A stretch of 64,000 bases of DNA from a virus. This document shows, piece by piece, positions 1 to 64,000 of this stretch; position 1 is the stretch's first letter; the number at the start of each line of letters is the position of its first letter. A model generated the notes under the pieces. It searched no databases. It was not told the origin of the DNA and worked only from the letters and a program-made list of their open reading frames with translations. Position numbers and translations under genes: made by a program. The DNA lies in IMG/VR virus record IMGVR_UViG_3300047160_018755, positions 118,280 through 182,279 of that record; one strand, written 5' to 3'.

Positions 1-985
1 CGCAGTGCGGGCAGGCATCTTCCGACTTCGCCATCGCTTGCTTGATGACGTCGGGCTCGTCGTCCATCGGAGGACCATCGCCCATCACTTCCTTGCCGAG
101 GAGCACGACGCCCTGGACGAGGCCGATGATGGCCGCGTACGCATCGGGAGCGTACTGCTGGAGACGCTGGATGTCGGGCAGCTGCTTGCGGATGTTCGTG
201 AGCGCGTCCGTGACCTTCTTCTTGACGGACTCGGTCTGCTTCTGACCGTCGCCCGCAGCCTGCTCGTCCTGCTTGCTGGAGTCCTCGGCCGCGTCATGGA
301 GCTGCGACTCCATGTCCTGGTTCATGTTCTCCATGTCGCCCGCGGCGTGAGTCATCTCGGGCGAGGCCGGCTTGGGATCGTCACCCAGAACATCGCCCAC
401 ATGCTTCATGTCGGTGAAGCCCGGGTCGTGCTGGACAGCGAAGCCCGCGTTGGGACCGGAGAGCTTCGCCGTGTTGTGCTCCAGGACTTTCTGCGTGTCC
501 TTGCCGCCGGCCGCCTTGTGCTCTGGCGGCTTGGGCGTGTCGGCCTTGGCGAGGTACTCGTCCGTCAGCTTCTCCTGCTCGGACTTGGGGGCGTCGACCG
601 CGCGCTGGTACTCGGCCGCCATCGCGTCTTGGTCCCACACCAAAATCTGGTTGCCGCCGCGGAGCTTTGCGACCACGAGGGCCTTGGCGGAGTCGGACAT
701 CTGCATGCCCACGCCCACGGAGACGGTGGCGCCCACCAGGTTCGAGTACTGCTTCGCGATCGAGGGCATGTCGGCCAGCTTGCTGGCGTCGACCACGATG
801 CGACCCTCGTCGCCACCCATCTCGATCACCGAGCCGCCGTTGTTCACGGCGAAGCTCTTCCACAGCTCGTTGCCGGCGTTGATGGCCTGGTCGACTCGAC
901 GAACCTCACCCACGTCGTTCGCGAGCACTGCTCGCCCGACGCGGCGGCCGATCTTGTCGCCGTCCCAGCAAACGAAAACGTCCAT
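1..985 (-). CDS. mCpol (minimal CRISPR polymerase, GGDEF-like palm) domain protein with C-terminal inner-head-like region; runs off the window edge
   Basis: Hand translation from ATG 985 is open to base 1: MDVFVCWDGDKIGRRVGRAVLAND...EMGGDEGRIVV...ATVSVGVG...AKALVVAKLRGGNQILVWD. This fits the mCpol pattern (DGDxIG, GGDE, TVSVGxG, AKxxGxN). LAKA at 542-553, MAKS at 23-34. Absent from the ORF track. Confidence 0.75.
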   Translation of the reverse strand, partial: MDVFVCWDGDKIGRRVGRAVLANDVGEVRRVDQAINAGNELWKSFAVNNGGSVIEMGGDEGRIVVDASKLADMPSIAKQYSNLVGATVSVGVGMQMSDSAKALVVAKLRGGNQILVWDQDAMAAEYQRAVDAPKSEQEKLTDEYLAKADTPKPPEHKAAGGKDTQKVLEHNTAKLSGPNAGFAVQHDPGFTDMKHVGDVLGDDPKPASPEMTHAAGDMENMNQDMESQLHDAAEDSSKQDEQAAGDGQKQTESVKKKVTDALTNIRKQLPDIQRLQQYAPDAYAAIIGLVQGVVLLGKEVMGDGPPMDDEPDVIKQAMAKSEDACPHC

Positions 986-991
986 GTCCCT

Positions 992-998
992 AAGATTA
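992..998 (-). promoter_or_regulatory. late-type promoter motif TAATCTT
   Basis: TAATCT lies exactly 7 nt before ATG 985 and overlaps the stop codon of the upstream gene. Confidence 0.6.
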
Positions 999-1382
999 CG
1001 CCCGGTAGTGCTTGCAGGCCGTATTGCTGCACTCGATGGTTCGGAAGAGAATGAAGGCGTTTCCCCCACAAACGAGGCACGTGTGCGGGTACCTGGACGA
1101 CTTCTGCTTCTGCTCTTCGTCCACCAAGATCGCAGCCACGCAGGTGTAGTGCCACGTCCCTTGACGGAAGCCCGCGGTCATGGTAAGGTGATGGGCTTGA
1201 GGATCGACAGTGTAGGTCGGCTTCCAGGCGCACTCGATGACGATCTGGGCCATGTCGTAGTAGTAGCCGACCACCCGTCCAAGCTTCTTCTCCCCGCCAG
1301 GCTCCTCCCGGAACCACACGACGTACCCCGCCATCTTGTCGGCACGGTTGCGCGCGAAGTTCTTGAAGTCGATCGACGGCAC
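996..1382 (-). CDS. hypothetical protein with C-terminal CxxC...CxxxxC zinc ribbon
   Basis: GTG at 1382, 7 nt after GAATCT; the longer ORF-track start overlaps the dNMP kinase gene antisense. Confidence 0.6.
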   Translation of the reverse strand: MPSIDFKNFARNRADKMAGYVVWFREEPGGEKKLGRVVGYYYDMAQIVIECAWKPTYTVDPQAHHLTMTAGFRQGTWHYTCVAAILVDEEQKQKSSRYPHTCLVCGGNAFILFRTIECSNTACKHYRA

Positions 1383-1400
1383 TCTTAATAGATTCCTGCT

Positions 1401-1412
1401 GATTCGATAGAA
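1401..1412 (+). promoter_or_regulatory. GATTCGATAGAA motif (phage middle-type promoter candidate)
   Basis: Exact copy, intergenic, upstream of the dNMP kinase/ligase operon. Confidence 0.7.
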
Positions 1413-1431
1413 ATGGCCCGGAGGGATTACC

Positions 1432-2205
1432 ATGGGTTCAACACCGATTTTGATCGTCAGTGGCAAGGCCGGTTCGGGCAAAGACACGGTCGCCGCGTTC
1501 ATCGCGGAGAAGTACAACGGCGTCTGCATCGCGCAGGCAGATCCGATGAAACGCCTGGCTGGAGCGCTCTTCGGGTTCACCGAGACCCAGCTCTGGGGAC
1601 CGAGCGAATGCCGGAACGCGGCCACCAAGTGCACCCCCGTCAACCCCGACGCCATGGACACCGTCCAGCTCGCTCGGGACTTCTGCGAGGAGATGGGGCT
1701 CGGCAACGGATGGGAGGCGCGCAAGCTGCTCGACTGGTACGAGGGCCAGTTCGCCGAGTACCTGAAGAACGATGTTATCGCGCCGCGGACCGTGCTCCAG
1801 ACCATGGGCACCGAATGGGGCCGCGAGATCAAGCCGTCGATGTGGATCGAGAAGGCCGTCGGAAACGCCCGCAAGCTGGTCGAGGGTGGTTTCGGCTACG
1901 CCCGCGGCGTCGGGCTGCGGCACGACAAGGACAAGTCCTTCGACTACGCCATCATCACGGACGGCCGGTTCCGGAACGAGATGCTGGCCGTGCGCTTCCT
2001 GGGCGGCGCGGCGCTGCGCGTCATCCGCCCCTCCAAGGCGGCTCAGACCGTGGGCATCGCAGGCCACCGGAGCGAGAAGGAGCTTGACACGATCCCCGAA
2101 CACTTCTACAGTGGGACCATCATGAACGACTCCACCTTCGACGAGCTGTACGAGCGCGTCATGGACGAGATGGAGTTCCACTACTTCGACACCCGCGCAC
2201 GGTAA
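1432..2205 (+). CDS. deoxynucleoside monophosphate kinase (T4 gp1-like)
   Basis: P-loop GKAGSGKDT, ADPMK, R..LQTMGTEWGR, IITDGRFRNE; GGAGG RBS. Confidence 0.85.
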   Translation: MGSTPILIVSGKAGSGKDTVAAFIAEKYNGVCIAQADPMKRLAGALFGFTETQLWGPSECRNAATKCTPVNPDAMDTVQLARDFCEEMGLGNGWEARKLLDWYEGQFAEYLKNDVIAPRTVLQTMGTEWGREIKPSMWIEKAVGNARKLVEGGFGYARGVGLRHDKDKSFDYAIITDGRFRNEMLAVRFLGGAALRVIRPSKAAQTVGIAGHRSEKELDTIPEHFYSGTIMNDSTFDELYERVMDEMEFHYFDTRAR

Positions 2206-2209
2206 ACCC

Positions 2210-3385
2210 ATGAAAAACTTCCCCACACTGTACCAGAAGACCAACGCCGGGGCGATCCAGCAATGGACCATCTCGGTCGAGGGCACGACCATCAAGACCG
2301 TGCACGGCCAGGTGGGAGGCAAGCTCCAGGAGGCCCTCGACACCATCAAGGAGGGCAAGAACATCGGGCAGTCGAACGAGACGACGCCCGAGATGCAGGC
2401 CGAGCGCGAGGCGAAGGCGAAGTGGACGAAACAGCTCAAGAAGGGCTACGTCGACACGATCGCCGCCGCTGAGGCCGGCGAGGTCGACGCCATCATCGAG
2501 GGCGGCCTCCCGCCCATGCTGTCGCCGAACAAGTCGCACCCCAAGGACGACCTGCTCGCCAAGACCGCGAAGTTCCCGGCCTACGGCCAGCCGAAGCTGG
2601 ACGGCATGCGCTGCATCGCCATCATCGAGGGCGGCAACGCCACCGTCTGGAGCCGCACGCGCAAGCGCATCCCCACGATCCCGCACATCGTCGATGCTCT
2701 CGCCAAGATGTTCCCGACCGAGCAGCGTGTTGTGCTCGACGGCGAGCTGTACAACCACCAGTACAAGGACCACTTCGAGGATCTGATGTCGATCCTACGC
2801 GGCGACGGGCCGGACCCCGAGGGCGAGTACCTCAACGCCCAGTTCCACGTCTACGACTGTCCCGAGCGCTTCGTGCGGGCGTCGCAGCACACGCAGGACG
2901 CGCCGTTCGAGCACCGCAACCGTGCCGTCAGCGCGATGCTCGGCGGCCTCGACCCCCAGTCGCCCATCAAGCGCGTCGAGACGGTCGCCGTCGAGACCAT
3001 GCAGCAGCTGCTCCTGTTCTACGAGGAGTGTCTGACCCGCGGCTACGAGGGCTCGATGTACCGCTCTCCCGAGGGCAAATACGAGGCCGACAAGCGCTCG
3101 AAGTTCCTGCTCAAGATGAAGGAGTTCATCGACCAGGAGTTCCCGATCGTCGGCGCCAACACCGGCCGCGGGAAGGACGCGGACGTGGTGACCACCTTCG
3201 ACGTGCAGCTCCCGAACGGCAAGGTCATGCCGGTGCGCTCGCCAGGGACCTACGCCAAGAAGCGCGAGTTTCTGAAGAAGCCCCAGCTGTGGCAGGGGAA
3301 GCAGCTCACCGTGAACTTCAAGCGGTGGACCGCCGACGGGATGCTCTACATCCCGACCGGGAAGGGGATCCGAGACTACGAGTAA
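2210..3385 (+). CDS. ATP-dependent DNA ligase
   Basis: Motif I QPKLDGMRC, LDGELY, FHVYD, YEGSMYR, KRSKFLLKMKE, OB-fold tail. Confidence 0.9.
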   Translation: MKNFPTLYQKTNAGAIQQWTISVEGTTIKTVHGQVGGKLQEALDTIKEGKNIGQSNETTPEMQAEREAKAKWTKQLKKGYVDTIAAAEAGEVDAIIEGGLPPMLSPNKSHPKDDLLAKTAKFPAYGQPKLDGMRCIAIIEGGNATVWSRTRKRIPTIPHIVDALAKMFPTEQRVVLDGELYNHQYKDHFEDLMSILRGDGPDPEGEYLNAQFHVYDCPERFVRASQHTQDAPFEHRNRAVSAMLGGLDPQSPIKRVETVAVETMQQLLLFYEECLTRGYEGSMYRSPEGKYEADKRSKFLLKMKEFIDQEFPIVGANTGRGKDADVVTTFDVQLPNGKVMPVRSPGTYAKKREFLKKPQLWQGKQLTVNFKRWTADGMLYIPTGKGIRDYE

Positions 3386-3399
3386 CCAAGGAGGCCTGC

Positions 3400-4113
3400 T
3401 TGAGTCCAGAGCTAATCGTTTTCGCATGCGTTCTGCGTACACTCGAAGTGGGCCCGCCAGCTGACGCACGCTGCCAGACACCGTTCATCCAGGAAGTCGT
3501 CACCGCCATCCAGAAGTACTCGCCCGAGACCAAGGTCCCCGCTCACATCGAGGCGGCCTTGATCTGGCACGAGTCGCGCTTCAAGAAGACCGCCCGCGGG
3601 ACCCGCGGCGAGGTGGGGCTCACGCAGCTACTTCGCCACGGCGCCGTGCAGGGTGCCGATCTGAAGCTCACGCGCAAGCAGCTGGAGGACGTCGACACCA
3701 ACGTCCGCATCGGCATGCAGTACTTGGGGACCTTCGTTCCCCAGTGCTCGACCGCGAGCCGCTGGCTAACCAAGTACAATCGGCCGGCGACGGGCTGCAA
3801 GTCGTCGCGCTACAGCCGGGGGATCCTCACGGATCTAGGTATGGCGCGAAGGGCAGGCCGACGATTGTTTGGGTCGTCGTTGGCAGAGGCATCGCCGGGT
3901 TCGTCACCACTTCCGTATACGTCCACGTGGCGATTAGATTGGGCGGCGCCTGACCACACTTCTCGCACGGAGGAGGATTCAGACCGTTCCACACCGCCGG
4001 ATAGCGATGAGCTGCGCCATCCAGCGGGCACACGTCAGGGAACGTCCACACCGTCGGGACCGATACCGGCCCCCACTGAAACACAGCTGGCGGCTCCTTT
4101 CCAAGAGCCCTAA
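3400..4113 (+). CDS. lytic transglycosylase (SLT/goose-lysozyme-like)
   Basis: ALIWHESRF (catalytic Glu), GEVGLTQL, NVRIGMQYL; AAGGAGG RBS before TTG 3400. The last ~95 aa overlap an antisense gene. Confidence 0.7.
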   Translation: MSPELIVFACVLRTLEVGPPADARCQTPFIQEVVTAIQKYSPETKVPAHIEAALIWHESRFKKTARGTRGEVGLTQLLRHGAVQGADLKLTRKQLEDVDTNVRIGMQYLGTFVPQCSTASRWLTKYNRPATGCKSSRYSRGILTDLGMARRAGRRLFGSSLAEASPGSSPLPYTSTWRLDWAAPDHTSRTEEDSDRSTPPDSDELRHPAGTRQGTSTPSGPIPAPTETQLAAPFQEP

Positions 4114-4189
4114 GCAGCTCCGCGATCTCGGCCGGCGTTCCTTCGATCTCGTACTCGGCGTACGAGCCCGGGTTCATCTTGAGCTTCAC
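3827..4189 (-). CDS. hypothetical protein (120 aa, Cys-containing)
   Basis: GTG start overlaps the TGA of the upstream gene (GTGA coupling); typical codon usage. Confidence 0.55.
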   Translation of the reverse strand: MKLKMNPGSYAEYEIEGTPAEIAELLRALGKEPPAVFQWGPVSVPTVWTFPDVCPLDGAAHRYPAVWNGLNPPPCEKCGQAPPNLIATWTYTEVVTNPAMPLPTTTQTIVGLPFAPYLDP

Positions 4190-4662
4190 GCGTCGCTCGT
4201 CTTCTTGGCCGGCGCGCCCTTGACGTGCGGCTCCAGCCGATCCCGCTGCGGAGGCTCCGCCGGGTTCTCGGGCATCGAGTAGGCGTCCCCGGGATGCGCC
4301 TTGAAACGAGCGATCTCGGACTTCGGGTCCTTGGCGTGCTCCAGCACCTCCGGCGGCGGCGACAGCAGGTCCTTGTGGCCGAGCTGGTGAAGCGCGAGCG
4401 CGTACATCACGCCGTGCTTCTTGGCGGCCTCGTCGTTGCCGGCGGCGTGGGAGGCCTTCATGCCGTTCCAGTGGTGGGCCGCCGCCTTGGCGATCTGATC
4501 CTTGCGGTAGTCCTCGTGAGCACGCGCCTGGGCCTCGTGACGAGGCATGCGGTGCATGTGCTCGTAGATGTCCGAGCGCATCTGGAGATCCGCCTCGTGC
4601 GTCGTGTCGGACATCGGGTACTTGCCTTGCCACATGGGCAGGCGGGAGAGTTGGAATGCCAT
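4186..4662 (-). CDS. hypothetical protein, probable inner-head protein
   Basis: Abuts the upstream stop in the late cluster; His/Ala-rich; IAKA motif. Confidence 0.6.
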   Translation of the reverse strand: MAFQLSRLPMWQGKYPMSDTTHEADLQMRSDIYEHMHRMPRHEAQARAHEDYRKDQIAKAAAHHWNGMKASHAAGNDEAAKKHGVMYALALHQLGHKDLLSPPPEVLEHAKDPKSEIARFKAHPGDAYSMPENPAEPPQRDRLEPHVKGAPAKKTSDA

Positions 4663-5655
4663 TTACTTGCGCCCCACAGCTTCTAGGAAGGTTACGACCG
4701 TCTCCCGATCCCAATCCTCACCGAGGTGAAGCTCACTGTACTCCGGATGGTCGGTGACGTCAACTGACTTGGCGAGCGCTCGGAAGCAGAGGCACCCGAC
4801 GAACTTGTGGTCCGCGTTGAACTGGCGCATCGAGCACACCGGGCACGCCCGCTCCTGCTCCGAGCGCGTGAGCTTCACGGTCGACGACGTGACGGGCTTC
4901 GCTGGCTTCGCGCCAGGCGAGGCAGCCATCTTCGGGAGCTTCTGCTGCGTGGTGGGCGCAGCTGACGTCGCCGTCGGAGCTACAGGCGCTGCGGGAGCGA
5001 CGGGACCGGCGGTCTTGCCGCTGCCCTCGCCCATCGCCTTCTTCTCCAGCTCCTGCTTCACGACCCGAAGGAGCGCCTTCGGATGCTTCAGGTGACTCTT
5101 GTGCTCAGGACAGGCGACGTAGCCGGTCTCCTTCACGTTCTTCGGATCGTAGTGGGTCGCCGGCTTGTCGCAGAAGTCACACTCGTGAGGAAGGTCCGAC
5201 GGGGGCGTCTCTCCTGATCCATCGCTGAGCTGCGCCTTGACCAGACTCTCGCCAACGAGGTGCGCCTTCGCCATCAGATCGATGGACTTGCCGAGACGCT
5301 GTAGCTCGGTATTGCGGCCGTTGCTGAACAACAGCGAGTCGAGACCCATCGCCGTCGACAACGCGCCAGCGACGTGGAAGATCGACTGCTCCTCGAACTT
5401 GTACATGTCCTCGCCGAGGGTGACATTGCCCGTGAAGCCCTTCTCCGACTTCGCGTAGCTCAGACTGCACTCGCCAAAGCCTGGGACGGTTCCGGCGTAC
5501 GCTGGAACGGCCTCCAGCATCGCGAGGATGGTGCGCGGCACGATCATCTGCGCGAGGTACTCGGAGCGACCTGCGGCTTTCGCAAGGGCGAGAGCTGCGT
5601 CAGCGCCAAGAACGCCGATCAGAAACTGTGCACGGTTGAAAGACATCTGCTTCAC
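4663..5655 (-). CDS. putative head-associated protein with two Zn-binding motifs and many xxK[AS] motifs
   Basis: LAKA, YAKS, LGKS, MAKA, LVKA, LAKS; CxxC..C..H and CPVC..CLC; exact start (TTG 5658, GTG 5655 or ATG 5646) uncertain. Confidence 0.6.
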   Translation of the reverse strand: MKQMSFNRAQFLIGVLGADAALALAKAAGRSEYLAQMIVPRTILAMLEAVPAYAGTVPGFGECSLSYAKSEKGFTGNVTLGEDMYKFEEQSIFHVAGALSTAMGLDSLLFSNGRNTELQRLGKSIDLMAKAHLVGESLVKAQLSDGSGETPPSDLPHECDFCDKPATHYDPKNVKETGYVACPEHKSHLKHPKALLRVVKQELEKKAMGEGSGKTAGPVAPAAPVAPTATSAAPTTQQKLPKMAASPGAKPAKPVTSSTVKLTRSEQERACPVCSMRQFNADHKFVGCLCFRALAKSVDVTDHPEYSELHLGEDWDRETVVTFLEAVGRK

Positions 5656-5657
5656 CA

Positions 5658-5664
5658 AAGATTA
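5658..5664 (-). promoter_or_regulatory. late-type motif TAATCTT
   Basis: Overlaps the stop of 5662-6489, directly before the next gene. Confidence 0.5.
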
Positions 5665-6489
5665 GCGCGGTCCGAAGTCGGACTGGCGCGGACCTTTCAC
5701 CTGGCGCTCGCTGTTGGGGTTCACCGCGAGATCGTCGTTGTCTTCCTTCTCGAAGACGTACTCGCGGGTCATCTGCCACTGCTGCGGGAAACGCCTCACC
5801 TCGCGACCATCGGGCGTCTCGACCTGAGCGATGCGCACCTGGTGCTGGAGATTCTTCACGTACCAGTACGGGCGGTACATGAAGCGGATGGAGTAGATCG
5901 TGCCCTTGTGAGCGACGAGATCGTAGCCGATGGACTGCTTCCACACGAGCTGACCGCCCTCGATCGTGTACTCCTCCGGACCGTGCTTCATCCCCTTCGA
6001 GTCGATGATGTCGACGACGGACACGCACGGAAAGTCGAGGCGGTCGTGCAACGTCACGTGGTGCTCCACGCGCTGCGTGTGCGGAACGAGAATCGACTCC
6101 TCCTGGAGGTAGAAGCGATCGAACGGCATCACATCAACGATGGTGTCGTTGTTGTCGTCGTACGCGTACGGCGCGGTGACGTTGACCGTGCCTCCGGCCA
6201 TGAGCCCCGTGTCGTGCTGGTCCATCTTGTTGCCAGCACTGAGCATCAGGCAGGTGACTTCACCGGCCTTGGTGTAGATGTGACCGTTGGAGCAGCCCGA
6301 GTGGTCGTGGAACGTGCGGCGCACGTCGTACCGATCTGACATGCCGACCGGACAGGGCATGCCACGCCAATGCACGAGCTTCGCTCCTTGCGAGCGAATG
6401 AGAACGTCGAAGGCATCTGCGTCCCAGTTGACTGTGGTCAACGTGGTCGTCAGATCGACGTTGCCCTCTGGTCCGCGGGGGATCGCCAT
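5662..6489 (-). CDS. neck/head-completion protein (Twort/phage K-like)
   Basis: FDVLIRSQGAKLVHWRGMPCP...GHIY, DRFYL, YRPYWYV..L, PQQWQMTRE resemble the recalled Herelleviridae neck protein. Confidence 0.6.
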   Translation of the reverse strand: MAIPRGPEGNVDLTTTLTTVNWDADAFDVLIRSQGAKLVHWRGMPCPVGMSDRYDVRRTFHDHSGCSNGHIYTKAGEVTCLMLSAGNKMDQHDTGLMAGGTVNVTAPYAYDDNNDTIVDVMPFDRFYLQEESILVPHTQRVEHHVTLHDRLDFPCVSVVDIIDSKGMKHGPEEYTIEGGQLVWKQSIGYDLVAHKGTIYSIRFMYRPYWYVKNLQHQVRIAQVETPDGREVRRFPQQWQMTREYVFEKEDNDDLAVNPNSERQVKGPRQSDFGPR

Positions 6490-6495
6490 GGTCCG

Positions 6496-6801
6496 TTACT
6501 TGCGACCCTTGTTGAAGGCGTCGGTGATGGCGTCGTACTTCGGGACGATGTTCTGGAAGGTCGAGGGATCGACCCAGTCCGACTTCGCGAGCGTGGTCAG
6601 CTTGATGCTGGGCTCGCGCTTCTTGGCGAGGTAGCGGGCGACTGCGCGGTGAGGGCCGACTCCGAGGTAGTCGATCTTCGGTCCGCGGACGGAGCAGACG
6701 ATGTGGAGGCCTCCCTTGAGGCCAAGCTCCATGACGGGGTTCCCATCGCTGGTCGAGCCGATTCGCTCTTTGTAATCGATCTCTTGGGGCTGAATCTGCA
6801 T
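6496..6801 (-). CDS. small putative head protein
   Basis: TAATCT 7 nt upstream of ATG; LAKS motif. Confidence 0.6.
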   Translation of the reverse strand: MQIQPQEIDYKERIGSTSDGNPVMELGLKGGLHIVCSVRGPKIDYLGVGPHRAVARYLAKKREPSIKLTTLAKSDWVDPSTFQNIVPKYDAITDAFNKGRK

Positions 6802-6807
6802 ACCCTA

Positions 6808-6814
6808 AAGATTA
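6808..6814 (-). promoter_or_regulatory. late-type motif TAATCTT within the palindrome CCCTAA-TCT-TTAGGG
   Basis: Hexamer 7 nt before ATG 6801; back-to-back with a sigma70 promoter. Confidence 0.6.
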
Positions 6815-6819
6815 GGGGC

Positions 6820-6848
6820 TTGACAAGGAATTTTGATCGTGGTACCTT
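6820..6848 (+). promoter_or_regulatory. host sigma70-type promoter TTGACA-N17-TACCTT (extended TG), leaderless
   Basis: Perfect -35, 17 nt spacer, TGn-TAnnnT; ATG 6856 lies 7 nt downstream with no SD. Confidence 0.75.
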
Positions 6849-6855
6849 CTTGACC

Positions 6856-7302
6856 ATGGGAACAAACTGGACGTTCGACGACGGCGGTCGCAAGGCCGCG
6901 GGGTTCAAAGGATCAACGGGCGACTGCGTCTACCGCGCCATCGCCATCGCCACGGGCACGCCGTACGATCAGGTGTGCGCCATGGTCGCCAACGCGGCGT
7001 TCTACGAACGCCCGGGAGCCAAGCGGCGCAAGGGCCGGCGCTCCAACCAGAAGAACGGGGTCTTCAAGGCCACCATCGATCGCATCATGCGCGACAACTT
7101 CCCCCAGTGGAAGTGGACGCCCACCATGAGCATCGGGAGCGGCTGCAAGGTCCACGTCCGGGCGGACGAGCTTCCGAAGGGCAAGATCATCCTCTCGCTG
7201 TCCAAGCACCTGGCGGCGATGATCGACGGCGTGGTGCACGACACTCACGACCCGAGCCGTGGCGGCACCCGCTGTGTCTACGGGTACTGGAGCCTGGCAT
7301 GA
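6856..7302 (+). CDS. conserved phage hypothetical protein (GDCVxRAIAIATG; Cys/His/Asp, peptidase-like)
   Basis: GDCVYRAIAIATG ... HLAAMIDGVVHDT ... VYGYW. Confidence 0.65.
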   Translation: MGTNWTFDDGGRKAAGFKGSTGDCVYRAIAIATGTPYDQVCAMVANAAFYERPGAKRRKGRRSNQKNGVFKATIDRIMRDNFPQWKWTPTMSIGSGCKVHVRADELPKGKIILSLSKHLAAMIDGVVHDTHDPSRGGTRCVYGYWSLA

Positions 7303-7475
7303 GCGACCTCTGGGAAGAGCTGGTCTTCAAGCTCAACAAGCGCATCTTCCAGCTGGAGGCGGAGAACAAGCGCCTTCGCGAGGAGCACGGCAAGGCCATC
7401 GGCCTGGCTGCCTCGCTGGCCGAGACCAGCGATCGCATGAAGCTCCAGCTCATCCTCGCGGGGCGCCTCAAGTGA
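7299..7475 (+). CDS. small coiled-coil protein
   Basis: ATGA overlap with the upstream gene; heptad pattern. Confidence 0.6.
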   Translation: MSDLWEELVFKLNKRIFQLEAENKRLREEHGKAIGLAASLAETSDRMKLQLILAGRLK

Positions 7476-7765
7476 CCTTCGCCGAGGAGGCCGAGCGAGC
7501 CGGCCGCGACCTACTCAAAGAGCCGCTGCCACCCGCCGACCCGGTCCGGAAAACCATCCGCTTCCGGGCTCGGGTTCCCGCTCGCCTGGGCAAGGGCGGC
7601 CGGCCGCGTGACGCCATCGTCACGATCGACAAGGCCCTCACGCTGCACATCCGCCCGTTCCGGGGCCGAAAAGACTACTCGATGTCGCTGGAACAAGCCG
7701 TTGGCTGGCTCATCCAGAAACTCGTCGTCGGCGACAAAGGTCGCCCACGCAAGCGCCGCCTTTAG
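7472..7765 (+). CDS. basic hypothetical protein
   Basis: GTGA overlap; Arg/Lys-rich. Confidence 0.55.
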   Translation: MTFAEEAERAGRDLLKEPLPPADPVRKTIRFRARVPARLGKGGRPRDAIVTIDKALTLHIRPFRGRKDYSMSLEQAVGWLIQKLVVGDKGRPRKRRL

Positions 7766-8091
7766 CGCGTCCGGGTGATCTTGCACGCGCCATCGCTCGG
7801 GACGATCAGGAGGTCCTGGGCGGTGCGCGCCGGCACGTCGACGCTGTAGTAGTTGTTCTCGCAGTCGACCGCGAAGGTCACCGAGGTGAGCTTCGGGTTC
7901 TTGAACGTGAGGACGTGATTGGTCACCCAGTACGGGCGGCGAGGATCGGCCACCGTGTTCCAGTGCGTGTAGCGCACGTCGGTCACGACGGGGTTGACCT
8001 CATCGCCCGTGTAGGGGCGCGAGGTGGCGCAGCCCGCCCACAGAGTGAGCAGGGCAACGAATGCAACAGTGAGAAACGCTTTGAGCTTCAT
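7762..8091 (-). CDS. putative lipoprotein
   Basis: MKLK + hydrophobic stretch + lipobox-like LWAGC; GGAGG RBS. Confidence 0.6.
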   Translation of the reverse strand: MKLKAFLTVAFVALLTLWAGCATSRPYTGDEVNPVVTDVRYTHWNTVADPRRPYWVTNHVLTFKNPKLTSVTFAVDCENNYYSVDVPARTAQDLLIVPSDGACKITRTR

Positions 8092-8110
8092 GTGGTATCC
8101 CTCCGACCCT

Positions 8111-8117
8111 AAGATTA
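8111..8117 (-). promoter_or_regulatory. late-type motif TAATCTT
   Basis: Overlaps the stop of 8115-11282, upstream of the lipoprotein gene. Confidence 0.5.
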
Positions 8118-11100
8118 GGTCGTTACCCACAACGAGTTGATGATCAAATCGAGGGGCTCGTTGCCGAGGCGGACAGACACCTTCTGCAAGCGATCCATCG
8201 TGGGAATCGTGTTGATTCCGTAGCGCTGGCAGATGAGGCGCACGTCACCCGGAACGATTTTCCCAAACCAAGTCTTCAGCTCCTCAGCAACAGACGCCGG
8301 CACCCGCGGCAACGACTTGAGCTTCGTTGCGGTGTCGAGCTGGTGGAAGTTCTCGTCGAGGCACCACGCGCGCAGGTAGTACGGCACGAACGAGTTGCCG
8401 TCGTGGCCAGGATCGAAGCTCGGGCCGGCGAAGGCCGAGCCGTGATCGATGAGCTGCACGTCACCCTTCGGGTCGACCATCACGTTCTGGCCGTGCGAGT
8501 CCGGGTTGCCGAGGATGTAGTCGATCACGGCCCACTTGTGGACCAGACCCTCGTGCAGGTACTTGTGCAGGACGCTGCGAGCAGTGCCCGGCTCCTTGCG
8601 CTCCATCTCGTCGAGCGTCTTGAAGTCGAGAGCGAGCAGGTGGAGCGCGGAGTACATCTTATCGTCGATGATGACAAGCTCCGCGCGCGGGTACCACTTG
8701 CCGATCTCCCACTGCTTCGCGATGTGGTAGAACGCGGCCTCGCGAGCGTTGGGGTTCGACGGGTCCTCCTTCGAGCCTGCGGCTCCGCCAGCTCCACCGC
8801 TGCCGGACTTGAGCAACAGCGTCGTCTTCGTCTGCTCATCGTAGGCGATGAACGATCCCTTCGAGTGCTTGCCGCCGAGCGCGACCGGGAACACGAAGTG
8901 CGTCTTGAACGCACGCTCGATCATTCGCGCCACATCCTCACCCTCAAGATGCGCGGTCACGACCTTCGAAGCGGTCGGCGTCGGCTCCATGATCGGATCC
9001 GACTTCGTCAGCCCGCAGATGGCGTGCAGGGCCTTCAGGTTCTCTTCGCTGCACGGCAGGCCGTACGCCTGGAGCGCAGCACGATCCACGTCACCATCCT
9101 CGAAGTAGAGGGCCTGGCGCATCGACTCGTCCGAGATGAGCGCTCCGTTGGCGAGGAACTTGGCTGCCTTGAATGCGCGGTGGTTCGCCGGCTCGAAGCC
9201 GAGCTGCATGGTCACGATCGGATGCTTCGCCACGCCCTCCATCGGAGCCGAGGCGGCCGGGGTGAGCAGATCGAGTGCCTTCGAGAGCATCTTCTGGAGG
9301 TGCTGCGGGCCGAAGGCGGGGTTCGACATCACGCCGGCACGAAGGAGCGTGTCCGGGTGCAGGGCGTGGGTCGCCTCGTCAGCCAGCGTCGGAGACACGC
9401 TCTTGTTGCGCAGGAGCGCCCCGATGAGGCCCGGCGCGGCCGAGGTCGGCAGCAGCTGGGCCTTGGGGAGCAGGTCCTTGAAGATCTCGGCCAGAGCCGG
9501 CGTCGACAGACCTTGGTTTGACTCCAAGGCGCGCTCCGCGAGCGCCACCACGTGGGGCTCGCCGCGGTCGGCAGCGCGCTGGACGAGGGCCCGGAGGGAG
9601 CCGTAGGGCAGCTCCAGGTGCTCCACAGCGCGCGAGCCGAGGTCTCCTGACCCGCCGCCAGGGACCGTCAGGGCCGTCTTCAGGGCGTGATCCAAGACAT
9701 CCGCGGCGGCCCTCTTGTGGCTCAGAATCGCGATTCGCGAATCGTGGACGACATCCGGGTCCATGTACATGGAGCGAAGGAGCCCTTCGGGCGCCTCTGG
9801 ATGAGCCGCGATCTGGGCGACGGTCGCCGCGTAGCAGGCGGGGCCGCACATGCGCGCGGCGCGCGCGAGCGCGGTGAAGTGGTAGGGCTGGAGCTTCCCG
9901 GGCTGGCCCAGGAAGAAGTCCTTCTGGGCCTGCGGGTAGGCGCCGTTCTTGCCGACCACCGCCTCCATCAAGCTCAGCGACTGGGAGGGCCCGAAGAGCG
10001 GGTGGTTGATGGCGGCCTGGTAGATGGACGGGTCAGGATCGAGGGCGGCCTGGAAGAGGTGCTCGGGACGGACCGTGTCGAGCTTGAGGGCCATGCCGCG
10101 CTCGATCGGGTCCGGGTTGTCAAGCATGCGGAAGACCTCGTCCTCCGCCTTCGCAAGATGCGGCAGATGGGTACCGACCATGGCGGCCTGGTCGACATGC
10201 TCGCTGGGCAGCTCGTATGCGTCGAGCTTGCCGCCACCCTCGGCCTTCGCCGCGTGGTACTTGTGGTTGCCGTCGACGACCTCGTAGAGCCCCGTCGAGT
10301 TCCGCTTCACTACGAGGGGTGGGAGTTTCCCCTCCTTGCGGTACATCTTGCGGTAGAGGTCGTAGCGGGACTTGTTCTTGACGTCGTTCTTCGGGACGAG
10401 CTTGTCGGTCGTCACCGTGATCGGCTTGATGGTCGGGCCGTAGTGGTCCTTCAACGCGGACACGTAGCCGGCGTCGTAGTTGGGGCGGTCCGGGTGCTGG
10501 ATCGAGGGGATGGAAATGCGGCTCGTGCCCCAGTCGTCCGAGTGCCAGACCTTGGGCTCCTTCTTTTCGAGCGTGTCCCAGTCCTCGGACTTCTGGACCT
10601 TGAAGATCTGGCGCAGGAGGTTCGTCGAATCCTTCGGGCCATGGAGGTGGTTGTAGACCTTCGGCGGAAGGCCTTCCTCGACGTCGATCCACTCCCACTC
10701 AGAGACCTCGTCATCGGGATCGTTCTTCGGATGCGGAGAGCCGGACACGTACGCGCTGAAGCAGTACGCCTCGGTGCCGTCGGGGAGCGTGTAGTTCTTG
10801 AGGTGCGACAGGCTCACCGCATGTAGCCCCGTCTCCTCGTACAGCTCGCGGGTCGCGCACTGCTCGGGAGACTCGCCCTCCTCGAAGTGGCCGGCGGGGA
10901 GCGTGTAGAAGTCGTTGTCGTTGCGCTTGCCGACGAGCAGCTGCCCCTCGCCGTTGTAGCAGGTGATGATCGCGACGCGATTGGCGTGGTTGCGGAACTT
11001 GTTCTCCAGCTCCTTCGCCTCGTCGTGTGCCTGCTCGTACTGCTCGTGCTTGTCGTGCATGAGGTGCGCTTCGCGGCACTCGTGCAGAGCAACGAGCGGG

Positions 11101-11282
11101 ATCTCATCTCGCGGCGTGTTGTTGTCGATCCAGATCTGGCCCTGCGGAATCCACTTGTAGCGCTCCGGGTTGCCGCCTTGGACGAAGTCCGAGTCGTGCT
11201 CGTTGCGGATGACCTCTCCGTCGACGAGAAAGATCTTCAGCCCGTGAGGACAGGCTCCGATGGGTTGCTTGCGGACATCCAT
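8115..11282 (-). CDS. multidomain (polyvalent) putative virion protein: HExxE peptidase-like + NUDIX + ParB/Srx + HEAT repeats + PI3/4K/HipA-like kinase
   Basis: ALHECREAHLM; NUDIX box GHFEEGESPEQCATRELYEETGL; LPPLVV..YEVVDGNHKY; LLLKSG, AREAAFY, GNPDSHGQN, LIDHG. Confidence 0.75.
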   Translation of the reverse strand: MDVRKQPIGACPHGLKIFLVDGEVIRNEHDSDFVQGGNPERYKWIPQGQIWIDNNTPRDEIPLVALHECREAHLMHDKHEQYEQAHDEAKELENKFRNHANRVAIITCYNGEGQLLVGKRNDNDFYTLPAGHFEEGESPEQCATRELYEETGLHAVSLSHLKNYTLPDGTEAYCFSAYVSGSPHPKNDPDDEVSEWEWIDVEEGLPPKVYNHLHGPKDSTNLLRQIFKVQKSEDWDTLEKKEPKVWHSDDWGTSRISIPSIQHPDRPNYDAGYVSALKDHYGPTIKPITVTTDKLVPKNDVKNKSRYDLYRKMYRKEGKLPPLVVKRNSTGLYEVVDGNHKYHAAKAEGGGKLDAYELPSEHVDQAAMVGTHLPHLAKAEDEVFRMLDNPDPIERGMALKLDTVRPEHLFQAALDPDPSIYQAAINHPLFGPSQSLSLMEAVVGKNGAYPQAQKDFFLGQPGKLQPYHFTALARAARMCGPACYAATVAQIAAHPEAPEGLLRSMYMDPDVVHDSRIAILSHKRAAADVLDHALKTALTVPGGGSGDLGSRAVEHLELPYGSLRALVQRAADRGEPHVVALAERALESNQGLSTPALAEIFKDLLPKAQLLPTSAAPGLIGALLRNKSVSPTLADEATHALHPDTLLRAGVMSNPAFGPQHLQKMLSKALDLLTPAASAPMEGVAKHPIVTMQLGFEPANHRAFKAAKFLANGALISDESMRQALYFEDGDVDRAALQAYGLPCSEENLKALHAICGLTKSDPIMEPTPTASKVVTAHLEGEDVARMIERAFKTHFVFPVALGGKHSKGSFIAYDEQTKTTLLLKSGSGGAGGAAGSKEDPSNPNAREAAFYHIAKQWEIGKWYPRAELVIIDDKMYSALHLLALDFKTLDEMERKEPGTARSVLHKYLHEGLVHKWAVIDYILGNPDSHGQNVMVDPKGDVQLIDHGSAFAGPSFDPGHDGNSFVPYYLRAWCLDENFHQLDTATKLKSLPRVPASVAEELKTWFGKIVPGDVRLICQRYGINTIPTMDRLQKVSVRLGNEPLDLIINSLWVTT

Positions 11283-11289
11283 GGAACCC

Positions 11290-12138
11290 TTACACGTTGT
11301 CGGAGAAGAACTTGAGCCCGTAGTAGTTCTTCATCTTGTTGACGAGCATCTCACGCTTCTCCGCGAGGTCCGCCATGCGCTTGGTGAAGATCTCGGGGCC
11401 CGGCGTACTCACCGACTGCGACGCGCCGTCGATGCTCAAGCTAGAGCCCGAGGACTTGCCGTACGTGCTCGCGAGCTGCGACAGAACGTCCATCGCCGCG
11501 ATGGTGCCGATGAGTTCGTTGATGGGGATCGGAACCTGCCCGTCGGGGAAGCCGCAGGTGTAGACGATCTGCCAGAACGCCGCGACCCACTGCGACTTAC
11601 CCTGGAAGACCGAGAGGAGCAACGCGCCGCCGGCCGTCGTCGGGATCGCCGTCGGATTGCCGTTCGTGAGGGCGATGGTGAGCGGGATGATGTTGAGCTG
11701 GCCCTTGTGGAGGTTCGCGGTCTCGACCCACTCCAGCGGCACCATGTAGATGTCGTCGTTGTTCGAAAGGTTGACCGTGATGGACTCGACGCTGTTGCAC
11801 GGACGACGGTTCAGGCGGAAGTAGCCGAACGAGTCGTACTCCTGGCGGTCCCAGGCGTGCTTCTCCTTGATCTGCGTCGGGAAGATGAGCAGCCCCGTCT
11901 CCGTCTCGGCAGTGCTGACGGCCGAGTGGATGTAGACCTTCAGGTCGTCGTCGGTAAGGCGATCGGCTCGGTTCGTGATCGGGTCCTTCATGCCCGAAAC
12001 GAGCGGGATGCCGAAGAGGTGCTTGCGCTTCAGCTGGGCCGGAGTGATGAGCGGCTCGACTCGCTGCCAGGTGCTGTCGACCTGCCCGGACGGGTAGATG
12101 TCGCCGATGCCTGGCTTTGAATTGGTGTAGTCGCTCAT
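11290..12138 (-). CDS. head-tail adaptor/neck protein (Twort/phage K-like)
   Basis: LFGIPL..AVSTAETETGLLIFP..YDSFGYFRLNRRP..IVYTCGFPDGQVP..SLSIDGASQSVST. Confidence 0.7.
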   Translation of the reverse strand: MSDYTNSKPGIGDIYPSGQVDSTWQRVEPLITPAQLKRKHLFGIPLVSGMKDPITNRADRLTDDDLKVYIHSAVSTAETETGLLIFPTQIKEKHAWDRQEYDSFGYFRLNRRPCNSVESITVNLSNNDDIYMVPLEWVETANLHKGQLNIIPLTIALTNGNPTAIPTTAGGALLLSVFQGKSQWVAAFWQIVYTCGFPDGQVPIPINELIGTIAAMDVLSQLASTYGKSSGSSLSIDGASQSVSTPGPEIFTKRMADLAEKREMLVNKMKNYYGLKFFSDNV

Positions 12139-12329
12139 CAGTCGTCTCGCGATTCGGGGTGAAGAAGCATGTTGATCGTTTGCGCGGTCGAGGCCAGCTC
12201 CGCGATGATCTCCCAGTCGACCTGGTCGTAGTCGACCTTCAAGAAGTCCTTGATGTCGGCCTGGATGTTCATGAGGGTGCCGCGGCGAGTGCGGTCATTG
12301 TGGTCTACTGCGACGTCAGTCTCCATCAT
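12138..12329 (-). CDS. small hypothetical protein
   Basis: Fills the gap with start/stop overlaps on both sides. Confidence 0.5.
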   Translation of the reverse strand: MMETDVAVDHNDRTRRGTLMNIQADIKDFLKVDYDQVDWEIIAELASTAQTINMLLHPESRDD

Positions 12330-12730
12330 CGCACCCGGAGGAGGACGCCCTTCGGATTGACGAACGTGCGGACGATGGGGCCGGGCTCCGTGAGCGCCGC
12401 CGACATCGTCACCGTTCCGGCGAGAGGGTCCGTCGAGAGGATCGGGATGTACCAGATGCTCGCATCGAGCGTCGGGTACGCCTGCACCGCAGTGCGCGTG
12501 ACCACCTTCGCGTCGTCGATGTTGTTGAACGTCACGATCAGCGTGGAGGTCGCGGGCGGGCAGTAACGACGGCCGGCGGGCGAGAAGCCCTGGTCGGTGC
12601 GATCGACCGCCTCGTTCGTCAGCTGAATGTAGAGGTTCTGGGTGTCACCCTTGTACATCTCCGCGGCGGAAATGACCTGGAAGGTGTTGACGCCAGTGAC
12701 GTCGGTGAGAAAGCGGCAGCCTAGAATCAT
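12326..12730 (-). CDS. beta-rich putative virion structural protein
   Basis: ATGA overlap with the endonuclease stop; Thr/Val-rich, beta-sandwich-like. Confidence 0.5.
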   Translation of the reverse strand: MILGCRFLTDVTGVNTFQVISAAEMYKGDTQNLYIQLTNEAVDRTDQGFSPAGRRYCPPATSTLIVTFNNIDDAKVVTRTAVQAYPTLDASIWYIPILSTDPLAGTVTMSAALTEPGPIVRTFVNPKGVLLRVR

Positions 12731-13128
12731 CGGTACTTGTCCTTGTAGTTCGCCAGAGCAATGCAACGAGCAGTGGAATCGCCCAAAAGTCCTAGAGCAG
12801 CATTGCAGGGCGAGCAGAGCAACCCTCGAACCTTACCTGTCGCGTGATCGTGATCCACACACAGGGTTCCCATCGGAACCTCATCACACGCAGCGCACTT
12901 ACCCTCCTGAACGCGCACCATTTCCTTGAAAGCGCCCTCAGTAATGCCGTACCTGGTGGATAGCCAATATCGACGCCAATTTTGTCGATAGTGGGTACGC
13001 GAAGAAGGCTGCGCGCCGATGGTCTTCTTGCAAGACTTACAAGTACCCTGACGCCCCGAAGGCGAAGCCTTCCGGCGATGAAAATCAGTCTCCACCTTCT
13101 CCAGATGGCAGGAGTTGCAGGTCAGCAC
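12727..13128 (-). CDS. endonuclease VII-family (His-Me) free-standing nuclease
   Basis: RYGIT..M...QEGKCAAC...LCVDHDHATGKVRGLLCSPCNAALG; N-terminal Zn finger; AT-richer codons. Confidence 0.85.
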   Translation of the reverse strand: MLTCNSCHLEKVETDFHRRKASPSGRQGTCKSCKKTIGAQPSSRTHYRQNWRRYWLSTRYGITEGAFKEMVRVQEGKCAACDEVPMGTLCVDHDHATGKVRGLLCSPCNAALGLLGDSTARCIALANYKDKYR

Positions 13129-13134
13129 CTCCTA

Positions 13135-13147
13135 AAGATTGCGGCTA
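13135..13147 (-). promoter_or_regulatory. late-type motif TAGCCGCAATCTT
   Basis: CAATCT 7 nt before GTG 13128; the same 13-mer recurs at 27560-27572. Confidence 0.6.
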
Positions 13148-13148
13148 C

Positions 13149-13514
13149 CTAGGCCTTGGCTGTGGGCTTTTCCACCATCAAAGAGGCCAGTTGGACGTCG
13201 TCATCATCCAGGTCCATGGGCATCTCCGAAAGGCGCTCGGAGACCATGTTGGCCACCTCCCTGAAGTTGTCGTCCGTCTGCATCTGGACGGGGAGGTCCT
13301 GGGTGATGTACTCGTCGGTCAACTCGCAGATCATGGCGTTGGCATCCTCCATACGGCGCAGGATGATCCAACGGGCGGCGAGGGCCACGATGTTCTTGGC
13401 GTAGACCTCTTCCGGGATCTCCTTGTCGATGAGCATCCTCCGCAGCGCGACGTGCGTCTGGTCGAGGATCTCGGGAGTGTCCGGCTTGTCTTCGGGGCGA
13501 CGTTGGCGGTGCAC
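13149..13514 (-). CDS. hypothetical protein
   Basis: GAATCT (13522-13527) 7 nt before the GTG. Confidence 0.6.
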   Translation of the reverse strand: MHRQRRPEDKPDTPEILDQTHVALRRMLIDKEIPEEVYAKNIVALAARWIILRRMEDANAMICELTDEYITQDLPVQMQTDDNFREVANMVSERLSEMPMDLDDDDVQLASLMVEKPTAKA

Positions 13515-13525
13515 CTAAGATAGAT

Positions 13526-13705
13526 TCAGTCTGTGGCGCGACCGTTGCGGTACTCGCTCTCCCACTTCTCCTCGGCATCCTCGTCACGCTCGGGCATCTC
13601 GGTCCCCAGGAGCTTGTCCAGCTCCTTCTCGAACTTCTTGCGGGGCTCGCCGCGCTCCATCGCAGCCGCGATCTCTGCGAGGCGCTTCTTGATGTCGGTG
13701 CTCAT
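13526..13705 (-). CDS. small hypothetical protein
   Basis: ATGA overlap with the thyX stop. Confidence 0.6.
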   Translation of the reverse strand: MSTDIKKRLAEIAAAMERGEPRKKFEKELDKLLGTEMPERDEDAEEKWESEYRNGRATD

Positions 13706-14571
13706 CGTCCCACCCTCGTGAACGTGGGGTCGACCGTCTCGCGGAACTGGATCCAGCCGCGGAGATTGCCCGACCACGAATTCTCCGTCGACAAACCACT
13801 CCGCTCACACACCTTGCACTCGGCGTGGCCGCACGGAGCGCCGAGAGCCTGCGCGACGTGCTCGAAAGGGCTCCAATGGCCCGAGGCCATCAGACGGTCT
13901 GCAAGCGTCACATCCTCCCGCATGTCGCGCTTGCCATCGTGAGTGAGGTATGAGACACGCGCGCAACGACCTGCGGAAACCTTGCAGAAATACGGGTCAC
14001 CGGGAAGAACTTCTTCATCCTCCTGGATGAGCGGCAGATGCCACTGGCCCGGTTGCAGAAAGCGCGGAGTGTTTGCGTTGTACTGACGCTGCATCTCTTT
14101 TGCAACCCAGCCGATCTCGGGCTGCGCGTCGGGATGGCACCTGAGCTTGAACCAGTTGGTCCACTCCGTCGCCGTGCAGATGACCGTGATGAACATCCAC
14201 GGCTCCAAGACCCTGTTCGCGATCTGCTTGTGGAAGCCGAGGACACCGAGGAGCCACGCCACAAGAAGCGCGCCCCAGCGAGCGGAAAGCCAGAGGCGCT
14301 TGACCAGAGCCAGGCGCCAGCCAGTCAGCTCCTCGCGAGCCTGCATGCCGCTCTGGTTCTTGCCCCACCACACGGGCATCGCCGGGTCGCGACGGATCTG
14401 CTGCATGAGCTTCTTCGTCGGGATGGCGCGGCTGGAGGCCGAGTTGCGCGAGAAGAGGCGGTGGGTCATCAGCTCCGCGTGGACGAACCGCGGGTACGTC
14501 AGCTCCCAGGTGGTGAGCCGGACGCCGTTGGTGCTGACAGAGTCAGCGAGGATGCGAACGCGATAGGCCAC
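13702..14571 (-). CDS. thyX: FAD-dependent thymidylate synthase
   Basis: ELMTHRLFSRNSASSRAIP, HKQIANRVLEP, HWSPFEH. Confidence 0.9.
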   Translation of the reverse strand: MAYRVRILADSVSTNGVRLTTWELTYPRFVHAELMTHRLFSRNSASSRAIPTKKLMQQIRRDPAMPVWWGKNQSGMQAREELTGWRLALVKRLWLSARWGALLVAWLLGVLGFHKQIANRVLEPWMFITVICTATEWTNWFKLRCHPDAQPEIGWVAKEMQRQYNANTPRFLQPGQWHLPLIQEDEEVLPGDPYFCKVSAGRCARVSYLTHDGKRDMREDVTLADRLMASGHWSPFEHVAQALGAPCGHAECKVCERSGLSTENSWSGNLRGWIQFRETVDPTFTRVGR

Positions 14572-14850
14572 TTACCACTTCCTCTGCTTGAAGGAGATGG
14601 ACGCGCCGCAACCGCCGCACATCATCTCGGCGGTGATGTCGGTCGGCGTGCGCTCGTACCCGATCGGATGCGGGCTGTGGATCGAGTAGACCGGACGCGA
14701 CTCGCGCTCCGAGTGCCAACCCATGAGCGTCCAGTTGTGCGCGCCGCCGCGAGTGCACATCTTGAGGTCGTCCACGACCCCCTTCGTCAGCTTCGCGCGG
14801 TACGCGTCGTCGTCCTGCTTCTTCAGCTCTTGTTCAATCGTGGATTTCAC
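14572..14850 (-). CDS. Zn-finger hypothetical protein
   Basis: C..GAH ... CGGCG; adjacent to thyX. Confidence 0.55.
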   Translation of the reverse strand: MKSTIEQELKKQDDDAYRAKLTKGVVDDLKMCTRGGAHNWTLMGWHSERESRPVYSIHSPHPIGYERTPTDITAEMMCGGCGASISFKQRKW

Positions 14851-14980
14851 GGTTCAGCATCACTTTCCCGATCAGGTCGATGGCCTGGCAGACGTCGCAG
14901 TCAGGCCAGAAGTGGTATCCGGTGTACTCGTGGCAGCGAGGGCACTCGCGGCCGTTCCAGAACCAGCGCAGGAACTTCAC
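14834..14980 (-). CDS. small Zn-finger protein
   Basis: GTGA overlap; CPRC...CDVC. Confidence 0.5.
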   Translation of the reverse strand: MKFLRWFWNGRECPRCHEYTGYHFWPDCDVCQAIDLIGKVMLNREIHD

Positions 14981-15273
14981 GACGGCTCCTTTTCGATCTT
15001 GGTGGCCGCGATCTTCAGTCCCAGCTGCTTTTCCAGCTCCTGCACGGCCACGCCCACCGCGGCGGCCTGGTAGTGCACCGTCACCAGCTCCATGAGCTGC
15101 GCGTAGGTGGTGTCCGAGATCACCGCGACCTGCGTCGCGGCTGTCGTGAGCGCAGCGAGCGCCAGAAGAGGGCACAGAGGATGTTCCTGGAAGACCGCCA
15201 AGGCCTCCACGCCAAGCTTCGTGGCCAGCTCCTTGACCTTCTCCGCGTCCTCGGGCGTGAAGAGGCTCGACAT
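14977..15273 (-). CDS. hypothetical protein
   Basis: Coupled start/stop overlaps. Confidence 0.55.
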   Translation of the reverse strand: MSSLFTPEDAEKVKELATKLGVEALAVFQEHPLCPLLALAALTTAATQVAVISDTTYAQLMELVTVHYQAAAVGVAVQELEKQLGLKIAATKIEKEPS

Positions 15274-15710
15274 CAGCCGAGGCCTCGAAAAAGACGATAG
15301 GCGCCCGGATCTCCACCTTGGAGTGGCGCCAAGAAGACCTGCTTCAGGACCGAGCTGGTGATGTGGCTGCCGACCCGCTCCAGGACGTACCCCGAAGCGC
15401 TCCAGCTGACGTACTGGAGGCCGATCTCCTCGATCAGGGGTAGGAGAGGCGATGTCGTCAAACGCGCGCTGGCGCGCACGAAGGGCCGCCCCTCGGCGAC
15501 GTCCAGGAGGGCCCAGTCACTGTCCTGGAAGCAGTCCTTGGGCCCCATGACCTTGCGGACGTCGACGATGTAGCCCAGCAGGTGGTCGATGTTGTTGTCG
15601 AGCCACCCCACGGTCCCGTGCGCGAGCTTGGAGATGTCCGCACCCGCGATGGAGATCGTCTCCTCGGGGTTGTAGTCTCCCTCGACTAGGATGATGCCGT
15701 GGACCTGCAC
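15273..15710 (-). CDS. hypothetical protein
   Basis: First gene after the GATTCGATAGAA motif. Confidence 0.6.
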   Translation of the reverse strand: MQVHGIILVEGDYNPEETISIAGADISKLAHGTVGWLDNNIDHLLGYIVDVRKVMGPKDCFQDSDWALLDVAEGRPFVRASARLTTSPLLPLIEEIGLQYVSWSASGYVLERVGSHITSSVLKQVFLAPLQGGDPGAYRLFRGLG

Positions 15711-15717
15711 ACCCCAT

Positions 15718-15729
15718 TTCTATCGAATC
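15718..15729 (-). promoter_or_regulatory. GATTCGATAGAA motif
   Basis: Exact reverse-complement copy between the capsid terminator and the thyX operon. Confidence 0.7.
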
Positions 15730-15741
15730 ATCGCCCAGATA

Positions 15742-15780
15742 CACGAAAGGCCCGGATCCTTTCGGAGCCGGGCCTTCGTG
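15742..15780 (-). terminator. intrinsic terminator after the major capsid gene
   Basis: GGCCCGGcTCC-GAAA-GGAtCCGGGCC followed by TTTCGTGT. Confidence 0.75.
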
Positions 15781-15802
15781 ACGCCCTATCGGGCCTCCAG
15801 GA

Positions 15803-17200
15803 TTACTGGAGGTTGTCGACGAGGACGTTCTTGCGGGGCTGCATCACGGCCAGCGTGCAGAAGCGGAAGTGCGCCTCGGGCTGGCTGAGGTCCGTGACGG
15901 CGAGCTTGAGGCGGCTGTAGGGAGCCAGCTCCTTCATCGCCATCGTGTCGCCCTCGATCAGGAAGCCCGTGACGAATCCCGGGATCTTGTTGCCGAGGTC
16001 CGTGAAGGTCACGGCCGCGCCCGCGTTCGCCGCGATGCGACCGATGAACTTCTCCGTGCCCGCCGCGCCGCCCGCGAGAGTGCGGTAGACGTTGAAGTAG
16101 CGGGTCGTGGAGACCGGCGTGAGGGAGATGGTGACCTTGTCACCCGCGTTGGTGATCGTCACCGACTGAGTCGCGCAGGCCACGCCCTCGCCCAGCTCGC
16201 TGCACGCCGTCGCCTTGTAGATGTAGACGTCGTTCGCGAGGAAGTTCGAGACCGCGTTCGCGTCGGTCGCGCCCGTCGGAGCACCCATCGTCGGGGCCGA
16301 GGGAGCGGTCGAGCGCGCCGGAGCGGGCTTGGCCTTGCCACGGAGGAACATGCTGCCCTCGATCTCGACCGTGCCGCCCGAGACCCACTGCTTGCGGAGG
16401 TCGCCGCCCGTCGCGCCCTGCGGGCTGCCCGCGAGGATGATCTTCTCCTTGCCGAAGACGATCTTGTTGTACGCGCTCAGGACCTTCGGGTCGACGACGA
16501 GCTTGTCGGCGTCACCGAAGTTGAGGGCCGAGCGAACGCTCGCGTCCTCGACGATGTCCTGCGTGAGGGGACCGCCGCCCGCGATCACGACCGTGTCGTC
16601 CGAGCCGAACTCGGCGAACATGAGGTCGCGCGCCTGGCGCTGGTTGTCCGACTGACGGACCTGGAGATCCAGGCCGTGCATGTTCGGGAGCGGAGCCACC
16701 GAGAGCGGGTTGCCGTCGAAGACGCCCGCGTTCGAGAAGTCCGCGAGGCCGCGGAACAGGTCGAACTCGATGTCGCCCGCGATCTTCTTCGCCGCGTTGG
16801 CCGCCTCGCGCTCCTCCGCCTTCACGCCGTCGACCGTGGTCACCATGTTGGCGACGATGGTCACGCGACGCGTGTGCGAGTAGAACGCCATCGGGACGGT
16901 CACACGGACGTAGTCCGCGTTCTCTTCCTGGCCGATCGCGCCTTCGAGCTGGGCCGAGCCGCCGAAGATGCCGTAGCTCAGCTGACGATCGAACTGGGCG
17001 AGCGTCGACTTGCACGACTCGACCTTGACCATCTTCTGGAGCTTGATGTGGGACTCGTCGAAGGTCACGACCTGCATGACGTTGGACAGGTCCTCCGTCT
17101 GGAGGGCCGCGCCTTGAACGAGCGTGCTCGGAGCGGCGTTGTAGTTGCCGGCCTCCAAGGCCTTGGTGAGGGACTGGAGTTCAGCGATCAGATCGGACAT
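15803..17200 (-). CDS. major capsid protein (SPO1/Twort-like HK97 fold with Ig-like insertion)
   Basis: Short propeptide ending LTKA, GAALQTEDL, STLAQFDRQLSYG, IEFDLFRG, YVFNVYR-type insertion; position after protease and scaffold. Confidence 0.85.
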   Translation of the reverse strand: MSDLIAELQSLTKALEAGNYNAAPSTLVQGAALQTEDLSNVMQVVTFDESHIKLQKMVKVESCKSTLAQFDRQLSYGIFGGSAQLEGAIGQEENADYVRVTVPMAFYSHTRRVTIVANMVTTVDGVKAEEREAANAAKKIAGDIEFDLFRGLADFSNAGVFDGNPLSVAPLPNMHGLDLQVRQSDNQRQARDLMFAEFGSDDTVVIAGGGPLTQDIVEDASVRSALNFGDADKLVVDPKVLSAYNKIVFGKEKIILAGSPQGATGGDLRKQWVSGGTVEIEGSMFLRGKAKPAPARSTAPSAPTMGAPTGATDANAVSNFLANDVYIYKATACSELGEGVACATQSVTITNAGDKVTISLTPVSTTRYFNVYRTLAGGAAGTEKFIGRIAANAGAAVTFTDLGNKIPGFVTGFLIEGDTMAMKELAPYSRLKLAVTDLSQPEAHFRFCTLAVMQPRKNVLVDNLQ

Positions 17201-17242
17201 TTGAGTTTCTCCTGGTTCTTTCGGAAATCTGGGGTGGAAGGG

Positions 17243-18217
17243 TTACTTGAGCAGGTGGGCGATCTGGTCGACCTTCACCTTGCCGAGGTCGAAATCGACG
17301 ACGAGCGTCTTCTCCGACTTGGACAGGGTTCCGGCAACGACCTTCTCACGGAGCTTCGCGCGAACCTGCTCGCGCGACATCTGGGTCACATCGGCGGCGG
17401 GGGCCGCGGCGGGGATGTCGGCGGCGAACTTCACCGACTTGCGGAGGGGAGCCTCCAGGACGTGCTTGACGGCCTTGACGAGCGGGAGGACCGCCTCCTG
17501 CACCTTCGCGTTGATCTCGGCCGTGATCTCGGCCTCGCTCTTGTGGAGCGACTCGCCACCCTTGACCTTCGAGAGGTCGCCGTTGGCCTTGGGATCGTTG
17601 CTCATGCCCGACTCCGCCTTCAGCGCGGGCGCCGGAGCGCTCGCATCCGCGGGGGGAGCCGACGCCGCCGGGGGCGGCGCGCCAGCAGAGGCATCCGGGC
17701 CCGCCGGAGGCGGGGCGCCAGCGCCAGCGTCCGCACCAGCACCCGCGAGGGTCTGCATGAGGACCTGCTTGAGGCACATGTAGTGCAGCTTCTGGTCTTC
17801 CGGCGAGAGCTTCGAGTACTCCGCCATCAGAGCCTGCGGGTCGATCGGACCCTGGTCGGCCGCGGGGTCACCGCTGCCGTCCGGAGACGCCGAAGCGTCC
17901 GGAGACGCCGAGCCAGCGTCCGCCGGGGGCGGAGCCGAACCGTCGTCACCCGCGGGCGACGCCGAAGCGTCGGCCGGAGGGCCGTCCGAACCCGTGGCGT
18001 CGGGCGAAGCCGAGGCCGCATCCGGAGACGCCGAGGCCGCGGAGGTGTTGTCCCCCGTGGGATCGGTGTCCGACGCGTCCGACTTGTCGTCCGCCGGGGT
18101 GTCCTCGCCGGGGCGAGCCTTGGCGAGTTCCGACTTCGCGAGATTGCCCAGCTCCTTCTCGACCTCCGCGAGGATGGCCGAGAGCTGGCTCTCGTCGATC
18201 TGTGCAGTGTTGGACAT
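17243..18217 (-). CDS. capsid scaffold-like protein
   Basis: Directly upstream of MCP; acidic Ala/Pro/Ser repeats (DASASP); LAKS, LAKA, LHKS, LVKA, LRKS, LSKS. Confidence 0.6.
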   Translation of the reverse strand: MSNTAQIDESQLSAILAEVEKELGNLAKSELAKARPGEDTPADDKSDASDTDPTGDNTSAASASPDAASASPDATGSDGPPADASASPAGDDGSAPPPADAGSASPDASASPDGSGDPAADQGPIDPQALMAEYSKLSPEDQKLHYMCLKQVLMQTLAGAGADAGAGAPPPAGPDASAGAPPPAASAPPADASAPAPALKAESGMSNDPKANGDLSKVKGGESLHKSEAEITAEINAKVQEAVLPLVKAVKHVLEAPLRKSVKFAADIPAAAPAADVTQMSREQVRAKLREKVVAGTLSKSEKTLVVDFDLGKVKVDQIAHLLK

Positions 18218-18253
18218 GATGTGTTCCTTCCCGTGCTTGGGTGTCGAGGCGAC

Positions 18254-18733
18254 TTACTGCGACGACAGGAGCGGGAAGTAGAGGTCGGGCTCGAAGGACG
18301 CGATCAGCTTGGTGCCGGTGTTGAACGTGGTGATGGTGGGGACGGTGCCGTTCGTCTCCTCCCAGTACTCGACGCGCGTGCCGCGCTTCGAGCAGGTCGA
18401 GGAGAGGGCGAGCCAGTGAGCCTTGCTCACGTAGGCCGCGATGCAGGACGCGTTGCCGCCCGTGCCGGCCTCGACCGCGATCTGGATCACGCTCGGGGTG
18501 TAGACGGGCTGCGTGTTGTTCACGATGTCCTTCTGGAGGTTCCAGTCGCGGGGACGGACGCAGATGAAGACGTTGTCCTCGGTCGTGGCGGCGCTGCCGT
18601 CGTTGAGCGAGATCGTCGCGAAGCCGTTCGCGTCGAAGCCGTCGACGATCGAGGCGTAGCTCGAAACGCGCTGGCGAAGCTCGTCCGAGAGTTCGAGAGC
18701 GAGCTTCTGAGACTTGGTGCTGGTCGATGCCAT
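18254..18733 (-). CDS. putative virion structural protein
   Basis: First gene of the scaffold/MCP unit; CAATCT at 18788-18793 upstream. Confidence 0.5.
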   Translation of the reverse strand: MASTSTKSQKLALELSDELRQRVSSYASIVDGFDANGFATISLNDGSAATTEDNVFICVRPRDWNLQKDIVNNTQPVYTPSVIQIAVEAGTGGNASCIAAYVSKAHWLALSSTCSKRGTRVEYWEETNGTVPTITTFNTGTKLIASFEPDLYFPLLSSQ

Positions 18734-18827
18734 TGAAATTTTCTCCTGTGGGATCTTGGTGCGGGACCGATCCCGCCGTCTTCCATGAGATTGCCGCGCA
18801 CCCGTAACAAAAATCGTGAAAGAGCCC

Positions 18828-18834
18828 TAATCTT
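18828..18834 (+). promoter_or_regulatory. late-type motif TAATCTT
   Basis: Upstream of ATG 18849. Confidence 0.45.
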
Positions 18835-18848
18835 CCAGGGGTTAGCCC

Positions 18849-19235
18849 ATGCCTAACCTGTACGTCTGCTCGGGTTGCAAAAACCCTAAGCCTCGCGGGG
18901 AGTTCCACGAGGCTCATTACACGGACCGCAAGCGCGTCGTGACCTCCCGTTGCCGCGAGTGCCGATCCGAGGACTACTTCACCGACCGTTACGAAACGGT
19001 GTGCGGGCAGTGCCGGCGCCATCGACCGCTGAACCAGAACCGCGTGTGCAAGAAGTGCAACGAGGACTCCGGCCTGCGCGAGTGCCGCGGGGCGTGCGGA
19101 TCGCTCCTACCGGCGCTGCTGTCGTTCGACGGCAAGCGCACGACGTGCAAGTCGTGCCGGAAGCTTAGGCAGCTGCCTTCGGCGTCTTCGGCGGCTTCGG
19201 CAGCGCAGTCGCGACGGTCGGCGATGCCGGCGTAA
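18849..19235 (+). CDS. tandem zinc-finger protein with no recognisable nuclease domain
   Basis: Six CxxC/CxxxC pairs; repeats resemble the N-terminal finger of the endonuclease at 12727. Confidence 0.6.
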   Translation: MPNLYVCSGCKNPKPRGEFHEAHYTDRKRVVTSRCRECRSEDYFTDRYETVCGQCRRHRPLNQNRVCKKCNEDSGLRECRGACGSLLPALLSFDGKRTTCKSCRKLRQLPSASSAASAAQSRRSAMPA

Positions 19236-22200
19236 CGGTCTGGTGGACCGCGTGCTGGCCAGCATCGTGGATCGGCAGCGGACCTTCATGACCCGGCATC
19301 AGTGAGTGGGCGAGGTTCGGCACCTGGCCGACCTTGTACTGGCGCTTGTCGCCCATGATGCCGAGCTTCTTGCCCATCTGGCGCATCGCTGAGGGCTGCG
19401 CGACCTTCTGCTCCTTCGCCTTGTAGAGCGCGAGGTCGGCGGACGCGGGGTCCGGGCCGAAGCCGAAGGACATGCTCATCTTGTGCTGGCCGCCGAGAGG
19501 GGCGAGCGAGTTGAGCTTGTCGCTCAGCGCACGGTGGAACTGCGCCGCGTGCTCGTGGCTCGGGACGTGCGCGATGAATTCGTCGCCGCCGTTGCGCCAG
19601 AGCTTGCCGTTCTCCTTGCCCACGGTCTCGTCCATCGCCTCACGAGCGGCGTTGCCGAAGGCCTTGATGGCGGAGTCGCCGCCCGCGTGGCCGAACTTCT
19701 CGTTGATCGCGCGGAAGTCGTTGCCGTCCATCTGAATGTACGCGCCGGTCTTGCCGCCCGGGTTCTGCTTCAGGTGGTCGGTGAACGCGAGCTTGTTGCC
19801 GAGCCCCGGAACCATGGGGTCCGAGAAGAAGTGCTTCGTGGCGATGTCGCCCGAGCCCTTCGGCATGGCGCCACGAGCTTCCGCATCGCGGATGTGGCGC
19901 ACCAGCTCGTGCGGCTCCATCTCCGCCGGATCCGCCTTCATGAGCGACTCGAACGCGGCCTCCGCCTTCATGACGGAGTCGAACTGGCTCTTCTGCTTCG
20001 CCTTGTACGAGATCTTGGCGGCACCGGACTTGTGGTTTTCGAGGATCTTCTGCACCTCGGGCTGCGACAGCTTCTCGCCATCGAGCAGGTAGTGCCCGTC
20101 CTTCACTTCGAGGGTGTGCGGCTTGTCGTGGCCGGCACGCTTGTACTCGAAGACCGACGGCGGACGCGGGAGACGTGCGTTGTTCTGCATCTTCTCCGGG
20201 TGCGCGTGCTCGCGGAACTTGTCGTTCTGACCGTCCATCGTCTCGACCTCGACACGGACGTGTGGAGACATCTTGAGTCCGTGCAGCTTCGTCAGGCCCT
20301 GGATGGTGAGCGGTCCCTCAGGCAGAGTCGCCCCGATGAGGCCGTGGTAGTCTTCGAGGTGGTGAACCTGGCCCTGGTGCAGGACGAAGCGGCCCGCGAG
20401 GTGCTCGGTGTTGCCGTGGTCCTTGTCCTTGAAGAACACGGAGTGCACAGTCGGCACGTTCGGGTCCGAAATCTTGGCGACCTGCATGTCGTGGACGTTC
20501 TTGCGCAGCTGGATGCCGAGGTTCTCGATCTGCATCGACTTCGCGAAGTCCGACAGGTCGTCGTGCTTCTCGCGGTACTCGGCCATCTCGTAGAGGTGTG
20601 GGACGATGTGCTGGTAGTACATCATCATCGCCGGGATCTCGCCGAACTCCTGCTGGTACGCGAGGAAGAGCGCGACGAGCTTGCCCATCATGTGCTCGTC
20701 CGGCTCCTTGTCGGAGAACGCGTTCTTCTTGAGCTGGGGCGCCTCGCTGCCGAACACGCGCTCCATCTGCTTCCACATGGCCGAGTGCGTGCTCAGCTCG
20801 TTCTGCGAGGCGGTCGTGTCGATGCCGCGGGCCTTCTCGTCACGGGGGATGGTCGCCCAGTGCAACCAGAAGCCCGGACCAACAGCGTCCTCGTTGTCCT
20901 TGAAGTGCTTGCCCGCCACCGGGTCCTGCGCGATCGAGCGCGGCGCCGGGTGGTTCTTGGCGTACCAGCGATCCATCGCCTCCAGGATGTGGTGGTTGCC
21001 GGCGCGCCACAGGCCTGTCTTCAGGTACTGGAGCGTGCGACCGTCGGTCGCGTTGTCCATCCCGAACATGTGGCGGATGTAGTGCGTGTCGTGCACGGCG
21101 GCGTTCGAGCCACCGGTCAACAGAAAGGCGTATCGTCCCGTCTTCGGGGCCAGCCCGGGGACAGGAGTGCCCTCGTACTTCGGGAACTTCTCGTGCAGAG
21201 CACGGTTCACGAAGGGAGAGAGCTTGTCTTGGAGGCCGGCGTCCGTCGCCTCCTGCTTGAACTTCGCGCGGTACCAGCGCTTGCCCGTCAGGCGCGAGGC
21301 GGAGTACTTCGCGATGCTGGGGTGCTCTTTGTACTCGTCCGGGTTGAAGTCGGTGTCGTCGTTGCCCGTGAGCATGCGCGGATCGAAGGGAAGCGGCGCA
21401 TCGTCATCGTCGTCAGCGCCCGGCTCACGCTCGGCCGGAGCCTGACCCTTCTTCGTGAACTTGCCAGCAGCGTTCGCCTCGTTCATCTTCTGGTCGACGT
21501 AGTTCTTGTGGTCGTCGGTCAGACCCGCGGCAGCCGCCTGCGCCTTCAGCTTCTTGCGGAAGGCGTTGCGCTGGTTCTTCCACTGGATCTCCTTCACCTT
21601 GTGCTGCATCAGCTCCGCAGTGGCGGCGCGTGCATCGGTGCCGTGCTTCTGGATCAGCTCCATCATCGTCGGGTGGAGCTTGTGGTACTGGGCGATGTTG
21701 TCGAACTTGTTGTTCGCCAGCATGAAGGACTTCACGTCACCGACCTTGCGGCGACCGCCTTTCTCGCTGTCGCTGCTCAGGAAGTTGCCCTTGTCGTTGG
21801 CATACTCCTCGGTGTCGTTCTTCGGGAGGTTGTTCGCCTTGTCGCGAGCCTTCCAGTCCTTGCGGAGCTTGCGAAACTCAGGGTCCGCCGGGTCGAGGCC
21901 ATGCTCCTGCCAGCTGTCGTAGAGGTGGCCCTCCATCAGCTGCTGGACGGAGACCGGCGTGTTCGGCGACATGGCCGACATGAGGTACGCGATCTTGACG
22001 ATGTCCGGCGGAAGCGTCTTCGCTTCGAGATTTTGCTTGTTGCGGACGAATCCAGGCAGAACCTTGCTGCGGATGAACTCCTTGATCTCGGGAGTCTCCA
22101 ACATCTTCGCGAATTCGGGGTTCGGACCGTTGTGCGGGATCTGATTCATGTCCGCACCTGGCGCCACGTGCAAAACGCCGTTGTGGTAGAAGGGCGAGAG

Positions 22201-23478
22201 CTTCGCGAGCGGGTGAGTCTTCTGCTCGAAGCCCGTGTCGGGGTTGTACATCGGGAAAGAGCCCTTGCGCGTGTGCAAGATGCCCTTTTGCTCGTCGAAC
22301 ACCCACTTGTTGGTCTTCACCTTCGGCGCAGCGACCGGAACGCCTCGAATCGAGGCCACGGCGAGCTTCACCGGGTTGTCATCGGGCTCCTCGGGCTTCG
22401 CAACCTTCGGCGCAGCGACCTTGCCGGTCTTTTTCGGAGTTTTTGCCGGTTTCGGAGCCGCGGAAACGGGCTTGGGCGCTGCCTTTTTCGGCGTCGCGGC
22501 CGGTTTCTTGCCGATCTTGGCTGCCGGTGTGGCCGAAGGCTCCTTTTTCGCGAGGTGCTGCTTCTTGACGTGGTAGTCCTCGACCACATCCGTGAAGTGA
22601 TCGATGAAATCGTCGCTCGCCTCGGGCATCAGCGTCTTCGCGAAGCCGCGGAACTCGCTGCGGTTGAAGACCTCCATGTAGCCGCCCTCGGAGAGCTTCT
22701 GGATCAGGTCTCCGGTCGTCCACTTCTTCGCCTTGCCGGGCTTCTTCGGGCCGAGATCTTCCTTCTGGAGAGCCGCGCCGCCTTCGAGAGCACTCGGGGC
22801 GGCCGAAGCGGTGCCCGCGGCGAGCGCCTTGCTCAGGTCGTCGACCATCGGGTCTCCGACCGTGCCCCACGAGCTGCCGAGGCGCTGGAACATCGGATCG
22901 GTCTCACTCTTCTCGGCGTCGGAGAAGTCGAGGAGGTCACGCACCTTCGTCTTGACGTGCTTCTTCTCGAATCCCTCGGGCGCGTTCGGATCTTCGATGA
23001 GTCCCGACACCGCCGTGCGGTTGCAGGGCTTCACGGTGACGGCCACGCGACGCACGACGGACTCCGCGAGGCGGTTGTCCTCCTTCTTGAGCGTCGCACC
23101 TTCGACCGAGTAGCGGCAGACGATGGGCTCGTTGTTCGCGGCGTGATCGCGGATGATGGCGGCGATGCGCTTCGCCTCTTCGTGGCCGGCGCCGTCATAC
23201 AGACGGCAGACGCCGTAGATGTACGGAAGTTTGATCTCGTCCCAGTAGCGCCGCTGGCGGTCGTTTTCGCAGTCGTCGCGCTTGTAGATCTTCTTCGCCT
23301 TGAGGACGATGCCGACCAGGGTGGTCGCGCTCTTGTCACCGGGGGTGTGCTCCCAGTTCAGAAGACAGGTGCCCTTCTCGACATCGGAAATGTCAGCGCC
23401 CGCGACGTCGAGGACTTCGCCCGAGGAATCGATGGCCTCGGAACCGAGGACACCGTCAATCATCATGCCGGTTGACAC
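19165..23478 (-). CDS. prohead protease fused to an HhH-GPD glycosylase-like domain and a C-terminal GGDEF diguanylate cyclase
   Basis: N-terminal DSSGEVL, LNWEH, YSVEG, TVKPCN (HK97-type protease); VPGLAPKTG...HDTHYIRH at 21061-21162; SDPMVPGLGNK, MDGNDFRAINEKFGHAGGD, RNGGDEF (19576-19590), SFG, ADLALYKAK. Confidence 0.8.
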   Translation of the reverse strand: MSTGMMIDGVLGSEAIDSSGEVLDVAGADISDVEKGTCLLNWEHTPGDKSATTLVGIVLKAKKIYKRDDCENDRQRRYWDEIKLPYIYGVCRLYDGAGHEEAKRIAAIIRDHAANNEPIVCRYSVEGATLKKEDNRLAESVVRRVAVTVKPCNRTAVSGLIEDPNAPEGFEKKHVKTKVRDLLDFSDAEKSETDPMFQRLGSSWGTVGDPMVDDLSKALAAGTASAAPSALEGGAALQKEDLGPKKPGKAKKWTTGDLIQKLSEGGYMEVFNRSEFRGFAKTLMPEASDDFIDHFTDVVEDYHVKKQHLAKKEPSATPAAKIGKKPAATPKKAAPKPVSAAPKPAKTPKKTGKVAAPKVAKPEEPDDNPVKLAVASIRGVPVAAPKVKTNKWVFDEQKGILHTRKGSFPMYNPDTGFEQKTHPLAKLSPFYHNGVLHVAPGADMNQIPHNGPNPEFAKMLETPEIKEFIRSKVLPGFVRNKQNLEAKTLPPDIVKIAYLMSAMSPNTPVSVQQLMEGHLYDSWQEHGLDPADPEFRKLRKDWKARDKANNLPKNDTEEYANDKGNFLSSDSEKGGRRKVGDVKSFMLANNKFDNIAQYHKLHPTMMELIQKHGTDARAATAELMQHKVKEIQWKNQRNAFRKKLKAQAAAAGLTDDHKNYVDQKMNEANAAGKFTKKGQAPAEREPGADDDDDAPLPFDPRMLTGNDDTDFNPDEYKEHPSIAKYSASRLTGKRWYRAKFKQEATDAGLQDKLSPFVNRALHEKFPKYEGTPVPGLAPKTGRYAFLLTGGSNAAVHDTHYIRHMFGMDNATDGRTLQYLKTGLWRAGNHHILEAMDRWYAKNHPAPRSIAQDPVAGKHFKDNEDAVGPGFWLHWATIPRDEKARGIDTTASQNELSTHSAMWKQMERVFGSEAPQLKKNAFSDKEPDEHMMGKLVALFLAYQQEFGEIPAMMMYYQHIVPHLYEMAEYREKHDDLSDFAKSMQIENLGIQLRKNVHDMQVAKISDPNVPTVHSVFFKDKDHGNTEHLAGRFVLHQGQVHHLEDYHGLIGATLPEGPLTIQGLTKLHGLKMSPHVRVEVETMDGQNDKFREHAHPEKMQNNARLPRPPSVFEYKRAGHDKPHTLEVKDGHYLLDGEKLSQPEVQKILENHKSGAAKISYKAKQKSQFDSVMKAEAAFESLMKADPAEMEPHELVRHIRDAEARGAMPKGSGDIATKHFFSDPMVPGLGNKLAFTDHLKQNPGGKTGAYIQMDGNDFRAINEKFGHAGGDSAIKAFGNAAREAMDETVGKENGKLWRNGGDEFIAHVPSHEHAAQFHRALSDKLNSLAPLGGQHKMSMSFGFGPDPASADLALYKAKEQKVAQPSAMRQMGKKLGIMGDKRQYKVGQVPNLAHSLMPGHEGPLPIHDAGQHAVHQTVTPASPTVATALPKPPKTPKAAA

Positions 23479-23500
23479 CCCCAGAAGATTGTGGTAGCCT
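23472..23500 (+). promoter_or_regulatory. host sigma70-type promoter TTGACA-N17-TAGCCT (extended TG)
   Basis: Perfect -35 and 17 nt spacer; ATG 23509 lies 8 nt downstream; the spacer contains the opposite-strand late motif. Confidence 0.7.
23485..23491 (-). promoter_or_regulatory. late-type motif CAATCTT for the protease polyprotein
   Basis: CAATCT 7 nt before GTG 23478. Confidence 0.6.
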
Positions 23501-23508
23501 GATCCTAA

Positions 23509-23826
23509 ATGCCCACTCTCACCGAGGAAGATCCCGAATACCCATCGAAGGTTGCGGAGTTTTGCGCCAAGAACGGCCTGAAGGAGCTACCCTTCGGCTT
23601 CATCGTCGCCCACGGCCACTTGGTGGCCACCACGTCGGTCGCCGAGCGCCGAGAGCACTCAGCCGCGCTGAGCCCGGTACTCGTCGTGGTCGAGGGAGAC
23701 GAACTTGATCATCCCAGCCCCGTCGAACCCGTACCCGCGGGCCATGCCGGTGAGGCTGCACCGACAGTGGGGGTGCAGGCCGCTGACGCTGGGAGTGTCG
23801 GTGCCGCGGTCATGGTATCCGGTTGA
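23509..23826 (+). CDS. small early-type hypothetical protein, antisense within the head operon
   Basis: Own sigma70 promoter; the first ~50 codons fill the intergenic gap and the rest overlaps MuF. Confidence 0.5.
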   Translation: MPTLTEEDPEYPSKVAEFCAKNGLKELPFGFIVAHGHLVATTSVAERREHSAALSPVLVVVEGDELDHPSPVEPVPAGHAGEAAPTVGVQAADAGSVGAAVMVSG

Positions 23827-24411
23827 CACCTCGGACATCTTGAACACCCGGGGCGTCTTCCCGTCCGGGAGGAGATGGACCCTCTTGCACTCTTTGCAGA
23901 GGTCATTGTCCCGTACGGGAATGAAGAACACGTACGGGTCCTCGTTGCCGATGACGTCACCTGCACGAGCAACACCTTCGAGGGTCGCCATGTTCCGCGC
24001 GGTCGTGCCCTCGGTGTCCACGATCGAAACGACCGCAGCTGTGGTCTGATCCCACACCGGCTCCAGCTCGCTCATGAGGACGTCTTCGAGCGGCGCCTCC
24101 GGGTCCTTGTTCAGGGCCGTATGCACAGCGTGGACGACGCGAGCCTTCGTCCTCTCCGCTTCCGCGTCGAGGTAGCCCTCCGCAATGACCGTCAGGTTGT
24201 GGAGCATCTTCTCGTTCGGCTCCATCGCCTCTTCAGCGGCGGCCGAGCGGTAGAGACCGGGCAGTGAGTAGCGCTTGATGTGCTTCTTGACGTCCGCCTC
24301 GTCCTTGAAGTAGCCCGGACCGAGGACGCGACCTTTGATGCGAGTGAAGACCCTGTCGACCGTGGTGTGGATCAGCCGCAGTGCTCGCTTCGTGAGAGTG
24401 AGCAGAGGCAT
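23659..24411 (-). CDS. MuF-like minor head morphogenesis protein
   Basis: DNDLCKEC...GLHPHCRCSL; follows the portal. Confidence 0.75.
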   Translation of the reverse strand: MPLLTLTKRALRLIHTTVDRVFTRIKGRVLGPGYFKDEADVKKHIKRYSLPGLYRSAAAEEAMEPNEKMLHNLTVIAEGYLDAEAERTKARVVHAVHTALNKDPEAPLEDVLMSELEPVWDQTTAAVVSIVDTEGTTARNMATLEGVARAGDVIGNEDPYVFFIPVRDNDLCKECKRVHLLPDGKTPRVFKMSEVSTGYHDRGTDTPSVSGLHPHCRCSLTGMARGYGFDGAGMIKFVSLDHDEYRAQRG

Positions 24412-26558
24412 TAGCTCTTCCTAATGCGGGCGGCCTCTTCCAGGATTTCCTTGCTGGCGTCCTTGAGGTCTTCCTTGAGGCCGTCACGCAGGCGGTCGAT
24501 CATCACGCGGTGCTGGGCGACGAGCTTGCGGCGCGAAGGCGGCAGGTCCGCCTCAGCCTTCGAGAGAACGTGGAGGGCCTGGTCGATCGAACGGCTCAGG
24601 TCCTGGCCGGGCGGGTTCTGCTCCTGCTGGAGCTTCGTCGCGCCACCGGCCTCGGGCGCGGACTGGCCACCGGCCGCGTCCTGCGCCGCGGCTTGCGGGT
24701 CACCGCCCTGCCCCGGAGGGCCGCTGTCACCGCCATCGTCGCCACCGCCCTTGTCGGCACCGTCACCGCCACCTTCGTCGGCCGCGGCTCCGCCCGGCTG
24801 CTGCGCCTGCTGAGCCTGCGCGTCCGCCTGCTGCTGCGCCTGCGCGACCTGGATGTTCTGGAAGTAGAACGGATCGCGGATGTAGTGGAGCTGCGGGTCA
24901 CGCGGGAGACCGAAGAAGTGCTCTCGGATCTCGTCGACGTAGAGGAACTTGTCCTGGATGGCCTGGAGCTGCGGGTTGAGCGGGAAGTCGCCGCCCCATG
25001 CCTTGCCGATGATGGGCTTCTCCACCTTCTGCATGACCTGGTCGTAGGTCATGTGGACCGGCATGTCCTGCTGGAGACGCGTCGACTCCTTCTCTTCGGT
25101 GTCAGCGTCGAGGCCCTTGAAGCGGAACGAGCAGAGCTTGGCGAGGCTCGGGTCGATGAGCGGGAAGATGACCGCGTTGATGAAGTCCTCGAACTGCGTC
25201 ATGATCGGGCGGATGCCCTGGTCACGCGCCGCCTCCAGGCGGTACTCGTTGTTCGACTCGGAGAGAGACTGGTTGTTCGTGCCGCGCGAGAGGTACGCCC
25301 AGCCCGGCAGCTCGTCCGGCGACATCTGGAACGCGGAGAGGATGACACGCGCGTTCATGTCGGTGAGGTACTGGAATTCGGCGTCGCGCGACGAGTTGTC
25401 GATCGACTGCCACTCGATGTCGTCCTTCGTGCCGACCGAGAACACGGGCATGCGCCACGCGTTGTTCACGCTGTTGATGCTCGCGTTGAACTGCTGCTTC
25501 ACCTGGTGCAGCGTCGTCTGGTCGACGTCGTCCGACTTGAAGACGAGCATGCCGTGCGAGGCGCGACCCGTCTGGAAGTAGAGCTTGTTGTGCGTGGTGA
25601 TGTTGATGTGCGTCGTCACCGCGCTGATCATCGTGTCGATCGGCGTGACGGGGTACCCATCCAGCTCGACGTCGACGACCGGGTAGAAGTTGTGGACGCG
25701 CATCTCGTCGTCCGTGAAGGCCTGCACGGGGCGACCGTCGATCACTTGGATCCAGGCGTACTCGCCCTTCTCGAACTTCGACTCGTCGATGTTGCTCTTG
25801 ACCCTCTCCGAGTCGTTGCCGTGCTGGAGGTCCTTGAGCATCTTGACGGCCTGCTCGCGGAGAGCCTGCGCGTGCGTGCGCTGCGGGGCAGCCTTGAAGA
25901 TCGTGCCGACGTCGGTCGGACGGAAGTGGTGGAACTTCTTCTCCGCGCCCAGCTGGTCCTGGTACACGATTTCGACCGCGATGCGTCCCAGGCCGACCGC
26001 GTTGCGCGTGGCCATCTGGATGAACTGCGCGAAGGAGAGGTGGTCCTTCTTGTCGACGCCATCGGTGCTGCCGCACGTCCAGAACTTCTGGACCGCCTCC
26101 TGCTTGCGAGTGTCCAGCTCCTTCAGCTCGGCCGGAGTGAGGCGTTCTTTGACGCCGACGTTCGGCTCGATCACGTAGCCGGTGGCGAAGCGGTCCGGAC
26201 GGGGGCGACCAAACGACCCCATCTGCGTCTCGCGAGCGCGGATGATGGCGGCGACGAGGTCGTCCTGGATGATGATGCGCTTGAGGAGCGAGTCGGGGAG
26301 GAGCTTGACCTTCGCGCGGTAGACCGACTGGTACTGGTTGACCAGGTTGGGGTCAGTCTCGAACGCGAGGCGCTCGACCGATTCCTTCGGCCCGTTCAGG
26401 AGGTCGAGGATCGACTTCGCGAGCGTGTCGGGAGCTTCCTTCTTCTCGCCGGGCTCCTCGATCGCAAAACGAATGGTCGCCGGACGCTTGGGCAGCGCCG
26501 CCATCGATTCGTCAAACGACTTGACGAGCGAAGCTCCTGCGATGGGCAAGTTCGCCAT
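24411..26558 (-). CDS. portal protein
   Basis: GYPVTPI, YFQTGRASHGML, NAWRMP, FQYL...AFQMSPDE, RDQGIRP; located between terL and MuF/protease. Confidence 0.8.
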   Translation of the reverse strand: MANLPIAGASLVKSFDESMAALPKRPATIRFAIEEPGEKKEAPDTLAKSILDLLNGPKESVERLAFETDPNLVNQYQSVYRAKVKLLPDSLLKRIIIQDDLVAAIIRARETQMGSFGRPRPDRFATGYVIEPNVGVKERLTPAELKELDTRKQEAVQKFWTCGSTDGVDKKDHLSFAQFIQMATRNAVGLGRIAVEIVYQDQLGAEKKFHHFRPTDVGTIFKAAPQRTHAQALREQAVKMLKDLQHGNDSERVKSNIDESKFEKGEYAWIQVIDGRPVQAFTDDEMRVHNFYPVVDVELDGYPVTPIDTMISAVTTHINITTHNKLYFQTGRASHGMLVFKSDDVDQTTLHQVKQQFNASINSVNNAWRMPVFSVGTKDDIEWQSIDNSSRDAEFQYLTDMNARVILSAFQMSPDELPGWAYLSRGTNNQSLSESNNEYRLEAARDQGIRPIMTQFEDFINAVIFPLIDPSLAKLCSFRFKGLDADTEEKESTRLQQDMPVHMTYDQVMQKVEKPIIGKAWGGDFPLNPQLQAIQDKFLYVDEIREHFFGLPRDPQLHYIRDPFYFQNIQVAQAQQQADAQAQQAQQPGGAAADEGGGDGADKGGGDDGGDSGPPGQGGDPQAAAQDAAGGQSAPEAGGATKLQQEQNPPGQDLSRSIDQALHVLSKAEADLPPSRRKLVAQHRVMIDRLRDGLKEDLKDASKEILEEAARIRKS

Positions 26559-26561
26559 CGG

Positions 26562-27545
26562 TTACTCCGCAGACGCAACCTTGACGGTCGCGCGCGCAGT
26601 CGAACGGTTGAGGATCGTCAGGCTCCAGACGCTGCCCCACTTGGTCGACGAGCCTTCCATGCCCGGAGTGCCGGCGAGGAGCGGTTCGACGCGGTTGTAG
26701 GTCCCCGTGTCGCCGTTGAACTGCAACACGATCGACTGATCCGTGCGGATGCCGATGAAGCGCTTGCGCGCGGTGTAGATCGCGATGCCAGCGGTGGTCG
26801 GGAGGATGTCCGACTGAGGACCGAGCGGAGACGTCGAGAAAAACTCGATCCACCGCGGCGTCACCATCGTGATGTCGTACGAGTTGAGCGCGGAGGCGGC
26901 GAAGCCAGCCGAGAGGTCGACCGTGTCGCCGATCTGAACGCCCGTGGCCGAGAAGGCCTGGAAGTCGGTCGACGCGACAGGCGTCACAACCTCGCTGATG
27001 CCTTCCCAGACCGCGTCGGGGTCACGACCGAGGACGATGACGCTGGAGCTGACGACCGTGAGGACGGTCCAGAGGCCCGCGTTCAGGTCGTTGAACGGAC
27101 CCGCGGGATCGCCCGTCTTGACGCCGGGGATGAAGACCTGATCGCCAGCAACCACGCTGGCGAAGGGAGTGCCCGAGCCCGCCGTCACCTGGAGGGCCAA
27201 GTTCGGCAGCACCGCGAGAGTGAGGACGATGCTGGAGCAGTCCGCGCCGCGGTCGGTCCTGAATCCGGGAGGGTTGCCGGCGAAGTGCGTGAGCCGGTAG
27301 GTGTTCAGCGTCGTCGGGTTGATCGAGAGGTTGAACGCGGTGTTGTTGTTGATGGTCGTGTTGCGCGTTCCGTTGAAAACCGTGACGCTCGCACCGGGGT
27401 CGACCTGGATCGAGCGCGTTTCCGGGTTGTCGACCGGAATGTTCGCCTGCGTGATCGAATAGTCGATCGGACTCGACGTCGGATTACTGGTCGGGGGAAC
27501 GTCGTCGTACCCGAGGACTTTGAGGAGGAGAGTGAATGCCGACAT
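26562..27545 (-). CDS. putative virion structural protein (beta-rich)
   Basis: Thr/Val/Ser-rich, in the packaging operon; start ATG 27545 or TTG 27554. Confidence 0.5.
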   Translation of the reverse strand: MSAFTLLLKVLGYDDVPPTSNPTSSPIDYSITQANIPVDNPETRSIQVDPGASVTVFNGTRNTTINNNTAFNLSINPTTLNTYRLTHFAGNPPGFRTDRGADCSSIVLTLAVLPNLALQVTAGSGTPFASVVAGDQVFIPGVKTGDPAGPFNDLNAGLWTVLTVVSSSVIVLGRDPDAVWEGISEVVTPVASTDFQAFSATGVQIGDTVDLSAGFAASALNSYDITMVTPRWIEFFSTSPLGPQSDILPTTAGIAIYTARKRFIGIRTDQSIVLQFNGDTGTYNRVEPLLAGTPGMEGSSTKWGSVWSLTILNRSTARATVKVASAE

Positions 27546-27559
27546 GGTCTTCAACCCTC

Positions 27560-27572
27560 AAGATTGCGGCTA
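27560..27572 (-). promoter_or_regulatory. late-type motif TAGCCGCAATCTT
   Basis: Identical 13-mer to 13135-13147, at the terL/next-gene junction. Confidence 0.6.
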
Positions 27573-29501
27573 GATAACCCAGCCAAAACGGCCCCGGCGG
27601 CCCGAAGAACCGGCACTACCCTCGGAAAGGCCTCCGCGCTCCTCGATGACCTTCGACATCCAGTTCTCGACGGTGTAGACGTGCGGCGGATGGGTCGGGG
27701 CCGGGGCTGGGGAATCGCCAGCGACCGCCGGGCGACCCTTTTCGGCCCCGAAAACGTTCATGATCGCGTAACGAAGGGCATCGCACTCGTCGTCCTCGAC
27801 CTCGGTGGGCCTGTCCGTCACCCTTTCGGCCGCGTCCGTGATCCAGTGGTACTTCATGAGGCGCTTGACGAGCAGCTCGACGCCTGGGTCTCCCGCCAAG
27901 AAGTAGAGCAGGGGCTCGGTCATGGGCGGCTGGAGCTTCAGCTGGACGGCGCTGATGCCGCCGACCACCGTGCCGGCGACCTTCTGCCACTCTCGCATGC
28001 GGAACCCGGCGCGGCGGAGCACCGCGATCATTTGCTTGTTCTCCATGTCGGGGAAGATGACCGGGTTCCAGTCCCTGATGCGCTTGTTGCAGACGTCGAC
28101 CATCTGGTCAGGAAGCAGCTCGGGCTCGGCGATGACGTCGACCACAAACGCACGGTAGCCGTCGCAGAAGATGGTGACCACGGCGAAGTTGTGCGCGTAG
28201 CCGAAGTCCATGCCCGCGTAGCAGAGCATGTCGCGCTGGCGCATGATGTCGATCAGGCCCTTCTTGTCCATCCGCGGGTCGACCGGGAAGCCCAAGATCA
28301 TCTCCGCCATCTGCGCCGCGGTGATGACGTGCTTGTCGCGCGAGAAGTTCGGATAGACCAAGCCCTCGGTCGACGGCTGCTTGCAGAGCAGCTGCGCGAG
28401 GACGTAGTCGATCGGCGCGTTCATCATGTTCGCGACGTGGTTGATGGGCTTGAGCAGCTCCGACTTCGACTTCTGGTGCGTCGCGAGACGGCCGTGGCAC
28501 GCAGCGAAGATCTTGCAGTTCTTCAGGCAGCCGACGAAGCCTTCCTCCTTGGTGAACTTCGCCTGCTCGGGCTCGGTGAGACCCTTCCACTTCGCCTCGC
28601 CGATGGCCTGGAGGCGCTTGGGGTCAACGTAGATCGGGATCTTGCCCTGCTCGGGCAGGTGGCGCTCCGGCGGGCAGGCGCGAGTGACGTCGAGGATGTT
28701 CCAGTGGCGGACGTGGAGCCTGATCTCACCCGTCTCCTGGTCGACGGCCTCATCAATCTCGCGCTGCACGAGGCCGGTGGAGATTTTGCGCGTCGACGTG
28801 AGCACCGTGGTGGGCATCCAGCCGTTGATAGGCGCCGGGATGAACTTCGCCTCCTGGTACGCGCGCTCGTTCGTAACGACGTCGACCTCGTCCACGACGA
28901 AGAACGGCACGTGCTCAGAGTTGGCGCCAGCCGGGGTGCAGATGACGATCTTGATGTAGTTGCGAACCTCCTCCCACTGCGCGTCACGCAGCTCTGGCGA
29001 CAGAGCCCTGAACCTCGACTCGGAGAAGCTCTCTCCCGTCTCCGGGTGGATGTAGCGGGCAAATTCGACGCGGCGGACGTTGTCGCCGGAGACGAAGTCA
29101 CGGAGGATGGGCTTGCTGAAAAACTTCTTGACGTACTCTTGGCTCTTCTCCGATTGCGGCTCGATGGCGGCCATGTGCGCGACGTTGCGGCGCAGGTGGA
29201 CGACGGCCAGAACCTCCAGCATTGCGGCGCAGAGGGTCTTGAAGGAGTCGCGAGACGCGTAGTACATGACGCGCGCGAAGGTGGGGTCGTTGTTGTACAG
29301 CGCCTTCGAGTAGCACTCCCAGAGCATGTCCATGGGCGTACTCGTCGAGTCGGGGTCGACGATGCAGTCGGGCACGTCGAACTCGAAGAAGAGCCGGATC
29401 CACTTGTGGAGGGCGTCGCGTGTCGTGCACGGCACGAAGGCGATCTTGCGCTTGAGGGCAAGGATCTCTTCCGGCGACTTGGGCTTCTTAGCTTCAGCCA
29501 C
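27570..29501 (-). CDS. terL: terminase large subunit
   Basis: Walker A-like ASRDSFKT, Walker B FVVDEVD, TSTR, nuclease GMDFGYAH and DDECDALRYA. Confidence 0.85.
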   Translation of the reverse strand: MAEAKKPKSPEEILALKRKIAFVPCTTRDALHKWIRLFFEFDVPDCIVDPDSTSTPMDMLWECYSKALYNNDPTFARVMYYASRDSFKTLCAAMLEVLAVVHLRRNVAHMAAIEPQSEKSQEYVKKFFSKPILRDFVSGDNVRRVEFARYIHPETGESFSESRFRALSPELRDAQWEEVRNYIKIVICTPAGANSEHVPFFVVDEVDVVTNERAYQEAKFIPAPINGWMPTTVLTSTRKISTGLVQREIDEAVDQETGEIRLHVRHWNILDVTRACPPERHLPEQGKIPIYVDPKRLQAIGEAKWKGLTEPEQAKFTKEEGFVGCLKNCKIFAACHGRLATHQKSKSELLKPINHVANMMNAPIDYVLAQLLCKQPSTEGLVYPNFSRDKHVITAAQMAEMILGFPVDPRMDKKGLIDIMRQRDMLCYAGMDFGYAHNFAVVTIFCDGYRAFVVDVIAEPELLPDQMVDVCNKRIRDWNPVIFPDMENKQMIAVLRRAGFRMREWQKVAGTVVGGISAVQLKLQPPMTEPLLYFLAGDPGVELLVKRLMKYHWITDAAERVTDRPTEVEDDECDALRYAIMNVFGAEKGRPAVAGDSPAPAPTHPPHVYTVENWMSKVIEERGGLSEGSAGSSGRRGRFGWVI

Positions 29502-30243
29502 GGACCAGCTCCTCCGCCTTGGTGCGGTCCATGCCACCCTTCACGAGGAATTCGATCTTCTCCTCGGGCGTCTCGGGAGGCGCTGCGATCTGTTTCGGCG
29601 GCTCCGTGACCTCGGCGTCGATGATGTCCTCGGCCAGGAGGTCATCCATGATGTTCGTCGCCTCTTCCGCGGACACCTTCTGAGCGACGTGCTGGATCTG
29701 ACCGGTGTGCTTGACCTCGACCTTCTTCGCGTCCGTTCCGGACGCCTTCATGTACAGCTCGGTCAGGTCGCGCAGCTCCTTCATGTTCTTCGGGAGCGGG
29801 ACGCCGTTGAGGTGTGACTCGTCGCCCGTCGCGATGTAGCGCTTGAGGGCATCGTTGTGCTTCATCTGCGAAGCACGGAGAAGGTTGGCGAGGAAGTCCT
29901 GCGTCTCCAGCTGGACCGTCTCGACCTTGGTGGGGACCTCGCTCTTGAGCGTCGCGACGGCGTCACCCTTGCGCTCGTCCCACTGCCACATCACGCGGGC
30001 GGCAACGATCTGGCCCAGGCTGAAATGCGGGAAGAGGCGCCGCAGCTCTTCGCAGCCGTTGCCGGCCTTGTAGAGCTTGAACAGCTCCTCCTGGTTCTGC
30101 TCCGGGATGCCGCGGACCTCGTTGTTGACGAAGTACTTGTACGCGGCTCGTTCGCGGTCGGAAAGCGCCTTGATGGCCGTCGCGAGACGGACCTCCTTGT
30201 CGCTACTTGTCTGAAGCTCCTTGCTTGGCTGCGGCGTCGGCAT
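29494..30243 (-). CDS. probable terminase small subunit
   Basis: Overlaps the terL start; HTH-like N-terminus and helical core; TAATCTT at 30306-30312 upstream. Confidence 0.5.
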   Translation of the reverse strand: MPTPQPSKELQTSSDKEVRLATAIKALSDRERAAYKYFVNNEVRGIPEQNQEELFKLYKAGNGCEELRRLFPHFSLGQIVAARVMWQWDERKGDAVATLKSEVPTKVETVQLETQDFLANLLRASQMKHNDALKRYIATGDESHLNGVPLPKNMKELRDLTELYMKASGTDAKKVEVKHTGQIQHVAQKVSAEEATNIMDDLLAEDIIDAEVTEPPKQIAAPPETPEEKIEFLVKGGMDRTKAEELVRG

Positions 30244-30649
30244 CTTTGAGTCTCTGGATCGTCCTGGCAAGGTCCTTCTTTGCGCGGGGCCTTCCCTGTC
30301 CCTCAAAGATTACTTCGCCATCGACCAAAACCCTCGTTTTCCAATGCCTTCCGAGCAAACTCTTCACGGAACGGTCGAGGCCGTCCAAGATCTCGTTGAA
30401 CTGCTCATGGGGCTCGGCGTTGACCTCGGTCCCGCGGACCTCGACACACGGAGGCTGTCCAAGGAGGAGAGCGTCCTCGTCCGAGAAGACCTCGGGAATG
30501 AGGGCGACCTCGACATGCTTCACGTGCTGGAGGGTGAGATTCCCCCAGAACTTGAGCTGGTAGACCTGGGCCTCGTGGACGACCCCGGTGTTCTCCGTGA
30601 CGGTGCGGAGCGCCTTGAGCTGCTCCCAGATCGTGTTGTTCTCGTTCAT
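30203..30649 (-). CDS. hypothetical protein
   Basis: ATGA overlap with sbcD. Confidence 0.6.
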   Translation of the reverse strand: MNENNTIWEQLKALRTVTENTGVVHEAQVYQLKFWGNLTLQHVKHVEVALIPEVFSDEDALLLGQPPCVEVRGTEVNAEPHEQFNEILDGLDRSVKSLLGRHWKTRVLVDGEVIFEGQGRPRAKKDLARTIQRLKDADAAAKQGASDK

Positions 30650-31620
30650 ACCGACAGCCTTTCCCTCGCCATCTGTTCGAGCACCTCGACGGGTGTCCCG
30701 TTCTTCGGCTTGTAGTCCTTCAAGAAGCGCTTAAACGCGTTCCCAATGCCCTCAGATTCGCGCACACGGGCCGTTTGACGGTCGGTGAGGAACGTGCGCA
30801 CCTTGACGCCCGGACGCGCCCATAGCTTCTTCTGCGCGGTCACGAAATCGGCCGGCCCGGTGATGTCGATGCGCCAGTCCACGTTCGGGTCCAGCTCGCC
30901 GTCTTCCGTGTCGGGGAAGAACAGGTCGTCCGGCTTGATGGAGACGTACCGGATCTGCCGGCAGACCTTGCCCGTGTCGATGGAGCGCTTCTCCCGCACG
31001 TTGCCGGAGATGTCGAAGTCGTAGAGCCAGATCGCGCGGTCGATGTTGGCGTCACTCAGGTTCCGCCAGCGGGGCGCGCCGATGTAGGTCACGCGATCGA
31101 AGTTCTGGGGCGTGTGGATGTGCCCCGAGATGATGTTCTGCTGCGGAATGCGGCTGAGGTCGATGCCATCCTCCGCCAGGAAGCCGTTCTCGTACCGGCT
31201 GCCGACGAAAGTTTGGTGGCACACCAAGGTGTTCGCGCCCGAGTACTTGTTGCAGATCTCCACGAATTTCTCGCGGTCCGCCATGTACGGCATGAAGAGC
31301 ACACACGCGAAGGCTGACGGGTGGTCAACGACCTTGACCAGGTCCTCGTACATCTGCATCGCGTGAATCAGGTTCCCCTCGCCCGCGTAGTCGTGGTTGC
31401 CGACGAGAGTCATGCGGCGCCCCGGCTTCTTGAACCGCGCTCGGTAGAAGTCCATCACCTCGGCGCGGATGATGTTGTGGGTGTGGTGCTGGTCGCCCAT
31501 GAACACGGTCGCGTCCACGTTCTCCGCCTTCGCGGTTTCGTCCACGAGATCCATGAGCCGGGCGCAGTCGTCCAGCTCCTCGGGAACCGCGTGGATGTCT
31601 CCGACGAATAGGTACTTCAT
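30646..31620 (-). CDS. sbcD: SbcD/Mre11-like metallophosphoesterase nuclease
   Basis: GDIH, GDQHH, GNHD, CHQTF, SGHIH. Confidence 0.8.
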   Translation of the reverse strand: MKYLFVGDIHAVPEELDDCARLMDLVDETAKAENVDATVFMGDQHHTHNIIRAEVMDFYRARFKKPGRRMTLVGNHDYAGEGNLIHAMQMYEDLVKVVDHPSAFACVLFMPYMADREKFVEICNKYSGANTLVCHQTFVGSRYENGFLAEDGIDLSRIPQQNIISGHIHTPQNFDRVTYIGAPRWRNLSDANIDRAIWLYDFDISGNVREKRSIDTGKVCRQIRYVSIKPDDLFFPDTEDGELDPNVDWRIDITGPADFVTAQKKLWARPGVKVRTFLTDRQTARVRESEGIGNAFKRFLKDYKPKNGTPVEVLEQMARERLSV

Positions 31621-31973
31621 ACGGCGTTGAGGTCGGGATAGGAGCTGGAGCGCTTGCGGTCGACGAGCTGGACCTGGTCGAGCGGGACCATGACGATCGA
31701 CTTCGTCGTGCCGTCGTCCAGCTCGATGTCGATGGACTTCGTCCACTGCGACGTCATGCCGACCTGGTTCTGACCGGCCTGCGTGACATACACGAGGTCG
31801 CCAGGCTCGATGTCGTTCTCCTCGCTGCCGTAGACGACCTTGAGAGCGATGAGCTGCGTGCGTTGGGAGACCATGCGCAGCTGCATCTTGCCGACCTGGT
31901 GGACGCCCTTGTCCTGGTCCTCTTTCACCGCGAAGGGCTCACACGCGATGTTCTTGCTGAATCCTTGGATCAT
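31617..31973 (-). CDS. groES: co-chaperonin GroES-like protein
   Basis: GFSKNIACEP..mobile loop..LKVVYG..IEPGDLVYV..IVMVPLDQVQLV follows the Cpn10 pattern; divergent. Confidence 0.6.
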   Translation of the reverse strand: MIQGFSKNIACEPFAVKEDQDKGVHQVGKMQLRMVSQRTQLIALKVVYGSEENDIEPGDLVYVTQAGQNQVGMTSQWTKSIDIELDDGTTKSIVMVPLDQVQLVDRKRSSSYPDLNAV

Positions 31974-31974
31974 G

Positions 31975-33069
31975 TCACGCTCCGATTTCGTCCAGTCGAA
32001 CGCCTTTGAGGCGCAGCAGTTTCGTCTCCCACAGCGTCAGGCCCATCCCGGCCTTCTTCATGAGCGCCATCGCGTCCCGGTTCTCGACCTGGACGTCCGG
32101 GCGCACCGACTCCGGCGCTGCGAAGCGGGTGATGGGCACGGGCGCGTCCGGGTCCGTCGGCAGCGAGCTGTCCGCGCTGACGGTCGAGGCGGCAGCGGCG
32201 AGGTCCGCGATCTCGGCAGCTGTGGTCCGATGCGACCCCTCGTCGCCCTCGGCCTTGCGCTTGGCCTTCTCTTTCTTGATGCCCGCGTTCACCAGCTGCG
32301 CGATCTTCTCGTAGTCGATGTTGTCGGCGGAGAAGTTGCGGATGAGCTTGTTGTAGCGGTAGATCTTGCGCTTGTCGACCGGGTAGAAGTGGATGAGGGT
32401 CTCGCTGTACTCCTCGATGAAATTCCCGACCATGCGGCCGATCATCGTCGAGCGGAAGACCTTCGGCGACACGCGACCGCGCGGGCCGGGCGAGTACTTG
32501 TCCACGCCCGACATCATGCCCTCGGCCGCGATCTGGATCTCGTCCATGTAGCTGAGGTGCGACTTCGGCGTGCGCGAGTAGAACACGCGCGCACGAGCGA
32601 TGCCCAACGGCAGGTTGATGGCGACGATGTCTTTGCGGAGCTTCCCAATCTGGTTCGCGAGCTTCGTGACCTGGGAGTTCGGACCCCAGTTCCGCTGCTT
32701 CATGACGAACAGGATGAACTGGTAGTTGATCGCGAAGCGGTACAGGTCCTCGACACCGTGGCGGCCCTTCTTGAGCGCCTTCGAGATCTGCTTCGCGAAC
32801 ACCTCCTGGCGCTCGCGGAAGTAGGGGCGGGCGGCGAGAATGTTCTTCTTCTCCTCGGAGATGAACGTGACGAAGCGCTTGTACACCCACTGGCCGTAGC
32901 TGTGGCGCACGACGGTGTCGCGCCACTTCTTCTCCAGGGCGATGAGCTGTTCGACCTGGTTCTTCTGGTGCTCGTTCCAGTTCTCGATGGACCCGTAGCG
33001 CGCGATCAGCTTCTCCAGCTCCGCAGCGAACACCTTGAAGTGCTCCTGCTCGGGAATGAAACCGCTCAT
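31975..33069 (-). CDS. phage RNA polymerase sigma factor (sigma70 region 2; region 4 truncated)
   Basis: IVAINLPLGIARAR..LSYMDEIQIAAEGMMSGVDKY..FRSTM; ends after LTLWETKLLRLKG. Confidence 0.7.
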   Translation of the reverse strand: MSGFIPEQEHFKVFAAELEKLIARYGSIENWNEHQKNQVEQLIALEKKWRDTVVRHSYGQWVYKRFVTFISEEKKNILAARPYFRERQEVFAKQISKALKKGRHGVEDLYRFAINYQFILFVMKQRNWGPNSQVTKLANQIGKLRKDIVAINLPLGIARARVFYSRTPKSHLSYMDEIQIAAEGMMSGVDKYSPGPRGRVSPKVFRSTMIGRMVGNFIEEYSETLIHFYPVDKRKIYRYNKLIRNFSADNIDYEKIAQLVNAGIKKEKAKRKAEGDEGSHRTTAAEIADLAAAASTVSADSSLPTDPDAPVPITRFAAPESVRPDVQVENRDAMALMKKAGMGLTLWETKLLRLKGVRLDEIGA

Positions 33070-34571
33070 TGCTGGATCTCCTGGTAATTCGGGTAGATGT
33101 CCTTGTAGATCTTGACGCGCTCTTTCGCGTGCTTCTCCAGCATCGGGACGTTGCGGATGCCGAAGTCCACGTACACGCAGTCCTCCTTGCCCGGAATCTT
33201 GCGCGTGCCGCGGCCCGTGATCTGGCGCAGCTCGACTTCCGACTTGCCGCCGCGGAGGTTGATGAGGAGCTTCACCTTCTGGATATCGGTTCCGGTGGTG
33301 ATGCAGGACGTGCCGATGAGAATCGGAAACTCGCCGCGGTTGAACTGGTCGACGAGGTCGGTGGGGTCGTCATCCCAGTACTTCTCGGGCACGAACTTCT
33401 TCGACTCCTTCGTGAGACTGCCGTGAGCGAAGCGGAAGTCGTAGCGCAGGTGCGGGATGAGCTTCTGGAGCTGCTCATACTCCTCGATCATGATCACGGT
33501 CGGACGACCCATGAGGCTCACCGCCTTGTTGGCCACCTCGGCGGCCTTGGAGATGATCTCGGGGTTGTAGAACACGTGGGCGCGGGTCATGTCGTTCGCG
33601 TCGTCAGACTCGTAGAGCTGCCCGCGGTCGCGCACGTTGGAGTCACACCAAATCATGCGGAACTGCGGCTTCGCCAGGAAGCCCTGGTCGACGCCCTCCT
33701 GGACCGTCATCGTGTACACGATCGGACCCGTGATGGCGTTGAGGAGCAGGTCCTTCCCGTCGGCGCGCATCTGCGTGCCCGAGAAGAAGAAGCGGTACGG
33801 CACGTGCGCCATCAAGCCGAAGCACACGTCGGAAAGCGTAGCGGCTGGGCACATGTGCGACTCGTCCGCGATGAAGATCTTGGCCTCGCGGAACTGATCC
33901 CACGCAGGAGTCCCAATCTCAACGTTCTTCAACGACGCGGCCACGCCGACCGTGAAGAGCTTGCCGAGCTGCTTCTTGCCATCACCGAAGAATCCCACCC
34001 GCGCCTTGCCGAAGTGCTTCAGGAGGTCGCGATGAATCTGCTTCGCGATGTTCACCGAGGGCGACATGATCACCGCCGGCAGACCGATGTCTTTGAGCAG
34101 CAGCTCGATGATGAAGCTCTTCCCGAGGCCGGTGCCCATCTCGACGCCACACGGACCCGCGGCAGCGTGATTGAGCAACTCGGTCTTGGCCGCGAGCTGG
34201 TAGTAGCGCGGCTCGTGGTCAGGGATCTTCTCCCAAGGCACGAGCTTCGGATAGGGGAGGGTGTAGCGCACGTGCGACGTGTCGTCGAAGGCAGATTCGA
34301 GACGCTGGCGGAGACCGGTGTAGGTGTACGGCCCGTGATCGTCATCGTCGTCGAAAAGGAGACACTTCTCCTTGGCAGCCTGGAGTTCGGCCAACTTCTC
34401 GCGGTACGCGGCCTCGCCGTTGTACTTCACGAACCAGCGCTGGCCCTTGATGTGACCGCGGAGGGCCCACTCGACCTGCTTGTCGGTGTAGGTCAGGTTG
34501 GCTCGAACCTGTGCCAGCCGATCCTGGTAGCCGCGCAGGTACATGCAGGTGGGGGTGACGAGTTCGAGCAT
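33066..34571 (-). CDS. superfamily 2 helicase (UvsW-like)
   Basis: GTGLGKS, DESH, SGT, GTDI, QITGRGTR; ATG 34571 after AGGAG. Confidence 0.85.
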   Translation of the reverse strand: MLELVTPTCMYLRGYQDRLAQVRANLTYTDKQVEWALRGHIKGQRWFVKYNGEAAYREKLAELQAAKEKCLLFDDDDDHGPYTYTGLRQRLESAFDDTSHVRYTLPYPKLVPWEKIPDHEPRYYQLAAKTELLNHAAAGPCGVEMGTGLGKSFIIELLLKDIGLPAVIMSPSVNIAKQIHRDLLKHFGKARVGFFGDGKKQLGKLFTVGVAASLKNVEIGTPAWDQFREAKIFIADESHMCPAATLSDVCFGLMAHVPYRFFFSGTQMRADGKDLLLNAITGPIVYTMTVQEGVDQGFLAKPQFRMIWCDSNVRDRGQLYESDDANDMTRAHVFYNPEIISKAAEVANKAVSLMGRPTVIMIEEYEQLQKLIPHLRYDFRFAHGSLTKESKKFVPEKYWDDDPTDLVDQFNRGEFPILIGTSCITTGTDIQKVKLLINLRGGKSEVELRQITGRGTRKIPGKEDCVYVDFGIRNVPMLEKHAKERVKIYKDIYPNYQEIQQ

Positions 34572-34580
34572 CTCCTGTGT

Positions 34581-34592
34581 TTCTATCGAATC
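34581..34592 (-). promoter_or_regulatory. GATTCGATAGAA motif
   Basis: Exact copy; member of a divergent pair. Confidence 0.7.
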
Positions 34593-34617
34593 AGAGCGGT
34601 GCGTCACGGCCGGTGGA

Positions 34618-34629
34618 GATTCGATAGAG
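34618..34629 (+). promoter_or_regulatory. GATTCGATAGAG motif
   Basis: Divergent partner, upstream of the replication operon. Confidence 0.65.
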
Positions 34630-34641
34630 AATTGCGTGAAC

Positions 34642-34656
34642 TTGCGAAATTCGCAA
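34642..34656. repeat. palindrome TTGCGAA-A-TTCGCAA, repeated inverted at 35066-35078
   Basis: TGCGAAATTCGCA and its reverse complement TGCGAATTTCGCA. Confidence 0.6.
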
Positions 34657-34673
34657 AAAGGAGCACCGCGTCG

Positions 34674-35495
34674 ATGATTTCCTTCGTAAAGCTGTTCGGT
34701 TCGATCCTGGACTCCAGCGTCTGGCAACAGCCTGCCACCACAAAAGTTGTTTGGATTACACTACTTGCGATGTCAGACAAGGGTGGTGACGTTACAGCAT
34801 CCATCCCCGGATTGGCCGCAAGAGCCGGTGTTACCTTGGAGGAGTGCCAAAAAGCCTTGGAGTATCTCCAAACACCCGACCCGTTCTCCAGAACGAAGGA
34901 GGATGAAGGTCGCCGGATCAAGGAGATCACTGGTGGGTGGCTTATCATCAACCATCCCAAGTACAGAGAATTGGTCAGCAAAGAGATCAAGAGGGAGAAT
35001 GACAACGCGCGTTATCACGAGAAAAAAGGGTATGGTGCACAGCTAATTTCGGCTCCTCACAAAAGTGCGAATTTCGCAAATTCAGCCGAACTCGCACATA
35101 ACGTTAACGTAGACGACAACGAAAGTTCTTCTGGGGTAGAGGAGGTGCAGGAGGAGGAGGGGGTCGATCTCGACCTCCAGTCCCTCTTCGACGAGTGGTA
35201 CGATCGTGGGGGTCCTACCAAGAAAGACGGTACCCCGTTCCGTGAGAACTTCGGGAACTTCCAAAAGGCCTTTCGTAGGAAGGGTTGCAAGTTGGTCGAC
35301 TTTGCAGAAAAGGTCCACCTCCGTCTGAAACGATTCGACGTCGATGACCGTGAAGATCGCAGCTTCAAGCTCGGCATGCTCCTGACCTTCCTGAACGGAC
35401 CTTGGCGTGACGAGAAGGGTCCTCCGAAGAAAGTCGCACCCCTCGCTAAGAAAGTGGCTGACCCCGCCCAAGAACGAAACCTCCCTGCCGACTGA
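34674..35495 (+). CDS. phage replication initiator / replisome organiser
   Basis: FVKLFGSILDSSVW..KVVWITLLAM..LAARAGV..SRTKEDEGRRI..GGWLIINHPKYR; directly upstream of dnaB. Confidence 0.7.
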   Translation: MISFVKLFGSILDSSVWQQPATTKVVWITLLAMSDKGGDVTASIPGLAARAGVTLEECQKALEYLQTPDPFSRTKEDEGRRIKEITGGWLIINHPKYRELVSKEIKRENDNARYHEKKGYGAQLISAPHKSANFANSAELAHNVNVDDNESSSGVEEVQEEEGVDLDLQSLFDEWYDRGGPTKKDGTPFRENFGNFQKAFRRKGCKLVDFAEKVHLRLKRFDVDDREDRSFKLGMLLTFLNGPWRDEKGPPKKVAPLAKKVADPAQERNLPAD

Positions 35496-35506
35496 AAGGA
35501 TTTTCC

Positions 35507-37051
35507 ATGTCCACCGAAACTGATTTCACCCAGACCCAGCAACGTGCCGTCCTTGGCCATGCGGTCATCGACTCTGTCGTCCTCTCGGCTGTTCAGCAGC
35601 TGAAGGTCATCTTCGACGAGAACCTCACCGCCTCGCTCTTCAAGCGACTCTGCGAGTTCGTCGAGCAGAACCACACCCAGCCCTCGGTCGCCGAGCTGCG
35701 GAACCACTGCATGCAGTTCATGGAGGTGAATGACGGCAACGCCATCTCCAAGCGTCTCGACGAGTGTCTCAAGGCGGCGAACGACATCCGCATCGAGACG
35801 CTCCTGCCGTTCCTCCTGCTCTGGGGCGAGCGTCAGGTGTTCAAGAACCAGCTCGAAAAGGCTGCCGACGTGTTCAACACGTCGATGGACCTGTACAACA
35901 AGAACGGCGGCGTGGCTGGCAAGAAAGAGCACGAGGAGTCCAAGGCTCTCGTCCTCGATCTCGCTTCGGAGCTTCAGCGCGTCGGTCTCGCTGTGACCGG
36001 CGCTCGCTTCGATGCGATGTCTCAGCGTTCGAGGGGCGAAGACAAGGAACGCCTCGGTCGGTACAGCCGATTGATTCCGACCGGCTTGAAGTACCTCGAC
36101 GACGCCACGGGCGGTGGTATCGGCCCGAAAGATCTCTGGGTCATCTCCGCGCAGACCGGCTACGGCAAGACGCAGACCGCGACGGCCATCGCACAGTCAG
36201 CGGGCATGTCTGGCAAGAAGGTCACCTTCTTCGCACTCGAAGCCGAAAACCTGGAGCTGGAGCGTCGGATCAAGTTCACGATCCTGCTCCAGCTTTTCAA
36301 CAAAGCCTACCCGGGCAACAGCGAATTTCTCGACGGTGTCGCATGGGCGAAAGGTGAGCCCAAGGTCAACGCGAAGTTGAAGCCGTTCGAAAAGATGGCT
36401 GCCGAAATCATGGAGCAGAGGCTCAAGAACGTGTTCACGTTCTACCGCGGCTACGGCAAGTACACCGACAAGGACTTGGAGCGCGATATCTTCACGCAAG
36501 CTCGTGACTCCGACTTGGTCATCATCGACCACCTCGGGTATATCGACCTCGACGGCAACGACCAGAACAAGGCGGTCACCGAGTTGATGCACAAGCTGGC
36601 GGACCTCGCTATGACTGGTGACGGCTGCCCCATCGTCGCCGCGGCACAGACGCGCAAGGGCGACGGCAAGCAGAACCGAAAGTTCGCGCCGCTCATCCCG
36701 CTGATGGAGGACATCTCGGGCAGCAAGGCGATCGTGACCGTCGCGACCAACGTGGTCATGATTGCTCGCGTGAACGAGAAGGTGGGGTTCTACAACGGCA
36801 AGTCCACAGAAGGCTCCCTGGTTGAGCCGAAGTCGTGGGTCAAGAATCCCACTCTCATCCAGCTCCAGAAGTGCCGCGCTGGAGATCGCATCCGCTACGC
36901 CGCTCTCTGCTCGTACAGCCCCTCCCTGGGAACGTACGAAGACCCGTACAGCATCGGGCGCATGCGAAGCGGGGACACGGAGTGGGAGCCGTCCCAAGCT
37001 CCTGAGTGGGCCACTCACGCCACGCTTCAGGTCAACCCCATCGAGAAATAG
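35507..37051 (+). CDS. dnaB: DnaB-like replicative helicase
   Basis: TGLKYLDD..GG, AQTGYGKT, LEAE, IIDHLG, AAAQ, SGS, KCRAG. Confidence 0.85.
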   Translation: MSTETDFTQTQQRAVLGHAVIDSVVLSAVQQLKVIFDENLTASLFKRLCEFVEQNHTQPSVAELRNHCMQFMEVNDGNAISKRLDECLKAANDIRIETLLPFLLLWGERQVFKNQLEKAADVFNTSMDLYNKNGGVAGKKEHEESKALVLDLASELQRVGLAVTGARFDAMSQRSRGEDKERLGRYSRLIPTGLKYLDDATGGGIGPKDLWVISAQTGYGKTQTATAIAQSAGMSGKKVTFFALEAENLELERRIKFTILLQLFNKAYPGNSEFLDGVAWAKGEPKVNAKLKPFEKMAAEIMEQRLKNVFTFYRGYGKYTDKDLERDIFTQARDSDLVIIDHLGYIDLDGNDQNKAVTELMHKLADLAMTGDGCPIVAAAQTRKGDGKQNRKFAPLIPLMEDISGSKAIVTVATNVVMIARVNEKVGFYNGKSTEGSLVEPKSWVKNPTLIQLQKCRAGDRIRYAALCSYSPSLGTYEDPYSIGRMRSGDTEWEPSQAPEWATHATLQVNPIEK

Positions 37052-37062
37052 ATTCGATAGAA
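37051..37062 (+). promoter_or_regulatory. GATTCGATAGAA motif
   Basis: Exact copy; TAGAAG lies 7 nt before groEL ATG. Confidence 0.7.
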
Positions 37063-37070
37063 GCTAGGAG

Positions 37071-38846
37071 ATGGATTACGCCAAGGTCAAGTCCGTAGGC
37101 AAGCAGGTCGAGGTTTCGGGAGCCAAGCTCGACAAGATCGTCCTCGAAACCATGAAAACCATCGCCGATATCGTCGGCGGGACGCTAGGGCCGGGTGGAA
37201 AGCCTGCGCTTCTGGAGCGTTACGAGCACGGTCTGCCGCCGATCTTGACCAAAGACGGCGTCACCGTGTACCAGGCGCTCGGATTCGACAACTCGATCGC
37301 CCACTGCGTGATGGAGGTGGCCCGAGACGCCTCCGTTCGCACGGCCAACGAAGCCGGCGACGGCACGACGACGGCCTCGATCTTGTCCGAGGCCATCGTC
37401 CGGCTGACCAAGGAGTACTGCAAAGACAACCCGCGCGTTTCTCCGCAGCGGGTGGTCCGCACGCTCCAGAAGACCTTCCGGGACTTCATCGAGCCGACCG
37501 TTCAGGGGCTGTCCAGGTCGCTGAACTTGGAGTCAGACCAAGATCTTCTCCACGCCATTGCCAAGGTGTCGGCCAACGGCGACACCGACCTGGCCGACGC
37601 GGTCATGGAGTGCTTCGAGGTGACGGGCGACCAGGGCAACGTCACGATCGTCGAAGAGGGCGGTCCCGACGGCTACGAGGTCCAGCACATCCAGGGCTAC
37701 CCCATCGCGATGGGATACGAGGAGTCGTGCAAGAAGTTCTACCCGAAGTTCATCAACGACCCCGGCACCCAGCGCACCCTCCTGGACAAGCCCGCGTTCC
37801 TGCTCTACCACGGCCGCGTGAACGAGATTCGCGACCTGGTCCCGATCATCGAGCAGGTGCTGTCGGCGTACCAGCAGCCGGCCCAGTTCGGGCTCGACAA
37901 GCCTTTCACGCCCCACCTCGTGGTGGTCGCCACCGGTTTCTCGGAGGGTGTGCTCGCGACGTGCGCGACCAACTTCGACGACCCGCGCTCGCCGAACATC
38001 TTCCCGCTCCTGGTGCCGAACAACTCGCCGCAGTCGAATGCGCAGTTCGAGTTCCTCCGCGACCTCGCCGGCATCACGGGCGCGACGCTCTGTGACCCGA
38101 TCTCGAAGCCACTGCCCACCGTACGCCTCGAAGATCTCGGCGTCGGCTGCGACATGTTCGAGGTCACGCGCTCGCGCAGCAACGTCGTGGGCTTCGCCGA
38201 TGAGGGCCTGCTCCAGATGCGTCTCGAAGAGGTCCAGCAACAGCTCCAGAACCCGGACTCCGAGCTGGACGCGAAGCTGCTCCAGGAGCGCATCGCCAAG
38301 CTCTCCGGCGGCATCGCGCGGCTCAAGGTCGTCGGCTCGTCGAACGCCGACCTGAAGGAGCGCCGCGACCGTGCCGAGGACGCCGTGTGCGCTGTCCGCG
38401 GCGCCGTGAAGTACGGCTGCCTCCCTGGTGGCGCGTGGACCCTGCTCAAGCTCTGCTCGTTGCTCCCCACCGATCCCATCAACGGGATTCTGCGGGAGGC
38501 GTTCCAGACCCCGTTCCGTCGCCTGGTCGAAAACTCGGGCTTCCTGACGGACGAGGAGGGGTTCGCCATCGAGATGCCCATCCAGCAGGGTATCGCGCAG
38601 GGCAAGTCGATCGTGTACGACTTCCTGGAGTCGAAGCACGTCGACGCCTTCGAGGGCGGCATCCTCGACAGCACCCCCGCGGTGCTCGAAGCAATTCGCA
38701 ACGCCATTTCCAGCGCGTCCCAGATCGGAACGCTTGGAGGGTGCGTTGTATTTCATAGAGACCCAATCTTCGAAAGGAATGAGGCTCGCGCTGCATCTCA
38801 GTGGCAGCGGGAGTCGAGTTACAATCCAGCCGACGAACGACCCTGA
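37071..38846 (+). CDS. groEL: chaperonin GroEL
   Basis: TLGPGG, TKDGVTV, AGDGTTT, ERIAKLSGG, EDAVCA, PGG; no GGM tail. Confidence 0.92.
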   Translation: MDYAKVKSVGKQVEVSGAKLDKIVLETMKTIADIVGGTLGPGGKPALLERYEHGLPPILTKDGVTVYQALGFDNSIAHCVMEVARDASVRTANEAGDGTTTASILSEAIVRLTKEYCKDNPRVSPQRVVRTLQKTFRDFIEPTVQGLSRSLNLESDQDLLHAIAKVSANGDTDLADAVMECFEVTGDQGNVTIVEEGGPDGYEVQHIQGYPIAMGYEESCKKFYPKFINDPGTQRTLLDKPAFLLYHGRVNEIRDLVPIIEQVLSAYQQPAQFGLDKPFTPHLVVVATGFSEGVLATCATNFDDPRSPNIFPLLVPNNSPQSNAQFEFLRDLAGITGATLCDPISKPLPTVRLEDLGVGCDMFEVTRSRSNVVGFADEGLLQMRLEEVQQQLQNPDSELDAKLLQERIAKLSGGIARLKVVGSSNADLKERRDRAEDAVCAVRGAVKYGCLPGGAWTLLKLCSLLPTDPINGILREAFQTPFRRLVENSGFLTDEEGFAIEMPIQQGIAQGKSIVYDFLESKHVDAFEGGILDSTPAVLEAIRNAISSASQIGTLGGCVVFHRDPIFERNEARAASQWQRESSYNPADERP

Positions 38847-39262
38847 TGCCATTCGATCCAGAAAAGAAGAAAGCGTATGACGCTAAGTACCGCGCCTCTC
38901 ACAAAGAGGAAATGAAACGGTACCTGAAGGATTACTACAAAAAGAATCCAGAGGTTCTAAAGAAAAAGGAACGAAATCGAATTCAGAAACTTCGTCATGA
39001 AGTGATCGAAGCTTACGGGGCTGCCTGTGTCTGTTGTGGTGAGACCAAGTTCGTGTTTTTGACAATCGATCACATCATGAACGATGGAGCTGAACATCGT
39101 AGGGAGTTGTTTGGAAACAGGGTTGGACGTGGTGGCGGTTTCTACCGATGGTTGAAGAAGGAAGGGTTTCCCAGAGATCGATTTCAACTGATGTGTTACA
39201 ACTGCAACTGTGGGCGAGCCAGGAATGGCGGTATCTGCCCTCACCAGGAAGGGTGTTCGTGA
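38846..39262 (+). CDS. HNH endonuclease (free-standing)
   Basis: CVCC..LTIDH..G..HR..FQLMCYNCN; TGATG overlap; AT-rich. Confidence 0.8.
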   Translation: MPFDPEKKKAYDAKYRASHKEEMKRYLKDYYKKNPEVLKKKERNRIQKLRHEVIEAYGAACVCCGETKFVFLTIDHIMNDGAEHRRELFGNRVGRGGGFYRWLKKEGFPRDRFQLMCYNCNCGRARNGGICPHQEGCS

Positions 39263-40194
39263 TGAATCTGAAAGAACTGGAGAAGATGGCGGACGACGTG
39301 AAAGCGGAGCTGAGCGACGACGCTCCGCCGAAGCCGGCACTGGTCAACGGCGAGCCGCTCTTGTACCGACGGCTCCCTGACGGGCGCCCCATCTACGTCG
39401 CCGCAGGCCGTGAAGGCGAGCCCCTGAGGGATTCCAATGGCGACTACGTCGTCATCGATCCGCAAACGGGGTTCCTGCGCCACAAGCTTCCGCGCACGGC
39501 TGCGCAGGGGCTTCCCCCGATGAAAGACATCGACCAGACCAACCTGGCCATCCAGCAACTCCAGCAGCGTGAGCCAGGGTTCCTCGCCTTCGCGCGGGCC
39601 CAGACGCCGGTCAAGGAGTTCAAGAAGACGCTCCAGCAAAAGGTGTGGCTGGCGTTCAACTGGCCTCTCGCCCTCGTGGCCTGGTTCAGCGCCAAGGCCT
39701 CGGCGGCCATCATCGCCGTGCGTCGCGTGGCCATGAAGCTCGCCAACCGCCTTCGTCCCGTGCCGGCCATGTTGCAGATCAAGCCTCTGCAAGGGGTCGA
39801 AAAGTACCTCAACGCTCGCGCGCTCCAGCTCATCCAGAACCCCATCAAGAGCACGATATACCAGACTCCCGACAGCAAACTCGCCTACGCGCAGTACGCT
39901 AACATGCGCGTGCCGCTGGAGCCGGACGGCAGCGTCAACGAGGAGTACATCCACCGCTGGGCGATGTTCCTCAACTCGATGGCCGACCGCGGGATCTGGA
40001 AACACGGCGTCCTCTCGGGCCCGTCGACTATCACGCTGGCCATGACGGACCTCCGGTGGGAGGTGGGTCTGTTCACGTTCCTCTTCTCGAACGAGAGCGA
40101 CTACAAGCGCCTCAACGAGCAGGTGGGCTTCCCGGTGTTCGGCCAGGAGGGCGACTTCGCGTTCAGCTCCGACTGGTCGCTCTTCCCCTGGTAG
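39262..40194 (+). CDS. hypothetical protein
   Basis: TGATG overlap; typical codon usage. Confidence 0.65.
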   Translation: MNLKELEKMADDVKAELSDDAPPKPALVNGEPLLYRRLPDGRPIYVAAGREGEPLRDSNGDYVVIDPQTGFLRHKLPRTAAQGLPPMKDIDQTNLAIQQLQQREPGFLAFARAQTPVKEFKKTLQQKVWLAFNWPLALVAWFSAKASAAIIAVRRVAMKLANRLRPVPAMLQIKPLQGVEKYLNARALQLIQNPIKSTIYQTPDSKLAYAQYANMRVPLEPDGSVNEEYIHRWAMFLNSMADRGIWKHGVLSGPSTITLAMTDLRWEVGLFTFLFSNESDYKRLNEQVGFPVFGQEGDFAFSSDWSLFPW

Positions 40195-40195
40195 C

Positions 40196-40741
40196 ATGAA
40201 AATCCGCATCGCCAAGAAGGTCTTCAAGGATCCGGACCGGTACTCGGCGCAGCAGCGCTTCCACGCTGCCCATCGCATGTACCGGGCCGCCAGAGCCTTC
40301 GTGGACGCGCATCTCGCCTTGATGGCGCTGATGTTGAAACCCCAGCGTTCGTTCCGCAACGACGATTCGCTAGATCTTAGGTACGAGCAGCTGACGCTGC
40401 TGTTCGAGTCGGGCAAGCTCAAGGTGCTGCCGGCTGGCGAGGTTCAAGTTCCGCAGGAAAACATCAACAAGCCCGTGTACCGCCGCGACGGTCAGGCTCA
40501 CAACTTCAACGCCACGCCCTTCCCGAACACGTTCTACACGGGCGGCGTCGACTCCGGCATCGACAAGGGCTGGTGGGAGATGGGCGAGCAGCGCTACGAG
40601 CGCACGTACAGCCGCAAGAAGTACCAGATCCGTACCGGCGGCAAGGATGCCGGCAAGAAGCCGAAGCGACTGAAGCGGAAGGACTTCGACATGAAGCCTC
40701 TCAAGCAGATCGTTCACACCTACCGGGGCGGCAATGCCTAG
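40196..40741 (+). CDS. hypothetical basic protein
   Basis: In operon. Confidence 0.6.
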   Translation: MKIRIAKKVFKDPDRYSAQQRFHAAHRMYRAARAFVDAHLALMALMLKPQRSFRNDDSLDLRYEQLTLLFESGKLKVLPAGEVQVPQENINKPVYRRDGQAHNFNATPFPNTFYTGGVDSGIDKGWWEMGEQRYERTYSRKKYQIRTGGKDAGKKPKRLKRKDFDMKPLKQIVHTYRGGNA

Positions 40742-41021
40742 CTACAACTTCGTCTGCAAGCTCCACAAGGCCCTCGTCAAGGTCACCAGGATCTCGAAGA
40801 AGCCGTGGGCTCAGCTCACCACCGACGAGAAAGAGCTGCTGGCCACGTGCCCCAACGAGGACAAGGGACTGGCGCGTGTCTCCCACACGATGGAGCGTGA
40901 CCCGAGCGGTCCCTCCGCGCTCGTGAAGGAGACGCTCGACAACGGCGCCATGACCACCAAGATCGAACGCCTCAAGGACGCCGAGCAGCTCTACAAAGAT
41001 CGAGCCAAGAAGAACGGATGA
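40734..41021 (+). CDS. FmdB-like zinc-ribbon protein
   Basis: MPSYNFVC..H ... CP. Confidence 0.55.
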   Translation: MPSYNFVCKLHKALVKVTRISKKPWAQLTTDEKELLATCPNEDKGLARVSHTMERDPSGPSALVKETLDNGAMTTKIERLKDAEQLYKDRAKKNG

Positions 41022-43132
41022 AACCGCCACGGATCATCTCCCTCGCTGGAACCGCCTTCGGTTCCTTCGCGTCACCGTTCCAGGTGAAGTTCCCGGAGTC
41101 GGGGCTTCTGCTGCTGCGTGGCGAGAACCTCGACACCAAGGGTTCGTCGGCGTCGGGCAAGAGCACCTTCCTGCACGCGTTCAACTTCCCCCTCGGGACC
41201 TGCCCCGTGCCGCTCACCGAGCTTCAGAGCTGGTACACGAAGGACACGCCGAAGGTCGTCGCCACGTACGACGTGGATGGGAAGATCGTGGAGATCTCGC
41301 GCGGCAAGCGCTTCGAGCTGAGCATCGACGGCGTGGCCCAGCACGGCTCCGCGGCCCAGAAGGAAGAGAAGATCAACGAGCTGTTTGGCACGGACGCGGA
41401 GATGCGTCTCGCGCTCACCTACCGTGCCCAGCGCAAGCCCGGCCTCTTCCTAAACAAGACCGACAAGAAGCAGAAGGAGTTCCTGACCAAGCTCCTGCGC
41501 CTCGACCGATGGGACGAGGAACAGAAGAAGGCGCTCCTGAAGGTTCACGAGCTGGAAGACAAACTGGACATCGAGACTGCTCGGTTCGGTGACCTCATCG
41601 CGCGTCTCGAAACTCTCACTGCCCAGGGCGACGGCCTCGAAGCCGAAGCGAGTCTCGACGCGGTCACCAAGCAGATCCAGGACCACGAGGCGGCCCAGCG
41701 CAAGTACGAGAAGGTCATCAAGGATTCGCAGAAGAGCGCGGAGGAGCTGTACGAGGCCACGTTGAGGTCCTTCGACGTGCAGATTGCCGAAGCCGACGGG
41801 CTCATCGAGTACCTGGAGGGCATCACCCTCACGGCGCCTCCTATGACACCCGAATGGGAGAAATTGAAGGCGATGCAGGTCGCCATTCAAACCAGACTCA
41901 CGCGCTTGGAGGCCGAGGACTTCGACCGGATGAAGGGGCTGCTCGCCGAGGCGGAGGCGCTGCGCGACCAGTGGCAAGCTCTCGCGCTCCAGGCCAAGGG
42001 CACGCACAAGCTCTTCGCCGATCGTGACCGCGTCGTCGCCGACATCAAGACGCTGCAAGAGAACAAGTGCCCCACGTGCATGCGCGAGTGGGAGGACGCT
42101 CTCGTACGCTTGGAGGACCTGAAGGTCGAGCTGGAGCAGATCAACGGCGAGGTGGCGGAGCTGAAGTTCGTCCAGGAAGAGGCGAACCGTCTCAAGGCCG
42201 AGTACGACCTGCTGCCCAAGACCATCGAGCCGAACCCCACGATCGCTCAGATGCGCACGGCGCTGGAGAAGTGCCGCGAGGACGCACAGGAGGAGGAGGC
42301 ACGGGTCACCGGAGTCGCGTACGCCAAGGTGCAGGAGCACGCCGATGCTCTCATGGAGGCGCGCAAGAAGAAGGACAGGCTCAAGAACGAATCGTACGCG
42401 CTGGCCGAGGCGAAGCACCGAGAGGTGCTGTCGGGCGTCCGTGGTGTGGAGCAACTCGCTCTCCAGGAGAAGGACGCCAAGGTCCGCAAGGAGCTGACGC
42501 GCCAGAAGCTCGCCGAGGAAGTAGGCGCCATCCGTGAGCGGCGACGGCAGATCGCCGACGTGCGCGAGAAGTCGGACGCCATCCGCGAGTCGATGGGACC
42601 GCTCCAGTTCGAGCTGGCGAAGGAGCGAGACTTCGCTCACCTCACCGGCCGCGAAGGTTTCCGCGGGAGCGTGTTCGACGAGGCCCTGGAAGCGATCAGC
42701 GCCGAGACGAACGCCATGCTGGCCTCCATCGCCAACACGCGCAACTGCACGCTGGAGTTCACCTCCGAGAACGTGACGCAGGAAGGGAAGGTCCGCCAGG
42801 AAATCACGCCCGTGATCACCATCAACGGCCACAAGACCAGCCTGGAGTACGGCCCCTCGGGCGGCATGCTCTCGGCCATCGAGCTGGCCGTCGACCTGGC
42901 GGTCGGCAAGATCATCTCCGAGCGCACGGGCGTCTGTCCCGGCTGGCTCATCCTGGACGAGAGCTTCGACGGCCTGGGTCCGCGGGAGAAGGAGACGTGC
43001 TTGGAGATCCTCCAACTTTACGCTCACGATCGGCTCGTCATCATCGTCGACCACATGAGCGAAACTCAAGGACTTTTCACGCATCGTGTCACGGTGCAGA
43101 ACCAGAACGGCGTCAGCACCCTCTTGACTTGA
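41018..43132 (+). CDS. sbcC: SbcC/Rad50-like ATPase
   Basis: GEN..SASGKST, coiled coil with CPTC hook, SGG signature, LILDESFDGL, IVDH. Confidence 0.88.
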   Translation: MKPPRIISLAGTAFGSFASPFQVKFPESGLLLLRGENLDTKGSSASGKSTFLHAFNFPLGTCPVPLTELQSWYTKDTPKVVATYDVDGKIVEISRGKRFELSIDGVAQHGSAAQKEEKINELFGTDAEMRLALTYRAQRKPGLFLNKTDKKQKEFLTKLLRLDRWDEEQKKALLKVHELEDKLDIETARFGDLIARLETLTAQGDGLEAEASLDAVTKQIQDHEAAQRKYEKVIKDSQKSAEELYEATLRSFDVQIAEADGLIEYLEGITLTAPPMTPEWEKLKAMQVAIQTRLTRLEAEDFDRMKGLLAEAEALRDQWQALALQAKGTHKLFADRDRVVADIKTLQENKCPTCMREWEDALVRLEDLKVELEQINGEVAELKFVQEEANRLKAEYDLLPKTIEPNPTIAQMRTALEKCREDAQEEEARVTGVAYAKVQEHADALMEARKKKDRLKNESYALAEAKHREVLSGVRGVEQLALQEKDAKVRKELTRQKLAEEVGAIRERRRQIADVREKSDAIRESMGPLQFELAKERDFAHLTGREGFRGSVFDEALEAISAETNAMLASIANTRNCTLEFTSENVTQEGKVRQEITPVITINGHKTSLEYGPSGGMLSAIELAVDLAVGKIISERTGVCPGWLILDESFDGLGPREKETCLEILQLYAHDRLVIIVDHMSETQGLFTHRVTVQNQNGVSTLLT

Positions 43133-43152
43133 TCCCTGGACGGAGGTAATCT
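43124..43152 (+). promoter_or_regulatory. sigma70-type promoter TTGACT-N17-TAATCT, leaderless
   Basis: ATG 43159 lies 6 nt downstream. Confidence 0.6.
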
Positions 43153-43158
43153 CTGGTC

Positions 43159-43422
43159 ATGACCGTACTCTATCCGGAAATGATTTCCCTCTTCGACGTG
43201 GTCGACGTTCGCTCCGCTGCGATCAAGGAGTTCAACAACATGCCCGCGCGCTGTCGGATGCACGGGATGAACTCCGACCTCACGGACGAAGAGAAGCGAG
43301 TCCTTGCCTTCATGGAGGCCACCGTCTCCCTGATCAACCGGAAGCTCGCCCAGGGCGTCAAGCTCGAAGACCTTCGCTTCGAGGTGTGGACTCACACGCA
43401 AGAGGTTGTCGAGGGCATGTGA
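43159..43422 (+). CDS. hypothetical protein
   Basis: Promoter-supported ORF. Confidence 0.6.
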   Translation: MTVLYPEMISLFDVVDVRSAAIKEFNNMPARCRMHGMNSDLTDEEKRVLAFMEATVSLINRKLAQGVKLEDLRFEVWTHTQEVVEGM

Positions 43423-43432
43423 TTCGATAGAA
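43421..43432 (+). promoter_or_regulatory. GATTCGATAGAA motif
   Basis: Exact copy overlapping a stop codon. Confidence 0.7.
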
Positions 43433-43452
43433 ATGACGCGGAGGAAAACCGC

Positions 43453-43734
43453 GTGGACGAGAACATCGAACCGAATCTGACTGCGATCTTCGACCAGGAA
43501 CTGGCAGCGCCCGAGGCGTTCGTTCCCGAAGATCTTCCGACCGAGTGGGACGTCGGACAGCACCGCTACTTCCGCGTGGCCGACGAACATCCCGAGTTCG
43601 ATGACGAGAACCGGCTCACGAAGGAAAGCTCGCTGAGCAAGAAGCTCGATGAGTTTCGCGAGGATGGAATCGTCGTGCTCGACTACGGTCGTCGCTGGGG
43701 GTCGTGGATCATCAAGACGATGGCGCCGCAGTAA
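43453..43734 (+). CDS. acidic hypothetical protein
   Basis: GGAGG RBS, GTG start. Confidence 0.6.
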   Translation: MDENIEPNLTAIFDQELAAPEAFVPEDLPTEWDVGQHRYFRVADEHPEFDDENRLTKESSLSKKLDEFREDGIVVLDYGRRWGSWIIKTMAPQ

Positions 43735-43751
43735 TCTTTCGATGAACCGCG

Positions 43752-44327
43752 ATGCGCGTTCTTGCTCTCGACGCGTCCACCAAGACTGGGTGGGCTCTAT
43801 TCGATGACGGCCGACTTCTTCAGTCGGGTGCGCTGAAGCCCGTCAAGATCCGGAACTTCAACGTCAACGACAAGAACGCCCAGAAGTCCGACGACTACCC
43901 GTACAACATCGTGGACGCAGCCGCCGAAGAGGTGTCTCTGATCCACGACCTCATCCAGCAGAAGTGGCCGCTGGACATCGTCGTCGTCGAGAACACGAAC
44001 AAGGGCAAGAACCGGCACACGCAGCGCGTCTTGGAGTTCATCCACCACGAGATGCTGCTTGACTTCCGAGACTACTCCCTCGTCAAGATGAAGTACATGG
44101 ACACGAGCGAGTGGCGCTCGATCGTCGGTCTCTGGATGTCGAAGGACGACCTCAAGAACAACAAGGAGGTGCGCGCCGGCAAGAAGCGAGGTAAGATCTC
44201 CAAGAAACACCTCGCTGTTCGGATGGTGAACGACAGATTTGGGAAAGCCCTAAAGCTCAAGGATAATGATGAGGCTGACGCTATCTTGATGGGCCTCGCG
44301 TACGTAAAAAGTCATGCTGCCGGCTAA
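43752..44327 (+). CDS. ruvC: RuvC-like Holliday junction resolvase
   Basis: LALDASTKTGWA, VVVE, EWR, DNDEADAI. Confidence 0.75.
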   Translation: MRVLALDASTKTGWALFDDGRLLQSGALKPVKIRNFNVNDKNAQKSDDYPYNIVDAAAEEVSLIHDLIQQKWPLDIVVVENTNKGKNRHTQRVLEFIHHEMLLDFRDYSLVKMKYMDTSEWRSIVGLWMSKDDLKNNKEVRAGKKRGKISKKHLAVRMVNDRFGKALKLKDNDEADAILMGLAYVKSHAAG

Positions 44328-44850
44328 TTACATGCCTCTTGTGTCTCGCTGTGGAAAGTGCGGGGGCTCCGATTGGGGCTACACGAGCGTTGGCTATCGG
44401 TACTGCAAGGCTTGCAACTCACGTCGGGCGGCAGCGTGGCACAAGGAGCACCCGATCCGAAGCCGGCGTCTTCGTCAAGAGTCACACGCTCGTCTAGGAA
44501 ATCGGTGGTGGCAGAAAAATAAGCCAACCGTGCGCTGGTACGGCTACAAGCAATGGGACAGCAGGCACGGCCTAAGGGGAACCCTTCCCAAGGAAGAGGC
44601 TCTAGCTTTGATGCAGGAGCCATGTACTTACTGTGGGAAGCCAGGAAGCGGCGGCCTCGACCAGGTTCTGCCCGGTAAGGGCCACACGCGTAAGAACGTC
44701 ACGCCATGTTGCGTGGTATGTAATCACATTCTAACCGATCTCCCTCCCAAGGCCAAGAACCTGATCGCATCAGGTTTGAAGAAGGCTCGAAAGAGCGGAG
44801 CGTTGGACCAATGGACCCCACCAATCCGCAGGAGACAGGCAGCATCATGA
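44314..44850 (+). CDS. HNH endonuclease (free-standing)
   Basis: CTYCG..GLDQV..GHTRKNVTPCCVVCN; N-terminal Zn finger; atypical codons. Confidence 0.75.
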   Translation: MLPANYMPLVSRCGKCGGSDWGYTSVGYRYCKACNSRRAAAWHKEHPIRSRRLRQESHARLGNRWWQKNKPTVRWYGYKQWDSRHGLRGTLPKEEALALMQEPCTYCGKPGSGGLDQVLPGKGHTRKNVTPCCVVCNHILTDLPPKAKNLIASGLKKARKSGALDQWTPPIRRRQAAS

Positions 44851-46595
44851 TCGACCGTCCCGAGTACCAGCCGACCGGCCTCGCCGCAGAGATTTTCCAG
44901 AAGCGCTACGCCATCTACCCCGAGGAGACCTGGCAGGACGCCTGCAAGCGCGTCGCCGACTTCGTCTCGAAGGCGGAGCTGGGCTCGGACATCGCCAGCT
45001 ACCAGAAGCAGTTCAACCACATCCTGGTGAGCGGCCTCTTCGCCCCCGGCGGCAGGATCATGTACGGCTCGGGTCGCCCGCGTGGCCAGCTCCTCAACTG
45101 CTTCGTCGTCCCGACGTCCGACAGCCGTGAGGGCTGGGGCAAGCTCGCGTACGACACCCTCGTCATCTCGGGAACGGGCGGCGGCGTCGGCACCAACTAC
45201 TCGCCTGTGCGCAACCGCGGCTCGAACATCCGCGGGACCGGTGGCACGGCCACTGGCGCCACGAGCCTGATGAGCATCATCAACGCCGAGGGCGAGGAGA
45301 TCAAGGCCGGCGGTGGCCGGCGCACGGCGCTCATGATGGCGCTGGAGCACGACCACCCGGACGTCGAGGAGTTCCTGAACAAGAAGCTCGACCTCGGCAA
45401 GCTCAACAACGCCAACGTCTCGGTCATCTTCGACAAGAACCCCGAGAAGTTCTTCGACCAGGTCCGCAAGGGCGAGAACGTCAAGCTCACCTTCGGCGGG
45501 CGCACGGTGAAGGAGATCCCCGCCAAGGAGCTGTGGGACAAGATCATCCAGAACGCGCTCAGGTCGGGCGAGCCCGGCGTCCTCAATGGCTGGTACGCCA
45601 ACCGCATGAGCAACGTCGCCTACTGCGCCAAGCTCATCTGCACCAACCCCTGCGGCGAGATCTGGTTGTCCGAGTACGACTGCTGCTGCCTCGGCGCCGT
45701 CGTCCTCCCGCGCTTCGTCCAGGATGGCAAGATCCAGTGGGACGAGCTGGCCGAGACGGTCCGCCTCGGCGTTCGTTTCCTCGACGACGTCCTCACGGTC
45801 AACACCTACCCGCTCCCCGAGATCAAAGACGTGTGCTCGTCGCTCCGCCGCATCGGCCTGGGCGTCATGGGGCTCCACGACATGCTCCTGATGCTGGGCA
45901 TGAAGTACACCACCGACCGCGCCCTGGAGCTGGTCGACGAGGTGATGGCGTTCATCAAGAACACCGCCTACGAGGCGTCCATTGACCTGGCGAAGGAGAA
46001 GAGCCCGTTCTCGAAGTTCCGCGCCGAGGAGTTCCTGAAGAGCGGCTTCGCCAAGACCCTCAAGCCGTCGCTGCGCACCAAGATCGCCGAGCACGGTATC
46101 CGCAACTGCGCGTTGCTCACCATCGCGCCCACGGGCACGACGTCCATGGTTCAGAACGTCACCTCGGGCATCGAGCCCATGTTCGCGCCGGCCTACCGTC
46201 GCCGCTTCCGTGACGGCGAGGAGCTTCGCGAGGAGGTGGTGGTCCACCCGCTCTTCCAGCAGTTCGTGCAGGATGGCCGCAGTGTGAAACACTTCCAGGG
46301 TGCGTACCAGCTGAAGATCCGTGACCACTTCGAGATGCAGCGCATCTGCCAGAAGCACCTGGACAACGCCTGCTCGAAGACCATCAACCTCATGCCGGGC
46401 ACGTCCGCGGCGGAGCTGTCGGACCTCTACATGGAGTTCCTGCCCGAGCTGAAGGGATTGACCGTCTATCCTGAAGGTAGCCGTGCTGATCAGCCGCTCA
46501 CTCCAATGTCGCACGAAGAGGCGATGGAGCACATTCAAGGTGCCAGTGCTGAGGTCGAAGGCGGCGCCTGCCGCTCTGGTGTTTGTGAAATCTAA
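44847..46595 (+). CDS. nrdJ: class II (B12-dependent) ribonucleotide reductase
   Basis: PGGR, NCF, TNPCGE, CCLG, RRIGLG, IAPTGT, SKTIN, C-terminal CRSGVCEI; no NrdB nearby. Confidence 0.85.
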   Translation: MIDRPEYQPTGLAAEIFQKRYAIYPEETWQDACKRVADFVSKAELGSDIASYQKQFNHILVSGLFAPGGRIMYGSGRPRGQLLNCFVVPTSDSREGWGKLAYDTLVISGTGGGVGTNYSPVRNRGSNIRGTGGTATGATSLMSIINAEGEEIKAGGGRRTALMMALEHDHPDVEEFLNKKLDLGKLNNANVSVIFDKNPEKFFDQVRKGENVKLTFGGRTVKEIPAKELWDKIIQNALRSGEPGVLNGWYANRMSNVAYCAKLICTNPCGEIWLSEYDCCCLGAVVLPRFVQDGKIQWDELAETVRLGVRFLDDVLTVNTYPLPEIKDVCSSLRRIGLGVMGLHDMLLMLGMKYTTDRALELVDEVMAFIKNTAYEASIDLAKEKSPFSKFRAEEFLKSGFAKTLKPSLRTKIAEHGIRNCALLTIAPTGTTSMVQNVTSGIEPMFAPAYRRRFRDGEELREEVVVHPLFQQFVQDGRSVKHFQGAYQLKIRDHFEMQRICQKHLDNACSKTINLMPGTSAAELSDLYMEFLPELKGLTVYPEGSRADQPLTPMSHEEAMEHIQGASAEVEGGACRSGVCEI

Positions 46596-47077
46596 TGCCG
46601 TATAAGGACCCGATCAAGAGGCTGGCGTCGCAGAGGGTACGGACGGCCAGGTATCGGGCCACGGCTCGCGGTAAGGCCAAGTGCCTGGAATACACGCAGA
46701 GTGCACGCGGCAAGGAAGTGCGGAAGGGGATCAATGCACGCGCTAAACCGTTGCGGAAGCACTACAAGAAGACCAAGGGGCGGTTGGCTGAAGCTCTCAG
46801 AAGTAGACTTTATCAAGCCATTAGATGGGAGTCCAAGGCGGGCTCTGCCGTGAGCGATTTGGGGTGTTCTATTCCAGAGTTAAAACAATATCTTGAGTCC
46901 AAATTTCAGCCAGGTATGACATGGGACAACTACGGACAGTGGCATATTGACCACATCAATCCGTTGGCGAAGTTTGATCTGACAGACAGAGAACAATTCC
47001 TTCAAGCCTGTCACTTTACGAACCTACAGCCTCTGTGGGCGGTCGACAATTTGGCCAAGAGAGATAAGATTCGATAG
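46595..47077 (+). CDS. HNH endonuclease (free-standing)
   Basis: LGCS..LKQYLESKF..GMTWDNYG.WHIDHI.PL..HFTNLQPLWA.DNL.K. Confidence 0.85.
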   Translation: MPYKDPIKRLASQRVRTARYRATARGKAKCLEYTQSARGKEVRKGINARAKPLRKHYKKTKGRLAEALRSRLYQAIRWESKAGSAVSDLGCSIPELKQYLESKFQPGMTWDNYGQWHIDHINPLAKFDLTDREQFLQACHFTNLQPLWAVDNLAKRDKIR

Positions 47078-47079
47078 AT
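47068..47079 (+). promoter_or_regulatory. GATTCGATAGAT motif
   Basis: TAGATT lies 7 nt before ATG 47088. Confidence 0.65.
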
Positions 47080-47087
47080 TATCTTCG

Positions 47088-48056
47088 ATGGGCTTCGATT
47101 TCGACGAGAACGGCAACAACGACGAGTACGGTGCCAACGAGAACGAGACGACCGGCGAAGTCGGCGACACCGGCAAACCGATCGCTCGTACCCCGGCGCA
47201 GCCGATTGTGATCCAGTCGGCGCCGGTCCAGCACGGCAACGTGAACGACATCGTCGCGGCCATCATGGGCACGTCGGCGCCCGTGCAGACCCCGCAGACG
47301 GTCGCGCAGGCCTTGGAGTCGACCCAAGATTCGTACATGGACGAAGTCGAGGAGCGCCTGGAGATCGCGGCCTACTACCGCTCGGCCCTCTCCAACCCGA
47401 TGTTCGACAACGACACGAAGGCCGCCCGCATCGTGCAGCACGAGTTCTCCGGATTCATCCGCCAGCGCCTGGGAGAGCTTCTGGGCCTGCCCGGCGAGAC
47501 GAAGAAGGCCGAGACCTTCACGGAGGCCCAGATCGAGATTCTGCGCCTCCTTGGCGACCTGACCCCGGCCCACGTGACGGCCATCAAGATGGTCGTCGCC
47601 AGGCTCACCGGAGAGGCCCCTGCGCCGCGCGAGGAGCCCGTTCTTCGACAAGCCAAGGCTCCCGTCACCCCTGCCCCGCGGCCCGCTCCTGCGCCTCCGC
47701 AGCGCGCCGCGCCCGCTCCCGCCCCGGCGGCCCCCGTGACCCAGCAGGCGGAGGCTCCCAAGCGTGGCCCCGGCCGTCCCCCGGGCGCGAAGAACCGGCC
47801 GCCCAAGGACACCGAACAGATGGTCCCGGCGGTCCGCAAGCACGCAGACGGTACCGAGGAACCGCTGTACAACAAGGACGGCAGCCCCCGCATGGTCCGC
47901 GTCCAGCGCATCCAGCGCCCGGCGGGCATGATGCCCTTCCCCAACGACGCTCAGCTCTCTCAGGTCACGGCAGCGCAGGCAGGAGCCCGCGCAGCCACGC
48001 TCGAAGCAAACCCCAACGTCCAGAAGGCCCTCACCGGCCTCCAGAATCCCGCGTAA
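47088..48056 (+). CDS. hypothetical protein with AT-hook-like motif
   Basis: KRGPGRPPGAKNRPPK; Pro/Ala linker. Confidence 0.65.
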   Translation: MGFDFDENGNNDEYGANENETTGEVGDTGKPIARTPAQPIVIQSAPVQHGNVNDIVAAIMGTSAPVQTPQTVAQALESTQDSYMDEVEERLEIAAYYRSALSNPMFDNDTKAARIVQHEFSGFIRQRLGELLGLPGETKKAETFTEAQIEILRLLGDLTPAHVTAIKMVVARLTGEAPAPREEPVLRQAKAPVTPAPRPAPAPPQRAAPAPAPAAPVTQQAEAPKRGPGRPPGAKNRPPKDTEQMVPAVRKHADGTEEPLYNKDGSPRMVRVQRIQRPAGMMPFPNDAQLSQVTAAQAGARAATLEANPNVQKALTGLQNPA

Positions 48057-48065
48057 GGAGATCCG

Positions 48066-48764
48066 ATGGCAAAGTTCGGTAGGAATGGTGCAGGCCCCGT
48101 CCGTCCCCAGGGCCCCGGTTCGCTGGAGCGCCTGAAAGCGCTCGAAGACTTCCGCGGGGAGATTCTGCGCGCGGTTCGCCAGACGTTCCAGGCGATCGAG
48201 CAGCGTCTCCAGAACCTCGAAGAGGTCAACGAGGCGTGCGTGAACCTCATCGGTCGGACCCAGGTCGAGGAGGAGGTCAAGCGCCTCCACATCGAGCGCG
48301 TCGAGGCGCGTTCCGCGATGGAGACGGCGGCGCTGGAGCAGGCCCTCAAGGACGGAAAGATCAAGGAGGTCGAGACCATCGGCGACATGTCGGTCGTGGT
48401 CGGCTCCGAGGTCGACAAGGACGGCAACAAGCTGTACCCCTCGCGCGTCCAGCTCCTGTTCGCCACGCTCCACAAGGAGTACCAGGACAAGCTCCGCGGC
48501 GCCCGCGGTGGCGACTCGATCGAGACGCCCATGGGCTCGAAGTTCACCGTCGCCACGGTCTACGACGTCATCCCGCAGGCGGAGCAGGTCCCACCGCCTC
48601 CGCTGCCGGCCGGCACTCCCCCGGTGGACGCGGAGCCGCTCGACGCCGAGGCCGAGGCGAAGCTGGTCGAGCAGCTGTCCGACGCTGCGGCCGAGATCGA
48701 GGCCGAGGCCAAGGCCGTGGAGGAGCAACTCGTGGAGGATCTGGCAGGCCAGACCGCCGGCTAA
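48066..48764 (+). CDS. hypothetical protein, possible trigger-factor FKBP-like domain
   Basis: Coiled coil, then GDMSVVVGSEVDKDG...YQDKLRGARGGDSI; weak resemblance. Confidence 0.5.
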   Translation: MAKFGRNGAGPVRPQGPGSLERLKALEDFRGEILRAVRQTFQAIEQRLQNLEEVNEACVNLIGRTQVEEEVKRLHIERVEARSAMETAALEQALKDGKIKEVETIGDMSVVVGSEVDKDGNKLYPSRVQLLFATLHKEYQDKLRGARGGDSIETPMGSKFTVATVYDVIPQAEQVPPPPLPAGTPPVDAEPLDAEAEAKLVEQLSDAAAEIEAEAKAVEEQLVEDLAGQTAG

Positions 48765-48808
48765 TTGTTCCGTTCGTCCAGCAATCTTCACAGCTAAGGA
48801 GCTGCCGA

Positions 48809-49948
48809 ATGAGCAAGCGTGACCGCCGCCTCCAAGGCGAGGCGAGCATCATGTCGTTCCTGAAGGAACGCGTGGATGCTGAACGAACGGAGTCCAACGT
48901 TCGCGACAACCGTCGCACCACAATTGCGATGGCTCGCGAGAACCTCTTCCTGGAGGATCTCGAAGGAGTCCTCAAGAAGGCCCTCGGGAACGGAGTGGCC
49001 GCGCCCAGCGGCTACGCGAAGAAGACCCTCGACACGGGTCCGAAGAAGCGCATCGTCAACATCGCCCTCTCGGACCTGCACTACCACTCGCTGCTCGATC
49101 CGCGAGAGGTCCCGTTTGAGTACGGCCCGCTCGAAGAGGCTCGCCGCACGGCGCGCATCGTCGAGGAGGTCTCCGAGTACAAGCCGCAGTACCGCGACGA
49201 CTCGGAGCTGTACGTCCACATCTTCGGCGACATCATGCAGGGCGACCTGCACGATCCTCGCGAGGCCGCCTGCATCACCGACCAGTTCGGGGCGTGCGTC
49301 TACCTCATCACCCAGGCGCTCACGGCCTGGTCGGCGAGCTTCAAGCGGGTCACCGTTCGCTGCGTCCCGGGCAACCACGGCCGCAACAAGCGTCGCCACC
49401 ACGACCGTGCGACCACGGGCAAGTGGGACTCGTTCGAGAACATGATCTACCTCGCGGTCAAGTTCGCGGTGGCCTCGCTGCCGAACGTTCGCGTCGTGAT
49501 CCCCTACGCGCCCTTCTACACGTACCAGGCGTTCGACCAGCAGGGCTTCGTCACCCACGGTGACACCGTCCTGGACGCGGGCTTCCCGTCGAGCACCATC
49601 GACATCAAGAAGATCCGCAACCACATCAACGAGCTGAACGCCGGCAGCGCGAAGGACAGCGACTTCTTCCTCATCGGCCACGTGCACTGCGGATCGATCG
49701 TGGAGATCCCCTCGGGCCCCACGTTCATGAGCAACGGATGCCTCGTGCCTCCGGACGGCTACGCGGTCTCCCGCGGTGTCCTGCGCCAGAAGTGCGGCCA
49801 GCAGCTCTGGGAGAGCGTCCCGGGCCACATCTGCGGTGACCGCCGGTTCCTGAATGTCGACGAGTCCACGGACAAAGACTCGCGCCTGGACAAGATCGTG
49901 AAGCCCTACCTCGGATTCGAAACGGAGTCTCCGCTGCGAAAGAAGTAA
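48809..49948 (+). CDS. calcineurin-like metallophosphoesterase
   Basis: LSDLHY, GDIMQG, GNHGR, THGD, GHVH; AAGGAG RBS. Confidence 0.8.
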   Translation: MSKRDRRLQGEASIMSFLKERVDAERTESNVRDNRRTTIAMARENLFLEDLEGVLKKALGNGVAAPSGYAKKTLDTGPKKRIVNIALSDLHYHSLLDPREVPFEYGPLEEARRTARIVEEVSEYKPQYRDDSELYVHIFGDIMQGDLHDPREAACITDQFGACVYLITQALTAWSASFKRVTVRCVPGNHGRNKRRHHDRATTGKWDSFENMIYLAVKFAVASLPNVRVVIPYAPFYTYQAFDQQGFVTHGDTVLDAGFPSSTIDIKKIRNHINELNAGSAKDSDFFLIGHVHCGSIVEIPSGPTFMSNGCLVPPDGYAVSRGVLRQKCGQQLWESVPGHICGDRRFLNVDESTDKDSRLDKIVKPYLGFETESPLRKK

Positions 49949-49949
49949 C

Positions 49950-50342
49950 GTGCCCACACGAAAGGAACTGGAGTCCAACGCCTGCGATCTGGAGAAGCGG
50001 CTCAAGGAGCGCGAGGGGGTTCTGAAGCTGAAGGAGGTTGCGCTCTCACACGCTGCCGAAGACATGGAGGAATGGCACTCGGATCGGAAGATGCACGAGA
50101 ACAACATGAACTTCATGTTGCACAAAGCTGAGGTGGTCGACATCAGGGAGTTCGACGGTGTCAAGAAGCTGCTTCAGACCACGAGCGACAAGCTCGCCGA
50201 GGCGTCGATCAAGTACCACAACCTGCTGAAGACCGTCACCGCGCACCGAAAAGAGTACAACGACATTCTGAAGGAGCTGGACGAGCTGAGGGAGGAGTTG
50301 TCGGGCTACCCCGTGATCCTGAAGTTCCCGGAGAAGAAATGA
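49950..50342 (+). CDS. coiled-coil hypothetical protein
   Basis: Heptad pattern. Confidence 0.6.
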   Translation: MPTRKELESNACDLEKRLKEREGVLKLKEVALSHAAEDMEEWHSDRKMHENNMNFMLHKAEVVDIREFDGVKKLLQTTSDKLAEASIKYHNLLKTVTAHRKEYNDILKELDELREELSGYPVILKFPEKK

Positions 50343-50560
50343 ACGAAGAAGAAGCACGCAAGAAGGTCAACGAGGACCCCGACTTCGTCAACTCGAAGCG
50401 ATACGACTACTCCCTTCAGAAGCTGGAGGAGCGCTACCCCGACGGCGCTCCCGACAACGTCATCGCCAACGCGCTGATGATCGAGGAGAAGGAAGTCGAG
50501 CCCGAGTTCGACAAGGTCGTCGTCAAGCTCCGCGAGAAGATGGGAGTCGAGGAGCCGTGA
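50339..50560 (+). CDS. small hypothetical protein (HTH-like)
   Basis: ATGA overlap. Confidence 0.6.
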   Translation: MNEEEARKKVNEDPDFVNSKRYDYSLQKLEERYPDGAPDNVIANALMIEEKEVEPEFDKVVVKLREKMGVEEP

Positions 50561-50844
50561 AGAGGGACCTATTGGCTGCTGCTGGAGCGCGAGAGGACCT
50601 GCTCAAGGCAGAGGCCGCCGCCCGTTCGGCCTGCATGCACCCCAACATCTTCTTCCAAAACTCAGGCAACCGCCTGCGTTGCGTGGACTGCAAGAGGTTC
50701 TGGATGGCCGGTACAACCACCAATGGCGTGGATATGGCCATGCCAGATTTCACGTACCAGAACCCTCAGATCTTCGACTCCGAGTTTCGCCACTCTCCCA
50801 ATGAATTGCCTAGGCGGCGTCCGGTCGAGAAGAAGATTCGCTAG
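50557..50844 (+). CDS. hypothetical Zn-ribbon protein
   Basis: GTGA overlap; CxH...CVDC. Confidence 0.55.
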   Translation: MKRDLLAAAGAREDLLKAEAAARSACMHPNIFFQNSGNRLRCVDCKRFWMAGTTTNGVDMAMPDFTYQNPQIFDSEFRHSPNELPRRRPVEKKIR

Positions 50845-50846
50845 AA
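50835..50846 (+). promoter_or_regulatory. GATTCGCTAGAA motif variant
   Basis: One mismatch; upstream of the structured element and dnaE. Confidence 0.55.
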
Positions 50847-50856
50847 GTAGGGTGAT

Positions 50857-50958
50857 GGGGTAGCTCTTCGGAGCATGCTGGTAGCAACCGCGCCCTCGGT
50901 CCTCCTATACCGAGGCGGAAGCAAGCTAGACCGGGCGGTGTTCGAGGCCTGGTACCCC
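50857..50958 (+). ncRNA. candidate cloverleaf-like structured RNA / dnaE leader
   Basis: GGGGTA/TACCCC closing stem; hairpins GCTC-TTCG-GAGC, TGCT-GGT-AGCA, CCTCGGT-N8-ACCGAGG, CCGGGC-GGTGTTCGAG-GCCTGG; followed by TTTTT. Confidence 0.5.
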
Positions 50959-50970
50959 GGTTTTTCAACC

Positions 50971-53900
50971 ATGAGAAATTTCCCGAGCTGTCATAGCCAT
51001 CCCCAATCGCTCGACTCCGGGTCGACGCCAGAAGCCTTTGCTGCTCGCGAGGTGGAGTTGGGAAGTGGTGTGCTCACGGCAACAGATCACGGAAGCCTGG
51101 CTGCTTGCCGGAAGATTTATGACCTCGCCAAGGAGAACGGCCTCACGCCAGTTTTGGGCATGGAAGGTTACCTGCGCGACGACGACTGCGAAATCCTTGC
51201 GAAGAACGGATACCGCAAGAACGTGCACGGGAAGTTTATTGGCGCCCCCAAGTACATGCATTTTTGCGCACACTTCCAAGATCAGGCGGCCTACGAGTGC
51301 GCAGTGCGACTTCTGTCTAACGCCGACGAACGCCTTGACGAAATTCTTCCCAAGCTGGAACCCGAAGACCGTAAACATGGCAAAGAACGCAAGCCGATGT
51401 TTACGTGGAGGGATTTGGAGGAGCTTGGTTCTCACAATGTGACCCTGACTACCGGCTGCATGATTGGCGTGGTTCAGCGTCACATCATGGACAATGATGA
51501 TCTTCGCACTGCCGAGGGGTACTTCCAGAAGCTGAAGTCCATCGCAAAGCCAGGGAACCTCTACGTTGAATTGAATCCTCACGACACCAGCATGAACTGG
51601 GTCGAGGGCGTGTTCATCCACCTGAAGGATGGCACGATCAAGCGCTGGTACGACAAGAAGGTTCTCAAGACCAACGTCGGTGAGATTCGAGCCGGCGACC
51701 TCGCCAAGGTCTTCGAGGGCAGCGAGCACAAGATCCTGCTCGCGGTCAAGAACCGCGCCACCTGGGAGGAGTTCGAGCCCCAGGAGATCGTGAAGGTCAT
51801 CCAGGAGCGCGGCTACCAGCCGAACGAGTGCCGTCCTTGGGCGCCCGACGGCGACCTCCAGGCCGGGCTCAACAAGGTCATGATGATCTTGGCAAAGAGG
51901 TACGGGACCAAGATCCTCATCGGCGACGACAGCCATTACGCGACCGCGGACGAGAAGGTCGTGCAGGACGTACGCCTTGCTCAGGACGGCGCGTGGCGCT
52001 TCTACGGCAGCTACCACCGCATGAGCAGCGAAGAGGCCTTCGTCCAGATCTCGCGCAAGCTGAACGTCAGCGAAGCGCAGTTCGAGGGCTGGGTGGAGAA
52101 CAGTCACGAGTGGGCCGGGCGCTTCAAGGACTTCAAGTTCAACACGCCTCCGAGCCTGCCGACGAAGTTCTACGAGGAGATCTACGCCACCAGGCCGTGG
52201 TTCAAGAACGACAAGGACGACTCGCTCCGCTACACGATGGAGCTGATCAAGAAGCACGGCCGCATGGACTGGAGCAACAAGGCGATGACCTCGCGCCTCC
52301 AGGCCGAGATCCAGATCCTCCACAACAACGGCGTCATCGACCTGCTGCCGTATTTCATGGTCGACGAAGAGGTGTGCAGCTTCTTCGAGGAGCAGGGCCT
52401 CCTCACGGGTCCGGGCCGTGGTTCGGCCGCAGGCCTCATCCTCACCTACCTGCTCGGCATCACCCACGTCGACCCGCTCAAGTACAAGCTGTCGATGGAG
52501 CGCTTCATCACCCTCGACCGTATCGCTTCGGGCGGCCTGCCCGACATCGACCAGGACTTGCCGAAGCTCCGCCGCGGCATCCTCATCGACGAGGAGACGG
52601 GCTGGCTGAAGAAGCGCTTCGGCGACCACTACGCCCAGATCTCGGTCGACTCGACCTTGCGCGTGCGCCAGGCCATCCAGGACGTGTCCCGCGAGCGCCG
52701 CGGTCATGTGCCCAAGGAGATCTACGGCCTCACCGGCAGAATGATCATGCCGCCCCAGGGCATGACGGACCACGAGTTCGTCATGGGCAACGACAAGGAG
52801 GGCGAGGACCACATCCAGGGGTCCATCGAGTACGATCCCGCGCTCCGCGCCTACATCAAGATGTTCCCCGAAGACTGGGGCATCGTCACGAAGTGCCTGG
52901 GCCTCCCGCGCCACAAGGGCAAGCACGCCTGCGCCTTCGTCATCGCGAACAAGCCCATCCGCGACTTCATTCCGATCACGACCGTCGCCGACGGACGCGT
53001 CACCGCCTACACCGCCGGCTCGGTGGAAGCAGTCGGGGGATTGAAGATGGACTTCCTCGGCCTCGGCGCGCTCGACGACATCACCGACTGCATCCGCCTC
53101 ATCCACGAAGCCTTCTCGCGCGACATGGGCGTGGAATTCAAGAACCAGGTCATCAACGGCAAGCTCGTGCGAGCCCACCACCTGGTTCCGGTGCCGAGTA
53201 CCAACGGGTGGACCCTGGCTGACATCTGGGATCTCCCCGAGGACCAGGACGTCTTCTCGGAGGTGGCGACCGGCAAGACCGAGACGGTGTTCCAGTTCAA
53301 CACTCCGGGCGCGGTTCAATGGTTGCAGCACTTCGCCTTCCAGAAGGCCGACGGACGCTACGCCATCAGCTCCATCGAGGACATGGCGGCCTTCACGGCC
53401 CTCGATCGCCCCGGTGCCCTCCAGGTCGAGCTTCGTGACCCCGAGCAGCCCGAGCACGTCCACAACGCCCTCGTCGAGTTCGCCCGCCGCTCCCGTGGAG
53501 CGCCCCAGACGCCCGACATCCTGTCGGTGTTCGATGAGCTGATCCCGGAGACGTACGGGGTCATGGTGTACCAGGAGCAACTCCAGTTCATGTACCAGCA
53601 GCTCACGGGCTGCACGCTGAGCGAGGCGGAGAACTTCCGCAAGCTCGTCGCGAAGAAGAAGTACGACAAGATCCAGAAGCTCCACGCTCCGTTCCTGGAG
53701 AGTGCCGGCGCCCGCCTAGGTGACGTCGAGACCGCCAGGAAGGCCTGGGACTTCTTCATCAGCTGGGCCAAGTACGGGTTCAACAAATCGCACTCGGTCG
53801 CCTACGTGACCGTCAGCTACGCGTGCGCGTACCTGAAGCACCACTTCCCGCTTCAGTGGTGGTGCGCGGTTCTCCGCAACGCCTCGAAGAACGAGGTCAA

Positions 53901-54963
53901 CAACAAGTTCTGGCGGCACATCAACCGCATCGTCGACCAGCCGGACGTGAAGCTGTCGGGTGAGAACTACGAGATCCAGGGCGAGCGCATCCGCATGCCG
54001 CTCTCGCAGCTCCAGGGCTTCGGCCCCGCGGCGAAGGAGCAACTGCAACGGTACGCTCCGTACACGGACATCGCCGACTTCTGCCAGAAGATCGACAACC
54101 ACCAGCGCGCCACCGGGACCTGGACCACCAAGGACAAGCTGAAGAAGGTCAAGTCCCCCGACCCGAGCAACCCCAAGAAGAAGATCACGACCGAGGTCAC
54201 GGTCCAGGAGAAGGTCCTCAAGCGCGGCACCAGCGCCCTCAACCGGAAGGTCATCCGCGCGTGCATCCTGACGGGCGCCATGGACTCACTCTTCCCCGAG
54301 GGCCTGGGTGTCGGCGGCAAGTTCGAGATGTTCGAAGCAGAGCTTGCCAAGGCCATGGGCAAGAAGAAGCCCCAGGCCGTCGACCCGGCGCTGTGGGAGA
54401 TCAAGCCGCTCCCCCGCTACCAGACGTGCAAGCAGATGCTGTCGACCTACGGTGACAACCTGGGCCGGCTCATCGAGTACCAGTACAACGACCAATTCTT
54501 CGGGACGGACCCGGAGAGTGGCACGCGCTACTTGAACTGGACGCCGCCCAACTCGAAGACCCGCAGGAACATCGTCGTCGGCCTCGTTGGGGCCGAGCAG
54601 CTGGAGCAGCTCTCGATCCAGAAGCTCGTCGACGATCAGTCCCTCACGGTCGCCGTCGCTGCCTACGTCGAGACGTACGAGCTGCGTGCGTTCGGCGAGA
54701 ACAAAGAGAAGGAGATGTGCAAGCTCCAGCTCGACGTTGAGGGCGCCCGCTACGAGTTCGTGGCGTGGCCGAAGAAGGATTCCAACCAGGTCATGGACGT
54801 GTACCACCAGCCCCTCAAGGGCGCCGTGGTCATCGCGATCTTGAACCGCTGGAAGGACGACAAGCCGTTCGGGTTGTCGGACCTGATCGTTGTCGAACAA
54901 CCGCTCAAGGGCAAAGAGAAAGAAGAGGAAGAGGAAGATGAATCCACCGCGGACGCTGCATGA
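50971..54963 (+). CDS. dnaE: DNA polymerase III alpha subunit (family C)
   Basis: PHP motifs CHSH, TDHG, GMEGY; GPGRGSAAG, PDIDQD, GKHACA, KMDFLGL, VFQF, MVYQEQ, YGFNKSHS; OB-fold C-terminus. Confidence 0.92.
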   Translation: MRNFPSCHSHPQSLDSGSTPEAFAAREVELGSGVLTATDHGSLAACRKIYDLAKENGLTPVLGMEGYLRDDDCEILAKNGYRKNVHGKFIGAPKYMHFCAHFQDQAAYECAVRLLSNADERLDEILPKLEPEDRKHGKERKPMFTWRDLEELGSHNVTLTTGCMIGVVQRHIMDNDDLRTAEGYFQKLKSIAKPGNLYVELNPHDTSMNWVEGVFIHLKDGTIKRWYDKKVLKTNVGEIRAGDLAKVFEGSEHKILLAVKNRATWEEFEPQEIVKVIQERGYQPNECRPWAPDGDLQAGLNKVMMILAKRYGTKILIGDDSHYATADEKVVQDVRLAQDGAWRFYGSYHRMSSEEAFVQISRKLNVSEAQFEGWVENSHEWAGRFKDFKFNTPPSLPTKFYEEIYATRPWFKNDKDDSLRYTMELIKKHGRMDWSNKAMTSRLQAEIQILHNNGVIDLLPYFMVDEEVCSFFEEQGLLTGPGRGSAAGLILTYLLGITHVDPLKYKLSMERFITLDRIASGGLPDIDQDLPKLRRGILIDEETGWLKKRFGDHYAQISVDSTLRVRQAIQDVSRERRGHVPKEIYGLTGRMIMPPQGMTDHEFVMGNDKEGEDHIQGSIEYDPALRAYIKMFPEDWGIVTKCLGLPRHKGKHACAFVIANKPIRDFIPITTVADGRVTAYTAGSVEAVGGLKMDFLGLGALDDITDCIRLIHEAFSRDMGVEFKNQVINGKLVRAHHLVPVPSTNGWTLADIWDLPEDQDVFSEVATGKTETVFQFNTPGAVQWLQHFAFQKADGRYAISSIEDMAAFTALDRPGALQVELRDPEQPEHVHNALVEFARRSRGAPQTPDILSVFDELIPETYGVMVYQEQLQFMYQQLTGCTLSEAENFRKLVAKKKYDKIQKLHAPFLESAGARLGDVETARKAWDFFISWAKYGFNKSHSVAYVTVSYACAYLKHHFPLQWWCAVLRNASKNEVNNKFWRHINRIVDQPDVKLSGENYEIQGERIRMPLSQLQGFGPAAKEQLQRYAPYTDIADFCQKIDNHQRATGTWTTKDKLKKVKSPDPSNPKKKITTEVTVQEKVLKRGTSALNRKVIRACILTGAMDSLFPEGLGVGGKFEMFEAELAKAMGKKKPQAVDPALWEIKPLPRYQTCKQMLSTYGDNLGRLIEYQYNDQFFGTDPESGTRYLNWTPPNSKTRRNIVVGLVGAEQLEQLSIQKLVDDQSLTVAVAAYVETYELRAFGENKEKEMCKLQLDVEGARYEFVAWPKKDSNQVMDVYHQPLKGAVVIAILNRWKDDKPFGLSDLIVVEQPLKGKEKEEEEEDESTADAA

Positions 54964-55678
54964 CATTCTGAAGGACTACAAGCAGGCCGAGAAGTTCTCC
55001 AAGGAGAGCCCGGAGCAGTACCCGCCCCCGGGGCGCCCGGGGATCGAGGTCCGCATCCGGCAGTCCAAGGCGAACCTCCCCAAGCTCCGCCTGGAGTACC
55101 TCACCGCCATCCTGAAGTCGTCCTTCGGCTTCTTCCTGGAGGGCGAGGACGAGGCGAAGAAGGACGCGTTCACCGCCATCTCCGTCGAGAACGGTGCGTT
55201 CTCTGTCGACGCGGACTCCATCTACCAGAAGCTCGCCGACGCCACCGAGCGCAGCATGGGCGCGCGCAAGGAGTTCTCGGTCACCCAGGTGGGGCTGATG
55301 GACCACGCCCTGCGTGAGCTGGTCGAGAAGACCGGCTACGACGGTGCCATCAACCGCACCACCATCACCGAGCTGCGTGCGGTGCCCGACCGTGAGCGCC
55401 TCCTGCGCTACATCCGCGAGATCGTGGCGCGCTCGAACGGAAGCACGCCCGCGGTCGTCAGTGCACAGTCCGACATCGTCGGCCAGGCCCTTAGCAAGGA
55501 GTTCTCCGGCAAACGCCTGGTCGTCGTCGTTCGCAACGCCTCGGCGATGAATCGCGCCGCGCTCAACGGGATCTTCACGCGCAGCACGACGGTCGACGTG
55601 GATCTCATTCCCGAGGTGACTGAGGAAAGGGCAGCCGCAATCTTTCGCGAAGGGCTCGGACTGAAGTCCGCGTCTTAA
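54938..55678 (+). CDS. hypothetical protein (possibly degenerate NMP-kinase-like fold)
   Basis: ATG after GAGGAAG; overlaps the dnaE end. Confidence 0.55.
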   Translation: MNPPRTLHDILKDYKQAEKFSKESPEQYPPPGRPGIEVRIRQSKANLPKLRLEYLTAILKSSFGFFLEGEDEAKKDAFTAISVENGAFSVDADSIYQKLADATERSMGARKEFSVTQVGLMDHALRELVEKTGYDGAINRTTITELRAVPDRERLLRYIREIVARSNGSTPAVVSAQSDIVGQALSKEFSGKRLVVVVRNASAMNRAALNGIFTRSTTVDVDLIPEVTEERAAAIFREGLGLKSAS

Positions 55679-55679
55679 A

Positions 55680-55691
55680 GATTCGATAGAA
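55680..55691 (+). promoter_or_regulatory. GATTCGATAGAA motif
   Basis: Exact copy upstream of the SSB gene. Confidence 0.7.
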
Positions 55692-55693
55692 AA

Positions 55694-55745
55694 GTGGGAA
55701 GAAAGATCCCACAACCAACAGGGCGGTCGGGAATGGTTCCCGGCC
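55694..55745 (+). promoter_or_regulatory. two leader hairpins upstream of the SSB gene
   Basis: GTGGGA-N7-TCCCAC and GGTCGGGAA-TGG-TTCCCGGCC, followed by an A-rich stretch and AGGAG. Confidence 0.5.
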
Positions 55746-55776
55746 ACAAGCAAAGAACCAAAATCAGGAGTCAGCC

Positions 55777-56925
55777 ATGGGTTACGGCAAATCGAACTAC
55801 AGTTCCGGTCAGAAGTTTCAGAAGACGGGGAAGCCGGGCAAGGGTCCGGGCAACAACTTCATCCGCGTGATGTGCGCGATGCACTCGTTGGCGGAGAGTG
55901 GCAAGTGGGCGGTCTACTACACGACCCACTGGGGGTACTCGGGCGTCTCGAAGTCCGATCCCACGAAGACGACGGTGCGTCCGTTCCGGTGCATCGAGGA
56001 CAAGGACTTCAAGACGAAGTTCGTCCGCCAGGCGTGCCCGGAGTGCGACAACTTCCGCGCCAAGGAGGCCGAGGCCGAGGCGTACAAGGCCGAGCTGAAG
56101 AAGCAGGGCCTCGACGACAAGGCGATCAAGGCCGATCCGAAGATGAAGGAGTTCGACATCTGGCTCGGCCAGCACGCTCCGGAGCGCAAGTGGTACATCA
56201 ACGTCATGTACAAGGACCGCACCTTCGGCGACTACAAGATCAACCACAAGACCCACAAGAAGGGCATCGACGCAAAGATCCAGGAGCTTCAGGAGCAGGA
56301 CATCGACGCCACCGACCTGGACCAGGGCGTGTGGTTCAACATCAAGCGTCTGGGTGACGGCTTCACCGTTCCCGACGTCGTCGAGGTCGAGCAGAAGCCG
56401 GGCGACAAGAAGGGATCGTTCGAGATCCTCATGGCGCCTCTCACCGAGGAGGAGAAGGCTCGCGGCCTCAAGGAGTGCCGTGACCTCGCGCAGCTGGGCG
56501 GCAGCGTCCTGACCGAGGAGCAGATCTACGCCCTCGTCCAGAGCGACGGCTCGCCCGAGGCGGTCGACAAGATCTTCGGCGAGGCCCCCGCTCAGGCTCC
56601 GTCGCGCGAGCGCGAAGAGGACGAGGAGCCGGGCGACTCCGCTCCGGCCCAGAAGGCGGCCGGTCCGTCCATCACGGACGAGATGAAGGCCAAGGCGGCG
56701 GCCATCCTCGCCAAGAAGGCCGAGGAGGCGGCGAAGGCCAAGGCGGCGGCGGATGCGAAGGCCAAGGCGGAAGCCGCGGCTCAGCGCGCGGCGGCTGCGG
56801 TCGCGTCGGCGAAGGCTGCCGAGGCTTCGGCGTCGGCTCCCGAGGCGCAGCCCGAGGTCGACCCGCTCAAGATGAACGACGAGGACTTCCTCGCGTTCTT
56901 CAACTCGCAGCAGCAGAGCACGTAA
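55777..56925 (+). CDS. single-stranded DNA-binding protein (T4 gp32-like)
   Basis: NFIRV..HWGY..CPEC..KWYINV..GVWFNIKR; acidic/aromatic tail DEDFLAFF. Confidence 0.7.
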   Translation: MGYGKSNYSSGQKFQKTGKPGKGPGNNFIRVMCAMHSLAESGKWAVYYTTHWGYSGVSKSDPTKTTVRPFRCIEDKDFKTKFVRQACPECDNFRAKEAEAEAYKAELKKQGLDDKAIKADPKMKEFDIWLGQHAPERKWYINVMYKDRTFGDYKINHKTHKKGIDAKIQELQEQDIDATDLDQGVWFNIKRLGDGFTVPDVVEVEQKPGDKKGSFEILMAPLTEEEKARGLKECRDLAQLGGSVLTEEQIYALVQSDGSPEAVDKIFGEAPAQAPSREREEDEEPGDSAPAQKAAGPSITDEMKAKAAAILAKKAEEAAKAKAAADAKAKAEAAAQRAAAAVASAKAAEASASAPEAQPEVDPLKMNDEDFLAFFNSQQQST

Positions 56926-56937
56926 CACCCACCGGAT

Positions 56938-56970
56938 GGCCCCAGGAGAGATCCTGGGGCCTTTCCGTTT
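56938..56970 (+). terminator. intrinsic terminator
   Basis: GGCCCCAGGA-GAGA-TCCTGGGGCC followed by TTTCCGTTT. Confidence 0.8.
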
Positions 56971-56979
56971 AGGAGAACC

Positions 56980-57594
56980 ATGCTCATCGAAGGGACAACC
57001 CTCACGCTCCCTGGCGCGACCGAGGACAAGCCGGACCAGACCCTCGACCTCGGGAGCATCCTGATCGCCGAAGGGCGTCAGCAGGAGATCTCGTTCGTCA
57101 CGCCGATCAAGTCGGCCGAGCTGCTCTACACGTTCAACAAGGCGTGGCTCGACACGGACAAGCTTGTCAAGGGTCTCGCCGCGGACCTCGTCAAGGCCGA
57201 GAAGGCGGTCGCGACGCGCAGGTCGCGCATCCTGCTCTACGAGGTCGAGCCGTTCCTCAAGCAGCAGGGCGTGCCGTCCACGAAGGAATCGCGCGAAGCG
57301 TTCATCATCCTCGACGAGCGCTACGGAGTGCTCCAGGAGCGCGTGGACCAGCTCTACGCTGCGCAGGAGTGGCTGAAGGGAAAGATGACGGCCTTCACTA
57401 ACTCGTACACCAGCGTGAAGAAGATCATGGGCGAGGACACGTACAACATGTCCGGCCGCATGAACAACCCCAATCTCAGCGGCGGCGGAAGCCAGAAGCC
57501 GTTCTTGAAGCAAGAACCCACAACCCCAACCCCAACCACCACACCACCAACCAAAACGACACCATCCGGGTACGGCAAGTCCCGGTACACGTAG
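56980..57594 (+). CDS. UvsY-like recombination mediator (putative)
   Basis: Helical; located between SSB and the recombinase. Confidence 0.45.
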   Translation: MLIEGTTLTLPGATEDKPDQTLDLGSILIAEGRQQEISFVTPIKSAELLYTFNKAWLDTDKLVKGLAADLVKAEKAVATRRSRILLYEVEPFLKQQGVPSTKESREAFIILDERYGVLQERVDQLYAAQEWLKGKMTAFTNSYTSVKKIMGEDTYNMSGRMNNPNLSGGGSQKPFLKQEPTTPTPTTTPPTKTTPSGYGKSRYT

Positions 57595-57603
57595 GAGAAC
57601 ACA

Positions 57604-58710
57604 ATGGCCGGCAAAGACTGGTACTCGAAGCTCACTGCATACGACGACGCTGTCACGGACTGGCAGGATCCCCACAAGAACGTCATCCGCACGTACAGCC
57701 CGTCCGTCAACTTCATGTTCGGCAAGGGCCACGGCCTGCCGCGCGGCTACTCGGGCATCCTGGGTGGACCGCCGAAGGGTGGCAAGTCGCTCATCTCGAA
57801 CATGTTCGCGGGCTGGATCCATCAGAACGACCCCACCGCCTTCGTCATCAAGATCGACGCCGAGTTCCGCGCGAAGGTCCAGGCGACGCCGGAGGAGCTG
57901 GCGGCCGACTTCGGCATTGACCCGAAGCGCTTCATCGTGTGGCAGACGAACGATCCCGTCGTCATCTTCGACCGCATCAGCAACGACGTCCCGGCCATGT
58001 GCCAGGAGGGCCTGAACGTCGCCGCGATCATCGTCGACTCGGCGAACAGCATCCAGGGCATGTCGTCCTCGGAGGCGGAGTCGGTCGAGAAGCAGTTCGT
58101 CGCCGACGAGGCGCGCACGCTCGGCAAGGGCTTCAAGCGCATCCTCAAGCCCATCCGCGACAACAACATCGCGCTGCTGGTAGTCTGCCAGGTCCGCGTG
58201 GAGATGGATCCTCTGGAGCAGCGCCGCGGCAACAAGGTCCGCATGGCGCTCCCCTTCGCGCTCCAGCACTTCGGCGAGTACTTCATCTACGTCGAGCCGA
58301 ACAAGAACGTCGAGGGCCGCACGAGCATCGACGGCAGCGAGTTCCGCGACGAGACCATCAAGGACATGGACAAGAACAGCAAGGGTGAGAAGACGGCCCA
58401 CAAGATCCGCGTGACCATGAAGGACTCGTCCTGCGGTCCCAAGGGTCGCGTGGCGGAGTTCACCCTCGGCCACAACACGGGCCTCGTCAACACCTGGGAG
58501 GAGGTCTTTACTCTCGGGAAGAACCGTGGCATCATCTCCCTGGAGGGGTCGACGTACTCCTTCAAGGACAAGTCATGGCGCGGCAAGGAGAAGCTGTGGG
58601 ACGAGCTGAAGACCAACCAGGCGCTCTGCGATGAGATCGTGGAGGCCTTGTACGCCGCCGACAAGCGCGGAGCCTTCGCGGCCGAGGACGCTGCCAACAC
58701 GGACGACTAG
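57604..58710 (+). CDS. recA: RecA/UvsX-like recombinase
   Basis: SPSVNFMFG.GLPRG, GPPKGGKS, IDAE, IIVDS, VCQVR. Confidence 0.85.
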   Translation: MAGKDWYSKLTAYDDAVTDWQDPHKNVIRTYSPSVNFMFGKGHGLPRGYSGILGGPPKGGKSLISNMFAGWIHQNDPTAFVIKIDAEFRAKVQATPEELAADFGIDPKRFIVWQTNDPVVIFDRISNDVPAMCQEGLNVAAIIVDSANSIQGMSSSEAESVEKQFVADEARTLGKGFKRILKPIRDNNIALLVVCQVRVEMDPLEQRRGNKVRMALPFALQHFGEYFIYVEPNKNVEGRTSIDGSEFRDETIKDMDKNSKGEKTAHKIRVTMKDSSCGPKGRVAEFTLGHNTGLVNTWEEVFTLGKNRGIISLEGSTYSFKDKSWRGKEKLWDELKTNQALCDEIVEALYAADKRGAFAAEDAANTDD

Positions 58711-59753
58711 TGTTCTGCGACGCTGACAGGCTGCGGGAGTTCATCGAGGACCAGGGTCTCTCGTTCAAGAAAAACTCCCGCAGCTTCATCTTCGATTGCC
58801 CGCGCTGCCGCGGCAAAGAGAAGCTGTACATGGAGCAGCGCAACGGCCGCTTCAAGTGCATGAAGTGTGCGACCGGCGAGCGCTTCCAGGGCCGGCCCGA
58901 GTTCGCCCTGGCGGCCCTCGCGACGGTGCCGCTGCGGGACGTGCGCAACTTCCTGTACGGCGTGAGCTTCACTGGCGTCGCGGTCGAAATCGACCTGGAG
59001 ATCGCCGACTTCTTCGGGGAGGACGACATCATCGACGTCGACGCGGTCGACATCCCGACGATGGCGTACCCGCTGGAATACTGGCCCATCGATCACAAGC
59101 ACGCCCAGCGCGGCGCCGAGTACCTGGCTGGCCGTGGCATCGGCATGGAGATGGCCAAGAAGTACCACCTGCGCTTCTCGCCGCAGGAACGCCGGGTGAT
59201 CTTCCCGGTCGAGCTGGGCACACGCTTGGTCGGCTGGCAGAAGCGTCTCGTGGTGCCCGACGCCGTCTGGAGCCCGGAGGAGGAGAAGACCTTCACCGCG
59301 GCGAAGATGCTGTCGAGCAAGGACGTGCCCACCGCGCACGTGGTGATGTTCGCCAACCGCCTGGTCGGCTACGAGCACGCCGTGATCTGCGAAGGTCCCA
59401 TCGACGCCATCAAGGCTGACAGTTGCGGCGGCAACGTAGCCACCATGGGCAAGTCCATCGGTGCCGGCCAAATCAAGACCATCCGCGATCCCGAACGACT
59501 CACGCGCGAGCAGATCAGCGTACTCTCGACGTCGGGCATCAAGCGGGTCTACCTCGCGCTCGATCCCGACGCCGCCCGGGAGACTTCACGCCTGGTGCGC
59601 GAGTTCTCCGATCTCGAAACCTACGTCATGATGCCGCCCCGGGGCCGGAAGGACTTCGGCGAGTGCTCGTACCAGGAAACGTACGAGTGCTTCAAGAACG
59701 CCAAGTCCGCCAGCCCCGGGAAGACGTACATCAGCTTGGTTGGACGTAGCTGA
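58710..59753 (+). CDS. DNA primase (Zn finger + TOPRIM)
   Basis: CPRC..FKCMKC, YLAGRGI, RVIFP, CEGPIDA, LDPDA, KDFGE. Confidence 0.8.
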   Translation: MFCDADRLREFIEDQGLSFKKNSRSFIFDCPRCRGKEKLYMEQRNGRFKCMKCATGERFQGRPEFALAALATVPLRDVRNFLYGVSFTGVAVEIDLEIADFFGEDDIIDVDAVDIPTMAYPLEYWPIDHKHAQRGAEYLAGRGIGMEMAKKYHLRFSPQERRVIFPVELGTRLVGWQKRLVVPDAVWSPEEEKTFTAAKMLSSKDVPTAHVVMFANRLVGYEHAVICEGPIDAIKADSCGGNVATMGKSIGAGQIKTIRDPERLTREQISVLSTSGIKRVYLALDPDAARETSRLVREFSDLETYVMMPPRGRKDFGECSYQETYECFKNAKSASPGKTYISLVGRS

Positions 59754-60891
59754 AGTGGTGACCGCCGGTATGCTTGTACCGGCCACTGAGGACCGCGCGG
59801 ACGTTGCTCGGGTAGACTCCGTGAGCCGCCGCCGCATCCTTGGCGTTGGCGAACACGGTCCCGCACTCGTCCTGGATCGGGAGCCCGTTCGGCACGGACC
59901 CGTCACCGTCCACCCGCGGGAATTCGACCGTAGCACAGATGCTACACTTCTTGGCGTGGCCCTGGAGCTTCTTCGAGGCGGCCCGACGAGCGTCCACATG
60001 GATGCGGTCGTTCTCGACGGCGGCGGACAAGGTCCCCACCATCTCGTCGTGCGGCATCCCGGCGAGCTTCTCGGTCAGCATCGCCGCGGCCTCCTTCTTG
60101 GTGCGATCCCGCTGGACGCCCGTGGGCTCGTCACCCTCGGTCGGGATCTCCCAGTCGTTGTCGGCGTCCGGGTCGGACGTGTACCACTCGTTCTTGTTGG
60201 TGTACTCGTACGGCCGCCCGTGCATGGCGATGTACGCGTCGTCCAGCATCGGGAGGACGTTGCGGCCCTTCCGGTCGAGGTGCGCGCGAAACTCGACGAA
60301 CCGCTGCTTCAGGTACTGGCAGAGGTTCTTCTCGTTCTCGGCGCGCGGGGCAGCGTCGTCCCGGTAGAGCCCCAGGTAGTTGCACGTCCACATCATGGCG
60401 TAGGACTTGAGATCTTCCAGCTCCATGCCGTGGTCGCCGCAGATGGTCCCGTTCTTCTTCCAGAACCACCAGGTCGCCTTGTCGACGACGGTTTGGAACG
60501 ACTTCAGCTCCGCGTTGGTGGGGTTGGGCGAGCGCCGGAAGTCGTTGTGCCGCATGGCGACCAGCTCGAAGTCGTCCGAGAAGTGGGCCTTGTGCTTGGG
60601 GATCGGCCCACGGTTCACAGGGACCTTCGGGGGCGTGTACCCAAGGGCCTCCTGGAGGCCCCGGAACGCTTCCAGGGACGTGTTGAGGTTGCGGCTGGAC
60701 AAATCCTTGGCCAGCACCGAGATCACGCCAGGCGTCACGGCAGCCCCTTCCACCACCACCGCCACGGGGACAGCCTCCCCGGTCTTGCTGGTGACAACCA
60801 GCCCCGCCGTGCTATCCTGGTAGCCGATCCCGACGGCCGTGAGCCAGGACTTGAGCTGAGTTGTAATGCGCCTTTCGAAATTTGAGATCAT
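59731..60891 (-). CDS. sigma-region-2-like protein with C-terminal NUMOD1-like HTH
   Basis: VVDKATWWF..GMELEDLKSYAMMW..YL..RF; C-terminal FANAKDAAAAHGVYPSNVRAVLSGRYKHTGGHHFSY; AGGAG RBS. Confidence 0.5.
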   Translation of the reverse strand: MISNFERRITTQLKSWLTAVGIGYQDSTAGLVVTSKTGEAVPVAVVVEGAAVTPGVISVLAKDLSSRNLNTSLEAFRGLQEALGYTPPKVPVNRGPIPKHKAHFSDDFELVAMRHNDFRRSPNPTNAELKSFQTVVDKATWWFWKKNGTICGDHGMELEDLKSYAMMWTCNYLGLYRDDAAPRAENEKNLCQYLKQRFVEFRAHLDRKGRNVLPMLDDAYIAMHGRPYEYTNKNEWYTSDPDADNDWEIPTEGDEPTGVQRDRTKKEAAAMLTEKLAGMPHDEMVGTLSAAVENDRIHVDARRAASKKLQGHAKKCSICATVEFPRVDGDGSVPNGLPIQDECGTVFANAKDAAAAHGVYPSNVRAVLSGRYKHTGGHHFSYVQPS

Positions 60892-61031
60892 AGAACTCCT
60901 CTTTCTGTGTGGGGACCTACAGGCTATATAGCAAACCCGACTTGGCACTGATGTTGCTTCGATCTAACGCCCTGAGACTATGGCACGACGCTTGCTTTGT
61001 CAAGGCGGATCTGTTGCCCATCGATCTGGAA

Positions 61032-61043
61032 GATTCGATATAC
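61032..61043 (+). promoter_or_regulatory. GATTCGATATAC motif variant
   Basis: Upstream of ATG 61064. Confidence 0.45.
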
Positions 61044-61063
61044 AATGTGGGGAGGAGTCCAAG

Positions 61064-61681
61064 ATGAACGCAGTCAAGAAGTACGCGATCCTGGCCGCTG
61101 TCGGCGTGGGTCTGTTGGTGGGCGGTTACGCAACGGGTCGGTACGCGGCGCCCGACAAGGTCGTCGTGACGAAGGAGGTCCAGGTCGTCCACGAGGTCCA
61201 GGTCGTGAAAACCGAGGACACCGAGGCGGTCATCAACGCCCTCAAGAGCGTGGTCCAGAACACCCAGAAGAACGTCCACCAGGTTCGGACGACCGTCAAG
61301 GCGAAGGACGGCACGGTCACCACGACCGTGACTACGGACGACAAGTCGAAGACGGACACCCAGACGAAGACGGAGGGTCAGACCAAGACGTCGACGAAGA
61401 CGGCGGAGGCCACCCACGTCGTGGACACCCAGACGCAGATCGTGACCAAGGTCGTGGAGCGCAACCGCCCCGACTGGAAGCTTAGCGTCATGCCCGGCAT
61501 CGAGGTCGGGGAGGCTCTTGGTCGTACACCAACGTATTCCCTCTTGCCAGGGGATCAGGGTGTGCTAAAGTACGTAGTCGTAGGGGTTGCCCTCGAACGC
61601 AGGCTGGTGGGGCCACTCCTCGGGGGCGTGTGGGCGAACACCCACGGCGCGGCCGGCCTGATGCTTTCCTTGGAGTTCTGA
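61064..61681 (+). CDS. membrane-anchored protein, spanin-like candidate
   Basis: N-terminal TM, Thr/Val/Lys-rich periplasmic rod, amphipathic beta-strands ending LSLEF. Confidence 0.6.
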   Translation: MNAVKKYAILAAVGVGLLVGGYATGRYAAPDKVVVTKEVQVVHEVQVVKTEDTEAVINALKSVVQNTQKNVHQVRTTVKAKDGTVTTTVTTDDKSKTDTQTKTEGQTKTSTKTAEATHVVDTQTQIVTKVVERNRPDWKLSVMPGIEVGEALGRTPTYSLLPGDQGVLKYVVVGVALERRLVGPLLGGVWANTHGAAGLMLSLEF

Positions 61682-61863
61682 TGAAGCTGACGAAGAAGTC
61701 CATCCGCGACATCGTCATCGACGCCATGATCGACGTCGATGTCAGTGCGACGACCGAAGAGCAGGACGCGGTCGCCGAACTCGTGGCCGACAAGCTCGCG
61801 GACGAGTGCCCCGAGCTGATCGAAGACGAGTCCGAAGACGAGGACGAGGTCGACGATGAATAA
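61681..61863 (+). CDS. small highly acidic protein
   Basis: TGATG overlap; about 23 of 60 residues are D/E. Confidence 0.6.
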   Translation: MKLTKKSIRDIVIDAMIDVDVSATTEEQDAVAELVADKLADECPELIEDESEDEDEVDDE

Positions 61864-62104
61864 GGTCGTCGACAAGCCCGTCCAGATCGGCGACAAGAAG
61901 ACGCGACACAGCTTCCGGCTGTACTACGACCCTTCGAGCGTCGAGACGGGCGACAAGGCCAAGAGCCTGGTCAAGCTCCTCCAGGAGTTCGGCGACAACC
62001 CGAGCCTGCTGCTGTGCGGCCCCAGCTACCCGGAGAAGATGGCCATCTACCACGACGGCTCACGCTGGATCGTCGCGGCCGAGGCCGAGGAGGAGGCGCT
62101 GTGA
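61856..62104 (+). CDS. hypothetical protein
   Basis: Coupled in operon. Confidence 0.6.
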   Translation: MNKVVDKPVQIGDKKTRHSFRLYYDPSSVETGDKAKSLVKLLQEFGDNPSLLLCGPSYPEKMAIYHDGSRWIVAAEAEEEAL

Positions 62105-62481
62105 AGACGCTGGCGATCATCAAGCCCGACGCCGTGGCGAAGGGCTCGGTGGGCTTCTGCTTGCAGATGGCGGAGACCGCGGGGCTCAGGATATGGGACA
62201 TGAGGTTCGTCCAGCTCAGTCGGCTCTCGGCGGGCGTGTTCTACTTCGAGCACGCGGACAAGAACTTCTACCCCAAGCTCGTCGACTTCATGACCTCGGG
62301 GCCGTGTGTCGTCGTTGCGCTCGAAGGCGAGAACGCCATCAAGCAGTGGCGCGAGACCATGAAGGGGATTCGGGTCGTCGAACAGGACCCGGACCACTCG
62401 GAACGAAACGCTGTTCACGGATCTGACTCAGAGGAGGCTGCAAAGAGGGAGCTGGACTTCTTCTTCGGGATGGAGGCGTAA
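62101..62481 (+). CDS. ndk: nucleoside diphosphate kinase
   Basis: TLAIIKPDAV, FY.EH..F..LV.FMTSGP, RNAVHGSDS. Confidence 0.92.
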   Translation: MKTLAIIKPDAVAKGSVGFCLQMAETAGLRIWDMRFVQLSRLSAGVFYFEHADKNFYPKLVDFMTSGPCVVVALEGENAIKQWRETMKGIRVVEQDPDHSERNAVHGSDSEEAAKRELDFFFGMEA

Positions 62482-62502
62482 TCTAAAAATCAGGAGGTCT
62501 TC

Positions 62503-62697
62503 TTGCGCCAGTGCCCCGCCTGCTACCACGTCGGTCTCTACAGCACATTCGCAAACGGCACATGGGAGGAAGGGTATTGTCAGAACTGCGGCCACGAGTC
62601 GAAGGTGCCCACCACCAAGAAGGATTTCATCCCGGTCATCAACATCGAGAAGCCCAAGTCTAGTTCCCAGCAACCCAGGATCCGGCGGAACAAATGA
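62503..62697 (+). CDS. zinc-ribbon protein
   Basis: CPAC...CQNC; AGGAGG RBS. Confidence 0.55.
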   Translation: MRQCPACYHVGLYSTFANGTWEEGYCQNCGHESKVPTTKKDFIPVINIEKPKSSSQQPRIRRNK

Positions 62698-62894
62698 GCG
62701 TAACCCCGAACGGTCTCTTCAAGCTGACGATGTACCTCCGGCGCGACCAGTACCTCTGGCTTCGCGCCGAAGCGCTGAAGGTCGTCATGGACCGCGGCGG
62801 GGGCCGCCCGGACGTCAGCGTCATCCTGCGCGAGATGATCGACAAGATCAAGGCCGACATGGATGAGGCCCAGAAGCCCCGGAGGAAGAAGTGA
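62694..62894 (+). CDS. ribbon-helix-helix DNA-binding protein (putative)
   Basis: KLTMYL..Q..WL...A......VSVILREMID. Confidence 0.6.
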   Translation: MSVTPNGLFKLTMYLRRDQYLWLRAEALKVVMDRGGGRPDVSVILREMIDKIKADMDEAQKPRRKK

Positions 62895-63085
62895 GGCGCA
62901 AGATCGTCACTGTGCTCCGTGGCCCGAGCGTGTGGCTCGGTCTCCGGGGATGGTTCCTGAAGGAAGAGGGCGACTTCGTGATCGGCAAGTTCTGGAGCAA
63001 GGACGACGCCGGCAGCAACGTGCCCTACCTCGTGCGCTTCCCGAGCAAGTGCGTGAAGGTCGAAGAGGAAGAGATCCAGGCCTGA
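62891..63085 (+). CDS. hypothetical protein
   Basis: GTGA overlap. Confidence 0.55.
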   Translation: MRRKIVTVLRGPSVWLGLRGWFLKEEGDFVIGKFWSKDDAGSNVPYLVRFPSKCVKVEEEEIQA

Positions 63086-63087
63086 GA

Positions 63088-63099
63088 GATTCGATAGAA
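63088..63099 (+). promoter_or_regulatory. GATTCGATAGAA motif
   Basis: Exact copy; TAGAAA lies 7 nt before def ATG. Confidence 0.7.
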
Positions 63100-63107
63100 A
63101 TGGGGCG

Positions 63108-63653
63108 ATGGCAAAGCTGCCCCTACTTCTGTACCCGAACCTGAAGCTCCGTCAACGCTCCGCGCAGGTCGATCCCGCGCTCGTCCCGACGGAGGCCTTC
63201 AAGAAGTTCCTCTCCGATCTCGCCGAGACCCTCACCTGGTACCGCGGCATCGGCATCTCCGCGATCCAGTGCGGGGTGCCCGACGCCGTGTTCCTGATGC
63301 GGAACACCAAGGGCGAGATCCTCCAGTTCGTCAACCCCGTCGTCGAAGACAGGGACGGCGAGAAGGTCGAGATGGAGGAGGGCTGCCTCTCCATCCCCGG
63401 CTTCACCGAGAAGGTAAAGCGCTACCCGAACGTCGTCGTCAGCTGCCTCAACCTCGAAGATGGTGGGCGCCGGGTCTACGACCTGGAGGGCATCGAGGCC
63501 CAGTGCGCGCAGCACGAGATGGAGCACCTCGCGGGCGCGATGTTCTCGGACGGCTACGGCGTCGCCAAGCGCGACCTCGTCAAGCGCAAGATCCAGAAGG
63601 CGCTCCGCCACGACCCTCGGTTCAAGCCCGAGACCTACTGGGAGGCGAAATGA
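63108..63653 (+). CDS. def: peptide deformylase
   Basis: GIGISAIQCG, EGCLSIP, QHEMEHLAG. Confidence 0.92.
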   Translation: MAKLPLLLYPNLKLRQRSAQVDPALVPTEAFKKFLSDLAETLTWYRGIGISAIQCGVPDAVFLMRNTKGEILQFVNPVVEDRDGEKVEMEEGCLSIPGFTEKVKRYPNVVVSCLNLEDGGRRVYDLEGIEAQCAQHEMEHLAGAMFSDGYGVAKRDLVKRKIQKALRHDPRFKPETYWEAK

Positions 63654-63973
63654 CGTTCCTTCAGAACCCGTTCCAGGTGAAGTTCCTCCCCGTGCTCATC
63701 TGCATGGTGCTCGGGGTGGCGGCAGCTGCGGTCACGGGCCAGATCTTCAAGGCCGTGGCAGTCTGCGGGATGCTCGCGATCCTCAACTGGTGCACGGCTG
63801 ACCAGCCCCTGAACGGACTGTATCTCTACGGATACATCGTGCTGGCGGTGCTGAGCCTCACCTTCGGCATCTCGCTCCTGGTCACGGCCCACGCGCTGGG
63901 GCCTGCGATCTGTGCCTTCGCTGTGGCTGCACTGCCGCTCTCCATCGTCTTCACGCGGAAAGGAAACGCATGA
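63650..63973 (+). CDS. small multi-pass membrane protein (holin candidate)
   Basis: ATGA overlap; three to four hydrophobic segments, basic C-terminus. Confidence 0.55.
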   Translation: MTFLQNPFQVKFLPVLICMVLGVAAAAVTGQIFKAVAVCGMLAILNWCTADQPLNGLYLYGYIVLAVLSLTFGISLLVTAHALGPAICAFAVAALPLSIVFTRKGNA

Positions 63974-64000
63974 GCTTCTTCGAGAAGGAGGACTACGACC
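63970..64000 (+). CDS. partial ORF at the window end (MSFFEKEDYD...)
   Basis: ATGA overlap. Confidence 0.4.
   Translation, partial: MSFFEKEDYD

Follow-up and report, generated by a model that had tools for sequence, protein, structure and literature searches.

The 64-kb window analysed here belongs to the 182-kb genome of an uncultured relative of Myxococcus phage Mx1 and includes the head module of this Mx1-like myophage. The genes follow the order portal, MuF-like protein, polyprotein, 159-aa ORF, scaffold and major capsid protein (MCP), which is the same in Mx1 and in phage Nachito. The protease gene is localized between the portal and the scaffold/MCP genes, as expected for a capsid maturation protease of the assemblin fold. 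Genes coding for ThyX, a dNMP kinase and a ligase share the head block with the candidate substrates of this protease; because they occupy the same block, a position in the head module does not by itself prove packaging. The features are the following (positions of the window; a slash marks a predicted cut):

1-1069, continuing to genome position 117990, minus strand: mCpol protein, ORF of 452 aa with a probable start at Met29 (Pfam mCpol)
23-34, minus strand: MAK/S, before the Zn-ribbon tail of the mCpol protein
542-553, minus strand: LAK/A, after the mCpol domain
4663-5658, minus strand: late protein of 331 aa with two Cys clusters and five motif copies (1.2 expected), candidate substrate
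6496-6801, minus strand: late protein of 101 aa with LAK/S at residue 71, candidate substrate
8115-11282, minus strand: protein of 1055 aa composed of NUDIX, ParB-like, helical-repeat, small helical and PI3/4-kinase-like domains (Pfam, AF2)
9000-9011, 9276-9287, 10146-10157 and 10587-10598, minus strand: conserved sites LTK/S, LSK/A, LAK/A and VQK/S of the 1055-aa protein
15803-17200, minus strand: MCP (phrog_752, E 3e-51)
17159-17170, minus strand: predicted maturation site LTK/A of the MCP, residues 11-14
17243-18217, minus strand: scaffold with six motif copies (1.3 expected)
19165-23478, minus strand: protease polyprotein of 1437 aa (ORF with GC3 of 0.88; Pfam GGDEF at residues 1225-1357)
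19168-19932, minus strand: GGDEF nucleotide cyclase module, residues 1183-1437 (PF00990)
19933-19974, minus strand: junction B, VMK/A (1169-1172) and LMK/A (1179-1182), preceding the GGDEF module
20497-20547, minus strand: junction A, FAK/S (978-981) and LRK/N (991-994), boundary between the middle region and a module of about 190 aa
22753-22845, minus strand: LSK/A release site (K217) and copy of the MCP N-arm, residues 212-242 (sequence comparison)
22969-23478, minus strand: prohead protease domain, residues 1 to about 170 (AF2, Foldseek)
24411-26558, minus strand: portal (phrog_12) with the motif near both ends (LVKS11, LAKS46, LSKA665)

The motif [LMVFI]xK[AS] is present 39 times in the head block (7,326 aa), where 18.9 copies are expected (Poisson p 3e-5), and 82 times in the rest of the 182-kb genome (43,641 aa), where 85.2 are expected. 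The expected counts come from shuffles preserving the composition of each protein. These counts agree with the recurrence of the motif in head proteins noted in a preliminary description of this DNA, which had proposed it as a capsid-protease tag. The narrower form [LM][ASTVGQ]K[AS], which was picked after the data had been inspected, occurs 20 times in the head block (3.3 expected) and 12 times elsewhere (13.6 expected). When all 20 residues were scanned at P1, Lys alone stood out, with a z value of 4.8 in the head block (2.9 for Arg) and of -0.3 in the rest of the genome. The head block of Mx1 contains 52 copies of the motif (22.7 expected); with an acidic residue added at P2' or P3', 23 copies were counted there for 5.3 expected and 6 in the rest of the Mx1 genome for 7.0 expected. 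Zero copies were counted in ThyX, in the terminase and in further genes that lie within or beside the head block, and the motif is not enriched in the families p159, p282 and p275. Some matches of the regular expression are not cut sites: VLKA58, LYKA1351, IYKA327, LPKA605 and LLKS823 lie within folded domains or lack conservation.

The MCP is 58% identical to that of Mx1, and its N-terminal motif h-x-K/[AT]-LEAG is retained in 70 loci. Scaffold ORFs found at the same position in 64 relatives contain 481 copies of the motif for 86 expected, and the unbiased logo of the Lys contexts in scaffolds reads [LM]-x-K-[SA]-E. The portal displays 7 copies (1.6 expected), of which the terminal ones recur in Mx1 and Nachito; the enrichment is weaker in the portals of relatives (50 copies for 34 expected). 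The copies in the MCP (LTKA), the scaffold (six) and the portal (LVKS, LAKS and LSKA), as well as the one, five and one copies of the ORFs at 4186, 4663 and 6496, are where they had previously been placed. The portal gene itself lies just outside the range covered by the preliminary description. Taken as a sequence signal, the comparisons support a conserved, head-specific motif common to the MCP maturation site and the scaffold, with the predicted site [L/M/V]-x-K/[A/S], frequently with Glu or Asp next in the sequence. This motif is very probably the recognition site of the prohead protease.

The 1437-aa polyprotein begins with a prohead protease of the assemblin fold, after which come a copy of the MCP cut site and N-arm, a linker rich in Lys and Pro, a conserved middle region, a module of about 190 aa and the GGDEF module. 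AF2 models were obtained for the NUDIX protein and for the first 250 residues of the polyprotein. The pLDDT of the protease domain is above 90 across residues 1-170, and all Foldseek matches in the PDB with E <= 0.001 are herpesvirus assemblins, with T4 gp21 (5jbl) at rank 39 and modest TM-scores (0.3-0.45). The modelled fold thus confirms the protease that had been proposed earlier and supports the assignment of this first module as a capsid maturation protease. His44 and Ser124, invariant among 46 relatives, are the candidate catalytic pair. The N-terminal domain of the polyprotein is common to 179 long relatives, and the protease domain is N-terminal in all 120 relatives listed. Residues 212-242 share 61% identity over 31 aa with residues 8-38 of the MCP, and such a copy was found in 104 of the 120 listed relatives. 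K217 is invariant, the full motif being present there in 31 of 34 sequences, and the surrounding segment has a pLDDT of about 50.

Further downstream, the motif is present at junction A in 49 of 51 relatives, with K993 invariant, and at junction B in 38 of 51, with K1181 nearly invariant. The P1 Lys of the polyprotein junctions is invariant or nearly so in 34 sequences whose mean column identity is 34%. In Mx1 and other phages, genes are split at points that match the junctions: split ORFs of relatives begin just downstream of junction A, and in Mx1 and L051 the cyclase has a gene of its own, which begins at junction B. Junctions A and B are proposed as cut sites on the basis of conservation. 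Over the whole polyprotein, [LMVFI]xK[AS] is not enriched (6 copies for 4.8 expected) and only the junction sites are conserved. The GGDEF domain matches PF00990 with 37.5 bits (cutoff 23.8), and diguanylate cyclases were its sole matches in a profile search of the PDB. The module reads MDGNDFRAINEKFGHAGGD...GGDEF, with an intact GGDEF and the substrate and metal residues DxxF...N..GH..GD. By the numbering of PleD, the guanine-binding Asn and Asp can be tentatively assigned, and the RxxD inhibitory site is probably missing. Once free, the GGDEF domain may dimerise poorly. No support for an HhH/glycosylase module, which the preliminary description had placed in this protein, was obtained in Pfam, PDB profile or further searches. 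Among relatives, the polyprotein measures 1,100-1,700 aa and carries a GGDEF or a kinase-like module. In Mx1 its modules are separate genes; the separate ORFs for the GGDEF protein and for a module of about 150 aa display no motif and no obvious targeting peptide, and the kinase is a separate ORF with two motif copies.

In the 1055-aa protein, the NUDIX domain (PF00293, E 1e-20) has a Gx5Ex7REUxEExGU box reading GHFEEGESPEQCATRELYEETGL, and its Foldseek matches are MutT, NUDT15 and RppH. The region 245-358 is modelled as an alpha/beta domain with a DGNHK motif; as an isolated segment it reaches 23 bits with ParB_N, below the cutoff of 26.3. The kinase-like stretch contains the motifs GNPDSHGQN and IDHG and scores 29.1 bits with the PI3/PI4-kinase profile (cutoff 27.1), with a mere 40 profile positions aligned. 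Among the domains announced by the preliminary description, Pfam therefore recovers mCpol, NUDIX, GGDEF and the PI3/PI4-kinase-like domain, and ParB_N stays below threshold. The site VQK/S is conserved in 13 of 16 relatives, LAK/A in 14 of 16, LSK/A in 13 of 18 and LTK/S in 10 of 18, and the same domains are bracketed by the motif in relatives. K231, K378 and K760 lie in linkers with pLDDT below 50, and K668 is at the end of the helical domain's final helix; the non-conserved or in-fold copies belong to structured parts (p 0.008 for the contrast with the conserved sites). The expectation that sites would lie outside folds is thus borne out for the sites of the NUDIX protein, in linkers or in a domain-end helix, and fails for some other copies of the regular expression. 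In a distant clade, a NUDIX gene of 130 aa beside the protease carries no site.

The mCpol domain (PF18182, E 6e-13, 49.6 bits for a cutoff of 26.4) contains the motifs WDGDKIG and GGDEG, and the protein is collinear with a late Mx1 gene located before the tail sheath. Its family is rich in the motif (321 copies in 100 relatives for 132 expected), which is found at the edge of the mCpol domain in 75 of 99 sequences and flanks inserts such as GNAT and ParB. The neighbours of the gene are late genes with PHROG matches of unknown function or none, and judged by this PHROG context the protein is probably not a member of a Panoptes system. Two smaller late proteins are also candidate substrates: the Mx1 homologue of the 331-aa protein has 7 copies of the motif, and the eight homologous ORFs of the 101-aa family have 15 for 5.7 expected. 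The ORF at 4186 has 1 copy.

The preliminary description had located the motif at the module junctions of the three multidomain proteins, at VQKS 10587, LAKA 10146, LSKA 9276 and LTKS 9000 in the NUDIX protein, at LSKA 22825, FAKS, VMKA and LMKA 19933 in the polyprotein, and at LAKA and MAKS in the mCpol protein. All these sites were recovered, and every junction site is conserved or coincides with a gene-fission point. Because the same signal joins the modules and marks the capsid maturation site, the three large late proteins are probably cut by the head protease into separate enzymes inside the capsid. The protease, as first module of the polyprotein, would free itself at LSK/A, and the copy of the MCP N-arm that follows would probably act as a substrate and/or a capsid-docking element. 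In the prohead, the protease would shorten the capsid protein by 13 residues, fragment the scaffold at some six sites and cut the three multidomain proteins within their linkers; the portal would probably be trimmed at its ends as well. The freed modules would be the GGDEF cyclase, the NUDIX hydrolase, the ParB-like, helical-repeat and PI3/4-kinase-like domains and the mCpol cyclase. The protease itself and the MCP N-arm copy are the candidates for capsid targeting in the polyprotein; sequence comparison found no counterpart of this copy in the NUDIX and mCpol proteins.

A head protease, a shared Lys site and cut polyproteins together form an explanation that we hold to be the probable one, and we give the same standing to its central claim, that the three multidomain proteins are substrates of the prohead protease. 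That the folded fragments remain inside the head and reach the host together with the DNA is a tentative extension, and an alteration of host nucleotide signalling or defence by the delivered fragments would be rather unlikely. It is distinctly improbable that the virion delivers active cyclic-nucleotide enzymes at DNA entry, as a counter-defence kit that acts before transcription and whose modules Mx1-like phages exchange with one another. If this were true, an unregulated c-di-GMP synthase and the mCpol cyclase would provide the second messengers of the host or mimic them, with the silencing of a Panoptes-type guard as a possible role, and at the same time defences based on signalling would be disarmed by the NUDIX, ParB-like and kinase modules.

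The motif may also be a protease site, and the polyproteins may be cut, with products that are not delivered cargo; they would act late in the producing cell, or form extra scaffold or core that is lost or degraded before or during packaging. Fragments of scaffold and protease normally exit the proheads of HK97 and T4, and the operon also holds metabolic genes (ThyX, dNMP kinase). Because Mx1 has motif-free ORFs and the distant clade has small site-free NUDIX genes adjoining the protease gene, these enzymes can exist without being protease substrates. However, the released modules would be folded domains of 15-85 kDa, probably too large for the capsid pores, their catalytic motifs are intact (GGDEF, NUDIX box, kinase catalytic loop, mCpol GGDEG), and it is hard to see why enzymes that act in the producing cell should be severed. 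Moreover, in a Twort-like phage, whose head belongs to the same family, the prohead protease was detected in purified virions (PMC5618024). We regard this reading as unlikely.

A still less probable reading, to which we give little credence, keeps only the MCP and the scaffold as true substrates and makes of the Lys motif in the enzyme proteins a signature of linkers or helix ends, or a joint for module recombination. The motif has a mere 4-5 residues, some copies lie within folds, module shuffling is extensive, and polymorphic toxin cassettes offer a known case of conserved joints (PMC5512222). Yet the preferences at P3, P1, P1' and P2' are the same in the unshuffled scaffolds and at the MCP terminus, the motif is at expectation elsewhere in the genome, other multidomain proteins included, and the P1 Lys is invariant inside otherwise variable linkers; a peptide of 4 residues is also too short for guiding DNA recombination. 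An artefact of composition or alignment was also tested, since Ala, Lys, Glu and Leu abound in scaffolds and portal tails and the narrow motif was chosen post hoc. It found no support: the shuffles preserve the composition of each protein, the P1 controls (R, E and others) are flat, the positions of the sites are conserved and the enrichment repeats in independent genomes. We consider its probability negligible. What is supported of the preliminary interpretation is a conserved, head-specific signal at enzyme junctions, a putative cut site; its HhH/glycosylase is not.

The cut-polyprotein reading has several precedents. The MCP family (phrog_752) and the gene order are those of the head module of Herelleviridae (SPO1/Twort-like phages), and the MCP is 22-26% identical to those of Bacillus, Lactobacillus and Aerococcus myophages. 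The MCPs of Twort-like phages are matured after a Lys in a similar N-terminal motif. Bacillus phage Nachito displays the same grammar, with LSK/ALEAGY in the MCP, MSK/SLEAGY in the protease tail, six LxKS copies in the scaffold and the motif at both portal ends. However, the protease of Herelleviridae has about 250 aa, whereas here it heads a polyprotein of 1,100-1,700 aa and further multi-enzyme late proteins bear the site. The layout of an N-terminal assemblin-fold protease, a release site and then a long C-terminal part also recalls the protease-scaffold fusions pUL26 of herpesviruses and gpO of phage P2, in which the C-terminal part enters the procapsid with the protease. Unlike in these proteins, the C-terminal part here consists of a conserved region and enzyme modules, and the scaffold is a separate gene.

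As for the cyclases, bacterial mCpol constitutively makes cyclic nucleotides (PMC12657230, PMC12657218), and the mCpol and GGDEF palm domains described here keep their catalytic motifs, as do the Panoptes mCpol (OptS) and bacterial GGDEF cyclases. Unlike in Panoptes, they are phage-encoded, in late proteins of the virion module, with no recognised effector adjoining; no mention of a phage-encoded mCpol was found in one Panoptes paper.

In T4 (gp21, IPI-III and Alt) and in phiKZ and SPN3US, a protease of the same fold cuts capsid, scaffold and packaged cargo at one short repeated motif. Processed head cargo is described in T4 and SPN3US (PMC9026906, PMC10052503), and in T4, phiKZ and SPN3US some of it is enzymatic and injected (PMC9026906, PMC10052503, PMC7411985). 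In contrast to these phages, the predicted P1 is Lys instead of Glu, the putative substrates are multi-enzyme chains with several internal joints instead of a single propeptide cut, and one of these chains also contains the protease. The paper on polyvalent proteins (Iyer, Burroughs, Anand, de Souza and Aravind 2017, PMC5512222) describes multi-enzyme late phage proteins predicted to be packaged and processed, lists GGDEF, DdrB-like ParB, protein kinases, GNAT and assemblin-like peptidases among their domains, and reports that NUDIX occurs next to the InPase domain or fused with it. The label of a new system is therefore too strong, since head cargo processing and polyvalent proteins were already described. 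As in polyvalent proteins, unrelated catalytic domains are combined here within one late protein, two or more at a time, and are shuffled among relatives. [quoted passage not shown]

The window is the final 64 kb of a single contig of 182,279 bp. The nearest cultured relative is the Myxococcus phage Mx1 (169.6 kb; host M. xanthus DK1050), whose late genes are syntenic and whose major capsid protein (MCP) is 58% identical. Since the G+C content of the DNA is 63%, genes were called by third-position G+C. The late block lies on the minus strand and is listed in order of transcription.

Genes of the late block
27570-29537, minus strand, terminase, first in the block
between terminase and portal, minus strand, 330-aa ORF
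24411-26558, minus strand, portal
23659-24411, minus strand, MuF-like protein of 250 aa, after the portal
19165-23478, minus strand, protease polyprotein of 1437 aa
between polyprotein and scaffold, minus strand, 159-aa ORF
17243-18217, minus strand, scaffold
15803-17200, minus strand, MCP (phrog_752, E 3e-51)
after the MCP, minus strand, small ORFs and ThyX (13702-14571)
between ThyX and NUDIX protein, minus strand, 282-aa adaptor-like protein
8115-11282, minus strand, NUDIX protein of 1055 aa
after the NUDIX protein, minus strand, small ORFs, then a 275-aa virion protein (phrog_1004)
after the virion protein, minus strand, ORFs of 331 and 158 aa
1432-2205, plus strand, dNMP kinase (Pfam), interrupting the block
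2210-3385, plus strand, ATP-dependent DNA ligase, interrupting the block
1-1069, minus strand, mCpol protein, continuing past the window to genome position 117990 and followed by genes towards the tail sheath

The minus-strand ORF 996-1874 (292 aa, high GC3) is antisense to the Pfam-supported dNMP kinase and is probably a shadow ORF, not a gene. In Mx1, ThyX and the dNMP kinase come immediately after the MCP.

The preliminary description had proposed that the motif [LMVFI]xK[AS], cut after the Lys (P1), marks enzyme polyproteins packaged in the head; the copies and coordinates it listed were all correct on re-check. The count that it called for was made against shuffles preserving the composition of each protein. 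The head block (7,326 aa) contains 39 copies for 18.9 expected, whereas the remaining 43,641 aa of the genome contain 82 for 85.2 expected (Poisson p 3e-5 for the head block; Fisher p 7e-7). When each of the 20 residues was substituted in turn for Lys at P1, Lys was the sole outlier in the head block (z 4.8; Arg 2.9), and elsewhere no signal was seen at Lys. The excess is observed in the scaffold (6 copies, 1.3 expected), the portal (7, 1.6), ORF 4663 (5, 1.2), the NUDIX protein (6, 2.6) and the mCpol protein (4, 1.4); the ThyX, terminase and adaptor-like sequences were searched and contain no copy. In the first 84 kb of Mx1, the head block displays 52 copies for 22.7 expected; with an acidic residue required after the site, these values are 23 for 5.3, against 6 for 7.0 elsewhere. 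ThyX, the dNMP kinase and the ATP-dependent ligase lie within the late structural block with no motif enrichment, and thus represent internal negative controls. The protein at 23659-24411 (minus strand) resembles the C-terminal part of the portal family phrog_2662, ends with an HPHCRC motif, has the appearance of a MuF-type minor head protein and contains no copy. The following copies were discarded as chance or in-fold occurrences: VLKA58 and LYKA1351 (polyprotein), IYKA327 (MCP), LPKA605 and LLKS823 (NUDIX protein), and IFKA220, VFKS339 and IGKA517 (portal core).

The MCP was used to scan IMG/VR, and 70 loci with 10-kb flanks were obtained (MCP identity 43-70%). In all of them a short leader opens the MCP; its last residues are h-x-K, and [A/T]-LEAG-x-Y-N-A-A-P...GAALQ-x-ED comes next. 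The ORFs at the scaffold position of 64 distinct loci contain 481 motifs for 86 expected, and 404 for 31 expected with the acidic extension; a logo built from every scaffold Lys, with no prior motif, displays Leu/Met at P3, Ser/Ala at P1' and Glu at P2'. In the Bacillus phage Nachito (Herelleviridae), the MCP carries LSK↓ALEAGY (the arrow indicates the predicted cut), the scaffold six LxKS, and both portal ends motif copies. Because the MCPs, the scaffolds and Nachito share this grammar, the motif signal is a property of the whole SPO1/Twort-like head family. The premise that Twort- and K-like capsids are cut after a Lys is in agreement with the sequences; in the literature searched, nothing usable was found on the exact position of the MCP cleavage bond in these phages.

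The protease polyprotein was analyzed from its N-terminus. Residues 1-250 were aligned with 45 relatives, then folded; the model has pLDDT above 90 at 1-170 and low confidence at 171-250. At E <= 0.001, Foldseek matched the protease domain exclusively to herpesvirus assemblins, with T4 gp21 further down the list, and the residues His44 and Ser124 are invariant in the alignment. Pfam detects only the C-terminal GGDEF domain; Pfam and PHROGs recognise neither the protease domain nor the middle region 218-978, for which the PDB profile search gave no family either. As that search matched the GGDEF part only, the HhH/glycosylase module formerly assigned to this protein was dropped. Pfam, run on 34 relatives, did not confirm DUF7178, a lead from the Atlas. 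Residues 212-242 read VDDLSK↓ALAAGTASAAPSALEGGAALQKEDL and are 61% identical to MCP residues 8-38. This copy of the MCP cut site and N-arm is also present in Mx1 and in 104 of 120 long relatives. The 246-aa Nachito protease (L074 2419-3159) likewise has the tail MSK↓SLEAGYATSP...GGGA. The copy looks like an old feature of the protease family; no published description of it was found. The 145-aa ORF that immediately follows the MCP (15273-15710, minus strand) may be a truncated protease paralogue: its first ~63 residues align with the protease N-terminus (27.5% identity in 69 alignment columns; E 9e-5, small database). Residues ~310-390 of the polyprotein (window 22300-22550, minus strand) form a Lys/Pro/Ala-rich low-complexity stretch, PKKAAPKPVSAAPKPAKTPKK..., that looks like basic histone-H1-like tails; this stretch could bind packaged DNA.

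A search of the protein collection with the N-terminal part detected 179 proteins of 790-2515 aa. Among the 120 listed, ~50 end with a ~190-aa module plus GGDEF, ~32 with a PI3/4-kinase-like domain and 37 with neither. When 34 members with a GGDEF domain are aligned (column identity 34% on average), K217 and K993 are invariant and K1181 nearly so (numbering of this protein). The full motif is conserved at K217 in 31/34 sequences, K918 in 23/34, K980 in 18/34, K993 in 28/34 and K1181 in 22/34; at two of the conserved sites P1' is Asn in this polyprotein, and these escaped the pattern used previously. Seven loci encode the ~190-aa module and GGDEF as a separate ORF. Mx1 and locus L051 have three ORFs, that of the cyclase starting at the exact position of VMKA/LMKA in the polyprotein; these fission points support the same module boundaries as the conserved sites. 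The three Mx1 ORFs (protease part, 150-aa module and cyclase; L001 16721, 17173) abut, each start sharing one base with the preceding stop, which suggests translational coupling after recent fission. The kinase-like domain stands alone in some phages and in others is joined to the protease polyprotein or to the NUDIX protein.

In the NUDIX protein, Pfam detects NUDIX (E 1e-20); the kinase-loop match is short and just over threshold when the segment is searched in isolation, and ParB_N is under threshold. Twenty-six homologues were found and 17 were aligned with it. Conservation is 13/16 sequences for K231, 14/16 for K378, 13/18 for K668 and 10/18 for K760; LPKA605 is not conserved and LLKS823 falls within the kinase, in its invariant strand and Gly-rich loop. 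From the N-terminus, the AF2 model (mean pLDDT 75.5) shows an alpha/beta part, then NUDIX at 102-200, an alpha/beta domain at 245-358, a helical-repeat domain at 382-673, a small helical domain at 702-756 and the kinase-like domain at 774-1055; a fold search with the whole model resolved the NUDIX and helical-repeat parts, and nothing more. K231, K378 and K760 are in segments with pLDDT below 50, so that three of the four sites fall within 13% of the residues (p 0.008), and K668 is where the final helix of the repeat domain ends. The two rejected copies are in a helix and a strand. Relatives repeat the pattern, with motif copies on either side of the NUDIX, ParB and kinase domains; in their stand-alone ORFs the motif also follows propeptide-like N-terminal leaders of 25-130 residues.

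The mCpol ORF has 452 codons, with Met29 as probable start; its collinear counterpart in Mx1 is a late protein of 468 aa, sited between the neck genes and the sheath. Among 100 relatives, many contain GNAT, ParB or other inserts, placed between the conserved middle part and the Zn-ribbon tail. The family contains 321 motifs for 132 expected; in 75/99 relatives the mCpol domain has a copy at its C-terminal edge, and the inserts are bracketed by the motif.

On the simplest reading of these patterns, the prohead protease encoded by the phage cuts at [L/M/V]-x-K↓[A/S](-E/D). It would be brought into the prohead within the polyprotein and would cut the scaffold, the MCP leader, the two ends of the portal and the linkers in all three multidomain proteins. 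The MCP-site/N-arm copy behind it would act in docking, or in self-release, where its extended P' side matches that of the main substrate, or in both. By analogy with T4 Alt and IPs, the phiKZ/SPN3US ejection proteins and P1 DdrB, the folded fragments might be retained in the head and enter the host along with the DNA; in a Twort-like phage the prohead protease itself was detected in purified virions (PMC5618024). Caution is needed on this cargo reading because metabolic genes share the same block, because no site is present in the free GGDEF protein of Mx1 or in small NUDIX genes from a more distant clade, and because no targeting element was found for the NUDIX or mCpol proteins. In that clade the protease and MCP genes are divergent, and the protease gene is directly followed by a NUDIX gene that stands alone, so that NUDIX is linked to the head module even outside polyproteins; a cut site outside the fold was looked for in these genes and none was found.

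130-aa NUDIX genes of the distant clade
4698-5108, locus L015
2192-2584, locus L033
6923-7315, locus L037
1185-1580, locus L038
3125-3520, locus L039
6585-6977, locus L042

The GGDEF, NUDIX-box, mCpol GGDEG and kinase-loop motifs are intact. What we take, from the presumed PleD numbering, to be the guanine-reading Asn and Asp is kept in the GGDEF domain and the RxxD inhibitory site is absent, a combination that suggests a c-di-GMP synthase free of regulation. In Panoptes, bacterial mCpol makes the signal constitutively (PMC12657230, PMC12657218). In M. xanthus, an island with CBASS and type III-B CRISPR blocks Mx4 and is escaped by Mx1, and the authors of that study suspect Mx1 of carrying countermeasures (PMC11506125). 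If packaged and injected, these proteins would reveal, in a large, diverse and so far uncultured clade, a readable "address and cut" head-cargo code from which the injected proteins of a phage could be listed from sequence alone. They would include the first virion-delivered cyclic-nucleotide synthases, acting on host signalling ahead of phage gene expression, and would bear on the evasion of CBASS, type III CRISPR and Panoptes-type immunity by large phages. As Mx1 is culturable on DK1050 and escapes the island, the idea is directly testable. If the cutting alone is real, the MCP N-arm copy, present in Herelleviridae too, would be a simple conserved clue to how the protease finds its substrate or its place in the prohead.

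Processing of head cargo at a single motif is textbook in T4 and well documented in phiKZ-like phages. We found no description of an N-terminal protease polyprotein with an MCP-site copy, of an explicit Lys-type joint code common to three cargo families, or of the mCpol family in a head-cargo setting. A precedent is that of the multi-enzyme phage "polyvalent proteins", for which packaging and processing were predicted in 2017 and whose domains include GGDEF, ParB-like, kinase and assemblin-like peptidases (PMC5512222).

Follow-up and report, generated by a model that had tools for sequence, protein, structure and literature searches.

The window, as we call the whole 64,000-nt stretch of DNA analysed here, spans bases 118,280-182,279 of a virus record (genome G000) that is complete at 182,279 bp and carries direct terminal repeats; the virus is a soil phage of 182 kb and a relative of Myxococcus phage Mx1. 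At the left end of the window, a minus-strand open reading frame begins at an ATG at position 985 and crosses the window's edge; read on the whole genome, it encodes a protein of 424 aa (P0002; L002:13991-15265, minus strand), of which aa 1-328 lie inside the window (1..985, minus strand) and the last 96 codons plus the stop lie to its left (L002:13991-14280, minus strand). The initial annotation had pointed out that the ORF track misses this gene, and it does so because the gene is open-ended at the window edge. A GTG at position 1069 was ruled out as the start codon in favor of ATG 985, since the first residues are M-x-V-F in every homologue and the stop of the upstream gene lies at 996-998. 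That upstream gene (996..1334, minus strand) encodes a small Cys-rich protein of about 112 aa, opens the minus-strand run and is restricted to the closest relatives. No in-frame slippery heptamer was found in the 424-aa gene, and no alternative frame runs past its stop.

The first 118 residues of the protein (632..985, minus strand) form an mCpol (Cas10-palm-like) domain, which belongs to the mCpol family by all sequence and fold tests. Such a domain had been proposed from its motifs in the initial annotation, which suggested an HMM search and structure prediction as checks, and both of these bear it out. The Pfam profile PF18182 (mCpol) matched residues 5-115 (E = 2e-13 to 1e-12; 49-51 bits against a cut-off of 26.4) across profile positions 2-112 of 114, that is, over the whole domain, and the Pfam search reported no match of the protein to PF00990 (GGDEF). 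The sole solved relatives found in PDB by sequence were the Panoptes OptS/mCpol proteins 9nwn and 9mnr (E = 0.002, full domain). An AF2 model built with 24 homologues had pLDDT above 90 at residues 1-135 and superposed on Panoptes OptS (best TM 0.89, rmsd 1.6 Å). When PDB was searched with Foldseek, the six top matches were all OptS/mCpol chains (TMt 0.80-0.89, rmsd 1.6-2.3 Å), with GGDEF (TMt about 0.5) and class III cyclases ranked well below them.

The motifs on which the proposal was based are all in place on the minus strand: WDGDKIG, with catalytic D8/D10 (aa 7-13, window 947-967); GGDEG, with catalytic D59/E60 (aa 57-61, window 803-817); TVSVGVG (aa 87-93, window 707-727); AKLRGGN (aa 106-112, window 650-670) and, past the domain, LAKA (aa 145-148, window 542-553). 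With its active site intact, the domain is apparently working and is predicted to be a cyclase. D8 and D59 align with D6 and D57 of the ECOR31/Kp mCpol, and in bacterial ECOR31 mCpol the substitution D57A abolishes c-di-AMP synthesis (PMC12657230). D59 and D8 are kept in 98/100 and 90/93 homologues, respectively, and DGD plus GGDE in about 88/100; among further cluster representatives, 115 of 120 have DGD and about 116 of 120 have GGDE. The domain is also the best-conserved part of the protein (mean pairwise identity 63% versus 26-50% elsewhere), with dN/dS of 0.24-0.42, although dS is uncertain in this G+C-rich genome. The retention of motifs and the conservation of the domain suggest that the active site is under selection.

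Beyond the mCpol domain, the remainder of this protein (hereafter the carrier) was divided by alignment and the AF2 model, with all in-window coordinates on the minus strand. Two conserved helices (aa 119-147; 545..631) end in a near-invariant E..K[IL].DEYL.KA junction, and a DEYL-like motif occurs in 82/120 further representatives. DEYL.K was considered as a maturation site and rejected, since it recurs in no other predicted protein of the genome. The helices are followed by a poorly conserved linker (aa 148-221; 323..544; pLDDT below 50, mean pairwise identity 27%), a conserved helical region with the pattern FE..LH ... QLP.I.QLQ..PDAY.AI..LVQGV (aa 222-301; 83..322), a variable region that includes the start of a zinc ribbon (1..82) and, outside the window, a conserved C-terminal beta-hairpin with an HPVSSREP tail (aa 367-424). 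The C-terminal motif W..V.SG.V...HP[VI]SSR[EN]P was found in 63/120 further representatives and is retained in short proteins as well as in those of 675-1016 aa. Inserts in relatives are placed between the helical region and the C-terminal tail, and the extra enzyme domains of relatives (GNAT, ParB-N and DUF5661) are in the variable linker; the carrier studied here has a single enzyme domain. Its 31-aa zinc ribbon (CP.C...PHKDGS.TC.GC; aa 320-350, L002:14216-14308, minus strand) is also found near the N-terminus of a 706-aa protein encoded further left (aa 29-59, L002:9969-10061, minus strand; 55% identity to that of the carrier), and we regard it as a small mobile insert because only carriers of the closest relatives possess it. 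Outside the mCpol domain, where the initial annotation had seen an inner-head-like tail, the carrier matched no PHROG, Pfam family or solved structure (MuF and portal families of Pfam included) and resembled no known head, neck, collar, whisker or ejection protein. A search of the ESM Atlas with residues 215-424 gave a best score of 0.76 and no lead, the AF2 model of the C-terminal half had a mean pLDDT of 59 and a pTM of 0.30 and was of too low quality to be used in fold comparison, and a BFVD search with the full model returned one uncharacterised phage relative followed by phage GGDEF proteins, which did not name the carrier.

Searching 5.8 billion proteins yielded 100 relatives, all metagenomic, on contigs of up to 201 kb; mCpol is N-terminal in nearly all of them, and GNAT, ParB-N or DUF5661 is added in many. 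A profile of the domain searched against 1.84 billion cluster representatives matched at least 483 clusters (defined at 50% identity) at E ≤ 1e-30 and 1084 at E ≤ 1e-10. The best 150 profile matches range from 135 to about 1300 aa and are mostly several hundred residues long, and in most of these the domain is N-terminal or nearly so. In a set of 185,579 species genomes there was one matching contig, a phage contig within a MAG that has the same gene order. The mCpol-carrier family is viral and almost absent from this set. The phylum of the MAG holding this phage contig comprises 131 genomes with two mCpol hits, which is uninformative on the host of the phage studied here. Two soil metagenome runs contain at least half of the sampled words, which fits a soil host without naming one; no RNA runs were present among the listed sequencing runs holding sampled words.

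The carrier gene lies in the virion block of a complete phage genome, in agreement with its initial description as phage-encoded. On the minus strand, the block runs from the portal through a 1437-aa prohead protease polyprotein-GGDEF fusion, the major head protein, thymidylate synthase, an adaptor-like 282-aa protein, a 1055-aa NUDIX plus ParB-N protein and a 275-aa virion protein to proteins of 331 and 158 aa. Plus-strand genes for a dNMP kinase, a ligase and an SLT transglycosylase come before the minus-strand Cys-rich and mCpol-carrier genes. To the left of the carrier gene are an HNH endonuclease, proteins of 300 aa, 331 aa (with a weak tail-terminator-like match) and 207 aa (DUF3293), a second HNH endonuclease, the 706-aa protein and the tail sheath. 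Sequence searches of PDB with the 331-aa, 300-aa and 275-aa neighbours gave no match. The core order of 275-aa protein, 331-aa protein, mCpol carrier, 300-aa protein, 331-aa protein and sheath was recovered by tblastn in 35/38 IMG/VR loci, as well as in Mx1 and in the MAG contig, and it holds at 26-30% identity and from 40 to 63% G+C. In the head-to-tail block of Mx1-like myophages, the mCpol-carrier gene has a fixed place.

Several other genes in and around this block are worth describing. The conserved block is broken by the two free-standing HNH endonuclease genes (L002:13532-13966 and L002:10129-10701, both minus strand). The first starts eight codons past the mCpol-carrier stop in the same frame and has homologues at the same place in loci L007 and L018; the shared frame looks like chance because the homologue in L007 is in another frame. 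Between the 300-aa and 331-aa genes, a 107-aa gene without a family match lies on the opposite strand (L002:12373-12696, plus strand), with its place and orientation conserved in about 15 related loci. The 207-aa protein of the tail block (L002:10715-11338, minus strand) matches DUF3293 at 28.6 bits against a cut-off of 25 and has a weak S-adenosylmethionine lyase match. The SLT lytic transglycosylase (window 3385-4113, plus strand; 42 bits) follows the DNA ligase and has a low-complexity tail. Among the head genes, the 1055-aa protein (window 8115-11282, minus strand) combines a NUDIX domain (74 bits) with a weak ParB N-terminal match and a weak PI3/PI4-kinase-like stretch, and looks like a polyvalent cargo-type protein. 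The 1437-aa protein (window 19165-23478, minus strand) is prohead-protease-like at its N-terminus and carries, at aa 1225-1357, a canonical GGDEF domain (PF00990, 37.5 bits; cut-off 23.8), in which GGDEF and DxD-type motifs are present; the matching region of Mx1 is annotated as three features, namely genes for a prohead protease, a nucleotide cyclase and a hypothetical protein.

A late promoter had also been claimed for the carrier gene, and this claim stands in part. No sigma-70-like site was detected in window positions 1-2000, and the strong motif GATTCGATAGAAA (1403..1415, plus strand) faces the dNMP kinase gene, away from the carrier gene. What remains is the sequence TAATCTT (992..998, minus strand), located 13 nt before the carrier ATG, the TAA of which doubles as the upstream gene's stop codon. 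It belongs to a clade-conserved motif, [CT]AATCTT, that is shared with virion genes. The genome holds 38 copies, compared with about 6 per control 7-mer of the same composition; 31/38 lie on the minus strand, and 22 are followed at 7-45 nt by a real-looking gene start, the spacing most often being 13 nt. The motif precedes the mCpol-carrier, sheath, protease-GGDEF, 331-aa and other virion genes (example sites on the minus strand are window 992-998, 5658-5664, 6808-6814 and 23485-23491). It often appears as GGCAATCTT, and in the virion module start codons usually follow it at 13-28 nt. In relatives, which span 40-63% G+C, it was found close upstream of the mCpol-carrier gene in 13/17 loci, low-G+C ones included, and in Mx1 it occurs 8:1 on the gene strand, with six copies 13-36 nt before annotated starts. 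[CT]AATCTT is a candidate late promoter or start signal, and a spacer of 6 nt before the ATG would be consistent with a -10-like element that yields transcripts with a short leader or none. The genome also holds 27 copies of a second motif, GATTCGATAGAA[AG] (e.g., window 1403-1415, plus strand, and 15715-15727, minus strand). Most of them lie 10-40 nt ahead of the start codons in other genes, the dNMP kinase gene among them, and the motif probably marks a different promoter class.

Enzyme domains on proteins encoded among virion genes have a precedent in the polyvalent proteins of phages, for which Iyer et al. (2017) described GGDEF, GNAT and ParB domains in a virion context (PMC5512222). Like these, the carrier places a nucleotide-cyclase palm on a multidomain protein among virion genes, and in its relatives the scaffold bears further modules, GNAT and ParB-N among them; the virion gene context is shared, with extra enzyme domains in relatives and one enzyme domain here. 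It differs in that the survey has GGDEF rather than mCpol, and in that the carrier is not a MuF, portal or other anchor named there. Within the same genome, the head module encodes another palm-type cyclase, the prohead protease-GGDEF fusion, whose gene has the same upstream motif, although this is a canonical GGDEF on a protease polyprotein and so represents another family on another carrier.

Our preferred reading, to which we assign a probability of roughly one half, is that the protein is a core member of the head-to-tail morphogenesis block in Mx1-like myophages and bears mCpol as a particle-borne writer tampering with host nucleotide signalling. The domain would dimerise like Panoptes mCpol and cyclise NTPs into a cyclic di- or oligonucleotide. 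By analogy with polyvalent proteins and with the protease-GGDEF fusion, the conserved carrier may take the enzyme into or onto the assembling particle; the enzyme would thus be present late in infection and perhaps be delivered with the DNA, and its nucleotide product might tamper with host nucleotide signalling or immunity. The carrier would also perform a role that is independent of catalysis. This reading draws on the identity and fold of the domain, the apparent selection on its active site, the fixed place in the virion block, the shared upstream motif and two cargo-enzyme precedents in the genome itself (the protease-GGDEF fusion and the nearby NUDIX plus ParB-N protein). Against it stand the lack of a match between the carrier and known head, neck or ejection proteins, the low confidence (pLDDT 59) of the modelled C-terminal fold, the loss of catalytic motifs in two members of the family (below), and the receptor and esterase partners that were looked for and not found.

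Mx1 is the only cultured relative, and its ortholog (WNM70340.1, from OR576727.2) is annotated as a hypothetical protein; it is recognised as the ortholog from its syntenic position together with its helical and C-terminal regions, at 27-30% identity. Where the carrier studied here keeps both catalytic motifs, the Mx1 protein has WSIDHLE for WDGDKIG and LDLGAVG for EMGGDEG (DGD to SID and GGDE to LGAV), and its Pfam mCpol score of 21 bits is below the cut-off. The catalytic motifs are likewise lost in a metagenomic member, P0093. Catalysis thus appears to be dispensable in some lineages and, because the Mx1 copy retains the rest of the protein without its catalytic motifs, the carrier is likely to have a catalysis-independent role. 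These degenerate motifs also make Mx1 unfit for testing the enzyme. It is possible, although unlikely, that the protein serves chiefly in the structure or assembly of the neck region, with mCpol as an accessory whose catalysis is optional or phage-internal (for example, in the timing of late events). The persistence of the protein in Mx1 and P0093 agrees with this, as do its fixed syntenic position immediately ahead of the 300-aa gene, the 331-aa gene and the sheath, and the upkeep of the helical region and C-terminal motif in proteins as long as 675-1016 aa. However, catalytic motifs in about 90-95% of the family, in the most conserved domain of the protein, are hard to explain without catalysis, and the carrier has no likeness to known neck, collar or whisker proteins.

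A further alternative is that the enzyme acts in the cytoplasm late in infection and is never packaged, making its nucleotide during assembly, for instance to block host effectors or superinfecting phages. We consider this rather improbable. The upstream motif, common to late-type virion genes, would suit it, and incorporation into the particle is argued here from analogy; yet the C-terminal anchor, the strict place among morphogenesis genes and the swapping of domains are typical of virion-context polyvalent proteins (PMC5512222).

Our literature search found mCpol studied only as the bacterial half of Panoptes, with no phage-encoded mCpol described. The phage domain shares with Panoptes OptS/mCpol (KpOptS 9mnr and 9pd0; ECOR31 9nwn) the single-palm fold (TM 0.84-0.89), the catalytic aspartates, the domain length, the SxGxG strand and the K.RG motif. 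However, Panoptes mCpol stands alone as a protein of about 120 aa, encoded in bacteria by an operon of two genes whose other member is a 2TM-beta or CARF-TM effector, whereas the phage domain is the N-terminus of a 424-aa protein in a virion gene block, with no effector found. It also has GGDEG in place of the AADG of OptS, and D/N rather than S/N as the base-selecting pair. Panoptes operons pair mCpol with an S-2TM-beta (OptE/Cap15-like) or CARF-TM effector, and no 2TM, CARF or SAVED partner was found among the neighbouring genes read on both sides, in agreement with the initial annotation, which had seen no such effector on the in-window side and had asked for the genes to the left, where no cognate effector lies either. 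Across the whole genome, neither PF18153 nor PF18145 (Cap15/S-2TM-beta receptor, SAVED) was matched, a weak blank given that control genomes were also silent, and the 2H esterase PF13563 had no match. PADLOC, applied to 126 predicted proteins (the first half of the proteome), was uninformative because redundant GajB/UvrD models swamped its list. Panoptes is, moreover, a cell-encoded guard that often lies beside CBASS, and this gene is on a complete 182-kb phage genome. Because the effector, SAVED, Cap15-type receptor and 2H esterase were not found, the locus is neither a Panoptes system nor, in our view, a carried defence cassette.

The two groups also differ at the base-selecting positions. 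In ECOR31 mCpol, adenine is selected by S30 and N34 (PMC12657230), which align with D32 and N36 of the phage domain (gap-free sequence alignment, about 24% identity). The pairs found at these positions in the phage family are D-N, S-D and S-E, one of the two residues being nearly always acidic, and the Panoptes pair S-N is rare (2/100 and 7/120). With residues unlike those of Panoptes mCpol at these two positions, the phage enzyme may also differ in its substrate or product, which we offer as a lead and not as a prediction. This bears on the anti-Panoptes or decoy role put forward in the initial annotation. Panoptes is released upon loss of its mCpol product (PMC12657218, PMC12657230, PMC13577387), and a phage enzyme that restocked 2',3'-c-di-AMP or cA3 could keep the effector silent while phage sponges or nucleases act. 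The idea is possible, its support being homology, in that the closest solved relatives are the Panoptes proteins themselves. The different residues at the adenine-selecting positions, the blank for a 2H esterase and the degenerate Mx1 copy all argue against it, and the late timing suggested by the upstream motif suits it only if the protein is injected, such that we judge it very unlikely. That the gene forms a defence or superinfection-exclusion cassette with a cognate effector is scarcely credible: although bacterial mCpol genes normally adjoin an effector (PMC12657218), the neighbours here are HNH endonucleases, structural proteins, a dNMP kinase and a ligase, the receptor families are blank genome-wide (with the control genomes equally silent), and the family is fixed in the virion block across 35 loci.

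Returning to the particle-borne reading, a broader version would have Mx1-like phages load ready-made second-messenger writers (the mCpol carrier and the GGDEF-protease) and inject them together with the DNA, so that host cyclic-nucleotide pools would be rewritten from the very start of infection. We put this forward tentatively and judge it unlikely; if true, particle-borne writers would be the counterpart to known phage sponges and nucleases. The 147-residue domain, the naturally catalytic-dead Mx1 ortholog (for locating the carrier) and the candidate late regulatory motif provide test material. The phage mCpol clade, with at least 483 clusters, may prefer another base than bacterial Panoptes mCpol. 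A Panoptes fold with a kept active site is a fixed gene of the particle block in a large viral clade and, if the enzyme is active, phages would also make immune nucleotides, beyond mopping them up or cutting them.

What the first reader, a model, noticed from the sequence alone, without database searches (positions are those of the whole stretch)
19400..19830. Intact GGDEF diguanylate cyclase fused to the C-terminus of the prohead protease
Seen: SDPMVPGLGNK, MDGNDFRAINEKFGHAGGD, WRNGGDEF, SFG and ADLALYKAK are all present. The RxxD inhibitory site is absent (KENG at that position). The guanine-specificity Asp of GHxxGD is retained, which predicts c-di-GMP rather than Hypr-type cGAMP. No sensor domain is present. 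Inference: an unregulated DGC released by protease self-processing could spike c-di-GMP on entry, altering pili, motility, EPS receptors (superinfection exclusion) or the cell cycle. It could also act late during assembly.
Basis: partly seen in the sequence, partly recalled or inferred. Interest (0 to 1): 0.85.

Follow-up and report, generated by a model that had tools for sequence, protein, structure and literature searches.

The report
Head protease fused to GGDEF cyclase
A 182-kb uncultured phage related to Myxococcus phage Mx1 makes one ~1,435-residue head-assembly protein that joins its capsid-maturation protease to a DNA-glycosylase-like enzyme and an apparently working c-di-GMP synthase, most likely so that the enzymes are loaded into the capsid, cut free and carried into the next host, although packaging, delivery and activity have never been measured.

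Summary
The minus-strand gene 19165..23478 ends in a genuine GGDEF domain (Pfam 37.5 bits, cut-off 23.8). All catalytic motifs are intact and there is no RxxD feedback site.

- The central 580 residues look like an HhH-GPD DNA glycosylase, with the EndoIII-type Lys and Asp invariant.
- A conserved ~150-residue domain of unknown fold always precedes the GGDEF domain.
- A 31-residue copy of the capsid protein's N-terminus follows the protease.

The protease-GGDEF link is clade-wide, with hundreds of metagenomic relatives. The cyclase is either fused or encoded by the next gene, as in Mx1.

Leu-x-Lys|Ala/Ser motifs mark the domain borders and are 4.6-fold enriched in the scaffold proteins, which fits self-processing.

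Loading into the capsid and delivery to the host remain inference. This scan has reported the same architecture before on at least six other genomes. The idea of GGDEF domains in delivered 'polyvalent' proteins dates from 2017, so I class this as a new variant of a known kind.

The parts
19165..23478 (-). Whole head-module polyprotein gene. It is 1437 aa from GTG 23478 or 1433 aa from ATG 23466; the stop codon is at 19165-19167.
   Evidence: ORF list and translation. A 100% identical 1433-aa database entry is P0003. Homologues begin either MSTGM.IDG or M.IDG.
22828..23466 (-). Prohead (capsid-maturation) protease domain, aa 5-217. Candidate catalytic residues are His44 (nt 23347-23349) and Ser124 (nt 23107-23109).
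22753..22836 (-). Conserved Leu-Ser-Lys|Ala site (aa 215-218), followed by a copy of the capsid protein's N-terminal arm (aa 218-242).
   Evidence: BLASTP against the window's own MCP gives 19/31 identical, E 6e-6. The motif occurs only at these two places in the 182-kb genome in six frames. The Lys is invariant. The motif is present in 139 of 150 protease-family representatives and also in SPO1 gp3.2.
22279..22752 (-). Basic Lys/Pro/Ala-rich linker (aa 243-400, pI 9.9, two TPKK motifs).
   Evidence: Composition. Low pLDDT and poorly conserved.
20539..22278 (-). HhH-GPD DNA-glycosylase-like domain (aa 401-980) with an acidic disordered insert (aa ~684-730). The HhH-Lys...Asp motif lies at aa 772-804 (nt 21067-21165), with Lys779 and Asp797.
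20536..20547 (-). Phe-Ala-Lys|Ser (aa 978-981). Relatives carry Leu-Arg-Lys|Ala about 12 residues further on. This is the putative cut site before the cyclase module.
   Evidence: It is one of only three alignment positions where [LMVFI]xK[AS] is kept in >=40% of 55 sequences. Stand-alone cyclase proteins of relatives start at the equivalent of aa 990-1013, and the first Mx1 gene ends here.
19945..20535 (-). Conserved domain of unknown fold ('mid3', aa ~982-1178) that always precedes the GGDEF domain.
   Evidence: It is a separate 150-aa gene in Mx1. It is present in all stand-alone and fused cyclase forms. There is no PDB sequence relative and no Atlas hit.
19933..19944 (-). Leu-Met-Lys|Ala (aa 1179-1182), the putative cut site between mid3 and GGDEF.
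   Evidence: Leu is kept in 41/41 and Lys in 40/41 sequences in alignment A4. The Mx1 gene border lies here.
19408..19806 (-). GGDEF diguanylate-cyclase domain (aa 1225-1357). The GGDEF motif is at nt 19576-19590.
   Evidence: Pfam 37.5 bits. The motifs are conserved across 133 family members.
19168..19383 (-). Conserved basic C-terminal tail (aa 1366-1437) with the motif LAHSL.PG.EGP.P.
   Evidence: Conserved in both fused and stand-alone cyclase proteins. Unique in the genome. Function unknown.
15803..17200 (-). Major capsid protein. Its N-terminus (aa 8-38, nt 17087-17179) carries Leu-Thr-Lys|Ala plus the arm that is copied in the polyprotein.
   Evidence: phrog_752, E 2.7e-51. Translation. 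58.5% identical to the Mx1 MCP and distantly related to SPO1 gp6.1.
17243..18217 (-). Acidic scaffold-like protein (324 aa) with six [LMVFI]xK[AS] motifs.
   Evidence: Syntenic in all ten loci. Motif count is 6 against 1.26 expected; over ten phages it is 56 against 12.2.
24411..26558 (-). Portal protein, upstream neighbour in the head module.
   Evidence: phrog_12 and related families. It has seven LxK[AS] motifs against 1.6 expected.

Best explanation
The gene encodes a capsid-internal 'cargo' polyprotein.

Shown here:
- The domain order is an N-terminal SPO1 gp3.2 / T4 gp21-type prohead protease, a copy of the capsid protein's N-terminal cleavage site and arm, a basic linker, an HhH-GPD glycosylase-like enzyme, a conserved domain of unknown fold, a GGDEF domain with a complete active site and no feedback site, and a conserved tail.
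- The protease-cyclase association is kept, fused or as adjacent genes, across a large clade of 150-200 kb phages.

Inferred:
- The protease end takes the whole chain into the procapsid.
- The protease then cuts after Leu-x-Lys at the domain borders. The same signal lies at the capsid protein's N-terminus and is repeated in the scaffold.
- This frees a ~27 kDa GGDEF-plus-tail fragment (aa 1182-1437), or a ~50 kDa fragment that also contains mid3.
- The fragments stay in the head with the DNA and are ejected into the next host.
- There the cyclase pairs up and converts GTP to c-di-GMP without product inhibition. This changes host c-di-GMP-controlled behaviour (surface structures, motility, exopolysaccharide, cell cycle) from the first minutes of infection.
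For: - GGDEF domain above the Pfam cut-off.
- In 133 family members the core motif is GGDEF in 117 and GGDE-x in 14. The metal-site Asp and the guanine-contacting Asn are kept. The GHxxG-Asp position is Asp in 103 and Asn in 30. RxxD is present in 0 of 133.
- In distant relatives the GGDEF segment is as conserved as the protease (50-60% identity) and much more conserved than the domains between them (24-38%).
- Protease fold, invariant His/Ser and homology to SPO1 gp3.2.
- The gene sits between portal and scaffold/MCP in all ten loci examined.
- All five 'GGDEF-less' polyproteins checked have the cyclase as the very next gene.
- About 27 clusters join the protease directly to the cyclase module.
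- The 31-residue match to the MCP N-terminus, unique in the genome.
- LxK[AS] is conserved at only three alignment positions, all of them domain borders and Mx1 gene borders.
- The motif is enriched 4.6-fold in scaffolds of ten phages and in the portal, and absent from terminase and ThyA.
- Relatives carry typical delivered-effector domains (PBECR5, HipA/PI3K-like kinase) on the same chassis.
- Proteases of the related Herelleviridae type are detected in purified virions (PMC5618024, PMC3601020).
- The phage has no EAL or PilZ gene of its own, so any target is a host one.
- The concept is laid out by Iyer et al. 2017, PMC5512222.
Against: - There is no proteomic, enzymatic or infection data for any member, Mx1 included.
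- Prohead proteases and scaffolds are usually degraded and expelled, so fusion to one does not by itself mean retention in the head.
- In most relatives the cyclase is a separate protein, so covalent linkage is not needed and a separate targeting signal would have to exist.
- The count of LxK[AS] in the polyprotein itself is not above chance (6 against 4.9).
- Comparable conserved 4-mers with Glu or Arg in place of Lys also exist.
- The P1' Ala/Ser at the 1181 site is kept in only about half of the sequences.
- The family lacks the usual GRN motif after ALYxAK, so activity could differ from textbook cyclases.
- A GGDEF domain needs a partner to act, and I could not test dimerisation.
Confidence: 0.5

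Rival explanations
1. The cyclase works late, in the cytoplasm of the cell that makes it, and is not delivered. It is expressed with the head genes and raises c-di-GMP during assembly, for example to change the cell surface, block superinfection, stop motility or time lysis. Fusion to the protease only couples its amount and timing to head production, or keeps it inactive until processed.
For: - The gene lies in the late structural module.
- In most relatives the cyclase is a free-standing protein.
- Fusion and fission have happened many times, with at least 17 changes on a protease-domain tree, so covalent loading is dispensable.
- Proteases and scaffolds normally leave the head (general knowledge of HK97 and T4 assembly).
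Against: - The strict position next to the protease in every locus, and the repeated re-fusion to it, are hard to explain by timing alone.
- The same chassis carries PBECR5 and kinase domains that are typical of delivered proteins.
- The capsid-arm copy and the border motifs point to handling inside the procapsid.
Confidence: 0.22
2. The GGDEF domain makes a nucleotide other than c-di-GMP, or makes c-di-GMP mainly as a counter-defence tool. It would act as a decoy, competitor or desensitiser for host cyclic-nucleotide immunity (CBASS, type III CRISPR, Panoptes-like systems). It would be part of a wider phage nucleotide toolkit that includes the mCpol and NUDIX proteins of the same genome.
For: - The genome also encodes an mCpol domain (Pfam 50 bits) and a NUDIX-ParB-kinase protein close by.
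- The family lacks the GRN motif, and 30 of 133 members have Asn at the guanine-contacting Asp position.
- M. xanthus, host of the only cultured relative, uses CBASS and type III-B CRISPR against phage (PMC11506125, listed).
- Iyer et al. proposed interference with host nucleotide signalling for GGDEF domains in polyvalent proteins.
Against: - The residues that specify guanine in PleD-type enzymes are present, and the Ser that marks Hypr cGAMP synthases is not seen in any member.
- The best structural sequence relatives are all bona fide diguanylate cyclases.
Confidence: 0.15
3. The domain is a non-catalytic head component, either a nucleotide- or DNA-binding or spacing module inside the capsid, or a GTP sensor controlling the protease. 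Its active-site motifs would be kept for binding only.
For: - A few members have degenerate motifs: EGDSF in P0090, GGDDF in P0024.
- Basic flanking segments suggest contact with DNA.
Against: 131 of 133 members keep the catalytic GGDE core together with the metal-binding Asp and the substrate-binding Asn and Arg. That pattern is expected for an enzyme under selection, not for a binding module.
Confidence: 0.06
4. The fusion is an artefact, either a chimeric assembly or a missed frameshift joining separate genes as found in Mx1.
For: Mx1 has three separate genes over the same stretch.
Against: - The frame is open for 1437 codons.
- About 65 independent clusters from different samples have the same full-length fusion, and about 35 have a shorter fusion.
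- The record is a complete genome with terminal repeats.
Confidence: 0.01

Closest known systems
Myxococcus phage Mx1 (OR576727.2): 'putative prohead protease' WNM70322 (1239 aa), hypothetical WNM70323 (150 aa), 'nucleotide cyclase' WNM70324 (243 aa)
   Same: It is the only cultured relative among 50,697 phage records. The head-module order is the same: terminase, portal, this locus, ~150-aa gene, scaffold-like gene, MCP. The three products align to aa 1-998, 1027-1157 and 1199-1402 of the window's protein. The MCP is 58.5% identical.
   Different: In Mx1 the module is split into three translationally coupled genes, whereas here it is one chain. The Mx1 genome announcement does not discuss these genes.
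Bacillus phage SPO1 gp3.2 head maturation protease with gp3.3 scaffold and gp6.1 capsid protein (Herelleviridae head module)
   Same: - The protease domains are homologous (E 2e-7; HMM 9e-15), with the same FNFDH and FSVEG motifs.
- gp3.2 also carries Leu-Asp-Lys|Ser followed by a copy of its own capsid protein's N-terminus.
- The gp3.3 scaffold has eleven [LMVFI]xKS motifs in 244 aa.
- The MCPs are distantly homologous.
- Proteases of this type are found in purified virions of Herelleviridae.
   Different: SPO1 gp3.2 is 256 aa with no enzyme cargo. Here about 1,200 residues of enzymes follow the protease.
Polyvalent proteins of phages and conjugative elements (Iyer, Burroughs, Anand, de Souza, Aravind 2017, PMC5512222)
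   Same: Several unrelated enzymatic domains sit in one polypeptide encoded among virion genes and are predicted to be delivered with the DNA. GGDEF is listed there as a rare constituent. PBECR domains, which occur in relatives of this protein, were defined there.
   Different: That paper reports the assemblin-like peptidase 'always at the C termini' and uses MuF or portal as the head anchor. Here the peptidase is N-terminal and is itself the likely anchor. The paper's exemplar is a firmicute prophage protein, not this clade. No HhH-GPD plus GGDEF combination is described there.
T4 gp21 with Alt and internal proteins; ejection proteins of phiKZ/SPN3US processed by their prohead proteases
   Different: In those phages the cargo proteins are separate genes with targeting peptides, and cleavage follows Glu rather than Lys. 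None is a nucleotide cyclase as far as I could find.
Canonical diguanylate cyclases (PleD, WspR, SadC/5m3c, DgcZ; Pfam PF00990)
   Same: The GGDEF fold family, the GG(D/E)EF half-site, the metal-binding Asp, and the Asn and Asp that contact guanine.
   Different: There is no RxxD inhibitory site, no GRN motif after ALYxAK, and no known sensor or dimerisation domain. The upstream domain has an unknown fold. The context is a phage head rather than a bacterial signalling pathway.
HhH-GPD DNA glycosylases (Endonuclease III, Ogg, MutY, AlkA) and the glycosylase-like aGPT-Pplase / amino-acid:DNA transferases of thymidine-hypermodifying phages (PMC5889632, PMC8989533)
   Different: No Pfam HhH-GPD or aGPT-Pplase match at E<=1. 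The domain is twice the usual size with a long acidic insert, and it is fused to a head protease. The substrate is unknown.

Membership tests
GGDEF diguanylate cyclase (PF00990) | Sequence match to the family model above the curated threshold | tested here: met
   37.5 bits against a cut-off of 23.8, aa 1225-1357 covering model positions 8-157 of 161. A six-frame scan gives 42.6 bits.
GGDEF diguanylate cyclase (PF00990) | Catalytic GG(D/E)EF half-site plus the metal-binding Asp | tested here: met
   GGDEF lies at aa 1297-1301 and the Asp of MDGNDF aligns with the first Asp of the DxD site in 5m3c. Both are invariant or nearly so in alignments A2 and A4.
GGDEF diguanylate cyclase (PF00990) | Guanine-specifying Asn and Asp (PleD N335 and D344 equivalents; Ser in Hypr cGAMP synthases) | tested here: met
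   The sequence here is INEKFGHAGGD. In the family the Asn is invariant, the last position is Asp in 103 and Asn in 30 of 133, and Ser never occurs. The residue roles come from established PleD and Hypr literature, recalled rather than tested.
GGDEF diguanylate cyclase (PF00990) | RxxD allosteric inhibition site five residues before GGDEF (common, not obligatory) | tested here: not met
   KENG here, and 0 of 133 family members have RxxD.
GGDEF diguanylate cyclase (PF00990) | Homodimerisation and synthesis of c-di-GMP from GTP | not testable with these tools
No biochemical data exist.
Prohead maturation protease of the assemblin / T4 gp21 / SPO1 gp3.2 kind | Assemblin-like fold | tested here: met
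Prohead maturation protease of the assemblin / T4 gp21 / SPO1 gp3.2 kind | Conserved catalytic His and Ser | tested here: met
   His44 and Ser124 are invariant in 40 diverse sequences. They align with the FNFDH and FSVEG motifs of SPO1 gp3.2. Their catalytic role is inferred, and the geometry was not inspected.
Prohead maturation protease of the assemblin / T4 gp21 / SPO1 gp3.2 kind | Gene placed between portal and scaffold/capsid genes | tested here: met
Prohead maturation protease of the assemblin / T4 gp21 / SPO1 gp3.2 kind | Cleaves capsid, scaffold and itself at a defined site | not testable with these tools
   Only indirect evidence: the shared LxK|A/S motif at the MCP N-terminus, in the scaffold (56 against 12.2 expected) and at the polyprotein domain borders.
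Polyvalent protein (Iyer et al. 2017) | Two or more unrelated enzymatic domains in one polypeptide of a phage or mobile element | tested here: met
   Protease, HhH-GPD-like and GGDEF domains. Relatives add PBECR5, DUF5661 or a HipA/PI3K-like kinase.
Polyvalent protein (Iyer et al. 2017) | Encoded with virion or packaging genes and transferred to the host with the DNA | tested here: inconclusive
   The virion-gene context is met. Transfer cannot be tested here.
HhH-GPD DNA glycosylase superfamily | Two-lobed helical fold with a helix-hairpin-helix | tested here: met
HhH-GPD DNA glycosylase superfamily | HhH motif followed by the catalytic Asp (and Lys in bifunctional enzymes) | tested here: met
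   hhalign of the family alignment against E. coli Nth gives one hit, exactly this motif. It places Lys779 on K120 and Asp797 on D138, E 0.003, probability only 10%. Both residues are invariant.
HhH-GPD DNA glycosylase superfamily | Match to Pfam HhH-GPD (PF00730) or aGPT-Pplase models | tested here: inconclusive
   No such hit at E<=1 with the single sequence. Profile-against-Pfam comparison was not possible.

The most novel reading that the evidence does not exclude
A whole clade of 150-200 kb phages, with Mx1 as its only cultured member, uses its capsid-maturation protease as a loading dock. Enzymes are strung behind the protease, or encoded next to it. They are taken into the procapsid, cut apart at Leu-x-Lys sites and injected with the DNA. 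One constant item of this cargo is a feedback-free diguanylate cyclase. The virion itself would therefore reset the host's c-di-GMP level at the moment of entry, before any phage gene is expressed. That would be the first case of a virus delivering a second-messenger synthase as a virion component. It would travel with a DNA-glycosylase-like enzyme whose target could be host DNA or modified phage DNA.
Probability: 0.3. Interest if true: 0.85.

Novelty: new variant of a known kind. Interest (0 to 1): 0.62.

Why it matters
c-di-GMP controls motility, pili, exopolysaccharide, development and the cell cycle in most bacteria, and it is especially well studied in Myxococcus. Phages are known to exploit or perturb this signal indirectly. 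I found no paper describing a phage that carries the synthase in its head module, let alone in its particle.

The link between the capsid protease and the cyclase is conserved in hundreds of metagenomic relatives. That argues for a real and important function.

Mx1 grows on M. xanthus laboratory strains, so the question is directly testable.

The chassis (protease, capsid-arm copy, Lys-specific cut sites) would also explain how large phages load enzyme cargo. It could serve as a tool for packaging proteins into capsids.

The HhH-GPD-like domain adds a second, unexplored activity.

Tried and rejected
- **Nucleotide search.** Megablast of 15 kb against 50,697 phage records gave no match.
- **N-terminal domain.** The Pfam, PHROGs and NCBIfam scans of the whole protein gave no hit in the N-terminal domain, and phmmer of that domain against PDB sequences found nothing. 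Only the fold and the SPO1 comparison identified it.
- **Central domain.** Foldseek against PDB and against BFVD gave nothing below E 0.1. Only the exhaustive VIA search found the HhH-GPD fold. The Atlas feature search gave only a weak DUF7178 lead, which I did not follow.
- **mid3 domain.** No Atlas hit and no PDB sequence relative.
- **Host clue.** The genome-contig scan returned one real relative, on a MAG contig binned as Saccharibacteria and probably a mis-binned phage. The other 79 loci were generic bacterial GGDEF genes, so there is no host clue and no prophage copies.
- **C-terminal tail.** I searched for a second copy of the tail motif elsewhere in the genome as a possible shared capsid-targeting signal and found none. 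Its resemblance to the scaffold C-terminus (AHLL) is too weak to use.
- **LxK[AS] count.** The motif count in the polyprotein itself is not enriched (6 against 4.9). The argument rests on conservation and position, not on count.
- **Published cleavage sites.** Literature searches for mapped cleavage sites of SPO1-like or Twort-like capsid proteins found nothing usable. From memory, Listeria phage A511 Cps loses its first 23 residues, but I could not check this.
- **aGPT-Pplase idea.** I considered whether the glycosylase-like domain and the kinase domains of relatives correspond to the aGPT-Pplase / 5-HMUDK pair of thymidine-hypermodifying phages. The kinase there is a P-loop enzyme, not PI3K/HipA-like, so the parallel is at best partial.
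- **IQ-TREE.** The run on 223 protease domains did not finish, so I used FastTree instead.
Full report
**Setting.** The window is the last 64 kb of a single 182,279-bp virus record with direct terminal repeats, rated 100% complete. GC content is about 63%. AT skew and ORF content show that 8-34 kb is transcribed on the minus strand.

PHROGs assign, in order on that strand:
- large terminase (27570-29537)
- portal (24411-26558)
- the gene in question (19165-23478)
- major capsid protein (15803-17200; phrog_752, E 2.7e-51)
- a ThyA-type enzyme (13702-14571)

The only cultured relative among 50,697 phage records is Myxococcus phage Mx1, which has the same gene order.

**The observation.** The minus-strand frame is open for 1437 codons. 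The long plus-strand ORF over it is a shadow frame.
- Pfam GGDEF scores 37.5 bits against a cut-off of 23.8.
- Six PHROG families and many NCBIfam cyclase models match the same stretch.
- The closest solved sequences are all diguanylate cyclases. With a family profile they reach E 5.6e-13.
- KENG sits where RxxD would be.

**The N-terminus is a prohead protease.** Sequence libraries were silent for this domain. A 40-sequence alignment (A1) gave an AlphaFold model with pLDDT >90 for residues 1-160.
- Foldseek returned only herpesvirus assemblins and T4 gp21.
- His44 and Ser124 are invariant.
- The domain is homologous to the annotated SPO1 head maturation protease gp3.2 (BLASTP E 2e-7, family HMM E 9e-15), with the His and Ser motifs aligned.

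**What lies between protease and cyclase.** Directly after the protease comes Leu-Ser-Lys-Ala followed by about 25 residues that match the N-terminus of the phage's own capsid protein. The match is 19 of 31 identical, E 6e-6.
- The motif occurs nowhere else in the genome in any frame.
- The same pairing is seen in Mx1 and in two of the other loci where the simple pattern search picked it up (L005, L008).
- It is present in 139 of 150 representatives of the protease family.
- SPO1 gp3.2 has the equivalent copy of the SPO1 gp6.1 N-terminus.

A basic TPKK-containing linker follows (pI 9.9).

Residues ~1005-1160 ('mid3') are conserved, with no recognisable relatives.

**The family.**
- A word-indexed search found about 100 clusters of 790-2515 aa on contigs up to 201 kb, most with GGDEF at the C-terminus.
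- A search for shorter proteins found more than 120 further clusters.
  - About 27 of these, of 700-790 aa, join protease and arm copy directly to mid3-GGDEF-tail.
  - About 80, of ~400 aa, are stand-alone mid3-GGDEF-tail proteins that begin at the equivalent of aa 990-1013.
- An exhaustive search with the protease domain found 768 clusters at 50% identity. Of the best 150, 81 carry the HhH-GPD-like domain and 31 carry a fused mid3 module, 28 of them with the GGDEF domain.
- All five polyproteins without GGDEF that I looked up have the cyclase as the next gene: Mx1, L006, L007, L009 and L010.
- A FastTree of 223 protease domains needs at least 17 switches between fused and unfused states. This is a rough figure from a short alignment.
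- Some relatives add PBECR5, DUF5661 or a HipA/PI3K-like kinase.
- Among one genome for each of 185,579 prokaryote species, only one probably mis-binned contig carries the module.

**Is the cyclase likely active?** Among 133 recognisable cores:
- GGDEF occurs in 117, GGDE-x in 14, and only two are degenerate.
- The metal-site Asp, the Asn and the Arg before GGDEF are kept.
- The guanine-contacting Asp is Asp in 103 and Asn in 30, and never the Ser of Hypr enzymes.
- RxxD occurs in none.

In distant relatives the GGDEF segment keeps 50-60% identity, whereas the middle domains fall to 24-38%. This pattern fits an enzyme under selection. Two features depart from textbook enzymes: the GRN motif is absent, and no known dimerisation domain is present. 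The phage has no EAL or PilZ gene.

**Processing.**
- In the 55-sequence alignment, [LMVFI]xK[AS] is kept in at least 40% of sequences at only three positions: aa 217, ~980-993 and 1181. All three are domain borders, and the last two coincide with the Mx1 gene borders.
- Leu1179 and Lys1181 are kept in 41 and 40 of 41 sequences.
- The scaffold-like proteins of ten phages hold 56 such motifs against 12.2 expected. The portal holds 7 against 1.6. Terminase, ThyA and two other neighbouring genes hold none.
- The SPO1 scaffold has eleven such motifs.

Weaknesses:
- The count in the polyprotein itself is at chance.
- Similar conserved 4-mers exist with Glu or Arg in place of Lys.
- No cleavage site has been mapped in this group. 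My literature searches found none.

**Packaging.** Proteases of the SPO1/Twort type are detected in purified virions (PMC5618024, PMC3601020). The architecture also matches the 'polyvalent protein' concept of Iyer et al. 2017, who list GGDEF among rare constituents. They describe assemblin-like peptidases only at C-termini.

Nothing in the Mx1 genome paper or in a 2026 preprint on myxophages mentions these genes. Packaging and delivery therefore remain inference. A late cytoplasmic role is the main rival.

**Verdict.** The protease-cyclase link is a clade-wide feature rather than a one-off fusion.

This scan has already reported the same architecture on at least six other genomes, with similar conclusions. 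Those notes are not independent evidence.

I class this as a new variant of a known kind (polyvalent or virion-delivered effectors) and rate its interest at 0.62, mainly because Mx1 and M. xanthus make it directly testable.

Noticed in passing
window 18849-19235 (+): A Cys-rich 128-aa ORF lies on the opposite strand, convergent with the polyprotein gene and overlapping its last 70 nt. It is conserved at the same place and orientation in all related loci (31-59% aa identity, E down to 1e-39). In L007 the corresponding gene is called with an Endonuclease_7 Pfam hit. There is no Pfam hit here.
   Followed up: partly
window 542-985 (-), part of an ORF that starts at 1069 and runs off the window start: An mCpol (minimal CRISPR polymerase) domain, Pfam PF18182 at 50 bits. 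This is a second palm-type nucleotide cyclase in the same phage.
   Followed up: partly
window 8115-11282 (-): A 1055-aa protein with NUDIX (74 bits), a weak ParB_N match and a weak PI3_PI4/HipA-like kinase match, plus six LxK[AS] motifs against 2.6 expected. Homologous NUDIX-kinase giants (946 to >1949 aa) follow the head module in relatives L003 and L004. It may be another multi-enzyme cargo protein.
   Followed up: partly
L093 (Bacillus phage SPO1) 4422-5192, 5192-5926, 5956-7362: The SPO1 gp3.2 protease carries, after its catalytic domain, LDK|S followed by a copy of the N-terminus of its own capsid protein gp6.1 (which has LNK|A). The gp3.3 scaffold has eleven [LMVFI]xKS motifs in 244 aa. 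The capsid-arm copy on the protease therefore predates the Mx1-like clade. I found no paper that mentions it.
   Followed up: partly
window 13702-14571 (-) and Mx1 L001 16157-17853: A ThyA-family enzyme sits directly next to the capsid gene; in Mx1 it is followed by a dNMP kinase. Together with the glycosylase-like domain, this raises the possibility that the clade has modified thymidine in its DNA. Not tested.
   Followed up: no
proteins P0086, P0093, P0024, P0063, P0098 (relatives): The same protease chassis carries other cargo: PBECR5 nuclease plus GGDEF; DUF5661 plus GGDEF; a GGDDF-variant GGDEF plus a PI3_PI4 kinase-like domain; or a HipA/PI3K-like kinase with the cyclase encoded by the next gene.
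   Followed up: partly
window 18887-18916 (-): A terminator-like hairpin with a 12-bp stem and a T run lies 250 nt after the polyprotein stop, inside the conserved ~430-nt gap that relatives also have before the next head gene.
   Followed up: no
L013 (CALMSM010000181.1, MAG labelled Candidatus Saccharibacteria): A 45-kb contig in a bacterial bin carries the mid3-GGDEF module at 39% identity plus the Cys-rich ORF. It is probably a phage contig binned by mistake.
   Followed up: no
window 18254-18733 (-): A 159-aa gene of unknown function is conserved between the cyclase and the scaffold gene in every related locus (145-154 aa there). One relative's neighbouring gene has a Gp80 Pfam hit. It could be a head decoration or accessory protein.
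   Followed up: no
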